Assembly: GCA_008632985.1 (NCBI GenBank)
Contig: QPGO01000190.1
Span: 1-64,000, forward strand
Length of the DNA: 64,000 nt
Source of the DNA: Psammoneis japonica
Taxonomy: Eukaryota
Direction: 5' to 3'
In this document: positions 1 to 64,000 of the stretch, piece by piece
Position numbering within the stretch: position 1 is the first letter of the stretch
How the letters are laid out: each line of letters starts with the position of its first letter
Position numbers and translations under genes: made by a program
Notes under the pieces: model-generated
What the model was told of the DNA's origin: nothing
What the model saw: the letters and a program-made list of their open reading frames with translations, nothing else
Database searches by the model: none

Positions 1-2200
1 ACTCTGCAGTGCAACAAATCGACATTGTTAGATGGAAGAAGGAAATGACTCAAGTTTGCAATTGCCTCATCTGTCAAAAGGGAGTTGGTGTTCAGCAAGG
101 AGTTCCTTTTGAAAGAAAAGTCTTTTCATTGTTGTTGGACATGCAACAAGGAAACAGTGGGTTGCAACAGGGGTGAACCATTGTCATGCAAACAATGGAT
201 CATGGCTGAATTGTGTGGTGCTCACCAGCGCAACAAAGAGATGATGAATGCAGCAGAAACACAAAAAAAACATGTGCACAGGCAGTTGAGCCAAAGCTCC
301 TCCAGACAATCAACTCTGACCAAGATGCTGGGCCACAAAACAAAACATTGCAAATGGTCATTCTTGACCATTGAAAAACTTGACTTTCAACCCAAATGAT
401 GGCTTTGGCAATGCCAGATTTGTGGCTGAAAATGAGCCAGTGTCAAAACATTTGTTTGGAACTTAAATTACAGTGAACACCTTGGTTGATCTCAAAGCAC
501 TTGTGACAATGTTTTTTCCATGATTTTTGAAGAATTGTGACACCTGCAGAGAGTGCAATCAAATGTGCAAATGTTTTGTGTTTCTTGGCAACCTTTCTTC
601 TCATCGAGCACAAAAAAACTTCATGTTGCAGATGAAGGAACAGTGCATGTCTTTGCCCAGTCATGCTGGTTGGGGAATGGCATCTGACAACAGCAACAAA
701 TTGCCCCTGATGACAACACAGCACACAACCTGCACAAGAAGAGATGCAAAGACAACAAGAGTGGATGTGTGTGTTGCCAAGTCATGGTTGCAAAATTGTG
801 TCTGACAGTGACAAAGGGCTTTCACAATGACAACATCCATGAGATGGCTGAGATCATCCTCCACACACTGCAAGTGTGTGAGAGCATTGGTGCTTCAGCG
901 CCCAAAAACAACTTGGAGCTGTTGGACTTTTCACATGGAAAAATGAAAGGAAGACTGCGACACAGCTCAACAAGCAGGGGCGGCCATGCCAGATGTGAAG
1001 TGCAGTGCTGGCAAAGCAAGGCAAGTTGGATGAAATGCCAAGGGCTGGAAAGGCACAGAGAGCTGGCAAAGCAGACACAAACAAAGAGGCAAACTGCGCT
1101 TTGCACAAAAAATGACAAAAAGTTTGGATTGCAACAGGAGCACATTCATTTGCCACAGCAAGGACAGCAACAATGAAGACATTGACAAAGAGGAGGCACA
1201 GACACAGGCAAAGGCAGGAGTGCTGCAAAAGACTCAGCAGCATTTTGACATCAACAAAGTGCGCAGTGTGGGTGGAGCAGCAAAAGAAGCACACCCCAAA
1301 AATGGCAAAGACCTGTGCTGTTTGGGTGCGGACTTAAAACTTGGGCCATTCATGCAAAACCAAACCAAACAGCAACCCCTCAATTGCTGCTCTGCTGAAC
1401 CCAAGTCATGATGCAAATTTGCATTCATGACAATGTGGGAAAAACCCATGGAGAGACCCTCATTTTCTGGTGACCCCAGGCTCAAATTGCTCTTGCCTGG
1501 TGTGACAAAATGACTGCCTGTCTCCATTCTTGGCACAAGAAAGATGCACACATGTGTGTGCTGTGTGTGTGTGTGCAGGAGGGGGGGGGGCTGCCTCAAG
1601 CCCTGTGGGTCATGCACTCACCTGCAAGCTGTCAACTGTGCCCAGCTCTCAGATGTTGAAGCGGCTGTGTTTGAGTCTCAAGGGGTTGAGGGCACTGGAG
1701 CAAGGACACTGGGCTGCTGCTTTCTTCTCACACAGCAGCATGGCCTGCATGTGTTTTCCACTGGCTCTCTGTTGTTCCAGAAGGGCGTTTCGTTTTTTGC
1801 AGGCTGGCAGAGGAAAGATGGATGGAGGAGCAAAGGGAGGCACAGGCAAATGGACAAGCTCACAACTTCAACATTTTTGCCAGTGCGTGTTGTGGCAAGA
1901 TTTAGAAAACAAAGAAGCATGTCAACTCAGCTGCACATGCCCAGGCACAATGGACAGAGACTGTGCAGCCCTGCTGATGTTAAAAAAAAACACTCTCTTT
2001 TCAGTTGTTCATTGATGACTCTCAGTGAGCCAGCATTTTGGAAGTGGTGGCTGTCACAAACCTTGACAATGATCACTAAGAAACCTGCCGAAAGGCTGGA
2101 CCGACACGCACTTCGGCGAGACACACTTGGCACAGCAGCACCCAGCCACGCAAGGCCCGGGCTTGGCCGGGAACAAAAAATCAATCAAGCAGAAAAGAGG
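1..2200. other. CpG- and TpA-depleted, TpG/CpA-enriched degenerate block
   Basis: Manual scan finds only about six TA dinucleotides in 1-2040 and few CG; translations lack Tyr and are rich in Cys/His/Gln; composition normalises over ~2050-2350. Confidence 0.9.
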
Positions 2201-3732
2201 TCATGACAACAGACATTATTGCTCCAATCAAAATCCAATGTGACGTGCACAACATTTATGAATGACAATATGAAGTCAGATATTTTGTCTGTCTTAAATA
2301 CAAACAACTTTTACAACGAACGAATGACTTCACAATTCCGCCAGTGTGACAGGCAGTGTGACGTCTGAGACGTTGAAGCAACGTCATTATAGGGCAATAA
2401 TAACTATACATTCATAAGGCTTTGATTAGATGAAGTTGCCAGTCGAATGTTCACTGATCACAAAATGACATCACATTCAACACAACATGTCGTCGATGGC
2501 ATCAATGGCATCACAACATAGGGAGGTGGTGTCGTTCAATCACATAGGTCTCGATCAACCACTCTCTCCTCCGTATACCCAGACAATCGGAACTATCCGC
2601 AGAGTAGAATGGCACCCAATCAAGATTCGCAACGCATGGTTTGCTTGCATGATGAGGCAGACACTGACGTGTATGTGCGAATCATGGAGAGTTGCCGACA
2701 CTTTTACACGCTCAGTAACGATGCATACGAGTACCAAAGTGAGGCCATGGGGCTATCTCCGCGCTTAGATGATGCACTTTTGGCGACTAAAACGGCGAAC
2801 TCGGCAGAGCTCACGGGGGGTCTAAATCACAAAGCAACAGCAGGAACATGTCAACCGTTCTCACAGGTGAGTTTCAATGCCAAACAAAAAAATGAAATGG
2901 ACCACATCCAAGGAACACTCATAGGCACCTTCTTCACTTTCATATGTCAGACAAGCCTCCAGAAGTCTCGCGTTCACGGTGGAGCCAGCGGCAACTCCAG
3001 AGAGCCGAACCAGAGAGGACGCTAATGCGTAATGACTCTTCGCGCGTTCCACTCGTAGCCAGTAAAAAGGCTGAACGGTACACCACGCTAGTCAGTCGAT
3101 TGGAGTAAAACTACCAGCAGTTGAATGCACGACCAGCCTATCCCGATACATAAACCCCTCATAAAAGTTAAAAATAGATGCAATTTTGAAGAGCACGATC
3201 ACTTTTCGGGCAGGAGCATCGTCAGTCTCACGCTTGCCCTCACACCTTTTTCCGTCACGTTTCTCGTTATTTGAAGGTACTATCGAAACCGGAAGAAGGG
3301 ATCTCGTTTGGTGGATTGGCGGAGTGGCCGCCAGCCGGGAAGTTCAAAGTCCACAAGCACAGCACAACCACGGATTTCCGTTCCCGATTTCCCGCGTACA
3401 GTAGCGTCTGCCCTTTGCATGCGCGTGCATCAATCTTCAATCTGCCAATCTGCTGCCATCTTTATTTCCTCGCTGCGCCTGCTAGCTCTTGCATCCATCA
3501 GTTCTGCATTCGAACTCCATCATCAGCTTCGACTAGACTATTTGCTCGACCTTGGATCTTGCTGCGTGGGGGCTTGTGGACCAACGATCATTGCGTTCGC
3601 CTTCTTGGTATTTACCTCAATACTAGTATCACCGCTATTTTGTCGCCGAAATCATTTCTTACTGATACGCTCAGGATGTTGTTCTGCATTATTTGGAAGC
3701 CTCGTCATTTCGCTACCACGTTTGTTGTAGTC

Positions 3733-5681
3733 ATGATCTTGGCGGCAGCACATCGAATTCCAGCGTTTGGGTTGATAGTTACAACATTGCAGCCATGTTG
3801 TTACGCTTGGAAGAACAAATTTTCAGCAAGTAAGATATTTGAGGCGTGGGATAAAGGGAGATTATGCTCTGCACAGTCGTCAGCTACGCAGCTCTGGTCG
3901 ACTCCAAGGCCGTCGGAGCAAGTACTCAGCTCCAAATCGAAAAAGAACGCGAGGTTCGTCGCCGTGTCGGCACTCTTCAAGAACAAAAAGGGCGGGTCTG
4001 ATTTTTCACTGCAACGCTTGGAATCGGATCCCAACTTTATTGGGCTCGTGGACCAGCGTGATCGATCTTTTGCGAGACTGCTCGTCACAACAGTGGAGAG
4101 ACGGATGGGACAAATCGACAAGGTTCTCTCGCACTGCGCAAAAACATACCCTCCCAAAAGAGTGAGTTGTCGTCTCAACGTGTACGACAAGGCTGTCAAC
4201 ATTAGACAAGCTCACAGTCTCGGACTTCACGACTGCTTTTCATTTGTACTGATTCATAGGGACGACAGGACGCCCTTGTTCAGGCGTGTCTCCGAATTGG
4301 AGCAGCTCAGCTACTTTTCCTTGATGTTCCACACCATGCAGCACTCAAAGAAACAATCGACGTTCTTAGAATGGACTCGAAATTGAGAATGCCGTGAGTT
4401 CCAAGTCGATAGAGTTGAAAGTATGACTGCCCTTCTTGCCTGTTGCAGTTCTCGGACGTGTATTATTTTTGCGTCTCCTGATACCTCAAGCTTGCTTCCG
4501 TCATGGTTTACAACAGAGAGCCAAAAATAAAGTTCGCCAATGCTGTGCTTCGAAGAATAACTCGGGAGGGATCAGACTTGCTAGAGAAGTATACTAGCCC
4601 CGAAGACAATATTTCACCTTGGCTATTGACAGAGTGGCGAAATGCTTGGGGAGAAGACAACACCGTGGCGATTGCTGCACAAATGATGAAGGAACCGCAC
4701 GTCGACCTTTCCATAAAGCGTTCACTACCAGGAGGAGAACTGGATGAGAAGTTGGCAAAAAGGATACAGTACGAGTTCGGCGATGATGCTACGCTATTAC
4801 CTCACGGCACGTTACGTGTCGGTGCAAGCATGACTGGAGTAATATCAAAGTGGCCGCTTTACGATGAGGGGTTATGGTGGGTCCAGGTGCGTTAAACGTT
4901 CATCTCAACAGATCTTCTTGAACAGATTCTATTAGATTTCATTCTCACATGGTCGCCATGTCAATCAATTACACGGCATCAGGATGCATCGGCCGCCATC
5001 CCGGCGTTGGCGTTATACAATGCCTTGGCCGCGAACGGCACTGACAGCATTTCAAATATGAATGTGGTGGACTGTTGTGCTGCTCCCGGCGGAAAAACTG
5101 CACAATTAGTGTCGATGGGGTTTCACCATGTAACTGCAATTGAATCTAGCCCAAGACGTAGCCGTCGACTGGTGGAAAATCTGGATCGATTACACATGAA
5201 CTCGGACGGGAGATGCACAGTGTGCGTTGCCGATGCGGGGGAGTGGGAGAATGACAAACGAGAGAAAGTCAGCGGAATCCTGCTCGATGTCCCATGTAGC
5301 GCAACTGGAACTGGAATGAGGCGACCCGATGTTTTGCGCAGGAACCAAGATATGGGAAACCTCCTGGAAATGCAAGAGCGTCTAGCAAGTCACGTGGCAG
5401 ACAATATCGACCAGGGCTGCATTATGATATATGCTACCTGCTCTCTTTTACCAAGTGAGAGCGAGGAACAAGTTAAGAATCTTCTGTCTAGACGTCCTGA
5501 ACACGGCGTTGCCACTATGGAAACAATTCCCTTTGTTTCTGGAGAAATGCCCGGCTTTGAAAAATGTATTGACGATAATGGTTGGTTACGGGTGCTTCCT
5601 GGGGTACTACCGGGGAGCTTGAAGAGTTGCGATGGCTTCTTTGTAGCTAGACTCCGAAGGACAAACGCCTTGCCAGTATGA
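3733..5681 (+). CDS. rsmB: RsmB/NOL1/NOP2/Sun-family RNA m5C methyltransferase with NusB-like N-terminal domain; exons 3733-4161, 4260-4392, 4517-4886, 4983-5681
   Basis: Spliced frame gives LRIGAAQLLFLDVPHHAA (NusB-like), WWVQ/DAS across an intron, DCCAAPGGKT, LLDVPCSATG, YATCS, DGFFVARL; GT-AG introns keep frame. Confidence 0.9.
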
Positions 5682-5863
5682 TAGCACTTCCTTCGCCTGG
5701 TATGGCTCATTCTACTTGTGAGGGTACGATACCGTCGCAGGGTAGTTCTTCTTTGTAGCTACTAGACTCCGAAGGACAAACGCCTTGCCAGTATGATAGC
5801 ACTCCCTTCGCCAGGTATGGCGCATTCTACTTGTGAGGGTACGATGCCGTCGCAGGGTAGCTC
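5637..5863 (+). repeat. Tandem duplication (~112 bp x2) of the last codons and 3' flank of the RsmB-like gene
   Basis: tctttgtagct..agactccgaaggacaaacgccttgccagtatgatagcac...gtcgcagggtag occurs twice back to back with a few substitutions. Confidence 0.95.
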
Positions 5864-6112
5864 TCCCGTTGAATATGGACAAAGCACCTGCGTTTCAGCC
5901 TCCATTAACGAGTACGACAGCGAGACTGTTGCATAAATCACATCGAAAACCGGGATGTGCAACTTAGGCTGCCTGCAAACTCAGCGACTTGCACCAGCTC
6001 GATGCAAGAGACCAATATTTACAAGAGGAACCACACTCTAACTCGTCTAGCACAGTCAAAAGCAAGTAGGATGTTTGTCATAGAATGGGTCCGACCCTAC
6101 GATGCACAACAT

Positions 6113-6247
6113 CTACTCTAGTAGTGCCCTCTAGTAGCTAGTTGGTTGAAGAGCAAAACGCGACAGACAGTGGACGGAAGATAGGCCCTCTACTCTAGAG
6201 AGCCTCTAGAGTAGAGACTACCTAGAGCTACTCTCTACTAGTAGTAG
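6113..6247. repeat. Low-complexity CTAG/TAG/CTA-rich tract
   Basis: ctactctagtag, ctctagtagctag, ctctagagagcctctagagtagagactacctagagctactctctactagtagtag. Confidence 0.75.
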
Positions 6248-6303
6248 GAAGTGACAACAGCTCAGAATCGAGAACAGCATCTGATCGACTCTCCGGTCGA
6301 GTG

Positions 6304-6657
6304 ATGGGGAGTGTCAACGACGATGTCATCTCCGCGGCAGCGTCCGTGAGGCAAAATTGCATACTCTTGGGTATAAAGTCAGTAGGAGTGGACTATGGGC
6401 TTTCAAGAACTGGAGTAGCTGTAACAGTGGGATATGAACCAAAACCAATAGCGATATTGGCGGACAAAAATTCAACCACGGTTGCTCAGAAAGTTGTCGA
6501 CTACAGCGTGTCGGAACAAGCGAAGCAGATCACAATTGGTCTGCCACTTCATAAAAATGGTACCGAAGCCCCTCAATCGCTTGTGACGCGAGAGTTCGCA
6601 TCAACTGTTGCTTGCTTAGCAATGGCGAGACTAGGACCTGATGTGCCACTCTATCTG
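6304..6657 (+). pseudogene. Truncated YqgF/RuvX-like (RNase H fold) nuclease fragment
   Basis: SVGVDYGLSRTGVAV and ITIGLPLHKNGTE match YqgF motifs; similarity stops at PLYL just before the expected DER motif, with no splice donor there. Confidence 0.7.
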
Positions 6658-7555
6658 CAATTCTCTATTCCCCTACATAAAGGACTAATCATCCTGGAGT
6701 CTTGCGGGGGGATCGTAGGAGAGGACGACGGTGCCTGGGTATGGGAACTTCACGGATTCTCATCGCCGAGCTTATCATCCGCTGTGCTACAGTAAACGGA
6801 CAGTAAGGAAGCAAACCAGGACAAAAGTTACCAGCTCTCCCAAAGGGAATGTATCGAAATGTGATGGTGTTTGGCATAGGAGAGGACGGTCGAAATGCGC
6901 CCCGAGAAGGTAGAGTACACACGCGAAAAGTCCAGGCTATTGTATTGCCGCCACTGTTACAGCAACCGAATTAGATCCGAGATTTAGTTCCAACAATGGT
7001 AAACATTTGTCTCGTTTCTACTTTTGTAACGCGTTAGGGCTGCTCTAGCAGAATGTCTCGTACCGTGACCTATAACATGCCGACCAAATCGGATTTCGCA
7101 CAATTATATTTCCAGTAGATACCTTTTCAAGCTACAAGTCAACTAATGGTGTGCACCAGATACACAAGGCAGTACCCGTTAACCAATGTTGGTGAATACA
7201 AATAAAAGGGCAAGCGACGTCGGTTCTAGCTAGAGGAGCCTTAGCAAAAGAAAGAATGGTGATTTTGATGTTGAGTAGGATTGCTCTATATTATATTTCC
7301 TTTCTTTGTTCTAAATTGCTGGATAGAGTAGAATTCTTCTTTTGATTACCAGTACTTCCCAACAACGATACAAATCGCATATTGAACTCTATGATCCGAT
7401 GAGTTGGTCACAACCGACTGATTCTTTTCAGTTGCTTCACCAAAATGGATCACGGTATCAGAGATACCTCTTCTTAAGAAGTAGAATTCTTCCGCAGATT
7501 CGTCACGTTGCTACGAGTCGGTAAACCAGAAACTCAGAAACTCCATTCAATCCCA

Positions 7556-8254
7556 TTAAGTTGCAATCCTTCCCTCGAGAACCCCTCTTGAAAATGTAAT
7601 GATGCCATAACACAAATAGACTCTGCCGCAGGATGAATATTGACTGACCCCTGTTTGTCCTTTTCGACGATTAGCCCAGACCCTTTCCTTGCGCTTGGCG
7701 GCTTGCACCTCTTGACGCATGCGGTGTAGAAGCGGAACATCTTCGTCCGGTCGACGTCGGCGGAGGCGGAGCTTCTTCTGAGCAGCGGGCTTTTCGCTTG
7801 TGCCAAAGCGACGTTCGTTGATGATTTTTTGACGTGCCAATGCTTGTATCTTTCGACGGTCAAAGGGTGAATCACGTTCCTTGTCCTTCGAACGTTTTTT
7901 AGTCTTGCGGACTTTGCGAATGGAGCGTTTGTAAGTGGTCATGGCGGTTTTGGGCACTTTCGTTTCACGAGAAGAGTCGTCAAGATCGTCAGAATAGCTG
8001 GCAGTGCTCGATCGCTTCCTCTTTTTATTGTTCGACCGCTCGGCATGAATCTGGATAGGAATCGTCTTGGATGGCTTGGTCTCAGGGACTTGGAAAGTCG
8101 CGACGCACGTCTTGTCGACGTTCGAAAGTTGAACGGCTTGCTTCAACGCGATGAAGACGGCAAAGGCAAAGAGCGCATGTTCGATGGGGAATGGAATAGC
8201 GCCGCCGAAGATGGTAGAGAGCGTCATGGTGAAGAGAAGAAGAGAGGTCTGCAT
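7556..8254 (-). CDS. Hypothetical protein with hydrophobic N-terminus and long Lys/Arg-rich region (3' end may be spliced)
   Basis: 232-codon ORF with protein-like composition; no recognised family. Confidence 0.5.
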   Translation of the reverse strand: MQTSLLLFTMTLSTIFGGAIPFPIEHALFAFAVFIALKQAVQLSNVDKTCVATFQVPETKPSKTIPIQIHAERSNNKKRKRSSTASYSDDLDDSSRETKVPKTAMTTYKRSIRKVRKTKKRSKDKERDSPFDRRKIQALARQKIINERRFGTSEKPAAQKKLRLRRRRPDEDVPLLHRMRQEVQAAKRKERVWANRRKGQTGVSQYSSCGRVYLCYGIITFSRGVLEGRIAT

Positions 8255-8806
8255 GATGATTGATAGTAGTAAGACGTAAGTCGATGCTTGATCAAGTGGT
8301 CAACTTCTGAATTGTGAGAGGTTCAGCGTGAAGCGTGATTGCGGTTTCGACGGCTTGCTCGGATGGGATTGCTTCGACATACTAGACTTTACGTACATTC
8401 TACGGACGAACGATGTATCGTCAAAACCATCCTTCAATCACACGAATCAAAAGCGGGCGGGCAGGTTTTGTGCACAAAATGTGATAGTAAAATGATCATA
8501 CCATACCCAACGCTGCTTGATGCGTGAAAGGCCAACAAATAAACACTCATCACTTAAGATAAGATAGATCGCGATCGATCGCTGAGAAGCACAAGGAACA
8601 AAAACTGATTTCAACTTTTTGCGAGCTATGACCTTTCATGATGACCAGACTTCGTGCAGCGAGGTCACATCCGAACATACATGTCACATTCTGGTCACAT
8701 TTTTGACGGAAACAAGTTGTTGTTGTTGGCTGTTGGCTCTTACCTCTTTCCTTATCCGTTTTATCAGGCGGAGGTCAATGTCTCGCTTTTCACAGAGGTG
8801 TAAGCG

Positions 8807-10063
8807 ATGAAGACATCTAGACTGCTAATTGCCTTCATTCTCCTACCTTTGCTCCTATGGACGATATGTTACCATTTCTTTGTTGTGTCGCGATTGCAAA
8901 GTCATCCAAAATTAAACTCAATCAGCGACTCCAACCCTCTTGATGGTGGGCTTCCAGCTGACATGCCGTTATTCATCCTGCACGTTGGCCCCCCCAAAAC
9001 AGGAACTTCTACAATTCAAGGATTCGCGGCTACTCACGATGAGATACTTCGAAAGGATAACATGTATTACCTCGGCCACTACGGAAAGAAAGCGGAGTTG
9101 AATATGCACGAGTTCTCAAACTTGTGTAGAAAGTGCGAAACAGCTAATCGAAAAGACTGCGAATGCACAAAGAAATGGGCTGAATTTGAACAACTTGTGA
9201 ATTCGCATCACTCTCAGCGTCATAACGTGATGGTTTCAGACGAAACTTTCTACAGATACAAAAATCAGAAGGATGAGAATGAGTTTCTCTGGGATCATTT
9301 GGTCCCACTGCTGAAAAACTGGCGAGTTCGAATTGTTTTTACTTACAGAAGGTACTGGGAGTGGGTACCGTCAACTTACCACCAGTCTTACAATCCTGCT
9401 GGAAAGAAAAGGAAGGAGACCAGAGAGACCTGGCCGGATACTGGCGGTCTTGTAATCCCAGATTTCCCCATGTTTATGGAAAAGTTCATTGTCGCGGATC
9501 CAAAGCAGCCAGTGGCCTTAAAGAAGAAATGGGACGATCACTTTTCCAATATATGGGTGTTCAATATGCACAGCGACGGTCCATTCCTGAGAAACTTCTT
9601 CTGTCGTATGGTTCCCGAGGCACCCACGCTTTGCTCGCAGCTCCGATCGCAGCCCGAAGAAATTACTAAGAATCCATCATCATCAAAAATACTACATCAC
9701 GACATGTTGGCAGTCAAAGCCTACAAACGTGGCTTGATAAAGGCAGGCCTAACTCGAACAACGGTGAACAAGGCTGTTCGGAAACACGCTGCCGCAAGTG
9801 GCTTGTTAGCGTCATCAGATTTTCCTCAAAAATGTCTGTCGAAGACACAAGCTGAGATGTTCTTGAAGAAATCCCTAGAAATGGAAAAGAAAATGGTTCC
9901 AAAATTCTATATAACAACGGAAGGAGAAGCGGATTTGCGAGTTAAATTCGCGGAAGCAAACAAGAATGGAAAGTTCTGTTCAGTTGACGTGGACAAGGTC
10001 TTGGAGGACAAGAAATGGCAATCATTTTTCAGAGACCTAGGATCCAACATTGCGGAGAAGTAA
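8807..10063 (+). CDS. Type II membrane P-loop/sulfotransferase-like protein
   Basis: 418 aa intronless ORF; N-terminal TM anchor; LFILHVGPPKTGTSTIQ, VSDETF and IVFTYRRYWEWVPSTY motifs. Confidence 0.85.
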   Translation: MKTSRLLIAFILLPLLLWTICYHFFVVSRLQSHPKLNSISDSNPLDGGLPADMPLFILHVGPPKTGTSTIQGFAATHDEILRKDNMYYLGHYGKKAELNMHEFSNLCRKCETANRKDCECTKKWAEFEQLVNSHHSQRHNVMVSDETFYRYKNQKDENEFLWDHLVPLLKNWRVRIVFTYRRYWEWVPSTYHQSYNPAGKKRKETRETWPDTGGLVIPDFPMFMEKFIVADPKQPVALKKKWDDHFSNIWVFNMHSDGPFLRNFFCRMVPEAPTLCSQLRSQPEEITKNPSSSKILHHDMLAVKAYKRGLIKAGLTRTTVNKAVRKHAAASGLLASSDFPQKCLSKTQAEMFLKKSLEMEKKMVPKFYITTEGEADLRVKFAEANKNGKFCSVDVDKVLEDKKWQSFFRDLGSNIAEK

Positions 10064-10319
10064 AAGCAACTATAGAACAACTTAACTAGATTAGCAAGTC
10101 AGAACCACGAGTACTTACGGTAGCCGTGATGCAGAGAAAAAGTGAGTGGATAAGGTCACGCGCCGGCATAGCAATGACCGATGCATGACCTTTCGGTTCT
10201 CGATGACCCGAGACATTTTGATTTTTCCCGCCTCTTTTTCTGGATTTCTCAGTCACTCAAAGCGTCAACAACAACAAACCGGACACCATCAACATCGTCC
10301 GCTGTACTGATGAGAGAAA

Positions 10320-12622
10320 ATGCTACGTTATCTGTTAATTGCGAGTGTCATCATTGGAGCCCAACTGCTTGTTGTACTCAATGATGATGTTCGCAAACGG
10401 CTCCACATTATTGCAATGGGCCATTCTCCCTTTGTGAAGAGGCAAGCCGATTCACCCATCTCGTCACTCCAACGCAGCGAAGTCAACCACGACGCTCCAC
10501 TGTTCGTGCTACATATTGGGCCTCCAAAAACAGGAACGTCCTCCATTCAAGGATATGCAAACCAATACGAAGACTTGTTGAAGGAAGATAACATCTATTT
10601 TCTCGGTCACAACAGCAAGCGCAACGAGACGAGGCTTCATGAACTCTCAAAGTTCTGTCGAAAATGTGACACGGTGCATCTGTGTTCCCAATGCCCAGAA
10701 AAGTGGAAAACTTTTGAAGAGATTGTTGATCAACATTTCAGGCTGAATCACACAGCGTTTGTTTCTGATGAAACGTTCAACCGCTTCTTCAATGATGGAG
10801 AACAGTATGAACGAGACCAGCTATGGAATCGACTAGAGCCAATACTTTCACGGTGGCGTGTGCGTGTGATTTTTACGTACAGAAGGTACTCGGATTGGTT
10901 GCCTAGCACATATCATGAATTCTACAACCCAAACAATAAGGCGCAAAAGGATAAATGGCCGGATGAAGGCGGTGCAGGAGTCATACCTACCTTTCCCGTC
11001 TTCTTGGACCGCTGGATTCTCAGCAACAGCGAGAACACTCGTGGAAAGCAGCCATTGACAATCAAGCAGAAGTGGCAAGAACACTTCCCGAATGTTCTGG
11101 TTTTGAATATGCACCACGGTAAAGGCCTACTTGAAGAGTTTTACTGTCGTATGTTGCCCGAGGCGACTCGACTATGTGACCATATTAATTCTGGCGCCGA
11201 ATCATTGATGAAGAATCCATCTTCTTCGAAGCTTGTGCATTACGACATGATTGCTGTGGCTGCGTACCAAAAGGGTTGGATCGGCAAACAGTTTGCAAGG
11301 GACGACGTAGCTGAAGCTGTCAGACAAAAGTCTCTGGAGCTTGGCTTGCTGGAGGAAAGAGACTTCCCACTAGCATGCCCGACAGAGGAGCAGCAGCGTC
11401 TTTTTCTCAACGCGTCTTTGAATCTTGAAGTTGAAGTACTATCAGAGCCTCCCGCAAATAAAGACGAGGTAAAGGAGCAATTTCTAGAAGCATTAGATGC
11501 TGGAAAATTCTGCTCGGTGGACACTGAGTCGTTGCTTAAGAATGAAATATGGCAGGATTTCTTCGAAAAGCTCGATCCATCTTCCATGCAAACCAAAATT
11601 GCTACCCCTTCTCCAGCTTTGAAGAATCCTGATAAAGTCATTGCATCTCTGGAAGTGAAGGAGATCAAGAGCGCGGCTGTCGGGGATGGATCAGCATCCA
11701 GCATGACATCGTCGTCCCAGCGTCGGCCGTCGTCCATGCTATGTCTGTATACTGGCGATGAAGGTAGCACCGTTCTGTCAGAAGCATTGCGGTTACATCC
11801 GCAAGTATACAGTCCTAGCTGGGCTGTTGAACCAGCCAACGCACGCTACTGGAGAAAGGAACCATTTACTTTGAAGTCACAGATTGAGGCAATCCGCTTT
11901 TTGTTGCGACTGCCCAGCAGCATCACCGTATATCAACACCGAAGGAAGCCCTTATCCCTGGAAGAATACAAAGAGAAAGTTGGTAATGCTAGGGCAACGT
12001 ACATAAAGGTTGCTGTTTGCAAAAAGCTAAAACACGACGAGTGGAAGGCTTGCATGGACGAAATCGTTTCCAATCTTCTCTGTGGCAACAAAGGAGAGAT
12101 TGTCGAGCACTTGATACTCCCCGTCCGCTACGGTTTTGACCGCGCATGCAGTGTGTTCGTTCATCGAGATAAGCAACTCTACAAGGCAAACTCACAATTT
12201 AGTTCTAATTCGACAAAGGGGAATGATGGTGCGACATCGGAACTGTCAGAGCAGGATGCGACCGTGTTGCGAAAAGCTCAGAGCTCTACGTCAAAAACTT
12301 CATCACGACGGTCAATCTGACTCGAACGACTTGTCCAGAGCAGGAAAATCGACCCCAAGTTCATATTTTTGATTACGACCATGCAAAAGAGATCGGAATT
12401 GAAACCGCCTTGGAGCAACTGCTTGGTGACCTTGGACTTAGAACAAAGGCGGGAGACTTGAACCTGGGCAGGTTCAGCACGCGAAAGCCAGGCGACTATT
12501 GTAACACTATGTTCGACAAGAAGTCAAAACGGACTATGAAGGGTCAAGAGACCATGTACAATGTGTGGCTGAGTGGCACATGTGAGATGGGTGGGGATCT
12601 GCCGTGGTGCAAGAAGAAGTAA
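10320..12622 (+). CDS. Paralogous sulfotransferase-like protein with a second C-terminal domain; probable frameshift near 12225
   Basis: LFVLHIGPPKTGTSSIQ, VIFTYRRYSDWLPSTY, KFCSVD align with the upstream paralogue; second domain starts LCLYTGDEGSTVLSEALRLHPQV; another frame is open 12227-12622 and reads as protein (HIFDYDHAKEIGIETALEQLLGDLGL). Confidence 0.8.
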
Positions 12623-12766
12623 CGCGGCTATCTCCATCAACGAGAGTCTTGCGCGTACAGTACTACAATTATTTGTACTCTGATCTTATGCGGGGTATCA
12701 CGAAGAATTGGTTGGCCTTCTTTGAGGAGTGCAGCTGCTTTGATCGATCTTCGGTAAAACGCATAG

Positions 12767-13530
12767 GAGGCCTTTGTCACGGTCCATGATTATGACATTG
12801 TCTTCGAGGTTCTGGTCATCAATTGTACTCTCAACACACTAGCCAACTTGACGGTGGAGCTTGCCACGATGGGTGACATGAAGACTATCAAACGCCCGCA
12901 GTCTCGAAATATTGGCCCTCTTGATCGAGTTTGAATAGGAAACTCAGCTCAATTACATTGTCGAGTCGACCAACATGCGTTACCTCACTCCGCACGACAC
13001 GACGGAAACGGGAAGCTTCCTTGCCGCCAACCTCTACGCAAGAAGGTAAGACAGCGTTTGTTCTCGATGCGCGCTTGCCGATTGTTTCCCGGTTTCGCGT
13101 TGGATACTGCATCACACGCTTTTTCATGAGAGTGTCTGTTAATACCGGGAGAAAGAACTTCTCGCGAAACTGTCGCCACAGACAAGGTGCCTTGCGACGC
13201 ATTCAGCACTATTGCATGCACGAGAGCGTGCCCGTGTGGGATCAGATTACGCGTACTTTAACGCGTTGGTGTATCATGTCTATTAATTTGCTGATACAAC
13301 TCGAGTTTCGTAGTCTTTGAACTGCCAACTAACACAAGCGTGCTTTCGTTGTTTTTGTATTGTCTCTGGCGAAGATGCCCTCGTTAATGTTTCGATCGAG
13401 AAGAAGGACGACAATGATGGCAAGTAGGCTGTGTACAAACGAACTCGTTCCAAGACGCAAGGTATTGCTCCGAGTTTGGGGGATCACATCACCAGCGTTC
13501 AGAGATCCACGCCCGAAGCCAAGCAGTTAA
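12767..13530 (+). pseudogene. COPB1: Coatomer beta subunit (beta-COP) C-terminal appendage relic
   Basis: Manual translation: EAFVTVHDYDIVFEVLVINCTLNTLANLTVELATMGDMKTIKRPQ (from 12767) and GEDALVNVSIEKKDDNDGK*AVYKRTRSKTQGIAPSLGDHITSVQR (~13370-13505); in-frame stops; N-terminal part of the gene absent. Confidence 0.85.
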
Positions 13531-14486
13531 AAAATAAAATGGGATGGAGAACACAGAGTATATTGTAAACTGATAGATACCACTTCTTCAGACACTGCAT
13601 GAACTAGCCGCACTGGTATGTAGACTACCGTATGTTGATCCTGCTCACTACTAGAGGCTTCGCTACCTCGGTTTGGTTCCCGGACTACTATACCACGAGA
13701 GGGTCGATCGCTTCCTTGACGCCAATCGGGAACGGGCCATAGAAAAAGAACCGCTAGGTTGGGCATTATCAAGTCTCTCGTAATATATATGGTTATTTAT
13801 GGGGACCCATTAGAACAAGAACATTTTGAAAAGCTACATGAATATGAATAACAAAGTTCTATAGACGCCACGGAATGGTTTCCTTCGTTTACTACCATAG
13901 AGAGGAGCCGCTATCCTTTCTAACGCATATACAAAGCCATTCCGTGACGCCAATACTTACCTTAATATTTCCATTCTTCCACAGTCCATTCTCCGCATCC
14001 GAAATAAGTAAAGGGTTTTGGTTCATTGACTACCGCGGGTCTTGAGCAAATACAGAGTCGCCGAGTCGTTAAAGCACCAATCATGCCTGGTACAAATTTT
14101 GTTCCGGAAAACATAAGTCGCGGGGCGGGACCCACTGTTACTTGAACCTTGGTACTTTAACAAAGACTGACTGCCGCATCGCTTCAAGTCGGGTGGTCGA
14201 ACCGGGGCATAGTGTGTGATTCTATGTTGTGAAATGAAAACGGAAAGCAAGGTCAGTAAACAAGTTTCAAATGAAAATGGAAAGGAGGCACGGAATTGAC
14301 TTACATTGGGGGTGCATTCGAATGTAACGGAACGCGACGAATGCACCCCATGGTATTTTGAATTGCACGACAAATTCGTGCAATGTTGGCGAGTCTTTGA
14401 TGCGCATAAAAGTTGCATTGTAACATGAAATGGAAACGAGAGATGCCCCAATGCAAGCTCAGTTTCCAATGGTCCAAAACAAGCAG

Positions 14487-16589
14487 TCAATGAGCCTGGC
14501 GGCGACTCATGATCCTCGCGGATCTACGCACGACACGCCCAGCATTAGACGATAGAAAGACGCTGCCCGTTGCTCCACCGAGCCTGGGCGAGCGTCTCAA
14601 AAGGACAGGTTGGGTTTGTTTCTCCTCGTTTCTCACGACAGCGACAACATCAACCGGATCATCATTTTCAACTGGAAACTCAGCGTTCTCCAAACTTTGA
14701 CCCTCTCCTTCTGGAACAATTTCATGTTGCACTAACCCATTGTCCACAGGCTCCTCCCCGTCGTCCATCGGTTCTTCCTCACCCAGAGGACCATTCAAAA
14801 GACATTGTTAGGCTCCTTGATTGCATTCTCCACAACAGCAGGAGCCACTTCCTCCATGGCCATCGGCTCCTCATTCACAGCTGCCGGCACAGCTGGGACC
14901 TCATTCAATGCATCATCAGGCTCCTCGATTGCATTCTCCACAACAGCAGGAACCACTTCCTCCACAGCCATCGGTTCCTCATTCACAGCTGCCGGTGCAG
15001 CTGGTTCCTCACTCAAGGCATGTCAGGCTCCTGATTGCATTCTCCACAACACAGCAGGACTGCTTCCTCCACGGCCATTGGCTCCTCATTCACAGCTGCC
15101 GGTGACACCGGCTCCTCATTCAATGCGTCGTCAGGCTCCTCAACAGCAGAAACCACTTCCTCCACAGCCATTGGTTTCTCATTCACAGCTGCCGGTGCAA
15201 CCGGTTCCTCATTCAATGCATCGTGAGGCTCCTCGACTGCATTCTCCACAACAGCAGGAACCATTTCCTCCTTGGCCATTGGCTCGTCATTCACAGCTGC
15301 CAGTGCAACCGGCTCCTCACCAGCTTCAAGAGCTGAAACAACTTCCTCCACAGCGATTGGAATGCTGATGTTGGCGTCGGCCGGTTCAATGGCCGCTGGA
15401 GTCCGCACCCATCCACGCCAATGATGACACCTTGGATGCACTTGACATTCACAAATGCATTGGTCTTGAACGCGGTCAAACTCAAGCCATGCCACAGCCA
15501 ATTGCTGTTCATTTAGGGTGGGAATGATGTGGGTGCAACGTGGACGTCAGATTCCTCTTGGAACAGCCATGCTGGTTGGGACTGGAGGAGCATCGCCAAC
15601 GCAAATGTCTTGAACCATCAAGTGGTCAGGTCTCCATCTAACGCACCCATCTCTTGGAACAACAACAGCCTCGGCCAGTTCAATGGCTGCCAGAGTCTGC
15701 ACCCATCCACGCCAATGGTCACATCTTGGGTGAGTTTGACATGCATGAGTGTGCGGGTTTTGTTTCAAGTCAAACTCAAGCAGCGCCGCAGTCAACTGCT
15801 GATCATTCAGGAGGGGAACAACCCGAGTGTAACATGGATGTCAAAGAACAGGTTCAGCAACCATGCTGGTTGGGATTGGAGGAAGGTCACCGACAAAGAC
15901 ATTCTTGCTCAGGTCTTCATCCGGCAGCCACTCTGAATGCGCTGACGACACTGCCGAGCCAGCTCGTCATGCTCCTCGTCGATTCATCTCAATGCAAAGT
16001 CCAACCTCTGACCCAACAGCACTGGAATCTTGGTCGCATGCTTTGGATGTCGAAGAACTTTTGGAGCAGCCATGCCGGTTGGGACGGGATGATCGTGGGC
16101 ACCGCACAGGTTCTGCAGTCCGGCAGGTCTCCATCTGACATGCACACGACAAAAGCATTTGTGTTTCAAGAAGAGCAGCCAAGGTGAAATAAACCGCAAA
16201 GGAACACATGTGGCACAATGCATGGTCCATGCAGCCACTGCAACCACGAGAGTGGCAGCAACTGCATCGCACGCTCGATCCCAGAGAAGAGTGGCAAGGT
16301 CGTCAATTTCCACAATTCGGCAGTGCAAGAAATGGACAGTGATGCCAATCAACTTCAACAAGGAACATACAAACACCACAGCAAGCAAAGCAAGGAGAGC
16401 TGTACAGACTGCAAGCACAAAGGACGCCAATTCCTCAATCATGCAGCGAATCTTGTCAACGGCAACGCACGAGAAAATCCACAATTCCCAAAGCAAACCG
16501 CTGACGATTCGGCCGTGGTTCTGCTTACCGTGAAATGCACGTAGCAGAAGATTCATAAAGAGAATGAGTAGTGCAATGTATGCAATCAT
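14487..16589 (-). pseudogene. Disrupted gene: N-terminal TM segments, internal repeats, acidic repeats and a basic C-terminal RRSxRL...RRSARI motif
   Basis: ORF pieces 15984-16589, 15547-15795, 15013-15501, 14795-15016 and 14487-14798 form one colinear reading broken by stops and frameshifts; interior is TA/CG depleted. Confidence 0.7.
14790..15360 (-). repeat. Degenerate tandem array of ~100-110 bp units encoding PAAVNEEPMAVEEVVPAVVENAIEEPDDALNEE
   Basis: tcattcacagctgcc and gcattctccacaac recur several times. Confidence 0.9.
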
Positions 16590-19500
16590 ATTGGGGTGAT
16601 AGTATCAATAAAGATAGATTGGTAATGACAGTGTTATTGTTGCAAGCAAAACTTGAAATTGTGTGGTGAGCGTGACGGTCGCTCGTTATTGTGTATGTCT
16701 GGCCCATTCGTGAATGCGTAGAGACTGTACTGGAGAAGCCCGTAGGAAATCCGACGAGTCCAGTTCGCGATTTTCGATTTCGCGGGATGGGGGCACGTTT
16801 GCATCCGGTTACTCGTAGGCTCTTGGTAGAAACAATCAGAGGCCGAGACGGATATTGCTTTTCATTCGTAATGAATGCTATCTACTTATCGCTATTCTGC
16901 AATGTTCCGGAACAAGATATCGTACTTGACGTGGGAGCAACAATGAACAAGACGCGTCGCGAGGAAAAGCACTGAAAACCAACTTGGAGACGCCACCAAT
17001 GATGACTCGTATCCACATTCAGTCAACCTCGACTTCCTGAGCTAGCTCAACAAATACTACCCCAGTCGATTGCGCTACAGAAGAATGCGCTTGTACCTGT
17101 TGAGAAAGAGACATTTCGGAGAAAAGAGGCTCTGAGACTGCGTGCCCGCTACGTGCCTTATCTTGAAATCATCCTCTGTCGTCCCTTTTCACGAACCTTC
17201 TTTCCCATCTTTCACGGCAATGCTCCCTTCAAATAACACTGGCAACGGGACCTTCACAGCGTCAAATCGAGTTGTGCGCTCGACCCAAATACTACTCACA
17301 ACATGTTCTCTCAAAGCCATCTGTTGATCTCATGATGGTAAGTATGGACTCGCAGGCAGCCCATTCTTTCGCTCGATGAAAATCGTTCATGGAGATCCTT
17401 ACCGTCCTGAAGTCGAGGAGTTGAACCATTCGGTATTCGTACCAAGTATGTTCAAAGCACCAACCAGCTCCGACGACCATTGGACGTAAAGGTGAAAATG
17501 ATGAGGATGGAGGGCTTCGAAAGATTTCTTCAAGATACACCGCAAAATGACTGAAATTTAGCAGTATGATCTTAATCATCGCCTCCAGCTGCCCACTATT
17601 GTCACCAAGCAACATAAAAATAAGTTGCCCATTGACATGTAAGGCCAATTTTGTACCTTGAGTGCATGGCTGTCCACAGTGTCAACTTGAACGTGGCCGT
17701 ACAATCCAAGAGAGCAGCCAGTCCATTGATTTCCTGATTTCAGTTGCTCAATTCTCCTGTTGCGTCTAGCCGTTCTTCAATGCTGCAGCTAGAACATCCT
17801 CATTCATTTTATACGGTACTGGTATGGTGCACGAAGCGGATGATGCACTGAATAAGACTGATGGCCCGTCGACTCGTTTCGTCACTATAGTTTGTGCATA
17901 CGATTCTTGAAACACAAGAGACAGAGTTACCAAAAAAAGTACGGTCGACAATACAAAGAGACGGACATGTTGTGACCACCAGCAACGTCTGTCTCTGCGT
18001 TCTGCGACAGCGCCAGTGTGATTTTTCACATCATACAATAGAGTTATTCGCTGGAGTAACGTTCTTCTTGAATAGAGAGTACGTGTACAGCTCCAGCACG
18101 TTATGATAACTTTGGGATAAGCAAGCGCATACATCGCTTTGAAACAATACATAATAGGGCCCTACATAAGGTGCTGCAATAAGCTGCCATTTTCGCCGCT
18201 CTTTGGTCGAAGATGGGGATAAGGTGTTTGAAGGCGGGCATGCTGTTGAGGAGCTCCCGACAGGTGTCGCGTGAGCATTCATTGAAAAAGTTGAAGTGGT
18301 AACCTACCGGTATGTATGGTAGCGTTGCGTGATGGCGCTGGATGCAGCTGATAAGGTGAATTCTGGAGCTCGGACCTCGTCATCGAAGCGGCAGTTTCCT
18401 ACGACACGATACGACGTACAGTAGAGTGTACGTAGGAATTGGTAATAAATTTGAAGATAGCAGGTTCTCACGCATCTTTTACATACGAAATCATGGTATT
18501 AATTCTACAAAGCTACACAAAAATGATAGTGATTGAGAAATTTAGCAACGGTCATGACACAAACAAAATCTCTCGAAATTCTTTCGCGCTCTTTTCGATC
18601 GATCACAACTCGTGGTCTTGCACGATGACTTGTTGTTTGCCAAGCCGGAATGCCGCAATCGCCAAAGGATGGCTCGCCCTTCCTCTGGATTGAGACCTTG
18701 CATTTGTTTGGCATTCCACAACTCATTTTGCTTTATGGCGTGTTGTCTCTAGGTGGCGTAGGTGTTGCCAGTTAAGTCCGGAGGTCGGGGCAAATCGAAT
18801 GCGTGTCTCCGGCCTGGAGTCCATGTTACTCCTGTGTCTTTGACCGTAGGAAGTTGCCTGTTCGCTTGACCCGTCAGGTCACGGCTGTTGAAACAGACAG
18901 CAGCGTTCGTCTGCGAAGCAGCAAAAGCTCGCCAAGCAGATCATACCGTTGACGGAACGCGGGGTTTGGGGTTCCGTCGTATCAGTGACATGATACGGTA
19001 AGTCTTCACTCGTAGGGAGTGTTGATTTAGCACGCGGTTGATTCGCAAGTTTTCTTGTTGTCTCCGTAGTACGTCCCCCCTTTTACATTTTTTAGAGTGA
19101 TATTTTTCACTCTGAAGATATGTAAAAGCTTGAGCTCCATCTTTTGATGGCGCTCTTGAGGCAATGTTACCCTACGCGACCGATTTCATTAGCTACTTTT
19201 GATTTTGGTGGGTTTCAATTTTTTGAAACACGCTTTGAACTTTACCAATAGAAGTAGAAAGACTAAGAGTACGGCATATAGGAATCTTTAATTGGGCGTT
19301 ACTTATTCCGTACGTACGTCTATGGACTGCGATGACGGTCGTACCTTAGCGCTTGCGGAATCGCTGTCGTCGTTTCTGTTTTTCGTACACAATACCCCTC
19401 CTTTCAACTGTGTTTAGGGTGGTCCTTTGCTTTCTTTCCTGGCCTCCAAGCTGGGGGAAAGTATGCCCCAAATCTCTCGTCGAAACGCGTTGGACCATGT

Positions 19501-20146
19501 CGGCGCTGTTTGCCTGCAGTACGGAATGTGCGAGTTGTTCCTCCGCGATTACGCTTGCAACAACGCGGTGGACTGACATACTGTAGTGCAAATTCGGCTA
19601 GTTATCCGAACAATAGCTACTGGTTCCTCCTCTAGATTGACGGAGAGCTGGCGAGAGGAAAAAGATACAAGCAATAAACTCTAGCTGAAGCTCTGATAGC
19701 CCATCCGCCTGCACTTGTTGCTTCCTTCTCCTCTTGAGTACGGTATGCTCCAATTGAAAAGTTTCTTGAGCTTCCATGAAAATGTCTTCCTTTGCTGAAG
19801 CCTGGTCTATTGCGTCTGGATCGTCGTCCGAAGAATCGCCCGTCTCTTCGGTCTAGTGCATGCCCGCTCCCCTTTGACGACTCGTCCCCTTCCGCGTCGT
19901 CACAGCCATTCACGAGCGCCCATTCCAAAGGCGTACTCCAGACCAGTTTCAGATTCGGGGAGCAGGACCCTCAATGGCTTTGTCCTGCATTTGCGTGATT
20001 ATCTTTTCGTCTGCAATGCATACCGGTAGGTAGGCATATGATTGAAAGAGATCTAGAGTAGGCCTCATCTAATGTCTCAGTTCTCATGCTCATTTCCAGT
20101 CATCAGTTACAAGCTAAGGTATGGCACCCTCGACGGATCCACTTTC

Positions 20147-22261
20147 CTATTCAGCAAGCTTCGGACGTTTGGCTGGCGGCATTTCGTCATTCTCGAAAGC
20201 TATGGGTTTGATGGGGCGAAAGGTGAAGAGGGGATGATGCACGTCGTACGCAGACGATGTCAAGTTGTGCAAGTTCACGAAAAAGAGCGGATGCGCCGCA
20301 GCAGCACCCCGCTTGCGCTTGGCGCTACCTATGGCACCTGTACTACCTTCATCCTCGACAGTTTCGTCCTGTCGCTCAATTTTATCCATGAGACAATCCT
20401 TAATAACGTCTTCTGTGATTTGTCTCTTGTCCAGCATGGAAATGATTCTGTCTCGATCGCCGCTTGGCTTGGTTTCGCTTGCGGGCAGAGCCTTTTGCCG
20501 TTGTCTCATCCCATCCAACAACCCAAACAGCGAACGACCTACATCGGGCACGTACTTGGCCAGCCGCGACTTGCGCTCCCGCATATCCTTCATGGCATTC
20601 TTCTTGGTCAAATGCGTTCGCAGTTGCTGACAACAACTCTGCAAGGCTCGTTTCACCGACTGTTGAATCTCGGTAATGTCATCACCGATATACTCCTTTC
20701 CCGTACCCTTGAAGGGAATCTTGGTGGATACAATCGACACAAAGACACCAATCTTGTCACGCTTCATGTCAATCTTGTAGCTGGACCACTTGATCTTGGA
20801 TTGAGCGACTCGTGTCGCCACATCCGCCCCACCCTCAAACAAGAGTGGAATGCGGTTGGCAAAGCGCACGACTGTGATTCCCTCCTTTTGTCCCTTGCCG
20901 CCAAGCGAGATGGCTGCTTCTACCAGAAAGGAATGCCCATCGTAGGCAGAGGGTTTGTCACGAGCCGTCGCAACCATGTCAGGCTCCAGCACCTTGCGGA
21001 TTCCCAAGTTTAAATTGTATTCTCCCAAGGGCGACAAGCAAGATCCATCCGGCGGTCGAAAGAGTTCCACACTTCGCAATAACTGCACCAACCTGGTGAT
21101 TTGCTTGTCGGACAGAGACGACGGCGACATTGATTCTGTCAAGTCGGATCCCAACTCTGTAATGAGTCGCTTCGACAAGGCCGGACTGATGGAACTCAAA
21201 TCCGTACAAAGAAACTTTTGAAGAGTCTTGCATCTTGTGCGTTCCAACAGCTGCGAAATCAGGAGATTATTCACACTTGATGGATGGTGTTTGACTTGTT
21301 GGGCTGGTGGAGGCATTTGCTCCGATCGCTTGTCGTAGCGAATCGTCATGTTTCGCTTCCTGGGATCCGACAGGTTTGTGTACTCCAACTCGAATGAGGC
21401 GTAAGGAGTAATAATCGCCAGTTGCTGCAAGTACTGTACAATCCGAGCTTTGTAAGTCGTCCAGTTACCCGCAATCAGCACTTCAAACTCTGTCCCAACC
21501 CACTTTTCTCTGTTGGGTCGTTTCGTATGCTCGATAATGCGGGGGCAGTTCTTGTAGATATCGATATCCAAAACACAAGTACTGATGGACTTGCCGTGCT
21601 CTCCTTTGTTTACCGAATGCGAAGTCTGAACGCGAATCGGAACGCCAGTCGACTTTTCACTCCAAAAATCAATGCCATTTTAGCCCCAAGCCCAAACTTT
21701 CCGCGCGTTTGTCGCACTCCATACTTTGACCCCGAAAGCACACGTCACAGCAAATCAGGGATCGCGTCGTGAGCCATACCACAGCCATTGTCGCGAACCT
21801 TGATTCGAAAGTAAGCTTCCGGTAAGGTCTTTTTCGGTTGCTTCTTTTAGACTGCTTTTTCGTATTATTCTCTCCTGTTTCTTCCGCAGCAGAAGCCCGG
21901 TAGCCTGATTCTTTTTGCCCTTCTTCTGCTTCTTTGTGAACAAACCCATGTCTTTTCGGCTGTCATCATTGGACTCGTTGGAAGTACCACCGTCCTTATC
22001 ATTTTTACTACTAGCTTTCGGAGTAAGTCCTCGCACAACATTGAATTCTTCTAGAGTCATTTCTTCAACATGAATGGAAATGTTGGGCAACACCTGAATC
22101 GATTCGCATGCATCGAGAGCATTCTCCACGAGCTCACGAAGCGTCGTGTACAAACTTTTTCCCAAGTTATCAAATCCAGCAATCGCTTGATTCTCCGCAA
22201 AGAACTCAGCGGGACTCTTTGACACTTGGACTTCTCCTTTCTTTCGACCAGACGGCGCCAT
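20147..22261 (-). CDS. TOP6B: DNA topoisomerase VI subunit B; 5' part interrupted by frameshifts and a TGA as assembled
   Basis: SPAEFFAENQAIAGFDN, ELVENALDACE, DNGCGM, SGSKY...TRGKFGLGAK, VVRFANRIPLLFEGG, STKIPFKGTGKEYI; lesions near 21898, 21845, 21745-21747 (TGA) and 21665. Confidence 0.9.
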
Positions 22262-22582
22262 TGTAAGAATAAATGGTACAGTACCGTACGTATAACGAGG
22301 CTTTGCAACACACTTCCTGTTTTGATTCTGATACTATGAATAATTGCCTCATCACCGTGCGCCATCGCTGTCGTCGCGCACCGTCGCGTTTAGCACGAAA
22401 GCGCGCTCGCCCTCCTTTCGCGCCATTTTTTTGAAATTTTCGTAGAAGTGTACTGAAATCCGTGTATGTAGGGAGCTGGGGATTCTCAGTATTGGATCTT
22501 TCCATATATCTGCGTCAGTGGGATCTTTCGACCAACCAACCACCAAGCCACGCGCTGCACGACGCACTTCAACCAATTCACC

Positions 22583-23100
22583 ATGAACCTTGGTCGACTG
22601 TCGGCTGCGTTCGTCTTTCCAGTATTCAGTAGATCCTTTACCACATCTTTCAGCAGTTCTTATCATAACATGGCTAATCCGTTTCAAGTTGAAGTTGACA
22701 GACTGCACCGGTTTTTTGTGGACTGGTTTTCTGCCAAACTCGACAAAGACGAAAAGATTCTGGAAAAAGAGTGCGCATCGTACTTTTCGGAGAACTTCAC
22801 CATGGTTCCACCGTCTGGCGCTTTATTGGAAAAGCAAATGTTGGTGCAAGGACTTTTACAAGCACACGGGTCTATTTCGAAATTCGAGATTGACATTGCG
22901 GATTTTAAAGTGTTGCACGAGGTTGGGAGGAGCGCTGCGCTGGTGGCATACAAGGAGATTCAACGAGTAGGAGAGTCACAAGAACAAACAGAACGACAGT
23001 CTACAGCCTTGATGGAAAAGTCAGAAACAGGCAAGATTATTTGGAAACACGTTCAAGAAACTTGGATAAAGCCGCCAAATCAGAAACCAAATAGATGGAT
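22583..23100 (+). CDS. SnoaL/NTF2-like DUF4440-type protein with possible N-terminal targeting peptide; true stop uncertain
   Basis: EVDRLHRFFVDWF, FTMVPPSG, YKEIQ...RQSTAL, WKHVQETW; the ORF as assembled runs on to 23353, antisense to the neighbouring carrier. Confidence 0.7.
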
Positions 23101-23146
23101 TGACGTCGCAGGAAACTCTAGTGCCGGTATTTTCCAATGTTCTTAC

Positions 23147-24110
23147 CTACAACAAGCTACGTATTCTATCATAACCAACCAACAAAGAGCCCCACTGATT
23201 GATCGTACAACATTGGGACCCAGTCCCAAGAAAAAGCCTCGCCACCCTTCCGTCTTCCAAATGCTGCTGATGCAATGCAGAGAGCTCGAGTATTTCTTTG
23301 TCTCGGCACCCACCTGCATCATCATGCGGCGCCGAACGGAATCAAATGGGTAGGACACTGTGCTCCCCGTCAAGCTAACGCTTTGAGCCACAACGATTCG
23401 TTCGCCCCAGTTCAACTCCTTGCTGTTTGTATAGTGCAATTCATTCTTGAGCGCGTCGTACCCACCGAGCAGAATTATCCTGTATATCACTCCGCCCGTG
23501 ACAGCGACTCTAATGTGTCGGCATTGGAAACAGCATAACACGCAAAATGTTGAGAAACGAGAGACTCAGACTGCCAACAACAGGTCCCAAATCATCGACA
23601 CGAACGCAACTCACCCCCAACCTTGATAAAACCCAAGCAACCCGTCGGACCTGAAAATCTTGGAAATCACATCTCTGCTTCCCTTGAATTGACGTTGTTC
23701 TGATTTTCCACGATCCAACGCCAATCGAGTACGTACAAACTCAATGGGTACAAAGCCGTCGTTGCCGTAAAGCCGGCTAAACCCCCCGACACAAAGCTAA
23801 TTAGCATTTGTTTGACCCGTTGGTTCTCCATCCTTACGGTTTTGTGAGCAACTTGCTTGTAGTAACTCATGCATGTAAAGTTGATCGTGGCCGTACCAGA
23901 CACTCGCAATACACTCGGTAGATTTCCTCTCCAAAACGACAGCACACCCTCTTGCCGATACAGTTTGGATGCGACTTGGAACGCCGACAGATTTCCCAAC
24001 TCGAGTTGCTTGACTAACTTGACACGTTCGACCGGAGCCAATATTGTTCGTGACATTGCTCCAGAGCAAGCCCCTGCAAAGCCGTCCTTCCATGATGTCT
24101 TGTCGTGCAT
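23147..24110 (-). CDS. Mitochondrial carrier (SLC25, adenine nucleotide carrier-like); one intron (~23511-23613) and two single-base frameshifts
   Basis: Three Px[DE]xx[KR] signatures: [11 protein letters not shown](E)[18 protein letters not shown]; also [11 protein letters not shown]. Confidence 0.88.
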
Positions 24111-24431
24111 ACTCTTTGCTTGTTGGTGTTTGATGATTCTAAGCCAAAGCACAGACCAGCATGGAGAATTCGAAAAAATGAAGGATAAAATTATTCGCAG
24201 AGAAAAAAAGAAATAAGCGAAAAAAGATTCTTCGGCTGATGACGGACAGAGAAAAAATCCACACAATAACAGTAGCGGCAGCGGGTGTTGCATGTAGTCA
24301 TTAATCCTATTGATGGATCATCCTCCAATCTCAAGTCTCAAGGCTACAACCACCCGATAAGAGGCTCTAAGCCATATCTCTGTCGTGATTGTTGAACCAA
24401 AGGCTAAACTGGAGAAAAGAAAAATAATAGA

Positions 24432-27400
24432 ATGCCAGCTGACTCGTCAAGATCGCGATGTGACGCGTCTCGATGCTCTGCTGTCGGGATTGCTGTATTT
24501 ACTACCAGTCTGCTGAGTCTTTCCACACTTCTTCTTGGATTGAGCATGTTTCTCACGCCCTACAAGATGGTTGACGTTTTCTTTCAGTGTCGAGAAAACG
24601 TGAATTCATTGGAAGTAACACTCGCTCGATTGACTGGAGGAGTCTTTGTGTCTCTGGCGGTATGTTGTCTTTCACTCGTTGCTCGGCAGCTGTTCTCGTT
24701 GATTTGCAAGAAAGAAAAAGATTTGGAGCCCGGTGAGCTAGACAAGTGCCGCTCGTCTTTATTGTGTCAAGTGTGTATGGGAATTGCGTTGGTGTTGATT
24801 GGTTTGGTGGATGATCGAGTAGCCTCGGAGGGAGGCGGTGGGAATGATGCAATGTGCGGAGAATTCAAGTCGGCTTGGTTGATTGGTGGAGGAGCCTTGT
24901 ACATTGTACTTGGCTGTGCAGGAATGATGTTTACGTTCTGGACGAATGAAGGAACTACGTACGAACTGGACTTTGGTCGATCAACAGATTCGTCCAGCCC
25001 TCGCATCATGCCGGATTCAGAAAACGAAAACACAGTTCCGCTCCTGTCGTCACAGGATCCTAGTGTCGATCAAGAAAATCACGTTGACGATGAAGAAGAA
25101 GCGCTGCTGCTACTAGATGAACCAGAGGGAGAAGCATCTCTTACTACGACATCACGTATTACGGGGACGAGACGCCTCCTGAAATTGGCAGCTCCTCAGG
25201 TGTTTTACCTCTACATTGGCTGCGCTGTTCTGTTGGTACGCTTACCTTTTTCTTTGAGTATCCCACACTTTGTAAGCACCACATTGGGTGCACTTGGGCG
25301 TGGGGATTTCAATGCGGCACGAATGGAAATTTTGCTCTTGTTTATTCTGGGTACCATTGACGCTGCATTGGATTTTTGGTGTGTGTTTTTGTTTGGTTTC
25401 GCAAAGGAGAAAATTGTCAAGGGCGTTCGAATCGATACCTTTGCCGCCATCTTAAGACAAGAGATTGCATTTTTCGACAAGCACACGTCTGGAGACTTGT
25501 CCTCGCGATTGAATTCGGATTGCGGTGAAATGGCTGGAGGTACGTCTCTTTTGTGTGTGCGTGTCCGCGTTGATCGTGATTCTGGTTGCACCCATTTGTT
25601 CTGAGCCTCACTCTTCGTGTTTCGACAGACTTGACTTGGTTCTTCCGTTTCAGGTAAGAGTGTCTATGGCGCACACCGTTCTTGACCTTGTCTTATCTCA
25701 CATTTGCAGTATCTGTCTGTAGCATCGAATCTGTTGTTCGTATTGCAGGAATCACCATGTACATGCTGATTCGCAGTCCGCTCCTGGGAGCTTGTGCCTT
25801 GTCCATCGTTCCGGTTGTGGCCGTAGTGAATAAGAAATATGGCGATTGGCTTCGCAAAAACGCAATCGCGGTACAGAATGCGCTGGCTGTGGCCAACTCA
25901 GTGGCGCAGGAAGCTCTCTCGTGCGTTCGTACCGTCATTGGCTTTGCAGCAGAAGCCTTCGAATACAACAAGTATTGTGAGAGGATTGAACACCAGTACC
26001 GCTTGAACGTTAAGCAGGTGCGCTGCACTGAAAGTCATCGTTGCTGTACGCCTGATTTTGATTTGTCAATCGTCTCACTATTGATTGCTGCTCTTCTTTC
26101 GTAGCTCTACATGACAGGGTAAGTCGCATCTCTCGTTTGCTTACAGTAGTATTGAAATGCAGCAACAGACATTGACCTATTCACACTTATTTTGTTTGTC
26201 TGATGCTTTTGCAACAGAGTGTACTACATGGTTATTTCCACTTTTCTCATCAATACTTGCGTCCAGGCAGCGTTGCTCTTGATTGGAACTGCGTTGATTC
26301 AACGCGGCAAACTAACACCCGAGGTACTTCTCGCGTTCATGCTCTACCAAGGACAATTACAGGTACGGTAGTTGCTTCAGCATGTTTTGATTGGCCGTTG
26401 TTTCTTCCGTTCACAGATATCTGACTCGCTTTTCGTGTGTACAGAATGAAACTTTGAATTTGTTTCAGTCCTACTCTTCCCTCATCAAGAGTTCAGGTGC
26501 TGGTGACAAGGTGTTTTCTCTTCTTGATCGCACGCCGCCTCCACCGGGGACAGGAAGCCCGGCCGTCAGGATAGAAGAAGAGGAAGAGCGTGAGAACGAT
26601 GGTATGAACTCTTCCCCGAGCGATGTCCGGCTCAGGGATGTACATTTCTTTTATCCCTCACGTCCGTCCCACCTGGTCTTGAAAGGCCTCAGTCTAGACA
26701 TTCCAGCAGGGTCGACAGTAGCACTCGTCGGAAGTAGCGGTTGTGGAAAGAGTACAGTGATTGGTCTCCTTCAGAGATTGTATGATCCATCGTCAGGAGG
26801 CGTATTCATCGACGGGTCCGATTTACGATCCTTGGACATAAAGTCTCATCGGTAGGGCTGGCTAGTTTTATAGATTTGCGTCTGCATATTCAATGACTCA
26901 CACTGCACTCTCCTTTCTTGTTGATAGGCGGCATATATCCACAGTCAGCCAAGATCCTGTCCTGTTTTCCGGTACCATTTCGTCGAACATCGCGTACGGG
27001 ATTCCAGATGCGACTCAAGACGATATCATCAGGGCTGCAACACTTGCAAATGCTCATAATTTCATTTCGAATTTCCCTCGAGGGTATCATACGGAAGTTG
27101 GAGAAAGAGGAGTGCAACTCAGCGGTGGACAAAAACAGCGAATCGCGATTGCTCGGGCGGTGATCAAAAACCCTTCTCTGCTCTTACTTGACGAAGCCAC
27201 TTCAGGTGAGCCTCGCGTTCAGCACTATGTAGAGTATTCGCTCTTTGATCTCTCCTTATCGCTAAAGACTAACTTGAAGCTTCGCTCTGTTCTTTCTTGA
27301 TACTTCTTCAGCTCTAGATGCAGGTTTGTGGATGCGTTCGGCTTAAGTTGCGTTTAGTTTCTCCTTAAACATGTCTGTCAATTGCTAACTTTTCATTTTG

Positions 27401-27654
27401 TCCGATTATGTTCAGAGTCCGAGCATGTGGTTCAAGAAGCCCTTGACCATCTCTTGAACATCAACAACGACATGACTACTGTCGTGGTGGCCCATCGACT
27501 ACGAACCGTAAGGGACGCAAACTGTATTGCCTTCATTGAAGATGGCCGTGTTGTTGAAAAAGGCACGCATGATGAACTCATGGAGCTTGCTGACGGCCGT
27601 TATAGAAAAATGGTGGCAAGGGCTGGATCGAATGGCCTCCTTCCAGATTCGTAG
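24432..27654 (+). CDS. ABCB (TAP-like) half transporter; 9 exons: 24432-25539, 25629-25653, 25723-26017, 26105-26118, 26218-26362, 26445-26851, 26928-27205, 27312-27323, 27416-27654
   Basis: LRQEIAFFD, Walker [39 protein letters not shown] rebuilt across introns, VVAHRL; all junctions GT-AG and in frame. Confidence 0.93.
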
Positions 27655-27741
27655 GCTAGGCCTTTTCACTACTCAAAGCAGTGTGGTGAAATGCGTGAGG
27701 TGTCAAAGAAGTTGGTCGTCTAATAAATGATTCGGATGTCT

Positions 27742-29157
27742 CTATTCTTCTCGGTCTGATTCGCCGTACACTGGTTTGACGTGAAGCAGGTGGTGAGCTT
27801 CTTCCCCTCCAATCTCACCGATGTGGCGTTTGTATAACGTCTGAATTGTAGGATTCTCGTGGCTTCGGCGGATAGGAAGTGTTCTGTCTAGCTTGTAAAT
27901 TGTCTCCAGTCTGTCTTTCACAACACCGTTGGCGGCTTTAGGCTGGCCGGCGCCTCCGACGCATCCTCCAGGGCAAGCCATGACTTCAACGAAGTCGTAA
28001 GTGACTTCCTTGTCACGCATTTTCTTAAGGAGTTTCTTGGCGTTTCCCAATCCGTTGACAACGGCCACATGTAAGTCTTTCTTGATGCCCTTGCCAGTTT
28101 CTTCATTGTACAGCGGCACAAGCGCCTCTTTGATGCCAGAATCAAGTCCACGAACTTCCTCTAGCTCTAACCTTGGAAGCTGTGCACCCGTTAGGAGTTC
28201 GTAAACCGAGCGAACTGCTGCTTCCATGACACCGCCTGTCGCTCCGAACAACTGTCCGGCGCCGCTTCCTAGGCCATCGTGGTCTATTCCTTCTACTTGG
28301 AAAGGACTATCAAAAGGTACTGGATCAAGCGAAGCTGGGTTAATACCTTTTTTCTGGAGAAGCTCTCCAAGATCTCGCGTGGTTATCACGTTGTCAACGT
28401 GCCGAATTCCCTCCGGACAAAAAGCAGCCTGGTCCGACTCTGAGCGCTTACGGACACAAGGCATTACGGACGTGAAGTACACGTCCACTGGCTCATGTCC
28501 AAGTAGCTCTCGACTATATGTTTTCAACACAGAGCCAAGCATAATGTTAGGTGACATACACGTTGAAATGTATGGAAAGAGATCTGGCTCGCTCTTCTGT
28601 ACAAAGTTCATCCATCCTGGACAACACGAAGTGAAGAGTGGAAGGGGCTCGGTATTACTCTCAGACATAGCGTCTCCAAAGACTTCCGATTTGTCTTCTG
28701 TGTTCTTGCTGCTCTCTCGGAGCATAATTCGATGGAGTAGCTCTGATCCTTCTTCGCATATCGTTAAATCAGCCGCGGTATTTGTATCAAGAACAAGGTC
28801 AAAGCCAAGAGCCTTGAGAGATGCAACAAGGATACCGGGCGAGAAGCTCCCTTGTGCCATTCCAAAGATTTCTGGAAAACCAACACGAGTCGCAGGGGCT
28901 ACCTGAGCTATGACGACGCCACCATGTTTGTTCTCTATTGCTTCATCGAGCTCCGCTGCTTCTTTACTCAATGCTTTTTCTTTTGTACCGGTGGGTGCTT
29001 CCAACGTTGCAGTCATTAGTTGTGTTCGGCGAAGTCTCAATACCCGACGTTTCGCGAGTCCATCTGAAAGTGATCCTGACCGCGACTGTGAAGCAAAACC
29101 TCTAACGCGAAAGGATTGCAAAGAAAGCATCACGGGCAACACGAGTGGTACTTTCAT
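27742..29157 (-). CDS. hydA: [FeFe]-hydrogenase, H-cluster domain only, with N-terminal targeting peptide
   Basis: L1 FTSCCPGW, L2 MPCVRKRSE, L3 EVMACPGGCVGGAGQP; also AQVAPATRV, ADLTICEEGSEL, FGATGGVMEAAVRS, RRSHENP; no N-terminal FeS-cluster Cys motifs; intact intronless ORF. Confidence 0.93.
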   Translation of the reverse strand: MKVPLVLPVMLSLQSFRVRGFASQSRSGSLSDGLAKRRVLRLRRTQLMTATLEAPTGTKEKALSKEAAELDEAIENKHGGVVIAQVAPATRVGFPEIFGMAQGSFSPGILVASLKALGFDLVLDTNTAADLTICEEGSELLHRIMLRESSKNTEDKSEVFGDAMSESNTEPLPLFTSCCPGWMNFVQKSEPDLFPYISTCMSPNIMLGSVLKTYSRELLGHEPVDVYFTSVMPCVRKRSESDQAAFCPEGIRHVDNVITTRDLGELLQKKGINPASLDPVPFDSPFQVEGIDHDGLGSGAGQLFGATGGVMEAAVRSVYELLTGAQLPRLELEEVRGLDSGIKEALVPLYNEETGKGIKKDLHVAVVNGLGNAKKLLKKMRDKEVTYDFVEVMACPGGCVGGAGQPKAANGVVKDRLETIYKLDRTLPIRRSHENPTIQTLYKRHIGEIGGEEAHHLLHVKPVYGESDREE

Positions 29158-29600
29158 TGTGTTCTTGTTTCTATTGCGGTTCAAATCTGATGTATGGTAT
29201 TCGGCGTTTGCGATGAATATGTGTTCTGAATGTCGTAGCGCGTTTGTGGCTCTCAACACTCGTCAAAATGCCGATTCGGATCGCAGTGTTCTCTTCGAAA
29301 TGCCGATGAGAACTCACCGTCCGTTTTGCAATTTTGGTCAATCGCTCTGTGACGCGTCGGCACGATTCGGATCCGGGAACACCGGGATTCGCATTCTTCG
29401 GATGCCACGATTGAGATTTTGTATATACAATTTTATTCCGTGATTAATATATTTTAATAAGGCACGTGATTGAGGTCGCGCTTCAAAAATCACGAGTGAA
29501 ACTCCGATGAGAATGGAAGGCAAAATCGCACAAAAAAGAAAACAATCACCACCACCACAGAACTGAAAACAATTCCAATCCTCCTTATTGACAACTGACA

Positions 29601-30871
29601 ATGACATGGAAATACACACCCGTCCTCAATGCCTGCATACAGGTGTTACTGACTGTGTTGCTCGGTACAGTGATGGCAAAGCTTGAGATATTTCAACCGA
29701 ACTTTGTCCCTGCCGCGACACGATTCGTATTTTTCGTCGCTCTGCCATGCCTCGTCATTCGCGGTATTGGCATCAACGTCGACTTCTACTCAGATGCCTT
29801 CATCTGGGAGTACATCTTTTCGTTTCTCACCTTACGTGCCATAGCACTTGTACTTTGCTATGGATCTGTTGTTGTTCAACGAATAAAGTCTCCAGGTTCC
29901 GTCGGAATCGGACACGTTGCCGTCCGGTGGCTTAGCATGACCTGGATCTCTACAGTCATCATGGGGATCCCGATCCTTACTGCTCTGACTGGAAGCCCAG
30001 CAAAAGGAGGTTTCTACGGTTTGCTGGCAGGGATCTCAAGCTTTATTTTTCAACTTCCGCTCCACTCTGCTTTTTAGAGTGCCATGTTCTCGAACGAGAA
30101 GAACGCAAGATCAACTCTCCGCGTAACGAAGCTTCCTCCAACCAGGACGTCGAGGCAGTGACTCCTAATGAGTCTTGTCATGAAAGTCTTGAGCAATCTC
30201 CCGACGCTTCATTAGAAACTGATGGTCCCGAAGAATTTGATACAATCGAACTTGAAGCCAAGACCGACAAGCACGTCGTAGAGGTTCCGACAAACGGTGG
30301 ATCCGCGTTTATGCTTTCCAAAAGGACGCTGAACTGGCACATTTGGAAAAAGATCTTTAGTAAACTTGCACGGAATCCCGTATTGTGGGGTATATTCCTT
30401 GGATTCCTGCTTTCCCTGACTACGGTCGGGAAAACGTACCTCAAGCCTGGCGGAGAAGACTTTGTGGAAGGTCTTGCTTGGATCAACCTGACACTGGCGT
30501 GGTTGGGCGCATGTGTTTCTCCACTATCCCTCTTTACCATGGGTGTTTGGATGCACGGGCAAGGCCGCCAATTGTTTGCGATTGGTCTTCGCGACATTTC
30601 ACTCTTTATGCTCTCCAAGCTTGTCCTTGTCCCCCTCGTCATGGTTGGACTCGCATACGCGTTCAATCTGGACGACCAAGTCGGTCGGGCCGCCGTCTTG
30701 ATTGCAAGTCTACCAATTTCTCTTGCATCCTTTACGGTTGGCGAGCAGTACAACATTGGAGAGGCCGTTCTCTCTGCCAATGTTGCGGTAGGAACATTCT
30801 TGATGCTCCCCACCGTAATTCTCTGGAACATTGTCATGGATGAGTTAAGCATATTCCCAAACTACAAGTAG
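29601..30871 (+). CDS. AEC/PIN-like (membrane transport protein family) transporter; one frameshift near 30063
   Basis: RFVFFVALPCL, STVIMGIPIL, NPVLWGIFLG, SPLSLFTMG, KLVLVPLVM, ASLPISLASF; two TM bundles separated by an acidic loop. Confidence 0.85.
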
Positions 30872-30956
30872 AGTAAACAAGTCACCCGCGAAAAACCAAC
30901 CTCTCCCGTGACTGTGAACTTATTAAAGGTAACGATTCAGAAACTATAAACATTTC

Positions 30957-32200
30957 TTATGGTTTGTAGGTGTTAAGTCCTGTGCTCGGGTCGAGATTGG
31001 CGTCCTCTGGTCCCAATACCTGTGGACCCGGACCGCTTTTTGTAAAATACATGGCCTTTACATCTCCTTGTTTTGGTTCGCGTCCTGTCTTTGCTGTGGC
31101 TTCCAGTAGGTCCTTGTCCAATTTGAACAAGGATATCTTCTTTAGGTATTCCGAGTTGTTGATGTAATTCTCGTTTGTCGATGGGAAATAATGCAACATG
31201 AGGGCGCCAACCTCCACCACATGCTTCTCCAACGTGTATAGTACCGCATTGGGCCCAGCATCAAACGTGTACGCGACTCGTACCTCTTTGGCCCAAGCAT
31301 TGTAGGCGTGCACCAAACGAATCACACTGCGTGATACATCGTTCATGTAGAAAATGGGAGGGTACGTGTCGAGACATGTAGCATGGAATTGATTGGAATC
31401 TGCCATGGTAACCTGTCCAAACGTTTCAAAGTCCTTGCTAAGAAAGGCCTTTTCAATGGTTTCCATTCGATGGTCCACGACTTGCTCTGCGCGATGCTTG
31501 AGAAGTAGCGAGGTTTCCACACTGGTGCTCATGCCCGCGGTCGAGGAGGTGTCCTTTTTGGCATCCGATACAACCATAATGACGGCACGTAGTTCTGGCC
31601 AGTGTTCTTCCGAGGCAACCTGTTGCGCCATGGAGTCTGACCAGTCCGGTTTCGTCCCACCCATTCGCCAAGCAACAAAGCCTCCATAGAGTGAACGACA
31701 CGCCGACCCACTGCCCTGCCGAGCAATTGTCGAGAGTTGTCCCTCAAATTCTTCCTTGGCTCCAAACAATTCTGCCAAGGCAGCAACGAGCGCAGCGTAT
31801 CCCGCAGCACTACTGGCCAAACCAGCGGCAGTGGGAAACGTATTGTAACTCGATACATGAACCTTCATGTTGGCATAGTCCTCCTTCTTGACAAGGACAT
31901 TGCCGCTCTCGTCAAGACGGTCCGTGGCGAGTGCACGAACTCCATCCACACAAGCACGGAACCTCTTACTCGTGGATGCATCTGCTTCTTCCTCTCCATT
32001 GAGCCAAAGACGATCACTGTCAAAACGTAACGACGTTGCAGCGGTGGTGACGGCGCGGAGATCGGCTTGATCAAGCGTCACCGAGACGGATGAATTGATG
32101 GGCGTGTTGAGCTTTACATTCGCCTTTCCCCAGTACTTGATGCAAGCAATGTTGGTCGGAGCTGACACGGTTGCCATGTAGATCTCATCGGATTGCTCAT
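30957..32200 (-). CDS. MVD: Diphosphomevalonate decarboxylase; in-frame ATG at 32177, likely true ATG at 32200 with a 1-nt deletion
   Basis: APTNIACIKYWGK, FPTAAGLASSAAG, ARQGSGSACRSLYGG, DSNQFHATCLDTYPPIFY, YTFDAGPNAV. Confidence 0.95.
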
Positions 32201-32506
32201 GGTGGTGTGTAGTTTGAAAAGCTTTGTGCGGTCGTCGTCTATGGTATTGTTGATCATCGCATTGGATGCATTTTGTGTGGCGCATACGTGGTGCTGTTAT
32301 AAATGTCCTAAATTCTGTATATATTTATTGGATTTCCCGCCAAAATATTTATGAACCCGGATATTCATGGAACCACCGACGACAGGCTGACCTCGTTTCC
32401 CTCCGATCCATCACAATGACAAAACACGCCGCTGTCGGCTGTCAGAACTCGGCTCCTCTTGCAGTATTCAACATCGCTACTTGTTCTTTTGCATATACTG
32501 TACATC

Positions 32507-33375
32507 ATGTCCTCACCAAAGACTGAAATAAAGTGCGCTCCATCCCGTAACTTGAATAGCGGGTTTGCTCAGTTTGCCACGGCTCGCGAACTGTACGCTC
32601 ACATTCGTGAAATCACCAAACCAGGCGGAGAATTTGTGATTCGAAACTTTGTCGGTGTTATTCAAGACATTTCTCCGGAGTCTTCACTTGTGTAAGCTTT
32701 GTTGACAATGGTGTGTATGTTGTTGTGAGTGTAAGAATGGTCACTAACGATAAGCTTTACTCGCTATGTTGGGTTGGATGATGTGTGTATTGGCTTCACG
32801 TTACCCAGAGAAACGGAATTGTTTCCCAGAGGTGCTCTTGAATACTACACCAAGAAAAATATGGGCTGGGATATTCTGAATCCGAAGTTGAAAGTGGCAA
32901 ATGAACGAAAGAGGCGGAGCTCAAGGAGACTATCGTGATGGAGTACGTGCAAACAACAAAAGATACGTGTGTGAAAGAGCAGCTTTTGACTACTTGTCAC
33001 TCACATTTATCGTCATCGTCTTATCCTGTATATAGATGCAGAAAAAGATCAATAATGTCATTGACTGTCTCAAGACAGAGCCGTTTAGCAAACGCGCAAT
33101 CATTCCCATTCCCTTCAACTCGGAAGGAAGTGAATCCGTCATTGGAAGGACGCTGGACAAACCAAGTGTTGTCGAGAACTACACTTTTATTTAGAAGATG
33201 GAATGCTCAAGTGTACCGGCATTGTGAGAATGCAAAACGCAAACATTTTTGTCAAGAATATTCACTTTTTCGCAACCCTTATTGACTACGTGCCAAGCAA
33301 CTCGGTGTCCCTGTTGGAGAATACACTCATTGGATTACAAATCTATGCCATGATCGGACTGCAACATCTTGTTAG
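32507..33375 (+). CDS. Divergent thymidylate synthase/dCMP hydroxymethylase-fold protein; 3 exons, several frameshifts as assembled
   Basis: Reconstructed C-terminal half QKKINNVIDCLKTEPFSKRAII...TKCCRELHFYLEDGMLKCTGIVRMQNANIFVKNIHFFATLIDYV(A)KQLGVPVGEYTHWITNLCH follows TS motif spacing; introns ~32692-32808 and ~32943-33035. Confidence 0.65.
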
Positions 33376-33471
33376 ACATTGCTCTAGGACTAGTTTGGAT
33401 AAGCCGTATGAAACAATTTTGAAGAAACTATCGTTGCAAATTATGAAAAGCATTCAAAACTGATATCCATC

Positions 33472-34381
33472 TCATAGCTCAGGTGATTCCATTCTCATAA
33501 TACCAAACAGCTCCCTCTCCAAAGTATTCCAGCAATCTTGAATCCACGGTATGCTCCCAAACACAACGCCCCAAATCATAATGAGCCAGCAAAGTCTCAA
33601 CCATAGCGGCACATTGTTTCGTTGATACCCAAGGGTCAAGTGATAGGTAACGTGAAGCATAGCCACTGGTCCAATAATGATTCTCACCAAACAATACAAA
33701 AAGGAAAAGACTAAATCGAGAATGGGATGCAAGGCTTGGGCAAACGGCCCGTCACAGCACGACACCATTTGTGCCCTTTCTGAAATGAGAAATGCATTAT
33801 GAAACGGGTTGGTGCTTTCTCCAGTCGCCATGCAAATCATGGCCGATATATGACCAGCACCAATTACGAGAGTTGATGTCATGTAAAAGAATGTAGCAAA
33901 GTGATGTCCGAGAACATTATGTCAGCAGAACTCAAAATTGGTTTCCCTAGCTCTGCGTCCCATCGAGTGACAATGAAAGAAAAGATGGAATCATACACCA
34001 TGTACCCAATGCACAGTTGCATCAAGGCTGTACCGCATCTCGATACCACTTTGGAGAGTCATTCATTCGACTGGCTGGAAGGTACGGCTGTGAAAGGAGA
34101 GCTGCAACAAGCCCGGGAACCAGCGTTATGGAATGCACCATTGCTGGAACACTACCTGCGGCTTCAAATGTAATGTCATACTGCTCATCTCCAGGTCCCG
34201 GCCATCCCAAGGCAATCATTGCATACAAAGCCGTGTAGCGCACAATTGTTAATAGCACAATTGAGACCAATGTGACGGAGCAATCCAATTCAGTAAACGG
34301 AACATAGACGGCCGGAAGCGACAGATAAAATCGTTGCCATTTCAAAATCAAAGATGGCGGGGAAGGCTTTGGTTTGTTCAT
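33472..34381 (-). CDS. TLC (TRAM/LAG1/CLN8) domain membrane protein; frameshifts near 34026 and 33915
   Basis: PAMVHSITL, IGYMVYDS, GHHFATFFY, TGESTNPFHN, FLYCLVRII. Confidence 0.8.
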
Positions 34382-34834
34382 TCTCAACACTTTCTCTCGT
34401 AGAGCTTTCTGTTTCTCTCCTTCAACTGTTGGATAGTAGGGTAGTTAGACGTGCTTGTGACGCTTCGATCTCTTTCGTCATTGTGTCTCCGTGGTCGTGG
34501 TCCCCTGATTCCGCTGCGGTTGTGGCGCGCAGGTTGCGCCTGACGTGTTGCTATTCAAAATATATACATCTCTGGAGTAATTCAATACAATCTACGTTCG
34601 GCGTCCTTCCGTCCATCCGTCCATCGCCGCTGCGTGATGCTTGATGGCGGGTCATGGGGGAGAACAGAAAAGGGATGCTCACGATGAGAATCCGCCGTAC
34701 GTAATCAATAAGCAGTCTCACGTTGTCTTGAAGCAAAAGAGGAAAAAGAGAAGGCGTCAAAAAGTAGTAGTATTACAAGGCGTGGCGGTTTGACTTCTAC
34801 AGTACAATTAGCTTACGATCTTCTGTTCAAAGTG

Positions 34835-35980
34835 ATGCAAGCGGCAGCAATCTCATCATCCGCACCACATGCGTTGAGAGTCAGAGGCAGAGTCCAATGT
34901 ATGGTCAAGTGTGCGGATCGAAATGGATCAGCAGCTCTCTACTTTCCAAGGCCTTGCGACTTTCGACATCATGGTGTAATATACAGGTATTCAGCGCTCT
35001 CGATACCTGCAAATGCCACATCGTTTTCCGTTCGACGTTCCTTATCAACTCATTCCAACCATTCAAAGCATAATAGCAACAACAGTCAGTTCGATTGGTT
35101 GCCATCGTTTGCCGCAAGAATTATGACGGCGTTTGGGTTAATACATGTCGTTTCAGAATACGGAGTAGAGTTGACACTGTGCGAAGGACCCAGCATGATG
35201 CCTACGATTTTGCCAGCGGGCGAAATCATTTTGGTGGATCGTTTGACACCGCGTCTCTTTGGCCTGCAAGGAGGACACGATGGAGCCAAGCGTGCCGAGT
35301 ATGCTAGACAATTACAAGAAGATTATCAAAAACAAGAGCGACAAAAACAAGAACAAAAAGCAAAAAGTTTGCGAAGAAGACCAACCGAACACCATGAAAC
35401 CTGGCACCAACGCATGGTGGCAGTCGACGAATTACCCAAGAGCGGAAAATGGAAAAGAATGTTTGCCAAGTGTACTACAGGACTTCATGTCGGTGATGTT
35501 GTGGTGGTACAACACCCAGACCGCTCGGGAACTGTATGCAAGCGTATCTTGGGTCTGCCTGGGGATGTTGTGGTCCAACCCGCTTCCAATTTTGCTTTTC
35601 AAAATTCATCTCGAGGAGGCTTGCTCGTTATTCCGGATGGACACCTTTGGATAGAAGGAGATAACTCCATGAATTCGTCGGATTCTCGGAATTATGGACC
35701 TATTCCCGCATCCCTGCTCGTCGGGAGAGTTCTTTTACGATTGTGGCCGGTACGGGGAGATGCCATATTGGAACGGGGAGCAAGACCCTTGCCACCACCG
35801 GATAGACCCTTTTCTGTAAGTGTCTTGTGTATCGTTTTATTTAAGGAGGGCCTCAGCCATGCTCATGGACTAACACGCAGCTTCACTGCCTTTGTTTCAT
35901 CGTAGGGGAGCACGATCTTGCCTGCTGGATACGAAGGAGAAGTCATCCTTAAACACGCCGAAGAGAAGCCATCACAATAA
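34835..35980 (+). CDS. IMP1: Mitochondrial inner membrane peptidase subunit 1-like (S26); intron 35816-35905
   Basis: CEGPSMMPT (catalytic Ser), VCKRILGLPGD (catalytic Lys), IPDGHLWIEGDN...DSRNYGPIP. Confidence 0.88.
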
Positions 35981-36751
35981 CACCGGTAAGAGTATATCGC
36001 ACGGCGGAAGAAGTTATTGTATCGGCAGTTAAGTGGATGCCTACTGGCGTTACTCGAGCCATTCAAAACTCACCGTCGTGTAGCCATTGTACTACGTCAA
36101 CGTAAAATGTCTCTCTTGCTCAAGTAGGAAAAAGTTTCACATTAACACCTATTTCAGCAATAAGTAAGTCGTACACTTGTGCATAGCTGCTACTATAGCA
36201 AAATACAAACTAACAAGGAATCACTCTATGCAAGAATCGGAAATGGACTAACTGCTTGGTTCAAAGCTTATTTAAGTGGGCTAGCATGTGGTGCTGATAA
36301 AAGTAGTTGATAAGAAGGCAACCGATGACCCGAATGCAAAGAGCATATAACAAACAAGTTTGGATTGCGTTCTCTCTCCAAAAGTTGCTTCATGTAGCCC
36401 AAGCATCGCCAAGTAACAGCAGCATGAAAGGATGCAGTCGAGATGCTGCGGTGGCGCGCCACTGACACGAGTGGAAGATCATAGAAGCTCATGAAGTTGC
36501 CCACGTTAGAAACCGGTTCATCATCGAACACATCCTACGTGGTTCAGCACGATCCAAGTGCACTTCTCAAAAGATTCCACCTACCGGCTAAGTATTTTTA
36601 ATATCTGGGACTAAAAAGATCTACAACCGATCATCTAACTTTTCAACGCCAAAGGACCCTTGTTTGTTCTGTCATTACTCAAAGAACCTTTATCCTACTG
36701 TACAAGAGCTAAACGTAACTTCAAGATCGTACCTCCTGTCTCTCTACCTAT

Positions 36752-36755
<4 letters not shown>

Positions 36756-36793
<38 letters not shown>
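36756..36793. repeat. (CT)n microsatellite
   Basis: Uninterrupted ctctct run. Confidence 0.95.
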
Positions 36794-36798
<5 letters not shown>

Positions 36799-36880
36799 GT
36801 AGAGTAGAGCTATGCCCTCTCTAGACCTAGTAGAGTAGCTACTAGTCCTAGAGTAGCTATCGTGTCAGTAGCTACGGTAC
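36794..36880. repeat. Second CTAG/TAG/CTA-rich tract
   Basis: ctctagtagagtagagctatgccctctctagacctagtagagtagctactagtcctagagtagctatc. Confidence 0.75.
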
Positions 36881-37095
36881 CTGACGACTCCTCGCGACTG
36901 TTTCAAAATATCTCCTACGTTCGCGCATATTATGAAATATTGTTTTTGGCGATCGGACATTCTGACATAAGTTTTGCAGTACGACATTCTCGTATATTTC
37001 TACGACGAACCTGCTGTTACAAGAAAAATCAAACCCTCGCGTGTTTCAAACAGAATAAGACCACACAATTCACGCTGATTTCAATCACATCCACA

Positions 37096-39053
37096 ATGTC
37101 CAAACAAACAATGAGATACACTCTTTCTACCCGTACCGTTCCAATGGCGAGCATGGGGCGTGCTCGCATGATCGTCGGTGACAAACGCAGCAGGCTGTTG
37201 ACGCAAGACGAGGTTTCCCGCGACATCAAGCTTTCGACAAGCGGACGTCCTTCGAAACGGCTCCAATGGCAGTCATCGGTTCAGTTGAGCGTCATTCCAA
37301 GCAAGCACGATACTTCCAATGTGTACTTACTTGATGAATTGACGAGTGTTAGTGCATCCTCAACAAGATCCGAGCCTGAGTCACTCCAAGGCATTTCGAA
37401 ACCATCTCGTCTGGAAGTTCAGCCGGAGCTTTCGGATTGGTCGCCGATATACTTGGGTCCAGACGAGTCATCGCTACTCCAAAGTCGGAATGAGCACTCC
37501 CAGCACGATCACTTTGCAAGTGTTGTGCAACAAATTTCTAACCAGTCTTCGAGCGAATGCCTCTTTATCGATCCGAGGTCTGGCCACAAGAGGTTTCGGC
37601 ACACAAACAGCACGGAACTTGGTTCACGTAAACGTCGTCGTACTTCCTACAAGCAAGATGATGAGGTCACTCATGTTGGTTCTAGTCATAAGGAGAGCTG
37701 TGACAACGGAAAGAACCATCTGACATTCGGCTGGGGTCGCCCAAAGCCTTGTTCATGTACGCACCATACTTGCTTTCCTCGCACGCGTCGAGACCTCAGT
37801 CAAAAGACTATCCGTGCCCAAGGAAACGTCAAATGGATGAGCACTTAAAGCCTGATCATTCATTTTATTTCATGGAGAAGTTGCCGGTTCAAGAATCTGC
37901 GGATGGACGTTTCATCGACAGCTTCTCCGGCGAAAAACGGAAGTATCAGCGCAGAATGTTGGGTCCGCGGAAGCGACGCCTAATTATACGCGATCAAGAT
38001 GACGCATGTGTTGACATTGGCCTCAGTTCAACTTCTGAGGGAAGGAGTCAGAGAGTAAGTCGCCTCTTTCATTCGTACTATCACTCATTTCTATATGCGT
38101 TGACAATTGACTGAAACGTGTTTCTACTTCTTCTTTACTCTGCATTAACAGCTTGTACACGAGAAGTCCATTCAACACGAGACGTCTTCCATTGCATCTG
38201 CTGCAATAAGATTCCTCGCGATGCGTGTGTTTCAGATGAGGATCAAGTCCAACAGGTGACGGTACCTGCAGTGGTGTGGACGGTGCAAGATGGCCCTTCC
38301 AAATTCGATGCATATGGTCAAGAACAACGCAATGAAGTACATGAAGTGTTGGTCGATCAAGAACAATCGGAACGGGAGTACTTGCCTGTTTCCGTCAAGG
38401 ACGATCCCATCCACGAGACGGCGTCAGCGACGGTGGCACCTTCGGAGCGCGAGATTCCACCCGACGATGATGCTTCCATTCCAAATCCGCACGATGGCGT
38501 AGCTGAAGCGTTGGGAGAGGAACGAGAAGAAGAAAGACACGTCCCAGTACGGGAATCCCTCATTACGGATCACCGTGCTACATATAGCGACGATCCGATC
38601 CAGGAGATTCCATCCGGAGATGATGCTTCCATTCCAAATCCACACGATGCCGTGGCTGAAGCATTGGTAGAGGAACAAGAAGGAGAAAGACGCGTCCAAG
38701 TACAGGAATCCCTCATTACGGATCACCGTGCTTCTGAAAGCGACGATCCTATCCACCAGGCGGCGTCAGCAGCGGTGGTACCTTCCACACAGATCCCTTC
38801 CAACGACGGCGATGTGAGTCTTCCAGACCAGCACGTTGGTGTAGGGGGGTTGTTGGTCGAGACGGAACAGGCGGAAGAAGAAAACGTTCAAGCACCTGCC
38901 TCCCTCATTACGGATGGTAGTGCTTCTATCATTCCAAGGCGGTCTGTTCAGCTTAGAGCAGCTTTGGGAAGCGTGTACATCCTCTCTACTGACGGGAGAA
39001 CTCTTCGAAGGTCCGCTAGAATCTTGAACCGGCGAAATGGCGTCTTGCGGTAG
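37096..39053 (+). CDS. Hypothetical protein (probable intron 38055-38151, frame breaks) with acidic internal repeats and a C-terminal RRSxxL...RRSARI motif
   Basis: Successive ORFs 36862-37848, 37749-38114 and 38118-39053; gtaagt...aacag intron signal; gene structure uncertain. Confidence 0.55.
38398..38920 (+). repeat. Internal repeats encoding DDPIHE...EIPxDDDASIPNPHDxVAEAL..E..E..V...ESLITDH
   Basis: gatgatgcttccattccaaatcc twice, tccctcattacggat three times, gacgatcc three times. Confidence 0.9.
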
Positions 39054-39532
39054 TTTGAATGCATGCGGGAAAGAAAATACACATGGGGAAAGGGGAGAGC
39101 GGGAATCCGATATAGAAAGAGAGAAACGAGCGGGAGTTAGAGACGGGGAATGGAGTATTTAGAAAAGAGAATACATCGATTTGTAGAGCGGAAGAAAAAG
39201 AATCAGAAAAATGGCGAGGCAGGAAGAAGATTGGGTTCAGAAAGACCTGTAGGTAGTAACACTCACTCTTGCTATTGTTTGCTTTACCGGTTCCGAGTGG
39301 ATGATTTGAATCTGGCGGCGGGTTTTCTGACCATATGCTAGATCCGTGTGTATGAATAATCATGGTGCAGTTGCTTTCGTGAAAGTGGCGATCGGTAAGT
39401 TACGGGTGAGCAGCGATATTCTTTTGACTACAGAATCTTCGTGGCGCCTGCAGTTCGGCACATATCACGCACAGCACGTACCTCTACATTCAACATTGCG
39501 GATTCGGCATTGTGGGGATTGAAAACCCAATT

Positions 39533-40575
39533 CCTGATTCAATGATTCCTTGTTAGGACTGAAAAAGCACCATTGGCTGTGGACAGTGTGGCGCTTGCAC
39601 CGTGGACGGATTCAGCCTTGATTTTGCATGGCGTACTTGACAATTTTTTGATAACTCTACTAGTCGGAACATTTTCTGTTGGGCGTTTCACAACGTAGTA
39701 TGAATTTTGTTAGGAACACTTGGCGGGCTTACGGAGAGCATTGAAGAAGATGCACGTTCAAATACATGATGAAAGCTCGTACCTTTACCTAACTCATTCT
39801 GCAGGCTTTGTTTATTCAGCGTGTAGTCTACCAAGCTTTGACTTTGTCCAATGCTAGCGGTTCTCGCCTCTTGCAATTCTTGTTGTTCGATCTTATTGAC
39901 ACTGCTGCTACGGAGTAATTCACGAAAGTCACAAAAATCTTGTCAATTTCCACTCACAACTCTTCAGAGAGAGGTCACCAATCGTCTTAACCGCAGAGAT
40001 TAAATCTACTTCGACTGACGGCTATATTTGTGATGTATGGGAGCTGCGATCTGGAATCCCCGCCCCGCGGTAGCTCCACAATCGCTGCCCTGTCGATGGA
40101 TATTCACCCATTTTCAATACCTAGACAAAGGCACGGTCCGTTTTGAGCCCTGTAGAAGCATCCTACATGGGTGGTGGCGAATGTCAGTTTGGTCCTACTT
40201 GTGAATGCCTGATTCGATGATTCCTTTTCGAGACTGAAAATAAAGCACTATTGGCCATGGACAGTCAGTGTGGCGATTGCACCATGGGCGGATTCAGCCT
40301 TTTTTTTATGAAGTACAGTACTTGGCCATCTTTTTTAAATAACGCTATTAGTCGGAACGTTGCTGTTTGGGGTTGCACAAAGTAGTATGATTGTGTAAGG
40401 AACACTAGGTACTTCTAGGCATACGTAGAATGCGTGATGAAAGCACATACCTTCAATACACTCGTTCCGTAGGCTTTGTTTATTCAGCATGTACGAGTAG
40501 TCTACCAAGCCCAATATAAGTAGTTCTCGCCTCTCGCAATTCTTGCTGTCAGTCTTGTTGGTCACTGCTTCTACG
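39533..40575. repeat. Diverged direct duplication: 39533-39912 and 40208-40575
   Basis: Shared colinear blocks cctgattc.atgattcctt, ggattcagcctt, tagtcggaac, ggctttgtttattcagc, gtagtctaccaagc, ttctcgcctct.gcaattcttg. Confidence 0.85.
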
Positions 40576-43500
40576 ATTTTTTAGAGCGGGACCAGCAATC
40601 GTCGAGACACTACGTACAGGCATCTCATAGGTTTCCTGCTCCACCAGAAATTACACCAAAATTGACCAGCAGAGATTCGTGACGCAAGGTGGTTAATGGG
40701 CTTGGATCTGAAGCTCCTACAAGAGATGTCAAACTGATGCTCGTCATGACTCATGGAGGATGCAACGGTAAAACTTCATGACAGTGCCATCGCGTGGGAT
40801 CCAACATGGCCTCGTGAACTGGACGTCAACGTAGGACGGTGCATTTCTCTGAACGACATTCTTGAGTGAAGCGAGCCGGTGAGTTTAGCATCGTTGCACC
40901 CAGTTCGCTGCTCGTAATCCCTGCGGGAGAACTCAAGGGTGGCACATTCTGGATCTTCTGCTTCGACCTGGAGGCCTGAAGGACATATTTTTTTCTTGAC
41001 GCTGAAAGGTCATCTCGACTCGTGCAACCGGCAGAGAGCCTTTGCGGGATCGACAAAATACACGAAAGAACTGACGAGCGACAGAAAACAGCTTTTCAGC
41101 AACCTCAAACCGATGCTCTTCTTTTGCTTTTTGATCAAGTTCTGCAGTTGTACTTCTATTTCTAAAACCAACATGGACTTAATATTCTAAGACCAAACAT
41201 GGCTGCTATCCTTCACGACTTGTTGACTCATCGGTACGTACGCCATTGTGCACTCCGCATTTTTTGGGGGGGGCAGGATGTCGTCAGTCCGTCGCTTCTC
41301 CGTCAATTTGAACAATCGCTGTAGGTGGCATGTGGTCAGTTGACTAGATTGTAAAGAACAACATGGCCAATCAAACCAGGTTGCTTTCTCTAGGGCTGAG
41401 TGCTTTTCTGGGGGCTGAAAAGCTCTGCAGCCAATCACCTGACTTTTCGAAAAACTCACTCCAAAGAACCCCTCATCTGGCTGGGATGCCAACAATCTGG
41501 TGCTGGGTCTGTGACCGCCTGTGCTGCAATCCGGGCATTTCCTGACTGCATCCCAGACAAGTGTCTCTCATTGAGTCAGGTGTTCTTTTTAATTTCAGTT
41601 CAGAACCAATTTGGTCTACAGGCTCCTTGATTCTAAATTGCACCCTGGAGCCTGCTTTGACCAGCGGCCATTCTTGCCTCTGCAGCCCCACGTTTGGCCT
41701 TTCTTGATCATTGTGTTTGGTCGCTCCTTCATTTCATCTCATGCTGCATGTGATGCAACATCAGCACCTGAAATGTCCTTCTAAATTGCATCCATTTGCA
41801 GCCCAACAAACAGCATGGTAAGTTTCTCATTGTCACAATGAAGCAATTGCAGTCAAAGCAAAACCATGAGACTTGGCAGCCTGCGCACCTTTGCTTCCTG
41901 TTGCAACATTCCTGAGGTCTGAAAGCTTGGGGAAGAATCTCTGCAGCTGTTGTTTCTCTCTCAAATCATCTGCCAAGGGAAGGCCAAAGGATGCCATTGT
42001 GAACAAGTGTCTGGATGACTTGCCTGGCATCAAATGAACAGAAGGGACCTTTGCTTGGCATCAAACAGCTGCTGAATGCAGCGGACCTTTGCTTGGTGTC
42101 AAACAAATGCAACCACCTGTGCTCAGTGTTGAAGAATGAATGTGATGTGCCTTTGCTCAGGATTGAATGAACATGGTGCACCTTTGCTGGGGATCAAATG
42201 AGTGCCTCACTTTGCTCAGCATCAAACGAATGTGACAGACCTTTGCTCAGAGTCAAATGAGTTGAATTTGAATTTCACAATGGAGCTTCACAAACACACT
42301 TTGCAGTCACTTGGCTCTTCATCTCATCCTTGTTCTTTTCACTTCAAGAACTCTAAAATCAGCACTTTGTCAAACCCAGACTGGATCAGGATGACACATT
42401 GTTTTTGGCAAAGTTCATGCCTGCAACTGGAGGCACTTCTTTTTATGAAAAAAATCAAAACACTCTTGGCAAATGAGTTTAGAGAGCTGGATAAAAGATC
42501 ATGCAACAGCAGCAGAAAAGTTGGTGCACAAACACCAGATGTGTGTCTTGGGGAAACAATGAAGTTTCTGTTTGCTCTGACTTTTCTGGATCACTGAAAC
42601 TCAGGAAGCTTTGGAAGACACTGGACAGAATGGGGCGGGGCTTCCATTTTCAAAAAACAGTGAAAGCACTTGCATGCTCTTTTGTCTGCTGTGGCTTTGA
42701 CTGTTTCATCAATTTGCCTGTCACCAATCAATTGTTCAACACAACAATTGCTGGCAAGTGCCAGTGCCCCATGGACTTTTGACAACAGAATCAAGCAACT
42801 TCAATCTTTGAGCACATGGCTCTGCCCTCTCCAGCAGGGAGCACTGCAGCTTGAGAAACCTGCAGCATCAGCTGCACACACCAACAAAAGCAAAGCAGGA
42901 GTGGCCCTGTGCTCTCTGAATCTTGCCACTGGGGTCCCACAGGAGCTGTTTCTGTCATCCAAAGAACCATTCATTGTGCACGACTTCATGTCCTCAAGTG
43001 GAGTTTCAAGATTTTGCAAAGTTTGCTGTCACATCCAGCACAAAATGTCAACTAAAATGCATGCAAACTGTCTCTTTCCTCATGCATTGCCAGCTCTCAA
43101 ACTCATTGGTGTGATGGAGCATTTTGACATGGTTGCCCCATTTCACCCACTGGAAGAACCAACATTTCACACTCCTTTGTTGCTTGTTCATCTCAAAGAT
43201 GTGCTCCACTTTTGCAAAAAAATCATCATCATCAAGTCCTTCCCTGATGAGGGCTTTGATTGCTCCATTGCTGAACTTCATGTTGGTCCTGCATTTGACA
43301 CAACACAGAGCTTGTTCACAAAAGCAGTTTTGTGGCTTTGTTTTGTGAGCATTTGTCAGTCATCAGTGCCACATCATCTCAATGGGCAGCAGCAGGCTCT
43401 GCAGGGTGCTTTGCCACCTCCGGGCACAAGTGCAACCTTGTCATCTTGGTGCCTCAGTGATGAAGGATGAAATTTCATCTCAGGCTGAAAGCTCAACTTG

Positions 43501-45733
43501 GTGCTGGTCTTCTTGGAGTGTGAGAACTTGTGACTTTTGTCACCTCTGCTGCTGGCAGCAACCACAACTTTGGCCTTGGTCTCCAGGCATTTGGCATTCA
43601 TCAACTGTGTGAGGCCAGTTTCTGCAAGCACTGAGTGCAGCACTGGCAACTCTTTGGAGTGAATGTTGAACCCACAAGCGCCAGTGTTCCCAAAAAGGAA
43701 TCCTGTCAGGCTTTGTGTGCCTCTTGACACACTTGTCTTGGTTGGTGGCAGTGGCTGTGGTGTGATGAAAGTTGTCAATGTAAACTTCAATCTTGCGGTG
43801 CACAACAGGTGCCCAGTGATGCCAAATGACAAACCAAATGATTCCATCCAAAGAGCAAGATGAAGCTGAAAGGTGAGAGATCAGCAATGGTGAAACTTTT
43901 CCCGGTGGTGGGTTGAGGGGGTTGCCCATGGTGCATGAAAGATGCAAAGGCTTCAGACTTTCTTCTTGTCAGCTGCTCACAGCAGTTGTGAAACAGCAGA
44001 AAATGAAAACTTGCAAGTGTGTGTGGCAAGAGTGAGCACCACATGGTGATGGGGCATTGGCAGACAGGGCAACAAGCAGCGGCCTCTGCCAGCCAGTGGT
44101 TGTGAAGCAGCAGCACAGCACTCACCAAGGAGGGGACACTGCATCAGTTGTGGGGCTGCCCAGCAGCAGGGCCATCTGTGTGGCACCATCAAAGCAGCAG
44201 CAAAAATCACCAGACATCCCCACATGTTCCACCAACAAGTCCATCTGAGAGCAGGTGTTTGTTGCAACATCTCAGTGACCATGTCAACATCAGACCATTT
44301 GAAGGCCAACAGCTGGGTTTTTGATGACTCAGTCAGGTCAAGGAGGACAAAGCAGTCTGTTGGGACAAATGCATGCTTTCTCTGCTTCCACCTTCTCAGT
44401 TTGCTTTTGCAGCCCAAGAGCTCAGGCTCACAGCACAGCAAGAAAATGAGGCCACTTCAGATGTGAGGAGTTGTTGAGGCAGAGGGGCAATGTCAACAAA
44501 AAAGAGCTCTGGGGTGTCATGTTTTGGTGCAGGCTTGCACTGCCATTGCACAAGCTGTGCTGCTGCCTTTGGAAGTCAAAACTGTTGAAACAGCAGCATT
44601 TTTGGGCAATCTGGGAGCAGCCATGATCACAGTTGGCATCAACGGCTTTTTAGTTGCTTGACATGACATCACTTGAAAGTTGCAGTGTGCTCACTGTCAT
44701 GACAACAAAGGCAAAGCTTCCCTTGGCTGCACATGGTGTGTGCACCTTGCTTGTGCACAACAAACATTGCTGACAATTGTCAACCTCACAAGGAGCACAC
44801 ATGCCCTGCATTGAGATGCACCCCCAGTCCTTTGCAAGGGTGCAGTTTTGTGGCTTGTGTTCATTTGCTGTGCAGCTGTTGCTCTTGCACTCATGCATCA
44901 GTCTTCATCACAGAGCCAACAGGCTTCAGGCTTTCATGCCTGTTGTGGCCTGATGCTTGCAGCAACAGTTGTTTCCTTTGCTGAAATGGGGTGGTTGGTG
45001 CTGCACCACTGCACTTCAATTCAACGGCATCAAAATGAGAGACAAATCAACATCTGAGGCCATTTGCCCAGTTTTTGATCACTTGCACTAAAAGGGTGTC
45101 ATTTGCTCTCAACTCAAACACCACTTTCTCATCTGCTGAGCTGCTGTTTGTGTGTTGGTGCAGCTGGACTGGCTGCATGTGCTGTCAAGCCAATTTTCTG
45201 CCTCAATGGCAAGCTCTTCTTTTTCCCATTGCTTGCCAGTCAGACTTGAAAATTTGAGAACAACAGCCACCTTTGGCACATCTCCATCAACTGGAGGGGG
45301 GCAAGACAGGGGGCATCACGCTTTTTTCACTGTCCCAAGAACTGGTCAGATGGTTGTGACAGAGAAGAAGTGCCCATTTGATGGCAGGCACATGCTGCTT
45401 TGCCTTTGGCACACATCTGCTGGGCTGCACTTTTTTCTGGCAATGTTGGCACACTTTCAAGGGCAGCAACATCTGCTCTGCCAATGAAGGCCCCCAGCAC
45501 CTTCTAAAAAGGCAGCTCTCAAACATGCACAATCTTTCCTGCATCAAGCATTGGGTGGCTTGGTGGAAGGCAAACCAGCTGCAAAACAAAAATGGCTCAG
45601 AGCATTGCCAACTGCAGAAGAGCCTCAAATGCACAAAACTTTTTGTTGTCAAGCTTTTTTGTTAAATCCCAACTGCTTTTGTTCTTTTCAGAATGAAGTC
45701 CAGTGTGCACATCTCTGCACTTTGTTGCCATGC

Positions 45734-46443
45734 NNNNNNNNNNNNNNNNNNNNNNNNNNNNNNNNNNNNNNNNNNNNNNNNNNNNNNNNNNNNNNNNNNN
45801 NNNNNNNNNNNNNNNNNNNNNNNNNNNNNNNNNNNNNNNNNNNNNNNNNNNNNNNNNNNNNNNNNNNNNNNNNNNNNNNNNNNNNNNNNNNNNNNNNNNN
45901 NNNNNNNNNNNNNNNNNNNNNNNNNNNNNNNNNNNNNNNNNNNNNNNNNNNNNNNNNNNNNNNNNNNNNNNNNNNNNNNNNNNNNNNNNNNNNNNNNNNN
46001 NNNNNNNNNNNNNNNNNNNNNNNNNNNNNNNNNNNNNNNNNNNNNNNNNNNNNNNNNNNNNNNNNNNNNNNNNNNNNNNNNNNNNNNNNNNNNNNNNNNN
46101 NNNNNNNNNNNNNNNNNNNNNNNNNNNNNNNNNNNNNNNNNNNNNNNNNNNNNNNNNNNNNNNNNNNNNNNNNNNNNNNNNNNNNNNNNNNNNNNNNNNN
46201 NNNNNNNNNNNNNNNNNNNNNNNNNNNNNNNNNNNNNNNNNNNNNNNNNNNNNNNNNNNNNNNNNNNNNNNNNNNNNNNNNNNNNNNNNNNNNNNNNNNN
46301 NNNNNNNNNNNNNNNNNNNNNNNNNNNNNNNNNNNNNNNNNNNNNNNNNNNNNNNNNNNNNNNNNNNNNNNNNNNNNNNNNNNNNNNNNNNNNNNNNNNN
46401 NNNNNNNNNNNNNNNNNNNNNNNNNNNNNNNNNNNNNNNNNNN
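45734..46443. other. Assembly gap (710 N)
   Basis: Run of n. Confidence 1.
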
Positions 46444-46449
46444 TGTGAT

Positions 46450-46660
46450 CCTTGTGAAGAGTCCCCACCCTTGGTTTCCCAAGTTTTGGTTGTGGATTTT
46501 TCATTCTTGATTTTGGTGTGAATTGCTCAAAATTGCAGTTGACAATGTTCCGCCATCACAGAGAATGTGCAGAGGCTTGTTCTTTGCTTTGCCCAAAGAG
46601 GTGCTCACATGAGTGATGACTGCTGGACTGGTGTGAATTGCTTTTTTGGGGCTTCCCAAT
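46450..46660 (-). mobile_element. Degenerate retropepsin-like aspartic protease fragment, probably from a Ty3/Gypsy LTR retrotransposon
   Basis: TSLGKAKNKPLHILCDGGTLSTAIL followed by KSTTKTWETKGG resembles the ILxDSG protease motif and flap; abuts the gap. Confidence 0.5.
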
Positions 46661-49600
46661 GTCCAGCAGTGCGCAAGACTCCTCGAGCAGCGCCAGTTCA
46701 GAATCACTGCACATCACAAGAAGTGGATGTGGTGGTGCTGTTGAAAATTCTCCAGCCAATCTTGTTCAATGCAACTGGGAGAGTCTGCTTGCATGTCTGG
46801 GCAGTTGAGGCTTGGAAGCAGTTGGAATTGATTTGTCAAGACAAAGAAAAAGCACTTCCAAGATTGCTGCAATCAGCTCACAAGTGTTTTGAAATGGCGG
46901 AGGGTTTGTGGCAGGGTTGTCCCAGAAGAAATTTCCAAGAAAGGAGATGGGTTGGCACAGATGCCAATGACACCTGGAAGAAAGAGAGGAACAAGTTGTT
47001 GGCAGCACTGTCAATGGAAGGTGTCAAGAAACATTGGCTTGTCTCAAAAGACCTGTGCTGGCAATTTGCACTGGGATTCACAATTGTCCATTTTGGCCAA
47101 GGAGGCACTGCAGGTGTTGGACACAGGCAGGGCCAACAAAAAACCTGAGGGCACAAGTCTTGTGCAAAATGAGAAGAAACAGCTCAAATGCAAAAGGTTG
47201 GGCATGTGAAAAAGGACTGTCCTTTGCTCAATGACAACAGCGATCATTTGTTGGTGGAGACACATGACATCAGCTGTGGAGAGAAACAAGGCAGTCAATG
47301 TGGCGCTGGATGGCATGGTTTTCAAGTGTTGCCCTCCTGCAGCCAGTGTGCATGAGGCCAATCCATTGATGGTGGCTTGTGCAAAGGAGTGTGTTGGAAC
47401 ATTGGGGAGCAAGGCAGTTTTCGACAATTGTGGATGAGGTGAAGTTGCACTCACATGAACTTTTGGTGAGTTGTGGGTCTTGTGCTCACTTTTCAGCTTT
47501 TGCACCTGCTGGCCAACATGGCAACAGTGGCAGCGGCAATGGAAATGCGGTGTTTGCAATCCACATGCGGCAAGTTTGGGGATCAGCGAGACCAAGTGTG
47601 TGCCACATTCAGCAAGCTGTGGAATCACAGCACCGCTGCAAGACCCCCCTCTGAAGTTTTTTTTGGCACAACAGGCTCCTGCAAAAGGTCAAAAGTGCCC
47701 ACAAGTGGCCAATCAAGGTCCCACACAGAAAGCATGCAGGTCCAAGGAAAGGAAGCCATTCTGAACATTTTGGCCCAGTGTCACAAGGCCAATCTCAAAG
47801 CCACCAACAGCTGTTCATTTTCACTGTTCCATGCTGAAATTCACATGTGTGGTGCGTCGTCCACAAAAAGGCTGCCCCCACACTTGGAAACCAAAAAGGC
47901 ATTTTCTGTGCTTGTCATGAGAGAAAAAAAACATGATGCTGTTGGTGCGCACACACTTCTTGATGCAGACAATGCTGTCTTGCACCTTGATCAATGGTGC
48001 GACAACCAACACATGATCAAAGAACAAGCCCCATGGCAGAAGATGCAGCATCATTGTTTGTTGTGCAATGTGCATTGCATTGGGCACAATTTCAAGTTGT
48101 GACATCATGCACCATGGAAATTTGTGGCTTTTTGTGCAGTGATGAAGCACAGCACAGTGAACTTGACACCTGCCAAGAAAACAGCAAGCATGCAAGAACT
48201 GCACGTGAGCCCCTCAACTTGCCAGGATGTGGTGGTGCAAAGTGCTCAAAGTTGCCACAAGGATGTTCAGATTCTCAGCTTGCCAAAGTGAGGTGACTTT
48301 GCCAAATCTGACCTGCCAACCACCTGGAGAGGCCAGGTGCCACCCTGTCCTCTTCTTGAACAACTCTGAGCTAAAGCCTGCCAGCCAACATGCAAAGGAA
48401 AAAGTTGAGAAGGCTGGGTGGTTGTCTGCCAGGGAGTCTGAGCATCTGATGGCTCAATTGCACAGATGCACCTGCTGCTTGGCTGCTTTAAAAAAGAAAG
48501 AGCTGTGCAGAAACAAGTGTGAGACAATGAGCATGCTTTTGCGAGATTCTTGCTGGCAATGGCACATGTGCCATGCTGGCAGACACACCAGACAACTTGT
48601 CAATCTGCAGAAAAATGCAGCAATTGGCAAAAGCGCGCCACTCACAAGTGTGCTTGTTTTGTTTGGCAATGGGGCCTGGATTTGACTTCATTCTAGAGTT
48701 CCCCAATTTTGCAGCAGAGCTGCAGAAAGTCTCTCCCACACACACACCAGATGACTTGTTCATTGAACAAAGCAAAGCAAGGGATTTTTTTTCTGACAGA
48801 GTGGCAAAATCATGCTCAACAGGAGCAAAAAAAAGATCCACATGTCTCTCTTTCTTTTTCAACACAGACAAAACCAACAAAAAAGAGGGTGCTGCAGTGT
48901 GGCAGTCACCAAGCAAACAATTTTGCAAAAAGTGTCTCCAAAGAAAGTCTGTTGGGCCTTGTTTGAGCTTTTGAGCAAGGGGGGCTCTGGGGGGCACAAT
49001 GCAGCAAGAGAAGCAGAGCTGGTTGGAGGCAGCATGATGATGTGTGTTGTGCAAGCAAGTTTGAGTGGTGGACCTTTCCCCAATTTTTGTTGCTTCTTTT
49101 CTCATGTCTGATCATTTTAAAGTGCTTGAGCAGTGTGAACAATCTTCAAAAGGTGGTCATTTTTTCCTGAAAACAAAGTGACAGGAACAAGCTGCTGTGT
49201 GGCTGCCACTGGTTTTGCTGCCTCTTGGAGCCATTTTTTTTGTCTCTTCTGCTGCATTTGGCTGTTTTTAACAAGAAATGTCAGCATTTTTTACAGTGCA
49301 ACAAGGAGCTCAGATGCAAAAAAGTGACTTTCTAACTGAAGTCATTTGGACAGAACAATCAGGAGAGCTGAGTTTTGCTTTTTTTGGCGCACACCATTGG
49401 CTGTCAGAAAGACCAAGTGGTGGTTCGCTGACCTGTGTGGGAGTCTTGTGGGTGATCTGCATGCTGGCATTGAAAAAAGTTTGTTGACTGTGAAGCAACT
49501 GTGCAATGTGAAAGACAGCAGAAGAGGTGACAACAAAATGTTGACAAATTTCAATGCTTGGAAAAGAAGTTTTGTCTCAGACAAGTGAAGCAAAATGGCC

Positions 49601-49802
49601 ACAACATCTGGACATTGCCAATGTTTTTCATCTGGCTTGCAACATTGGACACTTGTTGCACTTGCCCACGGCATTTTGGTTGTCATGCACCACCAAAGCT
49701 GAGTGCAAAATCTCTCTTTTTTGTTTGCACAAAAAAATTGATGTCATCCATGACAGCACAATGCAAAAAATGTGCAAGTGCATGAGCCACCAAGACACTC
49801 TC

Positions 49803-49803
49803 C

Positions 49804-49834
<31 letters not shown>

Positions 49835-49995
49835 GATGTTGATGATGTTGATGATGACGATGATGTTTGCAGCTGGTGCCAAGTTGACAGAGACAAGGGT
49901 TGTGAAGAGAAATCTAAAGGAGTTCCAGAAAGAAAGACACCAAGCATGCAAACATCAGCGAGCTCTCCACAAAACAAAACAAAACAAAACAAAAC
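49803..49995. repeat. (GTT)n/(GAT)n microsatellite at 49803-49866 and (CAAAA)n at ~49969-49995
   Basis: Direct reading. Confidence 0.9.
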
Positions 49996-51084
49996 CACAA
50001 AGAGCAACTCAAATTGCAGCCAAATGACCAAGTGGGCTGCAGCCTTGGGCTGTTGACCTGTCTTAGAAAATGAAAGTTGCCTTCTCACCTTGGTTGCAAC
50101 AGCTGTTGGTTCATAAATGGCAGGGTTCATGGCAGCAGCATGGTGCATTTTGGTGTGTGCAACTTGCAACTTGAGTCACACAAAACACATCATCTTCATT
50201 TTGGAGCTCAGCAGTTTTCTTGCGCGGGTTTGGCACCAAACATGATGCAGAACACACAGAAACAAACCAAAAACCTCATGATTCATTCTAAAGTTTCTCA
50301 TTTGGAGATCTGTCTGCCCCAGCAGTGGTGAGCTGCAAGTGGCACAATGCCAGCAAATGGCAGTTCCATGCACAAGCACTGGCCAACCTTTGCGAGACTG
50401 GAGGGCTTTGTTGTTTTGCAGCCACGTTTCTGTGCGAATGTTGGCACAACAAAGTTTGTAAAAATGCCCAGCTGATTGACAAAAACATTGCACACTGCAC
50501 TCAAAAGTGTGCTGGCTGGCACAACTGCTGTTGCATTGGATGTTTGCAGGCACTCAGCACACAAGAAAGAGAGGCAAGTTTGGCGCCAATGTTGGCTCCT
50601 CCTGTCATGGTGGTGAGTTCCCCCACCCAAGCAACCATGGGCTGCTTTGACTGGCAATCATCATGATTTTGCCTCAATCCAAGTTCCAAAGACACACGCC
50701 ATCAAACACACACTGGAAACCTGCCTCTGTTGTGTGGGGCGGGGAAGACCTCACAACAAGAATGGCTTGGCTCCGGCAGATCTGATTCACAATGAGGATG
50801 AGAGGATCCATTTGCCCTTGACAGACAACTGAAGTGACCACTGCAATGGTGGCGACAATGTGTTTCAAAGAGTCAAATGGCAATTTTGTGTGCTTTGTGC
50901 AACAACAACTGAGCAAAGTTTGTCCAGGGTTCAAATGGCACGAGCTCCGAACTCCCGAGACTTCCTTCCTGCAGCTGGATCGCACAACAACAGCGCTGCG
51001 GTCAGCAAGCAAGACAATGACGATGGTGCTTCTGTGTCGCGACGACGACTCTTTGTCTCTTCCTCGGCGACAAACTCATCTATC

Positions 51085-51360
51085 ATGGCTGAGGACAGCA
51101 CGGTCACGATGCCTCCTTTTGTCCGTTTGCATGTTCCTTTCATCATGCGCAACAACAACGCATGCCATCAAGCCGGTGCGTTTTGAGGATCTTCTCAGCA
51201 ATGAAGAACATCGTCATGTGGCCTCACCGCCCCAGACCGAGAGCCCGAAGGATGTGAAAGAACTCCACATGAGTCAGCCATTGGATCACTTTTCCATGGA
51301 GGAACTTGTGTCTGACGCTGAAGGATCTTTGCAGCAGCGGTGCTTCCATTCGGATCGACC
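51085..51360 (+). pseudogene. N-terminal fragment of a peptidase S28 (Pro-X carboxypeptidase family) gene
   Basis: Signal-like hydrophobic stretch then ELHMSQPLDHFS...SLQQRCFHSDR, matching family pattern QPLDHF...FxQRYF with Tyr replaced. Confidence 0.65.
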
Positions 51361-51404
51361 ACGCAAGGTCATCTTCAACGCATGGAACTTCGTTTTCATC
51401 CTTG

Positions 51405-52045
51405 TGGCAGTCTTTGTGGCCCTGAAAGTGGTGAAGAACAGTCAAGCTTGTGCACAACAAGCAGCTGTGGAGATCAATGTCTTTGGGACTGAGCAAAGAC
51501 AAGGATTTCTTGGCCATTAACGTTGAAGCGAAAACCGCAAGATGGTGCACCTGCAATCGTACAGTCCGCATCAGAATCACCTTTGCTTGGTGTTTGAATT
51601 GTTGGGGATGAGTGCATGAGAGGTTTTGAATCAGCGGCAGTTCAGAGGGTTGCCCTTGACAAAGGTTCGGCCGCTGCTCATGAAAACAATGGACGGCAGC
51701 GTGAAGGAATTGTGTTGGCGATCAATTGTTCGACCGAGAAGGATTTTGATTCAAGCAATGTCAAGTTGATTGCTTTCGGCTCGGCTTGCTGTGAAGGACA
51801 CATGGCTCACACCTGCATTCGATCTCGGTTTTACCGCAGCCCAGAAGTTCTTCCACTCAAGGGCCACCCTGCGATTCCGCTTTTGACATGTGGTCCTTGG
51901 GACGCGTGGCGGCAGAACTGTTCCTCGGATTGTCCATTGCCTCACGGTTGTGAACACGATCAGGTGAGGCGAATTTGTGAAACAATTGAACCCATTCCAG
52001 ACATTGCGCATGCTTGGCGAAAGGTGCGTGTCATTCTTTTTATTT
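51405..52045 (+). pseudogene. Yak1/DYRK/HIPK-family protein kinase fragment, copy 1
   Basis: VALKVVKNSQACAQQAAVEINVF, HLCLVFELLG, QRQFRGLPL, VKLIAFGSAC...HTCIRSRFYRSPEVL, DMWSLGRVAAELFLG; catalytic loop missing; frameshifts. Confidence 0.88.
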
Positions 52046-53644
52046 GATGCTTTCTGTTGAACGGACGCATGTGCCAATTTGTTGTTGCACGCTGCTCATC
52101 GTTGTTCAGTGCTAAATTTGTCCAAGCACTTTGCAAACTCCACTTCCAATTCAGAAACTGCTTCAACTCCAATGCAGCCACAAACCGGCACAGACAGCAA
52201 CAAGAAGCCATCATGTTCGCCTCCACCCAAACAATTGTGGCGCATCAAGACACAGCAAGAATGTGTGCGACCCTCTTTTCCGTCAAGAGTTTTCCAATTG
52301 CCATTCTTTTTGTCGTCATGGGTTGTGGGCAGTCTGGCACGATTTTGCTTTAAAATGCGGCGCCCGTGTTCAACCAAACCCCTTGTTGCTGAGCACGACC
52401 TTGGACAAACACATCTTCCACAATGGCAGTTGCGGCTTCTGTTTCAGATGGATCTTCGCTCGCGTCGGAAAAGCTCTTGACAAGGGCGTCCTGAAGTGGT
52501 TTGGGCAAGTTCCGGTTGCCGCGAACGCAAAGCATGCCGTTGGCACGCTCACGCAACAATGACGGGCATCATCGGCAATGGCAACCAAGTCCTGCACGTG
52601 TGTCTTGCTGTTCTGAGGCACAGCCTGTGTCGTCAATGGCGTCAGCACAAGGCGACAATGGACAGGCGTCGGCAAAGTGTCGAGTGAGGTGTGCAGCATC
52701 ACCCGATCTGACTCAAGCAACACCTTCAAGGACGCGTCCTCCTCGGCACCAAATGATTTGTAACTGGCCGCGAGCTTCTTGGGACACTTTTTTGTCCTTT
52801 GTCGGGTCCTCAACGATTGTTGACATTCTGATGGAGACCGCCCTTGAGATTGTCGACCAAGCCTGAAACGGGCCTGGTGGATTCGTGCGGCACATGAGAT
52901 GCTTGATGCTGATGGTCGCAACCTGTTTGGCAATCTTTGGACAAAGTGGACGCTCTTAACCAACAACCTGGCACTCAACAATGGTCTTGGTTACCTCACT
53001 TGCACTGTCAGCGGATGATTGCAAGTGGACGATGTGAAATCGAGTTTTCAAAAGCGCGAAAGAGATGTTCTGATTGTGGTGCGTTTTCTAATTTTTGTTT
53101 TGTTTTCACAATCTTGATCTGTGGGCCTGACACTCCACAGTGTGCCAACTAAATCCCTCTCGAGCCCCAGTCCCAGTCCCACACCCCCATGCCTGCCATG
53201 CTAAACCCAACAATCCATGAGCTTCTACCTTGCACGCAAAACGCCCGTCTAATGTTTGTTTCTCGTTTTCTCATTCTATTCCGCCAGTCCTGCAATGGTT
53301 TTCGACTTGAACATTGGAACAAGTGTTGCTGCTGTTCAACATTGGCTTTCAGAGGCGATCTAGATCTTGCATTCTCTTCAACCGGTGTACAAAACCAGCT
53401 CCGAAACGGCGGCCAACTCACATGTGTCCTCTTGACAATGCGTGCCTCAATGCGAGATCTGGACAGCCTCTTCCAACTTTGCTGCTGCAGTTTAAACTCG
53501 AGTGCCAAGATGCAAGTGAATGCACACCACAAGCTGACATCTGAAACAATTTCTGCCCAACACGTCTTCACGACAATGCAGGCCTGAACGAAAAATAAGA
53601 TGTGCAACCACAGACGATCTTCTCCACCCGCAACAGCAAAAAAC

Positions 53645-55220
53645 TCAGCCTCGTCGCACTCCCTGCAACTCGGGAGCCGGACATTCCTCCAGGTGCTTGT
53701 CAATCGTCTGCCTCTCGCTCCCATCCACACATTTAATGTCGCAATGCGCCACGAGATCATCATCAAAGTAAACCCAGAGAATCTTGGCCAATGCACGAGT
53801 GTTGTTGCGGCAGCAATGCACGTCTTGGCCCTTCTCGTACTTGGACGTCGGTTTTTTGGGGGCGGGAGATAGATTCTTTTCTTCTGTCTGTCGCTCTCTG
53901 CCATTGGAGAAGAGGACAGTGTAGTGCGGAGTTTTGTCGTCAAGGTGAATGCCAATGATCTTGGCAGAAGCGACGTCGTTGGCATTGCTGTTCGTGTGCT
54001 TGACGTTCTCGCCGACTTTGCACTGGGGCTTTGGAGGGCTCGGCTTGTGAGGCGATGCTTCAATGTCGTCGTTTTCTGACGTTGGTGTTTTTGGGATGGG
54101 CGACAGATTCTTTTCAACCGTCTGCCTCTCTCTGTTGTTAGAGAAGAGGACAGTGTAGTGTGGAGTTTTGTCGTCGCGGTGAATGCTGATGATTTTGGCA
54201 GAAGCGACATCGTTTGCATTGTTGTTCGTGTGCATGACGTTCTCGCTGATTTTGCACTGGTGCTTTTGAGGGCTCGGCTTGGGAGGCGATGCTGCGATGT
54301 CGTCTTTTTCTGACGTTGGTGTTTTTGGGATGGGCGATAGATTCTTTTCAACCATCTGCCTCTCTCTGTCATTAGAGAAGAGGACAGTGTAGTGCAGAGT
54401 TTTGTCGTCAAGGTGAGTGCCAATGATCTTGGCAGAAGCAACGTCGTTGGCATTGCTGTTCGTGTGCAAAACTCTCTCACCGACTTTGCACTGGTGCTTT
54501 GGAGGGCTCGGCTTGACAGGTGAAGCTTGGACATTGTCTTTTTTTGGTTTGACGTTGTGGTGGTGCTTCGGAAGGCTCGGCTTGGGAGGTGAAGCTTTGA
54601 CGTTGTCTTTTTCTTTAAAATCGACGGAGGGTGGGGGGTTGTAGTTTGAAGACGGCTCGTGAGCCACTCCACTGTTGGAAGCAGTGCCGTTGGCAGAGCT
54701 GAACGCAAGAAATGGAACATCAAAGAAAGAAGGTGACGTTAGAAGCAAGCGTCACAACAATGGGCAGCACAACAAGAGCAACAAAAACTTGCGATGCAAA
54801 TGGCTCATTGACGTCGTAACGATGCGTCTTGCGTTGCGCCTCCACAAAGTGGCTGCGACAAACGTGGGGAGGCTGGTTAAATTCAGAACAATTCCACCTT
54901 GTCTGCTTGGGCAATGCCGTAGCAAGGATCGTACAGAGCCAGAGGAGAAATGCAACCACAAAGGTTTGGACGACGATCCAGACGTCGATGTTCCTCAACA
55001 AGCAACACAAGACGAAGCAGAGCACCGCGCACACTGGGAACTCTTTAGGATCCCTGCGCAGGCAAGAAATGGCTCGGCCATAGTTGCCAATGAGAAACAA
55101 AGCGTTCAAGAAGAGGAAAGCGCACAACATGGTGACATTGTTGATGCGACACTTTACTTTCTTGCCAGAACTGCGATTGTGAGACGAAGAAAGCACGTGG
55201 GAAAGTGCGTGCTTGCGCAT
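53645..55220 (-). pseudogene. Relic gene with N-terminal membrane segment and three 234-bp (78 aa) repeats plus a diverged fourth of a Tudor/SH3-like module
   Basis: CKVGENVKHTNSNANDVASAKIIGIHLDDKTPHYTVLFSNGRERQTEEKNLSP x3; fourth unit YEKGQDVHCCRN...AKILWVYFDDDLVAHCDIKCVDGSERQTIDKHL; fold is inferred. Confidence 0.65.
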
Positions 55221-56189
55221 TTCAGATTTTCATGTGCAGGGAATCGTGTCCGCGAAGTGGCAAGTTGGTTTTGACACAATTTAAACCGGTGCTGGGTTTG
55301 ATCCAAGTGATCATCTCGAACCCAAACTCAGAATGCCGCTGCAATCTTCATCGTCATGGCCACAGCGCTTTTTCTTTGCTCGTTTGCTCCTGACGCAACT
55401 TCGCCACAAGTTTGTGAGGCAACAAATCTGTGTCGTGCTTTCCGTTGACATGCACATGAAAGACACATTGTACATTGATTGTGGGGCTGTTGATGGACAA
55501 AATTTTTGTGCTGTTGATTGATCGCTTTTTCGCACGTGCTGCCCTGCCAGCACCTGACCGCACCACAAGACCATGGTCAACACTTTGCTGCTGCGGTCCG
55601 GAATCTCTCTCTTGGCAAAACCACCTGACACCCTTGCTTTGCAATCGCCAGGGGATCGCTGGAAATGACTGTGTCTGGTTTTTTCTCAGATGACCTGCAT
55701 CCTGTGCAAGGTGGCTCGTGGAGTGAGTTCCATGCTCTTTGTCCAGCCAGGATGCCAGGAACTCGTGCAATCTGCACGCAATGGTTTCGATCATGCAAGA
55801 GCTTCAGAACCATCCCGATCACATGGAGATCAGCTTCCAGTCAGAAGAACATTCAAGTCTCCAGATCTGGGGATCTTTCTGAACATGGTTCCACAATCTC
55901 CATGGATTGGCTGCTTGTGCGACGTTGCTTGCTTTGACGGCATCTCCTGTTGCGAGCATGCTGTCAATGCAAAGCTTTGTGGATTCTTTGGATTCTGCTG
56001 TTGTTGACCCAACAACAGGGTCTCATGATTTGACCACTGCACATTGCACCAGTTGCTCAACTTTGTGGAACGAAAAGACCCAGAAACTGGAAATGTCGCT
56101 TTTGATGCTGTTCGGACAGGCATTTTTCGAGATGGGAATGTGGTGCAGTTTGACCCCTTGTCTCCTGCAACGGAACAACCAACATGAGG

Positions 56190-56700
56190 TGCCTCTGCCT
56201 CCTCCCAAAGGTCCAGGTGGATTGCAGCTGCAGCACCTGAACGGGGCACTGCGTGGCTTCGGATTTGCCCTTTCGGTCATTTTAATTCTTCTTTCCATTG
56301 CATTTGGGGTCTGAACCATCCGCTGCAGAATGGGCAGAGTCATCAAGGCGTCACAGCCCATTTTCTTGCTTTCAACATGTGGCGGTGTCTTGTCAATGGG
56401 GTGGGTCATTCTGTGTGATGCTGCAGCCATCTGTGTTTTGCCGCATTGAGTGAAGACAGGGCTCGTGCAATGTTTCCATTGCGCACTCTTGTTTGTGTTG
56501 TTGAGGTTGGCCATCATTCCTTGATTTCAACATCAAAATTGAGAGCAAAGCGAGATGGATGAGATGTTTCTTCTCAAAGCACACCTTGGCTGTTCATCCT
56601 TGGTTTCATTCTTGCGCCAATGGTCGCTCTCCTGCTTGTTGATGCGGAGACGCTCACAATTTCAATGGGATGGATCTCTTGGCATGGGAGCATGGGCCAC
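56190..56700 (+). pseudogene. Class C (GABA-B-like) GPCR 7TM relic
   Basis: HLNGALRGFGFALSVILILLSIAFGV*TIRCRMGRVIKASQPIFLLSTCGGVLSMG matches the TM1-TM2 pattern WTxxxRxxxVIKASQPxFL. Confidence 0.7.
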
Positions 56701-56989
56701 TCCAAATGGATGTGTGTGGGCAGACAGTGGAGACAGGAGGAGCCAGCAAGTCTGACTTGTTTGAAGGGTGCGTGTCTGTGCCAGCCATTGCCAAACACAA
56801 GTGAATTGGCAGCAGGGCTTCCCATGTCATCCGGGATGTGGGCAAAACTTTTGTCACTTCTCTCAAATCTTGCGAGTGAGTTTTCAAGTGTTCTGCAACA
56901 GGCAAAGTGGAGAGGAGTGCTTTTCAAGTGCAGAGGAAGTGTGGATTCATTCCAGTTGAGTTTGCCCTGGGCCCGTCTCTTGATCTAGA

Positions 56990-57560
56990 GAGTGCAGCCA
57001 AGGCTGACCCCGAAACCTTTTCTGAACATCTGTTTGGATCTGCCAGTCGCAGTGATGATGTGCACAAAGATTTTGGATGGAAATCAATTGGGATGCTGAA
57101 AGCAATGATTGGGCAGGCTGCAGGAGGGATGGTGGCTGGGACACAACAAGCAGCAGTGATGACATGGTCGAGAACCATCACATTGAGAGCACTTTGGATC
57201 AAAATGTCAAGGAAATGAACAAAGAATGCAGTGCCAAAGGAATTGAATGTTGCTGCACATTTTCCAATCTTAGAGGAGATGTGACTTTGATTGCACCTCG
57301 CCAGAGGAGTCTGTCTCCATTGCTCAGAACATTGGATTCGCGCATCTTGCCAAATGTGTTGAGCAGAGATCCTCAGAAGAGGCAGGAGAGCTGAAGTCTT
57401 TGGTTGCAAGAGAGTGTGATGAGATGCCAATGAAGCACAGGGGCTCAAATCAACTGGCATTCCTGTCCACAACAAATGACTTGGTGGTTCATTTTTGCAT
57501 TTCCAACTGGAGCAACTTTCAAAGTGTTGCCACTGTGAAGCATTCTGTCTGGCATTGGAA
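56990..57560 (+). pseudogene. Relic of an uncharacterised family (DUF6940-like, recalled from memory)
   Basis: ADPETFSEH, TFSNLRGDVTLIAP, AHLAK, FLST, LGGSFLHFQLEQLSKCCHCEAF follow the pattern FxNLGGDAxLIAP...HLA...WLST.GLGV.WLHxRLD..PKYY. Confidence 0.5.
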
Positions 57561-60500
57561 TCAGCAAGTGCGTGAGAAAATTTTGTTTGTTCAGCGGCGT
57601 GCTTCCATCTTGGCGTTGCTCGGTGACATCAGGCTTGTCTCAAACTAATTCACTGCATTTGAAAAGACATTGTTTGTTGTCGGAAATCAGGAGATGTGCA
57701 ACATCCAAGGCAGGAAATCAAGAAGGGTTTCGGGGCAGCGGGGGTGGTGGCTTGCATGCAGAGGAGAACAAGATTTGCTGGAGAAGGAGGCACTGGATGT
57801 TTGTGGTGTCCGTGTGTTGGGAACATCACTGTGGTTAGATGCCGCAGTGCAGGCCGAAATGTCAATGAATGAGCAGCGCGCTTTGTCATTCACCCAAACG
57901 GACGACGGCACAGAGCTTCAAAATTGTCAGCAAAAAAGAAACAATTCAATGGTGTCGAGAAAATCTGCAGTGGTTGCGGGATGAATTGGTTGAGGCACCG
58001 CATGAAGGGATTCTCACCACATGCCTCAATTGGAAGGGACTGGCCATCCCAGGTGTGATGTTGCTTTTCATCCGATTTGACCGAGCTCCTCTCATTCCCA
58101 ATCAGTCTCCAGAAATGTGGTCACACCTGCTTTAATTTCATTGGAAACACACGTCCACTCTCCAACCAGTGGGGTTGTAAAGCCCATGAGAAGCCTGGTC
58201 ATTGTACAGATGGTTTGGTGGTTGGAATCACCAAACCCCAGTGCTGTTGGGGAGGAGACAATGAGTGTGCTGACAGGATTGGAGGTGAAGTTCAGCAGGC
58301 ATGGTCAAGCTCAGTGCATCCATTCTGGTTCTGATGTCATGTTGGCTTCTGTGTTGCACATCCTGACTGGGCAATCATCAAGAGATGCTCTTGGAAACTG
58401 GATGCATCATGTGCCTCATGGCGCAACTTCTTCAAACATCTTGCTGCCAACTGAGTGCTGTGCGCAGCTCTTGCCCAAGCCCATGGCATCGGCACACCCG
58501 GCATTTGACCAGATAAATCCATTGGACAAACAGCGTTGCAATCTCATTGACCGCACTTCATGAGCATCCAAGTTTTGTGCCAAAGCCACCACAACATCAG
58601 CTTGCACCTGTGTCTGTTCCATCATTTCTACATCGGCTGTGAGGTTCTTGTCATTGCCCATGATGGAGGCCCCTGACTCTGTGCCACAGTCACATGACAA
58701 GGCTTGCTTCATTTTGAAGTTGGCGACCATGATTTCTTCCACCCAAATGACATTTGATCTTCTGACAGCCAACCACATTTGGCTTTTTGCCTTTCCTGAT
58801 CTGTTCTGGGGTGCCACCATTGTCTTCCTCATTTCATGCCACCTTTGCTTTGGACATCTCCCTCCTTTTGTCCAAAAGAAGCATCAACAAGGCCCCCCAC
58901 TTCAGCAGCAACATCAGCTCCACTCATGGCAGGTTGTTCAGATCCACCTGAGCAGATTTGTCAGATTCAAATGCCAGCAAAACTCCCTCTAGTTGCAGCA
59001 GGGTTGTGACTTTTGTTGAGCACCAGGGAAGAGCACAGCTGGGTGAGGAGCATTCCTGCTCCTGTCAAACTGGCAAGGTGCGCCATGAACAGCTCCAACC
59101 CATTTGGGTGCAGCTGCTGGGGCACAAGAGCAATTTTTTCATCCTGCTCCCAAAGTGCATGGCCTGCTTGCGGGCTGGCAGCAGGCGAGGTTGACCCAAC
59201 TTTGGGTCAACCCACACAGCAGCAGTTGTGCAGATTGGCACATCTTTCAAAGGTTTGCACTGCTTGGATGTGACAAAATTGGTGCCAGCAGCACCACAAG
59301 CATCAGGGCACAAGCCCAGGTTGTTCTTGGCAGCCATGCTGTCAGCAGCTCCAGCTGACAAAATGGAGTGGATGAGTGCTCACCAAGAGTTGTTTGCCTG
59401 AAAACATTGTGTGGTCCAAGCTGCTGGTTTGGACAGCAATGATCTTGAGCCACTGTTCAGCAAGCAACCCTGGATTGCACACAGCAAGGCTGCCATTCTG
59501 CATGTCTGCAGACTGGCTCACAGGGGCAGCTGATCATGCAGAAGCACCTTGCAAGCCTGATGTTGCACACATGAGTTTCATGCAGGAAAGTCATGACCCA
59601 GCTGTTCATCCTGCAATTGGCACATCTTGCACAAAGGGGTGGCTTTGCAGAAGATGCACAGTGTCAAATGTGGGCTCAAGCTCTGCAGCATGTTTTGCTG
59701 CCCCATGCATGTGAGTTGTGCACAGAGTGATCTTGCAACTTCCATGGCACTGAACTCACATGTCACTGCCTGAGTGGTTGGACCCCATTCCTGTGCAGGT
59801 GGCAGCAATGTTGCCCCATGCAAGTGCAAAATTGTGTGTTTGCCAAGAGGGGAGCAAAGAGCAAAATTGCAGCGGCACTGCTCATGCAGTTGAGAGTGCA
59901 CACAATCATTTTTCAGAACCTTTGCCCCACTCAACAAAATGGCAGTGATGTGCTGCAACCTCACACATGTCAGCACAAGATGACAAAAATTCCAAGATTC
60001 AACTCATTTGACACAAACATGCTGCAGATGCTGCATTTCACACAACCAGCTGGAGAGACGTTGAAGCCAGCTGTGAGGCACAATGTCATGTTCAAAACTT
60101 TGTGACTGCCAACATGGCAGCAAATTGAGTGACTGAAACAGCTTGGGCACATGCACCAAATGGCTGAAGCAGAAAGGGGCTCACCTGAAAAAAATTTGAG
60201 ACACTGCTGCTGGCACATTTTTGACATTGCCAGGGGGTGTGGGCTGGACAAGACTTTCCTAGAAAGGCCATTGAGTGGCTCTTTCTAGAGCCAATGCTCA
60301 TGTTCTGATGCAAAACATTGGCTCTGCAGTGCACAGTTGTTTCACACAGAAGACATGCTGGTGCTGCTTCAGCATGCACGCAAGCATGCAGCAACTGTGA
60401 TCAAGGTGTGGCACATCAAACAAAAAGCCCAGATGTGATGCACAGCAAGAGCAGCTGTGCACACTTTTGCTTGAGCAAGAGATGTTGCTTGATGAAATGC

Positions 60501-63500
60501 TCAGAAGGTGCAAATCAAAACAACACAAAACATGAGAAATGGTTGTGCCATGAAGTCAACAGGCTCTTGCTCTGAAAGAGGAGGACCACTCAGCCACCCA
60601 GAACAGGCTGCAGACCACTTTGTTTGTGAGTGACTTCAGAGAAAAGAGCAAATGGATTGTGCAGATGCTTCAAAAATGCGGGGCAAAACAAACACTTGTG
60701 ACTGACAACATGGGCTCCAAGTGACATGCTGTGTTGTTCCCAACAACATGAAGAGAGACTCCAACAGGTGGACAAACTCCAACTGCAAAAAAGCTCACTG
60801 CTTTGTCAAATGTTTGATGTGAAGGAGAAACAACATGCTGTGAGAGCAGAACATGTTCAGTTTTGTCCTTTGCCCAGAAAGCAAAAACCAATTTGCTCAG
60901 ATGACAAGGGGAAAATTTTGGCTTGCACATGTTTGGGATGAGGGCACACATGATGAAAAAGCTCATCAGAACCTGCAACAAAAAGGTCAACTGACCTCAG
61001 GACAATTTCCAGATGTGCCAGCCATGGCCCACTTCAAGTTTTTTGCACAGCATGCAATCCCAGATGGGGTGCAGCGGATCATGCCAAGGCCCGTGCAAGC
61101 CTGTGCAGTTGGCTGCTTGAGTTCCACACAAACAAGTCATGACCCAACTGGACATTGTGCAAAACTGGCACAACTTGCATGAAGGGTGGCACAGAAGCTG
61201 CACAGCACCAAAAGCAGCCATTGTTGCACAGGCAGGAGCTCAAGCTTGCGCAGAGTGTTCTTGCAATTTCCACAAAATGCTGGACTTTCCATCACGACCC
61301 AATTGCCCAGACCCTGCTCCTGTGCTTGGGTGCAACCATTCATTCCTCAGCCAGAGATTTCTTGCAAGCCTTGTGCCCAAACTGGGTGCCTGTGCAAGCT
61401 TCTTGCTTTCCTGTGCACTTCATGCACAGCTCTTCTGAGTCCTTGGACTTGGCCTTCAGCTTGGCATTGGCTTGAGCAGGTTGCTCAATGTCAGCTGCTT
61501 TTTCCACAGTGTGGACCTCATTGTCAGACTTTTTTTGTGACAGCGGCCTTGTGTTTGTGTGCTGTCTTCTGCTCCTCACTCACACAGCTTGTTGGTTTGG
61601 TCTTGCCCTTTTCCATTGAGAGTGCGCCAATGCACTTTCTGCACTTGCTGATGTTTTTCCACATGAAATGCAGTCTTGCACAAAGGCAACTCAGCATTGC
61701 TTCTCTCAGCATTTCACACCACCAGAGCTTCAATGTGTGTCACTGCCACCACTCACAGAACAGCACTTGTGCACAGATTGCTGCTGGAAACTGTGCTGAA
61801 AGAGGTCACTTTGCAATGCACCAGCAAACCCAGCGCTGCCAGAAGGCTCCCAAGTGTCTGCTCAGAATGAGCAAGCCAGTGGAAAAGACCAAGAACTTCC
61901 CTGGCTTCTTCAAGAGTGTCTCTGACACCTTGTTGGAAACTGGCAAGAGCACAGAGGATGCTGGATGATGGATGGCAGGTGTTCCTGTGTTTGTGTTTGA
62001 GTGTGCACCATGGGCTGTGCAGAGAAAAAACATGGTTTGAAGGGCTGCGGGGCCTCAGAATGTGGCAAGAAGGGCAAAGGCCAGATGCCAACTGTCAGGT
62101 GAGCACCACATGTTTGAAGAGTGTGCTGGATGTTCTTGGAGGATGCATCTTGCTTCTTCTGTCATTTGAGGTTTAGATTTTTGATTGATTGTGGCTGACC
62201 CTGACATGTGGATTTGTGCTGCAACACAACCACAGCAGACATGGTCACGAGCACCTTGAAATGCTGCTGGCATGTGTTGACTGTCAAACAACTCAATGAA
62301 GTCATGAAGGTCAAACCAGGCAGAGCCAAAGAACTGATGTGTCGTCTGGGATCAGACGTTGAGAAACTTGAAACCAAGGCCAAGCATTCTGCAGCAGAGT
62401 CAGCCCCAAACAGGAACAAACACAAGAGTGTGACAAACCATCATGTGGTTTGAGAAGCTGTTGCAGTGGGTGTCATGAAAGGAAGATGGTGAAACTTGGC
62501 GGACATTTTGACAAAATTGGAAACAAATCATGGACATTTTCTCTGTTGTTCAGTTTCAAGTTGGACTCTTGTGCTGTTTTGTCGTCCGAAAAACAGCCAC
62601 CCGCCCGTGCGTCGTGCGTCTGCACGTGTTCACAGCACGGATGCTTTCCTGACGTCATCCTCATTTTTCTGCTCGGCTTGCTCACATCTCACATTTTTTT
62701 GGTTGGCGCTCCTGGCGTCCCGTTCACATGAGGCGCCTTCTCACGTTTCTTGTTGTGCTGATCGTGACCTGCACAGTTCACTCCTTTTGTCCGAGTGACA
62801 ATGGAGACCCACGAATTGCTTTCACAAAGTCGCGGCTTGAAGCAATTCCGGATGGAACCACCGCTGCCCTAATCGTTTCCGAGGCTTTGGAAGCCTCCCG
62901 GACGTCCTTTTTCATTTGTTTTTTTGGTGCTTCCGGTGCTGCTGTCATTGCCAGAAGCGTGTGCAAAAGTGTGGTGGAGATTCAAGAGCTGAAAGATGTC
63001 GGACCGACTCTGGGAGGATGAGAGACGCAGCATGGTCGGGCGCTCTTGGCGCTCCTGCAAGAATTGGTGACACACTGTTTTGATCCGGGAGCATTGCAAG
63101 GTGTGTGCATGCACCCCCTGGTGGATGCTCATGTGTGTGCATTGCATGTCTTGTGGAAGAGCTGTTCTTCTGACGCTTCCCATTTTCCCTCTTCTTTGTT
63201 TTAAGCAGTTGTTCAAGGCGGCGTGGAAGAAAACAGAGACACTCTTGTAAAAGGAATGATGAACCATTTGTTTGCCGGATCGGAACGTGTTGGAAGTTGG
63301 AATGGCGAGCATGCTGCATGTTGCGCGTGAAAGTGGAGGAATTGCACACGTGTTAATCTTGCCAACTGCTCTTTTCTCTCTCACAAAGATTGAGCCGAGG
63401 AACACATCATTTGGGGCAAAACTTTCTATGTGGGACAAACGTCATGTAAATGGAGTTTTGGAATTTGAAAATGCTGTTCCTGTTGACTTTGAATTGCTGC

Positions 63501-63697
63501 TGTGGAACTCATTTCCATTTCTGTTTTTGTAACCAAAAATTAGCGCGTGGCTCCTGATTGCTTGTTGGTGCACGAAAAGCATGCAGACGCCTTGCTCAAG
63601 GAACTCCAGTCCACCAGGCGGTGGAACGGCACGTTTGTGGCTTAAAGAGCCGCATTGCACTGGCACATGCGCATCTCAACTCACTCCCTGTTTATCA

Positions 63698-64000
63698 TGG
63701 CAGTCTTTGTGGCCCTGAAAGTGGTGAAGAACAGTCAAGCTTGCACACAACAAGCAGCTGTGGAGATCAATGTCTTTGGGTGCTGAGTCAAGACAAGGAT
63801 TTCTTGGCCATTAACGTCAAAGCGAAAACCGCAAGATGTGCACCTGCAATCGTGCAGTCCGCATCAGAATCACCTTTGCTTGGTGTTTGAATTGTTGGGG
63901 ATGAACACATGAGAGGTTTTGAATCAGCGGCAGTTCAGAGGGTTGCCCTTGACAAAGGTTCGGCCGCTGCTCATGAAAACAACGGACGGCAGCGTGAAGG
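63698..64000 (+). pseudogene. Yak1/DYRK-family kinase fragment, copy 2 (runs off window end)
   Basis: Near-identical to 51405-51707; similarity between the copies begins at the same tggcagtctttgtggccctgaaagtgg. Confidence 0.9.

Follow-up and report, generated by a model that had tools for sequence, protein, structure and literature searches.

The window analysed here, a 64-kb stretch of the genome of the diatom Psammoneis japonica, consists of a gene-rich core flanked by DNA in which the dinucleotide TA has been almost erased. Dinucleotide content was measured as rho and scanned in kilobase windows. The core (2041–41550) has ordinary dinucleotides, with a TA rho mostly between 0.45 and 0.95 and a CG rho of about 1, and serves in this analysis as the unmutated baseline. 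The Pfam domains found in the core are those of the Topo VI-B transducer, Fe-hydrogenase, diphosphomevalonate decarboxylase, S26 peptidase, and RsmB/F methyltransferase; these are ordinary eukaryotic housekeeping proteins. The nearest named relatives of the diphosphomevalonate decarboxylase come from the raphid pennate diatoms Seminavis, Haslea, and Nitzschia (71–77% identity). A TA-poor island lies within the core at 14600–16500, where eight TAs are left, CG is partly retained and the sequence contains tandem repeats of 93–108 bp. Core counts were taken over 2041–14500 and 16600–41500, with 14501–16599 and 41501–41550 omitted.

Both TA and CG have been almost erased from the left block (1–2040) and the right block (41600–50500), which retain six and 26 TAs, respectively. 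The left block has a TA rho of 0.04–0.05, a CG rho of 0.11–0.13 and a TG/CA rho of 1.8–2.1; the right block is interrupted by a run of Ns at 45734–46443. Across these two saturated blocks, kilobase windows have a TA rho of 0.00–0.08, a CG rho of 0.03–0.31 and a TG/CA rho of 1.7–2.3, the last rising to 3.2 in two windows that span the N run. The DNA at 50501–64000 is also TA-depleted, with 67 TAs left, and is variable in CG, which is retained at 51001–55500 and 62501–64000 and eroded at 55501–62500. The transition is abrupt on either side of the core, at about 2040 and about 41550, and the depletion leaves the genes of the core intact.

The depleted blocks at 1–2040 and 41.6–64 kb are probably non-genic, partly repeated DNA. 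With so few TAA and TAG triplets, such DNA is expected to contain long open reading frames (ORFs) by chance. A Pfam search of 28 ORFs from the depleted DNA found no transposon or viral domain and no convincing family. The CG-retaining parts of 50501–64000 appear to be multi-copy by summed contig depth in one public DNA run. One repeat lies on the forward strand at 51405–51707 and again, truncated by the end of the window, at 63698–64000. These two copies are 95% identical, and the differences between them include TA versus TG, TG versus CA, and one CG versus TG.

Where have the lost dinucleotides gone? In 23.7 kb of depleted DNA, the gain of TG/CA (1753) matches the combined loss of TA and CG (1755), both being two-strand counts relative to core density. 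The calculation assumes that the depleted DNA once had the composition of the gene-rich core, an assumption that the mass balance supports for dinucleotides only; single contexts depart from it, as in the excess of GTGC (246, compared with 102 predicted). On other contigs of the same public DNA run, at least 12 sites that read TG or CA in the window carry TA. Together with rho and the balance, these sites indicate that the changes are confined to TpA and give TpG or CpA.

The loss of CG closes the same balance jointly with that of TA, in keeping with a decay to TpG and CpA. In the CG-depleted DNA, 89 CGs are left where 821 would be expected. Ordinary CpG decay by deamination of 5-methylcytosine (5mC) appears from these counts to have run alongside the loss of TA; methylation of diatom transposons by DNMT5a has been described (PMC9998398). 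The first-pass annotation of this DNA had noticed by eye that GCG was over-represented among the survivors, and the counts bear this out: of the 89 CGs that survive, 53 have a G before them, compared with 481 of 2082 (23%) in the core. The bias also differs between the strands, with GCG found 33 times ahead of a base other than C and the complementary arrangement seven times (p = 4e-5).

Surviving TAs and the direction of the change

Which TAs have survived? The six in the left block are TTAG at 29, TTAA at 464, TTAC at 469, TTAA at 1335, TTAG at 1903, and TTAA at 1981. Five of the six thus have the form YTAR (binomial p = 5e-4 for this block alone), as the annotation had said in describing them as mostly TTAG or TTAA with a single TTAC, and all the TA coordinates that it listed are present in the sequence. 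It had also extended the bias to the right block. Here, 18 of the 26 TAs are YTAR, three are YTAY, five are RTAR and none is RTAY, so that the extension holds. RTAY is absent from all 32 TAs of the two saturated blocks, accounts for six of the 67 at 50501–64000, and makes up 505 of 1583 (31.9%) in the core. The corresponding figures for YTAR are 34 of 67 at 50501–64000 and 247 of 1583 (15.6%) in the core; four of the eight TAs in the island are YTAR.

The excess of YTAR is significant against two different baselines. For the saturated blocks (23 of 32), Fisher's exact test against the core gives p = 4e-12, and a first-order Markov expectation derived from the depleted DNA itself is 11.4 (p = 5e-5). 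For all depleted DNA (61 of 107), the values are p = 1e-20 against the core and p = 5e-7 against a Markov expectation of 35.4. The core, where the annotation had expected no such bias, has none; its YTAR share is 14.6% inside long ORFs and 16.5% outside them. The surviving TAs sit in unrelated local sequence and are therefore not copies of one repeat unit.

Control loci were taken from metagenomes, around homologues of the core decarboxylase (80 loci, 772 kb). Among the 60 of the 80 fetched loci that have at least 100 TAs, the YTAR share ranges from 0.08 to 0.32. No 1-kb window in the 80 loci combined a TA rho below 0.25 with a TG/CA rho above 1.4.

The survivors alone cannot separate a pyrimidine after the changed A from a purine two positions before it, and the classes of product were used for this reason. 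At 51001–55500, where CG is kept, the mixed contexts YTAY and RTAR have lost 18.0 per kb; YTGY and RCAR have gained 19.2 per kb, and RTGR and YCAY only 2.4 per kb. In the same interval, a loss of 12.4 RTAY per kb is matched by a gain of 12.4 RTGY and RCAY. YTGY/RCAR exceeds RTGR/YCAY in each of three distinct blocks (Fisher p = 4e-9, 0.003, and 0.001), and all four mixed tetramer pairs shift in the predicted direction. The lost YTAY and RTAR therefore reappear as YTGY and RCAR, and not as YCAY and RTGR, which means that the changed A is the one before a pyrimidine.

Other measures give the same polarity. A comparison of predicted with observed product excess over the 16 contexts gives a correlation of r = +0.57 if the base at +1 (the first base 3' of the changed A) decides and of r = -0.46 if the base at -2 decides. 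GpC is up and ApT is down in the depleted DNA, as TAC>TGC and GTA>GCA predict. Where a TY 5' flank is protected and the 3' flank is sensitive, the ratio of TG to CA is 771:505 in depleted DNA and 663:721 in the core (p = 1e-10). On the strand of the A, TAY becomes TGY, and on the other strand RTA becomes RCA.

Can single events be polarised directly? The 12 usable events from the other contigs come from 40 listed of 538 differing places. In seven of the 12, the changed strand is the one with the faster fitted rate (rates are given below), or in seven of 10 when two TATA events are set aside, the fitted TATA rate being an optimiser bound; under a simple Y/R rule, four of six mixed sites agree. 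These events are few and mildly supportive of the rate rule. Repeats within the window have too few sites with TA still present in one copy to be polarised, and columns with TG in one copy and CA in the other were left out of the count, as their ancestor could be TA or CG. Runs tests of RTGY against RCAY found no strand-coordinated tracts in five depleted blocks (z from -1.7 to +1.1), which is expected at saturation.

Rates, the +2 position and independent half-sites

The annotation had predicted that RTAY would be the most depleted context, with RTAR and YTAY intermediate and YTAR near normal. The order is as predicted, the pooled densities relative to the core being 0.023 for RTAY, 0.048 for YTAY, 0.086 for RTAR, and 0.36 for YTAR. 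The last value (0.34–0.38) does not fit the idea of near-normal YTAR, which is depleted about three-fold. The proposal of a TAY>TGY lesion stands as far as its polarity is concerned, which the product classes support; the notion of a TAY target that leaves YTAR untouched is too simple, since YTAR is depleted and the position at +2 also matters. The rule is better stated as the loss of TA unless a purine and then A follow, fastest when a pyrimidine follows.

The 16 NTAN counts agree with a two-strand model in which the strands are hit independently of each other, with one rate for each base at +1 (goodness of fit p = 0.06–0.25). For A, G, C, and T at +1, the product of rate and time is 0.25, 0.87, 1.79, and 2.56, respectively. 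Loss is strongly dependent on context, in agreement with the annotation, and a uniform rate is rejected with p = 4e-27; four separate rates also fit better than a plain split into pyrimidines and purines (p = 1.5e-5). Under that plain split, the pyrimidine rate exceeds the purine rate about 5.3-fold in the saturated blocks (2.82 compared with 0.53) and about 3.6-fold in the less advanced DNA at 50501–64000 (1.82 compared with 0.50). A palindromic RTAY recognition site with synergy between its flanks was also considered and is unneeded, as a model of independent half-sites fits.

The second base 3' of the target contributes about as much information as the first. A occupies +2 in 122 of 214 strand views of the survivors, compared with a Markov expectation of 65 and with 27% in the core. 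Likelihood ratio tests for adding +2 to the model (3 df each) give chi2 = 83 for the pooled data, 58 for the saturated blocks, and 35 for 50501–64000. The +2 rule was spotted post hoc in the pooled data, and recurs in each of the two separate blocks; the effect is estimated from the survivors alone. Whatever the base at +1, A at +2 raises survival several-fold: relative to the core, survival is 0.44 for TAAA and 0.09 for TAAG, 0.25 for TAGA and 0.04 for TAGC, and 0.13 for TACA and 0.016 for TACT. TAGC, TAGG, and TAAG vanish at almost the speed of TAY, and TACA is slow. Only TARA, a purine followed by A, is nearly immune.

At the combined level of +1 and +2, the product balance failed to close, since the flanks are in many cases targets or products in their own right; closure values spanned -1.4 to 3.7 across contexts. 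Coarser half-site classes were used in its place, a half-site being TARA on either strand (it reads TYTA on the other). At least one half-site is present in 30 of the 32 survivors of the saturated blocks and both halves are present in 11 of the 32; in the core, the numbers are 386 of 1584 (24%) and 23 of 1584. Five of the six TAs at 1–2040 have a half-site, and the share in the 60 metagenome control loci is never above 45%. The density of TAs relative to the core rises with the number of TARA halves. In the saturated blocks it is 0.006 with none, 0.19 with one, and 1.75 with two; at 50501–64000 the values are 0.055, 0.27, and 0.96. TYTARA, which is protected on both strands, is not depleted in the saturated blocks, where it occurs 11 times compared with 6.3 expected. 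Examples are TTTAGA at 1901–1906, TTTAAA at 48487–48492, and TCTAGA at 48692–48697. The two half-sites act independently of each other.

A candidate adenine deaminase and rival readings

What kind of process leaves such a footprint? It is likely that a TpA-specific change of A:T to G:C has worked strand by strand on the non-genic blocks, with its context set by the bases at +1 and +2, and that the agent was an adenine deaminase. On each strand separately, the A of 5'-TA-3' would be changed to G, a change seen as TA>CA on the opposite strand, at a rate governed by the two bases 3' of the target A. The fastest targets would be those with a pyrimidine at +1 and a base other than A at +2 (TAYB); TARB and TAYA would be slower, and TARA would have a rate near zero. 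The process would have run nearly to completion on the blocks, alongside the decay of CpG. A TA persists only while both strands resist, and hence the survivors are TYTARA together with, temporarily, sites that have one TARA half; such a mixture looks like YTAR.

The agent would be an enzyme that contacts the bases from -1 to +2 around the target adenine. We infer that it is probably a polynucleotide adenine deaminase of the TadA/ADAT type that acts on DNA and is aimed at silenced repeats. An enzyme that grips a short piece of one strand around a flipped-out adenine would be expected to demand T at -1, to respond by degrees to the bases at +1 and +2, and to act on each strand independently. 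That repeats are the target is suggested here by the summed contig depth. A more far-reaching proposal is that diatoms possess a natural DNA adenine editor, reading T-A-Y-B and refusing T-A-R-A on either strand of silenced DNA, as a form of genome defence; this is offered tentatively, with less than even confidence.

Could the T be attacked instead of the A? A T-to-C change at 5'-B-R-T-A-3', decided by the bases 5' of the T, would fit every count, as the sequence cannot separate A-to-G from T-to-C on the opposite strand. No T-to-C editing chemistry that follows a dinucleotide rule is known to us. Polynucleotide adenine deaminases that need a 5' U or T and also make 3' contacts are on record (PMC10661471), and attack on the T is considered unlikely.

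Alternatively, there may be no editor, and TA may have been lost spontaneously in silenced chromatin, for example by hydrolytic deamination of adenines that are N6-methylated or poorly stacked, with 3' stacking setting the context. The protective effect of a purine and then A on the 3' side is what stronger stacking would, by our reasoning, predict, and CpG decay proceeds in the same blocks. However, the near-total and sharply bounded loss, with a TA rho of 0.04 beside one of 0.55, far exceeds ordinary decay, and TA goes before CG in the younger-looking, multi-copy parts. As for N6-methyladenine (6mA), eukaryotic 6mA is described as lying at ApT on active genes, being absent from transposons and seemingly barely mutagenic, and the same source gives only 5mC for Phaeodactylum (10.1101/2024.10.28.620566). 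Spontaneous loss is for these reasons regarded as quite improbable.

The weakest reading, that the remaining TAs are not survivors at all and were newly made or kept by selection in blocks that may never have had normal TA, can draw on the pyrimidine that C-to-T change at YCA would place before new TAs, on the count of TYTARA, which is not below that of the core, and on some fitted TAAA rates that are negative, but is very hard to sustain given that a uniform origin from the CA/TG pool would give YTAR in 23% and A at +2 in 26% of cases where 57% is observed for both, that the product classes independently show a forward polarity, that the loss of TA matches the gain of TG/CA while other copies retain TA, and that the survivors lie in unrelated sequence without recognisable function. 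Context-dependent creation of TA, for example at dipyrimidines, may nevertheless have contributed.

For the adenine deaminase, the rule has practical consequences. It narrows the search for the enzyme to one that would require T before the A, favour a pyrimidine at +1, refuse A at +2 and treat the two strands independently. TYTARA could serve as an internal unmutated standard for dating and mapping the process across the genome. A natural DNA adenine editor would bear on how algae defend their genomes and would also be of interest as a supply of base-editing enzymes.

Comparison with known systems

A literature search for TpA hypermutation in diatoms or for A-to-G genome defence returned only a preprint on the alga Bigelowiella natans and papers on the fungal process of repeat-induced point mutation (RIP). 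RIP changes C to T at CpA, enriching TpA and depleting CpA and TpG. The locus described here has the opposite signature, with TpA depleted and CpA and TpG enriched. RIP, as described for Neurospora and other ascomycetes (PMC7296669), ruins repeated DNA and shares with this locus dinucleotide-directed transitions that form sharp tracts beside intact genes. By contrast, RIP creates TpA from CpA by C>T, and the process in this window destroys TpA by A>G. If the proposed diatom editor exists, its chemistry would be the reverse of that of RIP and the rule at +1 and +2 would be its fingerprint.

ADAR enzymes also convert A to I, which is read as G, and prefer U before the A. Their preferred context is given as 5'UAG (Table 1, PMC10661471), with G favoured at +1, whereas in the window a G at +1 gives a lower rate than C or T (0.87 compared with 1.79 and 2.56). 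Contrary to 5'UAG, TAGA is among the most protected contexts in the window, at 0.25 of its core density. ADAR edits double-stranded RNA, while the change in the window has become fixed in both strands of the DNA. The ADAR-type preference for a 3' G is absent and is thereby excluded; a four-base palindromic recognition site is also argued against.

A closer likeness is found in the TadA/ADAT family, for which the natural context of TadA/ADAT2 is written 5'ACG (Table 1, PMC10661471). U or T precedes the target A, C is at +1 and G at +2, which places this context in the fast class TAYB of the window. The footprint agrees with this pattern in that only TA is lost, the bases at +1 rank T>C>G>A, and A at +2 protects while G, C, and T do not. 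Among the DNA base editors derived from such enzymes, one variant of TadA-8e is said to prefer YAC (PMC13109818). There are also differences: T at +1 is here at least as good as C, TAGC and TAGG are fast as well, unlike in the TadA context, and the natural TadA/ADAT2 enzymes act on tRNA loops. The resemblance to TadA/ADAT, which the annotation had called an analogy, is a likeness of footprints only.

The nearest parallel is the hypermutation reported in Bigelowiella natans, where TpA-restricted changes affect integrated giant-virus and virophage DNA (Mettrop et al., bioRxiv 10.64898/2026.01.13.699255). The authors describe A>G and T>C changes almost exclusively, all of them at TpA and giving TpG or CpA, with 231 de novo TpA mutations and a rate about 1000 times background, and they propose an ADAT2-like deaminase. 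In both Bigelowiella and this DNA, the outcome is regional, with TpA-poor clusters rich in CpA and TpG. The two cases differ in that Bigelowiella is a rhizarian alga in which the process has been seen in real time, while the diatom offers a footprint only, and in that the Bigelowiella targets are integrated viral DNA, while the 28 ORFs tested in the depleted DNA of this window are devoid of recognisable viral and transposon domains. The words "context", "trinucleotide", "tetranucleotide", and "flanking" are absent from the main text of the preprint, so a rule for +1 and +2 is not stated there. The rule adds a new detail to a process for which this preprint, on another lineage, is the one known account. 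If the mutations in Bigelowiella follow the same rule, the system would be common to distant algal lineages.

Order of TA and CG loss in the depleted DNA

In 50501-64000, CG loss lags behind TA loss, and in two stretches (51001-55500 and 62501-64000) most TA is gone while CG is near-normal. Summed contig depth, taken from the contigs of one public DNA run, is several-fold higher at these two stretches and at 46444-47615; by this measure, all three resemble younger repeats present in multiple copies. The copies of a direct repeat, 95% identical and 12.3 kb apart, lie at 51405-51707 and 63698-64000, the second being truncated where the window ends. Several of the differences between them are TG versus CA, or TA versus TG. 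The pair may consist of two repeat copies or may mark the two ends of a single long element. The TA-depleted, CG-keeping block also holds a 234-bp tandem array (53844-54543; three copies, 85% matches), contained in a stop-free frame of 529 codons on the minus strand (53149-54738), for which comparison with Pfam returned no convincing family.

Tetramer excess and the surroundings of surviving TAs

Across all depleted DNA (1-2040 and 41600-64000), NTGC/GCAN tetramers exceed the prediction from mass balance, in which the gain of TG and CA is set against the loss of TA and CG relative to core density. The excess is +246 for GTGC (102 predicted) and +234 for CTGC (142 predicted). This surplus implies either that GTAC and TAC were commoner in the ancestral DNA than they are in the core, or that a further process has added to these tetramers. 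A weaker composition signal is seen five bases from the surviving TAs: C occupies -5, and G occupies +5, in 36% of strand views, the core figure being 22% (chi2, halved, is 15). This may reflect chance or local composition.

Strand asymmetry of surviving CpGs

In the CG-depleted blocks (1-2040, 41600-50500, and 58001-62500), G precedes 53 of the 89 CpGs that are left, with TGCG and AGCG as frequent forms. Survivors on the plus strand are asymmetric: GCGA, GCGG, and GCGT number 33, versus seven for ACGC, CCGC, and TCGC (p = 4e-5), and the asymmetry is present in all three blocks. Strand-symmetric decay is ruled out as its source, being unable to yield a strand bias. Nor do the totals of TG and CA account for it, being balanced.

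A TA-poor island in the core

Surrounded by otherwise normal gene-rich core, the island at 14600-16500 has only eight TAs in 1.9 kb, with CG partly retained. Tandem repeats of 93-108 bp and overlapping ORFs occupy the same stretch. The island may be no more than an effect of composition; alternatively, it could be a tandem repeat of coding sequence struck by the same TA-erasing process.

Follow-up and report, generated by a model that had tools for sequence, protein, structure and literature searches.

The window analysed here is a 64,000-nt stretch of nuclear DNA, most probably from the pennate diatom genome under which it was deposited (Psammoneis japonica, contig QPGO01000190.1), and consists of a gene-dense core of ordinary composition with blocks depleted in the dinucleotide TA (TpA). 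The analysis placed the source among the raphid pennate diatoms. The features referred to below are the following.

1..2200: left-edge block, poor in TA and CG, leaving the window, with its edge near 2,200
14600..16500: island D, 1.9 kb of TA-poor DNA within the gene-dense core, with partial loss of CG
39482..41242, minus strand: final normal gene ahead of the domain edge, spliced in a cDNA-like contig (X2)
41400..50700: zone A1, TA and CG nearly gone (0-5 TA and 0-8 CG per 500 nt)
45734..46443: run of 710 N in zone A1, either a gap or withheld sequence
50900..55500: zone B1, TA-poor with normal CG
51215..52267, plus strand: frameshifted pseudogene of a DYRK-like protein kinase, interrupted by TGA and TAA stops and reading AFG in place of DFG
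51405..51707, plus strand: duplicated stretch, copy 1 (partner 63,698-64,000)
53648..54751, minus strand: ORF P0121, four Tudor-like repeats of ~78 aa in a 234-nt tandem array
55500..58000: zone C, TA absent and CG intermediate
58000..62400: zone A2, TA and CG nearly gone
62500..64000: zone B2, TA-poor with normal CG, leaving the window
63698..64000, plus strand: kinase pseudogene copy 2, 5'-truncated (tblastn, residues 383-474 of the homologue P0123)

Dinucleotide content was expressed as observed/expected ratios (o/e) in 1-kb windows. TA o/e was below 0.25 in all 81 windows starting at or beyond 41,500 (median 0.048), in 0 of 140 core windows (core minimum 0.39) and in 0 of 2,836 control windows (80 metagenome loci, other eukaryotic contigs, 779,330 bases). 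The combination of TA o/e ≤0.43 with TG/CA ≥1.52 occurred in 80 of the 247 1-kb windows of the 64-kb stretch and in none of the 2,836 controls. Between 41,501 and 64,000 (21,790 non-N bases) 94 TA and 463 CG were counted, compared with ~926 and ~1,227 expected at the core density of 42.5 TA and 56.3 CG per kb. Depletion of TA was near saturation, with an o/e of 0.03-0.05 across at least 22 kb; TG and CA o/e in the depleted domain were 1.8-2.2, and the GC content of the depleted blocks stayed at 0.475-0.50. The left-edge block had a TA o/e of 0.04-0.05, a CG o/e of 0.11-0.13 and a TG/CA of 1.8-2.1. A preliminary description had reported a lack of TA and an excess of TG/CA in the 41.5-64 kb block, at 1-2200 and at 14.7-16.5 kb, next to an ordinary core, and the window counts confirmed this. 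Its statement that CG was lost throughout held for zones A1 and A2 and the left block, but not for zones B1 and B2 (together 8.7 TA and 51.3 CG per kb), zone C (2.0 TA, 26.4 CG) or island D (4.4 TA, 37.8 CG, 71.7 TG and 132.2 CA). Nine diatom-like metagenome contigs (L001-L009; 63-76% identical MVD, ~80 kb) had no TA-poor windows, which says little because they are short and gene-dense.

The boundaries of the depleted blocks (~2,200, ~14,600, ~16,500 and ~41,400) were sharp, with a width of ~100-200 nt. From 40,501 on, TA counts per 500 nt were 17, 14, 5, 4 and 0, and the loss began ~150 nt past the 5' end of the gene at 39482..41242, from which the X2 contig omits two segments of 107 and 88 nt bounded by CT..AC, corresponding to GT..AG on the minus strand. 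Island D had 0-1 TA per 100 nt between ~14,600 and ~16,500 and 2-9 outside. It contains internal repeats of 108 nt and 294 nt, none of its ORFs matched a Pfam family over the curated cut-off, and its 206-aa ORF had 0 matches among 1.84 billion representatives. Its strand skew was pronounced (TG 131, CA 248), the entire gain being on one strand.

The preliminary description had called for confirmation of the bases in amplified Illumina or Sanger reads; the letters were compared here with 31-mer contigs from a public run (X1), possibly the assembly's own sample and of a platform that is not on record. These contigs agreed with 41,708-45,700 in zone A1 at a word depth of 77-115, with 2/328, 7/387, 4/465 and 10/1,104 differing letters, and with the flanking gene at a depth of 90.6 with 15/1,561 differing letters, i.e., a mismatch rate of ~1% both inside and outside the domain. 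Most of the testable 41.5-45.7 kb had a depth of 86-160, compared with ~90 for the flanking gene, which is single-copy depth and lends no support to the earlier suggestion of a silenced or repetitive domain; 43,128-43,775 had ~5-fold depth. Since the same letters recur in X1 contigs at single-copy depth, a base-calling artefact is unlikely.

The losses and gains per kb relative to the core were balanced. Zone A lost 89.7 (TA 39.6, CG 50.1) and gained 90.0 TG+CA; the corresponding values for TA+CG lost and TG+CA gained were 38.8 and 40.1 in zone B, 70.4 and 63.6 in zone C, and 56.6 and 61.1 in island D. In silico conversion of TA and CG to TG or CA in the core reproduced the change in all 16 dinucleotides (r = 0.93 for zone A, 0.86 for zone B) and also recovered the GC content. 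It left unexplained a deficit of ApT (51.4 observed vs 67.4 simulated per kb) and a surplus of GpC (78.2 vs 58.5) in zone A. TG and CA were randomly interleaved in the five depleted stretches (runs-test z of -0.37, -0.36, -1.15, +0.40 and -0.85). The surviving TA lay in TTAA, CTAA or TTAG in 57 of 109 cases in depleted DNA vs 166 of 1,568 in the core (p = 1.9e-24), a bias present in each of four zones, and this flanking-sequence preference points to an enzyme.

The kinase pseudogene matched DYRK2 chains in phmmer searches (E 5.7e-6) and aligned with its homologue P0123 by tblastn in three segments in different frames. Tyr had been said to read as Cys or His in this relic, and that was borne out: the nine Tyr positions of P0123 were Cys in four cases and His in two, the remainder being one kept, one stop and one Phe, and three of four Tyr were changed relative to DYRK2. 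Within a span of 10 codons the replacements switch between Cys and His, which means that both strands were hit. Homology of copy 2 to copy 1 begins abruptly at 63,698, and the copies are 96% identical over 302 aligned nt. They differ by three TG<>CA doublets, one TA<>TG, one CG<>TG, three other transitions and one transversion, i.e., they were altered independently. At one doublet the copies read GCT TGT GCA and GCT TGC ACA where P0123 has Ala-Tyr-Thr, which would fit an ancestral TATA. Alignment of repeats gave 18 TG<>CA doublets in 1,710 aligned nt of depleted DNA (some repeat pairings being non-independent) vs 1 in 594 nt of core. The polarity of the changes is read from the protein homologue, the doublets and an ancestral composition assumed to be core-like.

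Two other supposed relics were not upheld. The stretch QQRCFHSDR (51,332-51,358), previously assigned to S28, lies inside the part aligning to the N-terminal part of the DYRK-like homologue, and its ORF has no Pfam family, so nothing supports S28. The ORF of KCCHC (57,522-57,536) likewise has no Pfam match, and it is not a recognisable relic. Zone A1 contained no recognisable coding relic. In ORF P0121 the Tyr codon TAC is retained in repeats 1-3; the repeat alignment has HYTVLF in three repeats and HCDIKC in the fourth, which agrees at one position with the Tyr to Cys/His change described earlier for the repeat unit. The dN/dS between its repeats was 0.23-0.49. Its predicted structure (pLDDT 73) resembled the SMN Tudor domain (TMq 0.66, E 0.06), the MRG15 chromo barrel and the SETDB1 Tudor domain as top folds, and no sequence homologue of near length was found.

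These blocks were probably rewritten by two separable, regionally confined mutation processes, as TA was lost domain-wide and CG only in some blocks. The first would act over the whole domain and island D, converting TpA to TpG or CpA by A:T>G:C transitions; it may strike either strand at random and would be nearly saturated, outpacing CpG decay and, by a wide margin, the background, and relatively sparing TTAA and CTAA/TTAG. The one-strand bias of island D does not follow from this random-strand picture. The existence of a second, TpA-directed process beside CpG decay, as the preliminary description had proposed, is supported by the mass balance, the Tyr changes, the doublets and the blocks that lost TA and kept CG; zones B in particular indicate that it is independent of CG decay. 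The chemistry is most likely enzymatic deamination of adenine after a 5' T, by an ADAT2/TadA-type enzyme that would be directed to silent chromatin. The other process, confined to some blocks, would be the usual loss of CpG to TpG/CpA as 5-methylcytosine deaminates in DNA presumed to be methylated. Such decay matches the TG+CA-balanced CpG loss in zones A, C and part of D but accounts for the CG half only. Diatom transposons are CG-methylated via DNMT5a, according to the part of the source available (PMC9998398).

The preliminary description had found no described mechanism, and yet the same signature has been measured in Bigelowiella natans. In the accessible part of that report (bioRxiv 10.64898/2026.01.13.699255), of the 231 mutations that mutation-accumulation lines had in two integrated viral regions, 230 were A>G/T>C, all at TpA, at ~6e-7 per site per generation; the genome contains 124 clusters of TpA-poor, CpA+TpG-rich 1-kb windows; its authors suggest a DNA adenine deaminase resembling ADAT2 and cite the ADAT2 of amphioxus and trypanosomes for editing of DNA. 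It was the only case found, and the literature searched held no report of TpA hypermutation in diatoms. The hypermutation of giant-virus and virophage DNA in B. natans is likewise regional and restricted to A:T>G:C at TpA, giving TpG or CpA by strand. It differs in lineage, B. natans being a chlorarachniophyte (Rhizaria) and the present organism a diatom (Stramenopila). As far as the available text of the same preprint goes, it also differs in degree (Rho 0.45 in the NCLDV region, compared with the near-saturation seen here), in its rate being measured rather than inferred, and in CpG, which is lost beside TA in part of our domain while the term 'CpG' is absent from that text. Its targets are viral, whereas the recognisable contents here are a host-type kinase pseudogene and the Tudor-like ORF; none of the 206 ORFs ≥70 aa in the depleted zones carried a transposon or viral Pfam domain. 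A 'foreign DNA' target is thus unsupported by the identified contents, and the earlier designation as a genome-defence system gained no support from these ORFs. TpA-erasing hypermutation may be a widespread means of wrecking unwanted DNA.

The label RIP-like was apt as an analogy only. RIP in ascomycetes is C:G>T:A, mostly CpA>TpA, and so makes TpA and lowers GC. Both are regional, dinucleotide-directed transitions that destroy genes and render sequence unrecognisable in sharp blocks; the present blocks instead lose TpA, which reverses the polarity, and duplication is not a proven trigger. ADAT2/TadA and ADAR enzymes share the A>G outcome and the 5' U/T preference, A34 of tRNA being edited next to U33 on its 5' side. 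In their known roles these enzymes act on RNA.

Because TpA is palindromic, A>G on one strand equals T>C on the other, so adenine and thymine are ambiguous and all results fit T>C equally well. A thymine route is therefore possible though unlikely: silent DNA would carry enzymatically modified T before a 3' A, e.g., 5-hydroxymethyluracil (5hmU) made by a TET/JBP-type hydroxylase, and mispairing or faulty repair would yield T>C. We know of no 5hmU marking in diatoms, and came across no report of it in searches directed at other questions; strong mutagenicity of 5hmU towards C is an assumption, and there was no evident TC>CC signal, since TpC was lower (52.4 vs 72.2 per kb) with CpC not gained (43.8 vs 46.9). 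In dinoflagellates, also of the SAR lineage, a TET/JBP homologue makes 5hmU, which is enriched on transposons and marks and silences them, and older work on Crypthecodinium cohnii had T preferentially replaced in TA and TC (PMC11572971, PMC11071213, as far as available). This is modification and not mutation, and the base-resolution map of Breviolum showed no sequence preference in the available part of the source (PMC11071213). Another route, in which RNA hyper-edited from A to I by ADAR-type enzymes was reverse-transcribed and re-inserted, is disfavoured as very improbable. ADARs prefer a 5' U, as cited in the accessible part of bioRxiv 10.64898/2026.01.13.699255, and island D gained on one strand only; the main domain was hit on both strands, with Tyr>Cys and Tyr>His alternating and ADAR-style single-strand clusters absent in the runs test. 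The domain is also 22 kb of contiguous, mainly non-coding DNA with sharp edges, 0 of the 206 ORFs has a reverse transcriptase or retroelement domain, and the post-duplication doublets arose in place. It is hardly credible that modified bases were miscalled or that foreign DNA had always avoided TA and CG. Long-read assemblies can carry methylation-linked miscalls, and the platform of this assembly is not on record, but X1 bears the same letters, the mass balance, Tyr changes and doublets show change over time, and no control window was similar.

In place of the dedicated enzyme favoured above, a slow bias of heterochromatin replication or repair, e.g., over-active correction of T:G mismatches towards G:C, would give the A:T>G:C outcome, and very-short-patch repair is held responsible for the scarcity of CTAG in E. 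coli. We consider this quite improbable given the strict TpA specificity, the clear flanking-base preference and the sharp edges. TA o/e reached 0.03 while the non-TA, non-CG divergence of the kinase copies was only 4 in 302, which implies a rate some tens to ~100 times that of the background; for B. natans the available text gives a ~1000-fold rate, switched on in some lines only (bioRxiv 10.64898/2026.01.13.699255). Triggering by duplication as in fungal RIP, and not by chromatin, with multi-copy sequence being mutated and mutation leaking into neighbours, appears rather unlikely. Every TA-poor block with recognisable content has repeats (the kinase copies 12.3 kb apart, the 234-nt array, the repeats of island D), and the ~5-fold stretch lies in zone A. 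Most of 41.5-45.7 kb is, however, at single-copy depth, and TA is normal in the core tandem repeats at 38,451-38,755, 39,529-40,406 and 5,636-5,864 as well as in a core family at 37.0-39.9 kb with a depth of 400-650. Duplication would concern the trigger only and is compatible with either chemistry.

The per-kilobase dinucleotide statistics separate a gene-dense core (2.3-41 kb), in which the observed/expected (o/e) ratio of TA was 0.45-0.96 and that of CG approximately 1, from blocks at 1-2,000 and from 42,000 to the window end, in which TA o/e was 0.00-0.10 and TG/CA 1.5-2.3. The depletion was regionally confined and contrasted strongly with the rest: TA o/e was below 0.25 in all 81 of the 1-kb windows starting at or beyond position 41,500 (median 0.048) and in 0 of 140 core windows (minimum 0.39). 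Only 94 TA and 463 CG were counted in the 21,790 non-N bases of 41,501-64,000, compared with core densities of 42.5 TA and 56.3 CG per kb. TpA, at 42.5 per kb in the core, dropped to 2.9 per kb, CpA/TpG rose, and the GC content was 0.475 (core: 0.474). Block edges were sharp, lying near 2,200, 14,600, 16,500, and 41,400 as resolved to approximately 100-200 nt, and the main edge was found about 150 nt past the 5' end of an expressed gene. For further analysis the depleted sequence was divided into zone A (1-2.1, 41.5-50.7, and 58.0-62.4 kb), zone B (50.9-55.5 and 62.5-64 kb), zone C (55.5-58 kb), and island D (14.7-16.5 kb), among which the loss of CG was uneven (6.3, 51.3, 26.4, and 37.8 CG per kb, respectively). 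A run of 710 Ns at 45734-46443, within the depleted block, represents a gap in the assembly or else sequence that was withheld.

The core ORFs include an RsmB-type methyltransferase, topoisomerase VI-B, Fe-hydrogenase, and mevalonate-diphosphate decarboxylase (MVD), among others. The named best matches of MVD were from Seminavis robusta and Haslea ostrearia (75-77% identity) and Nitzschia (71-72%), with unnamed matches of up to 81% identity, which identifies the source organism as a raphid pennate diatom. As an outside control, 80 eukaryotic metagenome loci (779,330 bases; 2,836 windows) were fetched using the MVD protein. TA o/e of at most 0.43 together with TG/CA of at least 1.52 occurred in none of the 2,836 control windows vs. 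80 of 247 in the window; TA below 0.25 was found in 17 control windows, all in three loci of 65-68% GC and with TG/CA no higher than 1.09. The nine diatom-like MVD-anchored loci contained no TA-poor window, but these loci are short and gene-dense and hence silent on the generality of the pattern.

The sequencing runs X1 (public), X2, and X3 were compared with the assembly. Of the words sampled from 38,000-45,400, X1 contained 64%, and its contigs covered 30 of 30 bins over 36,000-45,700. Against the depleted part the contigs showed other letters at 2/328, 7/387, 4/465, and 10/1,104 positions at a word depth of 77-115, and against the flanking gene piece at 15/1,561 positions at a depth of 90.6. 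The long, deep 31-mer contigs suggest that the reads of X1, which is possibly the assembly's own sample and for which the sequencing platform is not on record, are accurate. Since the contigs repeat the same TA-poor letters at depth, a base-calling artefact caused by modified bases is unlikely. The cDNA-like X2 had coverage in 15 of 30 bins, in essence those of the gene part, with only a short piece near 44.2 kb in the depleted part, and X3 gave no coverage; these coverages carry no weight as evidence on expression. The X2 contig omits 107 and 88 nt, bounded by GT..AG when read on the minus strand, from the following gene:

39482-41242, minus strand: last gene before the domain edge, with two short introns (107 and 88 nt) in the cDNA-like X2 contig.

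Positions 36972-39887 belong to an expressed multi-copy gene family (X1 word depth 230-660 vs. approximately 90-100 for the neighbors) with 152-nt internal tandem repeats, no Pfam family, and normal TA, so this is repeated sequence without hypermutation.

The dinucleotides lost and gained relative to the core were nearly balanced. Per kb, TA+CG lost and TG+CA gained were 89.7 and 90.0 in zone A, 38.8 and 40.1 in zone B, 70.4 and 63.6 in zone C, and 56.6 and 61.1 in island D; this balance includes the loss of CpG to TpG/CpA, by which CG in zone A fell from 56.3 to 6.3 per kb. Random conversion of TA and CG in the core sequence to TG/CA recovered how all 16 dinucleotides shifted (zone A, r = 0.93; zone B, r = 0.86) as well as the near-constant GC content. 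The TA-poor pattern is mutational, real, and striking.

Change at TA was examined in a gene relic and its duplicate:

51,215-52,267, plus strand: decayed DYRK-like kinase gene (E-value 5.7e-6 to DYRK2 chains).
Starting at 63,698, plus strand: second copy of the kinase gene, 5'-truncated (302 aligned nt).

A protein homologue of the relic (P0123) was obtained by searching longer proteins with a 67-aa kinase piece (one match among nine candidates). The relic aligned with P0123 in three segments in different frames, with stops present and DFG changed to AFG. Three of the four DYRK2 Tyr positions were changed, reading C, H, and C, and at the nine Tyr positions of P0123 the relic had Cys (4), His (2), a stop (1), Phe (1), and Tyr (1). 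On the sense strand TA>TG yields Cys and TA>CA yields His, and both outcomes alternate within ten codons.

Aligned copies were also searched for doublets, i.e., TG in one copy and CA in the other at the same site, which is expected where an ancestral TA (or CG) was hit twice independently. Repeats in the depleted zones had 18 doublets in 1,710 aligned nt, a count in which the three pairings of a 234-nt array are not independent, vs. one in 594 nt of core repeats. The two kinase copies differed over 302 nt by three doublets, one TA<>TG, one CG<>TG, three other transitions, and one transversion. At one doublet the copies read GCT TGT GCA and GCT TGC ACA where P0123 has Ala-Tyr-Thr, which would fit an ancestral TATA. 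With at least seven TpA hits vs. four hits elsewhere, and approximately 13 TpA expected at core density, this single 302-nt duplicate roughly suggests a per-site TpA rate of tens to about 100 times background. Majority-rule polarization of tandem copies gave examples in both directions (two TG>TA and two CA>TA vs. one TA>TG and one TA>CA) and is uninformative because the majority state at a hypermutable site is itself derived. As indirect evidence, the mass balance, the Tyr>Cys/His changes, the doublets, and the one TA<>TG difference point to A:T>G:C change at TpA giving TpG/CpA. The central claim of the preliminary description, a second process converting T:A to C:G at TpA beside CpG loss, stands on the first three of these and on the blocks that lost TA but kept CG.

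The TA process strikes both strands at random in the main domain: the order of TG and CA showed no strand-run clustering in runs tests of five depleted stretches (z -1.15 to +0.40). It also has a flanking-base preference. TTAA/CTAA/TTAG contexts accounted for 57 of 109 surviving TA sites vs. 166 of 1,568 core sites (p = 1.9e-24). Each of zones A, B, C, and D showed this bias by itself, and among the surviving sites ATAT and GTAT were represented by none and ATAC by one. TA loss is separable from CG loss, as zone B lost TA and kept CG; the pattern of this zone would be expected if the TA process is faster and the DNA younger, or if this part of the domain is unmethylated. A unit as small as the 1.9 kb of island D, amid euchromatin, can be targeted. 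In this island (14600-16500) the entire TG/CA gain was CA on the plus strand (TG 131, CA 248), so the implied changes, A>G at TpA and C>T at CpG, are confined to the minus strand, in contrast to the strand-random main domain. Its minus-strand ORFs encode acidic 36-aa repeats and a hydrophobic N-terminal piece for which homologues were not found; the ORF at 15,987-16,604 (minus strand) had no match among 1.84 billion representatives.

The depleted zones yielded 206 ORFs of 70 aa or more, which were scanned against Pfam (150 at E <= 0.05, 56 at E <= 0.01). No transposon or viral family was identified in any of them, a weak negative result, as heavy mutation may mask older relics. Matches were sub-threshold only, except for DUF1918 on a repeat ORF:

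53,648-54,751, minus strand: ORF P0121 in zone B (TA-poor, CG-normal), with four repeats of approximately 78 aa.

The tRNA scan and the Rfam search at gathering thresholds returned nothing for the whole window. Read depth suggests that 41.5-45.7 kb is mostly single-copy DNA, with one element at about 5-fold depth (43.1-43.8 kb). The P0121 repeat unit was modeled as a four-strand barrel (pLDDT 73) closest to Tudor and chromo-barrel domains (SMN Tudor TMq 0.66, with an E-value of only 0.06), and no sequence homologue of near length was found. The dN/dS between repeats was 0.23-0.49 and the TA of the HYTVLF Tyr codon was retained in three repeats, therefore selection acted after the repeats arose. 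P0121 is possibly a gene for a reader of methyl marks.

The preliminary description knew of no described mechanism, and here it has been overtaken by a published precedent. In the available text of a preprint on B. natans, 231 of 302 mutations were located in two regions, one of an integrated NCLDV and one of a virophage. Of these 231, 230 were A>G or T>C and every one affected TpA; they arose in some lines only, at approximately 6e-7 per site per generation, a directly measured rate about 1000-fold above background (10.64898/2026.01.13.699255). The genome has 124 clusters that are TpA-poor and CpA+TpG-rich, an ADAT2-like DNA deaminase was proposed by the authors, and the words "Diatom" and "CpG" do not occur in that text (10.64898/2026.01.13.699255). 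TpA-specific regional hypermutation has been found in print for this one organism only, in this one 2026 preprint, and our full-text literature searches found no report of it in diatoms or other stramenopiles. The diatom locus is a saturated case, in a new lineage, of this very recently described kind. It appears to differ in its targets, which are viral or transposon-derived in B. natans, whereas the nameable contents of the diatom domain are the kinase pseudogene and the Tudor-like ORF.

We propose that the blocks would be subject to TpA>TpG/CpA hypermutation with regional targeting, as in B. natans, and that ordinary 5mC-driven CpG decay would lie beneath it; the CpG>TpG/CpA loss plus the one CG<>TG between the kinase copies match such decay, and DNMT5a-dependent methylation and transposon control have been described in a diatom (in part of PMC9998398). 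Putative adenine deamination is the likeliest chemistry of the TA process. The main rival, a mechanism acting on the thymine side, fits equally well, since TpA is palindromic. Fungal RIP, which changes C:G to T:A (CpA>TpA), raises TpA and AT, the opposite of the drop from 42.5 to 2.9 TpA per kb in the diatom. Evidence for a RIP-like duplication trigger is mixed: duplicates and tandem arrays lie within the TA-poor blocks, but the depth over 41.5-45.7 kb is mostly that of single-copy DNA, and repeats in the core retain normal TA.

Biased repair seems too slow, too unspecific, and too diffuse for a TA loss of this speed, specificity, and sharpness of bounds. ADAR hyper-editing followed by retrocopying would be recognizable by A>G clusters on one strand, that of the transcript, set among retroelements; one-sidedness was confined to island D, and in the main domain the runs tests (z -1.15 to +0.40), the interleaved Cys and His outcomes, and the lack of a reverse transcriptase among the 206 ORFs argue against it. 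Against an artefact or a native composition speak likewise the reads, together with the mass balance and the relics.

A saturated footprint in a diatom places the process in a second supergroup-level lineage and suggests that it is widespread among marine algae. The question shifts to a group with transformable model species, in which candidate deaminases and hydroxylases are open to knock-out. The locus also constrains the mechanism through the separable loss of TA and CpG, the random strands, the sparing of TTAA/CTAA/TTAG, the sharp edges adjoining an expressed gene, and the 1.9-kb island inside euchromatin. A broader scheme is conceivable, albeit rather doubtful: base editing or modification directed at TpA would be an old feature of SAR (Rhizaria, Stramenopila, and perhaps dinoflagellate 5hmU) and an irreversible second silencing layer, applied to chromatin units down to 2 kb independently of cytosine methylation and sparing TTAA and CTAA/TTAG; in diatoms it would run to completion, leaving heterochromatic domains TA-free, in which trapped host genes decay (the kinase) or persist under selection with essential Tyr codons (the Tudor-like ORF). 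In dinoflagellates 5hmU has been found on repeats, and an old TA/TC preference was unreproduced (in parts of PMC11572971 and PMC11071213).

In TA-poor blocks the annotation of repeats and genes by homology fails and ORF lengths are inflated, with TGA stops only, therefore diatom annotations may mislabel them. With TAA and TAG lost from 41500-64000 and only TGA stops left, stop-to-stop ORFs there were inflated in every frame; ORFs of at least 130 aa numbered 48 in this 22.5-kb block vs. 55 in the 39.5 kb of 2,000-41,500 with its real genes, and gene finders may over-call here.

Zone A (41501-50700, 58001-62400, and 1-2100) had an ApT density of 51.4 per kb vs. 67.4 simulated by the two-process model and a GpC density of 78.2 vs. 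58.5 simulated, a surplus beyond TA and CG conversion, and GCA/TGC, AGC/GCT, and GCC/GGC were the trinucleotides in excess. The ApT deficit and GpC surplus point to a third process or a different ancestral composition. The surviving CpGs of this zone were skewed toward GCGC (n = 21, survival ratio 0.61) and GCGG (n = 19, 0.39) compared with other contexts (0.02-0.19), which may reflect a context preference of the methyltransferase or recent creation of the sites.

What the first reader, a model, noticed from the sequence alone, without database searches (positions are those of the whole stretch)
51405..64000. Two copies of one kinase fragment record independent outcomes at the same ancestral sites
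Seen: copy 1 has gct-TGTGCA-caa (51449-51454) and copy 2 has gct-TGCACA-caa (63742-63747). Copy 1 keeps cgTAc (51560) where copy 2 has cgTGc (63853). Copy 1 cgtTGaag versus copy 2 cgtCAaag; copy 1 aaTGg versus copy 2 aaCGg. Inference: ancestral TAT ACA (Tyr-Thr, fitting the Yak1-type K-N-x-x-A-Y motif) yields both forms by TA>TG or TA>CA, so mutation continued after duplication and acted on either strand.
Basis: partly seen in the sequence, partly recalled or inferred. Interest (0 to 1): 0.72.

Follow-up and report, generated by a model that had tools for sequence, protein, structure and literature searches.

The report
Repeat copies lost TA steps independently
Dead copies of a kinase-gene fragment each had most of their TA letter pairs rewritten to TG or CA separately and recently, with neighbouring A letters sometimes changed too, which points to an enzyme that mutates adenine in silenced DNA.

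Summary
All four letter differences are real. The fragment comes from one intact DYRK/Yak1-like gene and sits in a composite repeat. Seven copies are TA-poor, three keep TA. Against the parent, A>G occurs at 119 of 328 TA positions and at 1.6-5.6% elsewhere. Every pair of the seven copies differs by 19-34 TG/CA swaps, whether 7 or 58 transversions apart. So most TA were intact at the last duplications and were erased independently, on either strand, roughly 300 times faster than background. Two details of the reading fail: the parent has TAC ACA (the repeat's ancestor had TAT ACA), and aaCGg is a CpG gain. Added here: onset was late and similar in all copies; RTAY is fast and YTAR slow; same-strand A at -2 and +1 is co-converted (ATA>GTG, TAA>TGG); a Copia family shows coding-strand bias; 97%-identical duplicates can stay untouched. 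Best reading: a locally targeted adenine deaminase; no enzyme was identified. TpA hypermutation is described for viral DNA in Bigelowiella (preprint), and this scan noted TpA erasure on other DNA of this genome before.

The parts
51405..52262 (+). Copy 1 of a captured, frameshifted DYRK/Yak1-like kinase fragment. It includes the parent's intron, so capture was at DNA level.
   Evidence: 79% to the intact gene on C66; intron sequence retained in alignment; parent is Pkinase E 1e-41, best PDB hits DYRK2/HIPK/DYRK1; the only intact close copy in the genome
63698..64000 (+). Copy 2 of the fragment; it runs on to about C191:64555 beyond the window, inside a second repeat unit (about 61.1-72 kb)
51449..51454 (+). 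Site 1: TGTGCA here, TGCACA at 63742-63747; repeat ancestor TATACA (inferred), parent TACACA
51524..51525 (+). TG here, CA at 63818-63819; TA kept in copy C3b; parent TC
51560..51561 (+). TA kept here, as in the parent; TG in copy 2 (63853-63854)
51612..51614 (+). GTG here, ACA in copy 2, ATG in C284b: an example of ATA>GTG, the -2 A changed together with the TA
51000..55900 (.). Young island: CpG kept, TA erased only after the split from its duplicate on C153 (57 doublets, 8 transversions in 4924 columns)
53648..54751 (-). 368-aa open frame with 234-bp tandem units, weakly Tudor/SH3-like (DUF1918 E 9e-9, DUF4537 E 8e-5); part of the repeat unit
56000..59850 (.). 3' part of the repeat unit, erased earlier: 0 doublets against C153 over 56.0-58.7 kb, and half or more of its CpG gone
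41500..64000 (.). TA-poor domain (0-9 TA per 500 bases against about 20 in gene DNA); it continues to about C191:77.5 kb
35827..41327 (.). Internal control: TA-normal DNA in the same 23-kb block duplicated on C153; 226 TA kept in both, 23 in one, 0 doublets
59841..59852 (.). Empty site where the matching block on C284 carries a young Copia-type retroelement

Best explanation
What it is: two of seven TA-poor copies of a composite repeat that captured part of a DYRK/Yak1-like gene. Shown: after their last duplications or conversions, each copy independently lost about three quarters of its TpA to TpG or CpA, almost only by transitions, on both strands. Slower CpG decay started at about the same time. 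Targeting depends on local chromatin state or family silencing, not on being duplicated. Inferred: the mutator is an adenine deaminase of the TadA/ADAT2 kind acting on DNA in silenced chromatin (A to inosine, read as G). It needs T at -1, prefers a pyrimidine at +1, and sometimes also converts the A two bases before or one base after. The repeat's core stayed protected through most of its history and lost protection late, at about the same time in all seven copies. The pattern and timing are about 0.9 certain; the enzyme class about 0.55.
For: Polarity: against the parent, A>G occurs at 119 of 328 TA positions, 9 of 575 AA, 15 of 545 GA and 37 of 664 CA in 7 copies (pooled, shared history); at 6 of 152 TA in 3 TA-normal copies. 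Independence: 19-34 doublets per pair in 2432 clean columns while transversions range 7-58. Window vs C153, 51-56 kb: 57 doublets, 28 single-TA, 33 both-TA, 8 transversions, which implies 175-204 TA at the split (36-41 per kb, the normal density). The hazard is about 0.7 per A against 0.002 for other transitions. Both strands: 424 TG, 464 CA, 285 TA and 15 other outcomes at 176 sites. Late onset: inner branches carry 40 neutral changes and 2 CpG losses, tips 86 and 44 (Fisher p 9e-5). Tip CpG loss fits equality (p 0.20), not tip length (p 0.003). Context: fitted hazard by +1 base is T 2.1, C 1.4, G 0.7, A 0.5. Residual TA in young TA-poor DNA relative to normal DNA is ATAT 0.03, ATAC 0.05, CTAA 0.60, TTAA 0.82. 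Co-conversion in 32 Copia copies: A>G at -2 in 20 of 611 same-strand hits against 0 of 494 opposite-strand hits and 1 of 419 unhit; at +1, 13 of 372 against 0 of 466 and 3 of 884. The kinase family gives 5 of 86 against 0 of 143 at +1. The events fall on many sites and exceed native ATG/TGA contexts (18/1038 vs 22/4762; 12/652 vs 20/6548). Copia coding strand: 308 TG vs 149 CA, 254 TG expected from context, 43 vs 20 sites, p 0.005. U at -1 is the ADAT preference (PMC11156358, passages).
Against: No dedicated enzyme was found. The five PF14437 matches look like ordinary TadA, ADAT2, two dCMP deaminases and one deaminase-dioxygenase fusion (names are my reading of the motifs). TA is a palindrome, so sequence cannot tell a damaged A from a damaged T. 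No strand-coordinated runs were found (478 runs against 446 expected; the same in three other families), so there is no sign of long processive single-strand episodes. Fungal ADAT editing favours purines at +1, the opposite of what is seen here. The -2 effect is not clear in the kinase family alone (3 of 115 vs 2 of 151), and a per-site test of co-conversion was not significant (p 0.11 and 0.15). The kinase family has no strand bias (323 TG vs 321 expected). Doublets rise slightly with distance (rho 0.46; pairs are not independent), so a few hits may predate the last splits. Timing rests on 44 CpG losses in 7 copies with signs of gene conversion. Bootstrap bounds were partly undefined.
Confidence: 0.58

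Rival explanations
1. Error-prone repair synthesis (polymerase eta/iota-like, G opposite template T) in methylated chromatin, triggered by repair of deaminated methyl-CpG.
For: Tandem and near-tandem same-strand A>G changes; TA loss correlates with CpG loss across 32 Copia copies (rho -0.52 for TA kept).
Against: AA is not raised (8 of 2861 singletons, like CA 8 of 2684 and GA 8 of 2310), whereas the WA signature of polymerase eta includes AA (recalled; search gave one review, not read). Only 15 of about 900 changed outcomes are not TG or CA. There is no excess at 3-5 bases distance. TA loss (about 75%) far outruns CpG loss (2-8%).
Confidence: 0.14
2. The damaged base is thymine: an oxidised T in TpA (5-hydroxymethyl- or formyl-uracil type mark) mispairs with G, giving T>C.
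For: Formally identical outcomes because TA is palindromic; co-conversion can be read as neighbouring T on the other strand (TTA>CCA, TAT>CAC).
Against: The Copia bias puts the changed A on the coding strand, the strand exposed during transcription (recalled from AID biology), which fits A better. No TET/JBP match was found, but the control rang nowhere, so that search is inconclusive.
Confidence: 0.15
3. Targeting is RIP-like: pairing of any two similar sequences triggers mutation of both.
For: All 7-8 members at 85% or more identity are hit, while the parent and about 78%-identical relatives are not.
Against: A 5.5-kb stretch duplicated at 97% keeps 226 of 249 TA in both copies, and the C184/C389 pair keeps 149 of 164. 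Boundaries run through the middle of duplicated blocks. Copia copies of one family range from 0.24 to 0.92 TA kept. Caveat: some of these pairs could be allelic rather than paralogous.
Confidence: 0.08
4. No TA-specific process: TG and CA flip through ordinary CpG/CpA decay, or the differences are assembly errors.
For: CpG decay does occur (46 of 1742 against 0.2-0.3% for other C>T); some doublets lie where the parent has TG or CA.
Against: Doublets occur at 12 of 29 parent-TA sites but at 5 of 108 parent-TG/CA sites and 1 of 32 CG sites. TA intermediates survive in sister copies. Context dependence and polarity against the parent are not error patterns.
Confidence: 0.03

Closest known systems
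TpA-restricted hypermutation of integrated NCLDV and virophage DNA in Bigelowiella natans (bioRxiv 10.64898/2026.01.13.699255; read parts 1-3 of 5, abstract to conclusion, plus a term search; supplements closed)
   Same: TpA>TpG and TpA>CpA transitions on both strands, locally restricted, about 1000-fold there and at least about 300-fold here; TpA-poor, TpG/CpA-rich windows; the authors propose ADAT2-type deamination and a process that is not always active.
   Different: There it is measured in accumulation lines on two viral regions with modest depletion (3.3% vs 6.0% TpA). Here it is near-saturating and acts on host-gene-derived repeats and a Copia element, followed by CpG decay, in a genome that earlier notes call a diatom. 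The main text has no mention of diatoms, trinucleotide or context, and the parts read report no flanking preference, neighbour co-conversion or strand bias; its Table S2 could hold such data and was not seen.
Repeat-induced point mutation (RIP) of ascomycetes (PMC2621366 and PMC7882544, abstract starts only)
   Same: Dense, dinucleotide-specific transitions that wreck repeats, copies mutated independently, genes spared.
   Different: Opposite chemistry (RIP makes TpA from CpA; this removes TpA); near-identical duplicates can escape; a link to sex was not tested.
CpG decay in CG-methylated diatom transposons (DNMT5; PMC9998398, passages)
   Same: The same DNA also loses CpG to TpG/CpA, with the same late onset.
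   Different: It is about 10-20 times slower here and cannot produce TG/CA swaps at ancestral TA.
Tad2-Tad3 (ADAT) A-to-I mRNA editing in filamentous ascomycetes (PMC11156358, passages)
   Same: Strong U/T preference at -1; a tRNA deaminase redirected to a new substrate is the template for the proposed mechanism.
   Different: RNA, not heritable DNA change; favours purine at +1, whereas here a pyrimidine is favoured.

Membership tests
Bigelowiella-type TpA hypermutation | Almost only A>G / T>C transitions at TpA | tested here: met
Bigelowiella-type TpA hypermutation | Both strands (TG and CA outcomes) | tested here: met
   424 TG, 464 CA
Bigelowiella-type TpA hypermutation | Locally confined, rate orders of magnitude above background | tested here: met
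   about 0.7 per A against 0.002 since the C191/C153 split; inferred from copies, not measured per generation
Bigelowiella-type TpA hypermutation | Target is integrated viral DNA | tested here: not met
   the target here holds a host kinase fragment and a Copia element; the preprint itself suggests wider targets
Bigelowiella-type TpA hypermutation | Same enzyme (ADAT2 proposed) | not testable with these tools
   an ADAT2-like gene is present, but such genes are universal
RIP | C:G to T:A transitions that create TpA | tested here: not met
   C>T at CA 5 of 2655 singletons, background level; TpA is removed
RIP | Triggered by any long near-identical duplication | tested here: not met
   97% duplicates keep TA; caveat that they may be allelic
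RIP | Premeiotic timing, RID-dependent | not testable with these tools
   no cross or mutant data
Polymerase eta WA mutagenesis | AA as well as TA raised (recalled) | tested here: not met
TET/JBP thymine oxidation | TET/JBP gene in genome | tested here: inconclusive
   0 matches, control silent
DYRK kinase (parent gene) | Kinase domain with best matches to DYRK/HIPK | tested here: met
Yak1 subfamily | Groups with Yak1 in a tree | not tested

The most novel reading that the evidence does not exclude
This alga has a natural DNA adenine base editor used as genome defence. It is recruited to silenced chromatin, edits TA*Y with a one-to-two-base bystander window, favours the non-template strand of transcribed retroelements, and can be switched onto all members of a repeat subfamily at once by a signal acting in trans.
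Probability: 0.27. Interest if true: 0.88.

Novelty: new variant of a known kind. Interest (0 to 1): 0.64.

Why it matters
It extends a TpA-specific hypermutation reported once, for viral DNA in a rhizarian alga, to ordinary repeats and host-gene copies in another lineage, at near saturation. The copy family supplies testable fingerprints: RTAY over YTAR, ATA>GTG and TAA>TGG co-conversion, coding-strand bias, and late family-wide onset. These can pick out the enzyme, and can be checked at once in the Bigelowiella mutation list. In practice, divergence between repeat copies here is mostly this process, so repeat ages from raw identity are overestimated. The process removes TAA/TAG stops and creates none, which inflates false open frames in TA-poor DNA.

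Tried and rejected
Strand-coordinated clustering: none. Off-target editing at CA: suggested by the pooled parent comparison (5.6%) but not by tip-only counts (8 of 2684); rejected. One finished genome-wide burst: three unrelated families share about 25-40% TA kept, but 32 Copia copies span 0.24-0.92 and flanks were erased earlier. A single burst is therefore unlikely; repeated episodes remain possible. Silencing of each copy at birth: rejected by CpG loss not scaling with tip length. Selection on the kinase protecting the TA-normal copies: those fragments also carry stops. Terminal inverted repeats of the repeat unit: none found in four regions; the unit's mode of spread is unresolved. Whether C153 is an allele of the window: genes at 27-35 kb have no second copy, which favours a segmental duplication, but this is not settled. 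Sequencing runs: no RNA holder listed. Contigs of one DNA run show alternative TG/CA doublets over the region; it may be the source sample and is not independent support. A paper for TadA/ABE +1 preference was not found. Literature searches for this process in diatoms returned only the Bigelowiella preprint as relevant; one search listed diatom small-RNA papers, not read. L113, a divergent Copia copy, was left out. The 234-bp tandem region was left out. Of the 41 Copia matches listed, 32 were aligned.
Full report
Observation. The two copies align over 51405-51707 and 63698-64000 at 95.4%, with 12 mismatches; 11 lie in or next to an ancestral TA. Both lie in a domain from about 41.5 kb to beyond the window end where TpA falls to 0-9 per 500 bases, against about 20 in gene DNA. 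Around the copies CpG is still near normal.

What the sequence is. The window is contig C191:1-64000 of a 91-Mb eukaryotic assembly. Earlier scan notes call it a diatom; I did not test that. A search with the fragment gave 14 matches. One, on C66, is an intact kinase gene with best structural relatives DYRK2, HIPK and DYRK1, and it is the only intact close copy. The fragment keeps the parent's intron and sits in a composite repeat that also holds a weakly Tudor-like tandem-unit frame. Seven copies are TA-poor but CpG-rich (two on C191, one on C153, two on C284, two on C3). Three are TA-normal though also broken (C389, C184, C81). One on C89 has lost both TA and CG (1 of 23 and 0 of 28 kept). 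No terminal inverted repeats were found.

Polarity. At positions where the parent is backed by a TA-normal copy, the seven copies show A>G at 119 of 328 TA positions, against 9 of 575 AA, 15 of 545 GA and 37 of 664 CA. The TA-normal copies show 6 of 152. TG/CA swaps sit at 12 of 29 parent-TA sites but only 5 of 108 parent-TG/CA sites, so TG and CA do not flip by themselves. Copies read TGTACA (3), TGTGCA (3), TGCACA (1) and TATGCA (2), which points to TATACA in the repeat's ancestor. At aaTGg/aaCGg the parent has TG, so copy 2 gained the CpG.

Independence and speed. In 2432 gap-free columns every pair of the seven copies differs by 19-34 doublets while transversions range from 7 to 58. A 23-kb block (35.8-58.7 kb) is duplicated on C153. 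In its 51-56 kb part there are 57 doublets, 28 single-TA sites, 33 shared TA and 8 transversions; the flanking 7 kb has 2 doublets, and the TA-normal 5.5 kb has none and keeps 226 of 249 TA. This implies 36-41 TA per kb at the split, the normal density (42 per kb). The hazard since then is near 0.7 per A, against 0.002 for other transitions, roughly 300-fold and a lower bound. Outcomes are balanced, 424 TG and 464 CA, with 15 others, and show no strand runs. Even the TA-normal control has 23 TA differences, more than background, so protection is not absolute.

Timing. Inner branches carry 40 neutral changes but 2 CpG losses; tips carry 86 and 44 (p 9e-5). Tip CpG losses are compatible with equality (p 0.20), not with tip length (p 0.003). 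So the core stayed protected for most of its history and began to mutate late in all seven copies. Its 3' flank was hit earlier, so the mutator was already at work nearby. The window's copy pair corresponds in position to the pair on C284 (shared flanks and an empty Copia site at 59841-59852), yet the two window cores are closest to each other. Gene conversion therefore homogenised them before erasure, and their split dates that event. A trans-acting family-wide trigger and repeated genome-wide episodes with inward spread both fit; the counts are small.

Fingerprints. The hit A prefers a pyrimidine after it (fitted hazards T 2.1, C 1.4, G 0.7, A 0.5). In 78 young TA-poor kb against 120 normal kb, ATAT is down to 0.03 and TTAA to 0.82; old DNA keeps mainly TTAA, CTAA/TTAG and CTAG. 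A neighbouring young Copia family (32 of 41 listed matches aligned) spans 0.24-0.92 TA kept, correlated with CpG loss, so the process is recent or ongoing. In it, a same-strand A at -2 or +1 is converted with the TA (20 of 611 and 13 of 372) but not when the other strand was hit (0 of 494, 0 of 466), with no excess 3-5 bases away. Events spread over 12 and 9 sites and exceed native ATG and TGA contexts 4-6-fold, though a cruder per-site test was not significant. The kinase family agrees at +1 (5 of 86 vs 0 of 143) and is unclear at -2. Window position 51612-51614 is an ATA>GTG case. Copia shows more TG on its coding strand than context predicts (308 vs 254; 43 vs 20 sites, p 0.005); the kinase family does not.

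Mechanism. Clean transitions, strict T at -1, a one-to-two-base bystander window and coding-strand bias fit an adenine deaminase acting on exposed DNA in silenced chromatin (inference). Polymerase-eta-like synthesis should also raise AA (recalled) and does not. Thymine oxidation cannot be excluded, because TA is palindromic and the TET/JBP search was uninformative. No special deaminase was found among five PF14437 matches. Pairing of duplicates alone is not the trigger, unless the untouched pairs are allelic.

Comparison and novelty. The closest case is TpA hypermutation of viral insertions in Bigelowiella natans (10.64898/2026.01.13.699255; parts 1-3 of 5 read; supplements closed and may hold context data). 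It works like RIP in effect but fails RIP's defining chemistry and trigger. Searches found no paper on it in diatoms; subscription journals are largely missing from the library. Earlier scan notes report the same TpA erasure on other pieces of this genome; one gave me the preprint. A word search for timing and strand bias in those notes returned nothing. Verdict: real, a new variant of a once-reported process, with added timing and fingerprint evidence; enzyme unknown.

Noticed in passing
L078 (C284:19-27 kb) and L079-L089, L102-L121: Young Copia-type retroelement, 41 matches listed at mostly 95-96% identity; copies range from 0.24 to 0.92 TA kept, with coding-strand TG excess and neighbour co-conversion.
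   Followed up: partly
L076:319-1791 minus (C79:87-90 kb): Open frame joining a zinc deaminase domain to a DIOX_N/2OG-Fe(II) oxygenase; probably nucleobase salvage, but worth a look as a base-modifying candidate.
   Followed up: partly
L074 (C41) and L075 (C317): Identical tandem-domain dCMP deaminase-like gene and neighbour on two contigs.
   Followed up: no
L028:6500 to L029:2500 (C184) and L026:2500 to L027:4500 (C389): TA-normal islands of the same repeat inside TA-poor DNA, with a 424-529 aa open frame; sharp borders suggest local protection.
   Followed up: partly
window 1-2000 and 14500-16500: Two further TA-poor patches; the first has also lost CpG, the second holds a 108-bp tandem array and keeps CpG.
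   Followed up: no
window 27742-29262 minus: Open frame with motifs that look like an [FeFe]-hydrogenase or Narf-like protein (recalled, not scanned).
   Followed up: no
window 35827-58716: 23-kb block duplicated at the end of contig C153, with uneven divergence along its length.
   Followed up: partly
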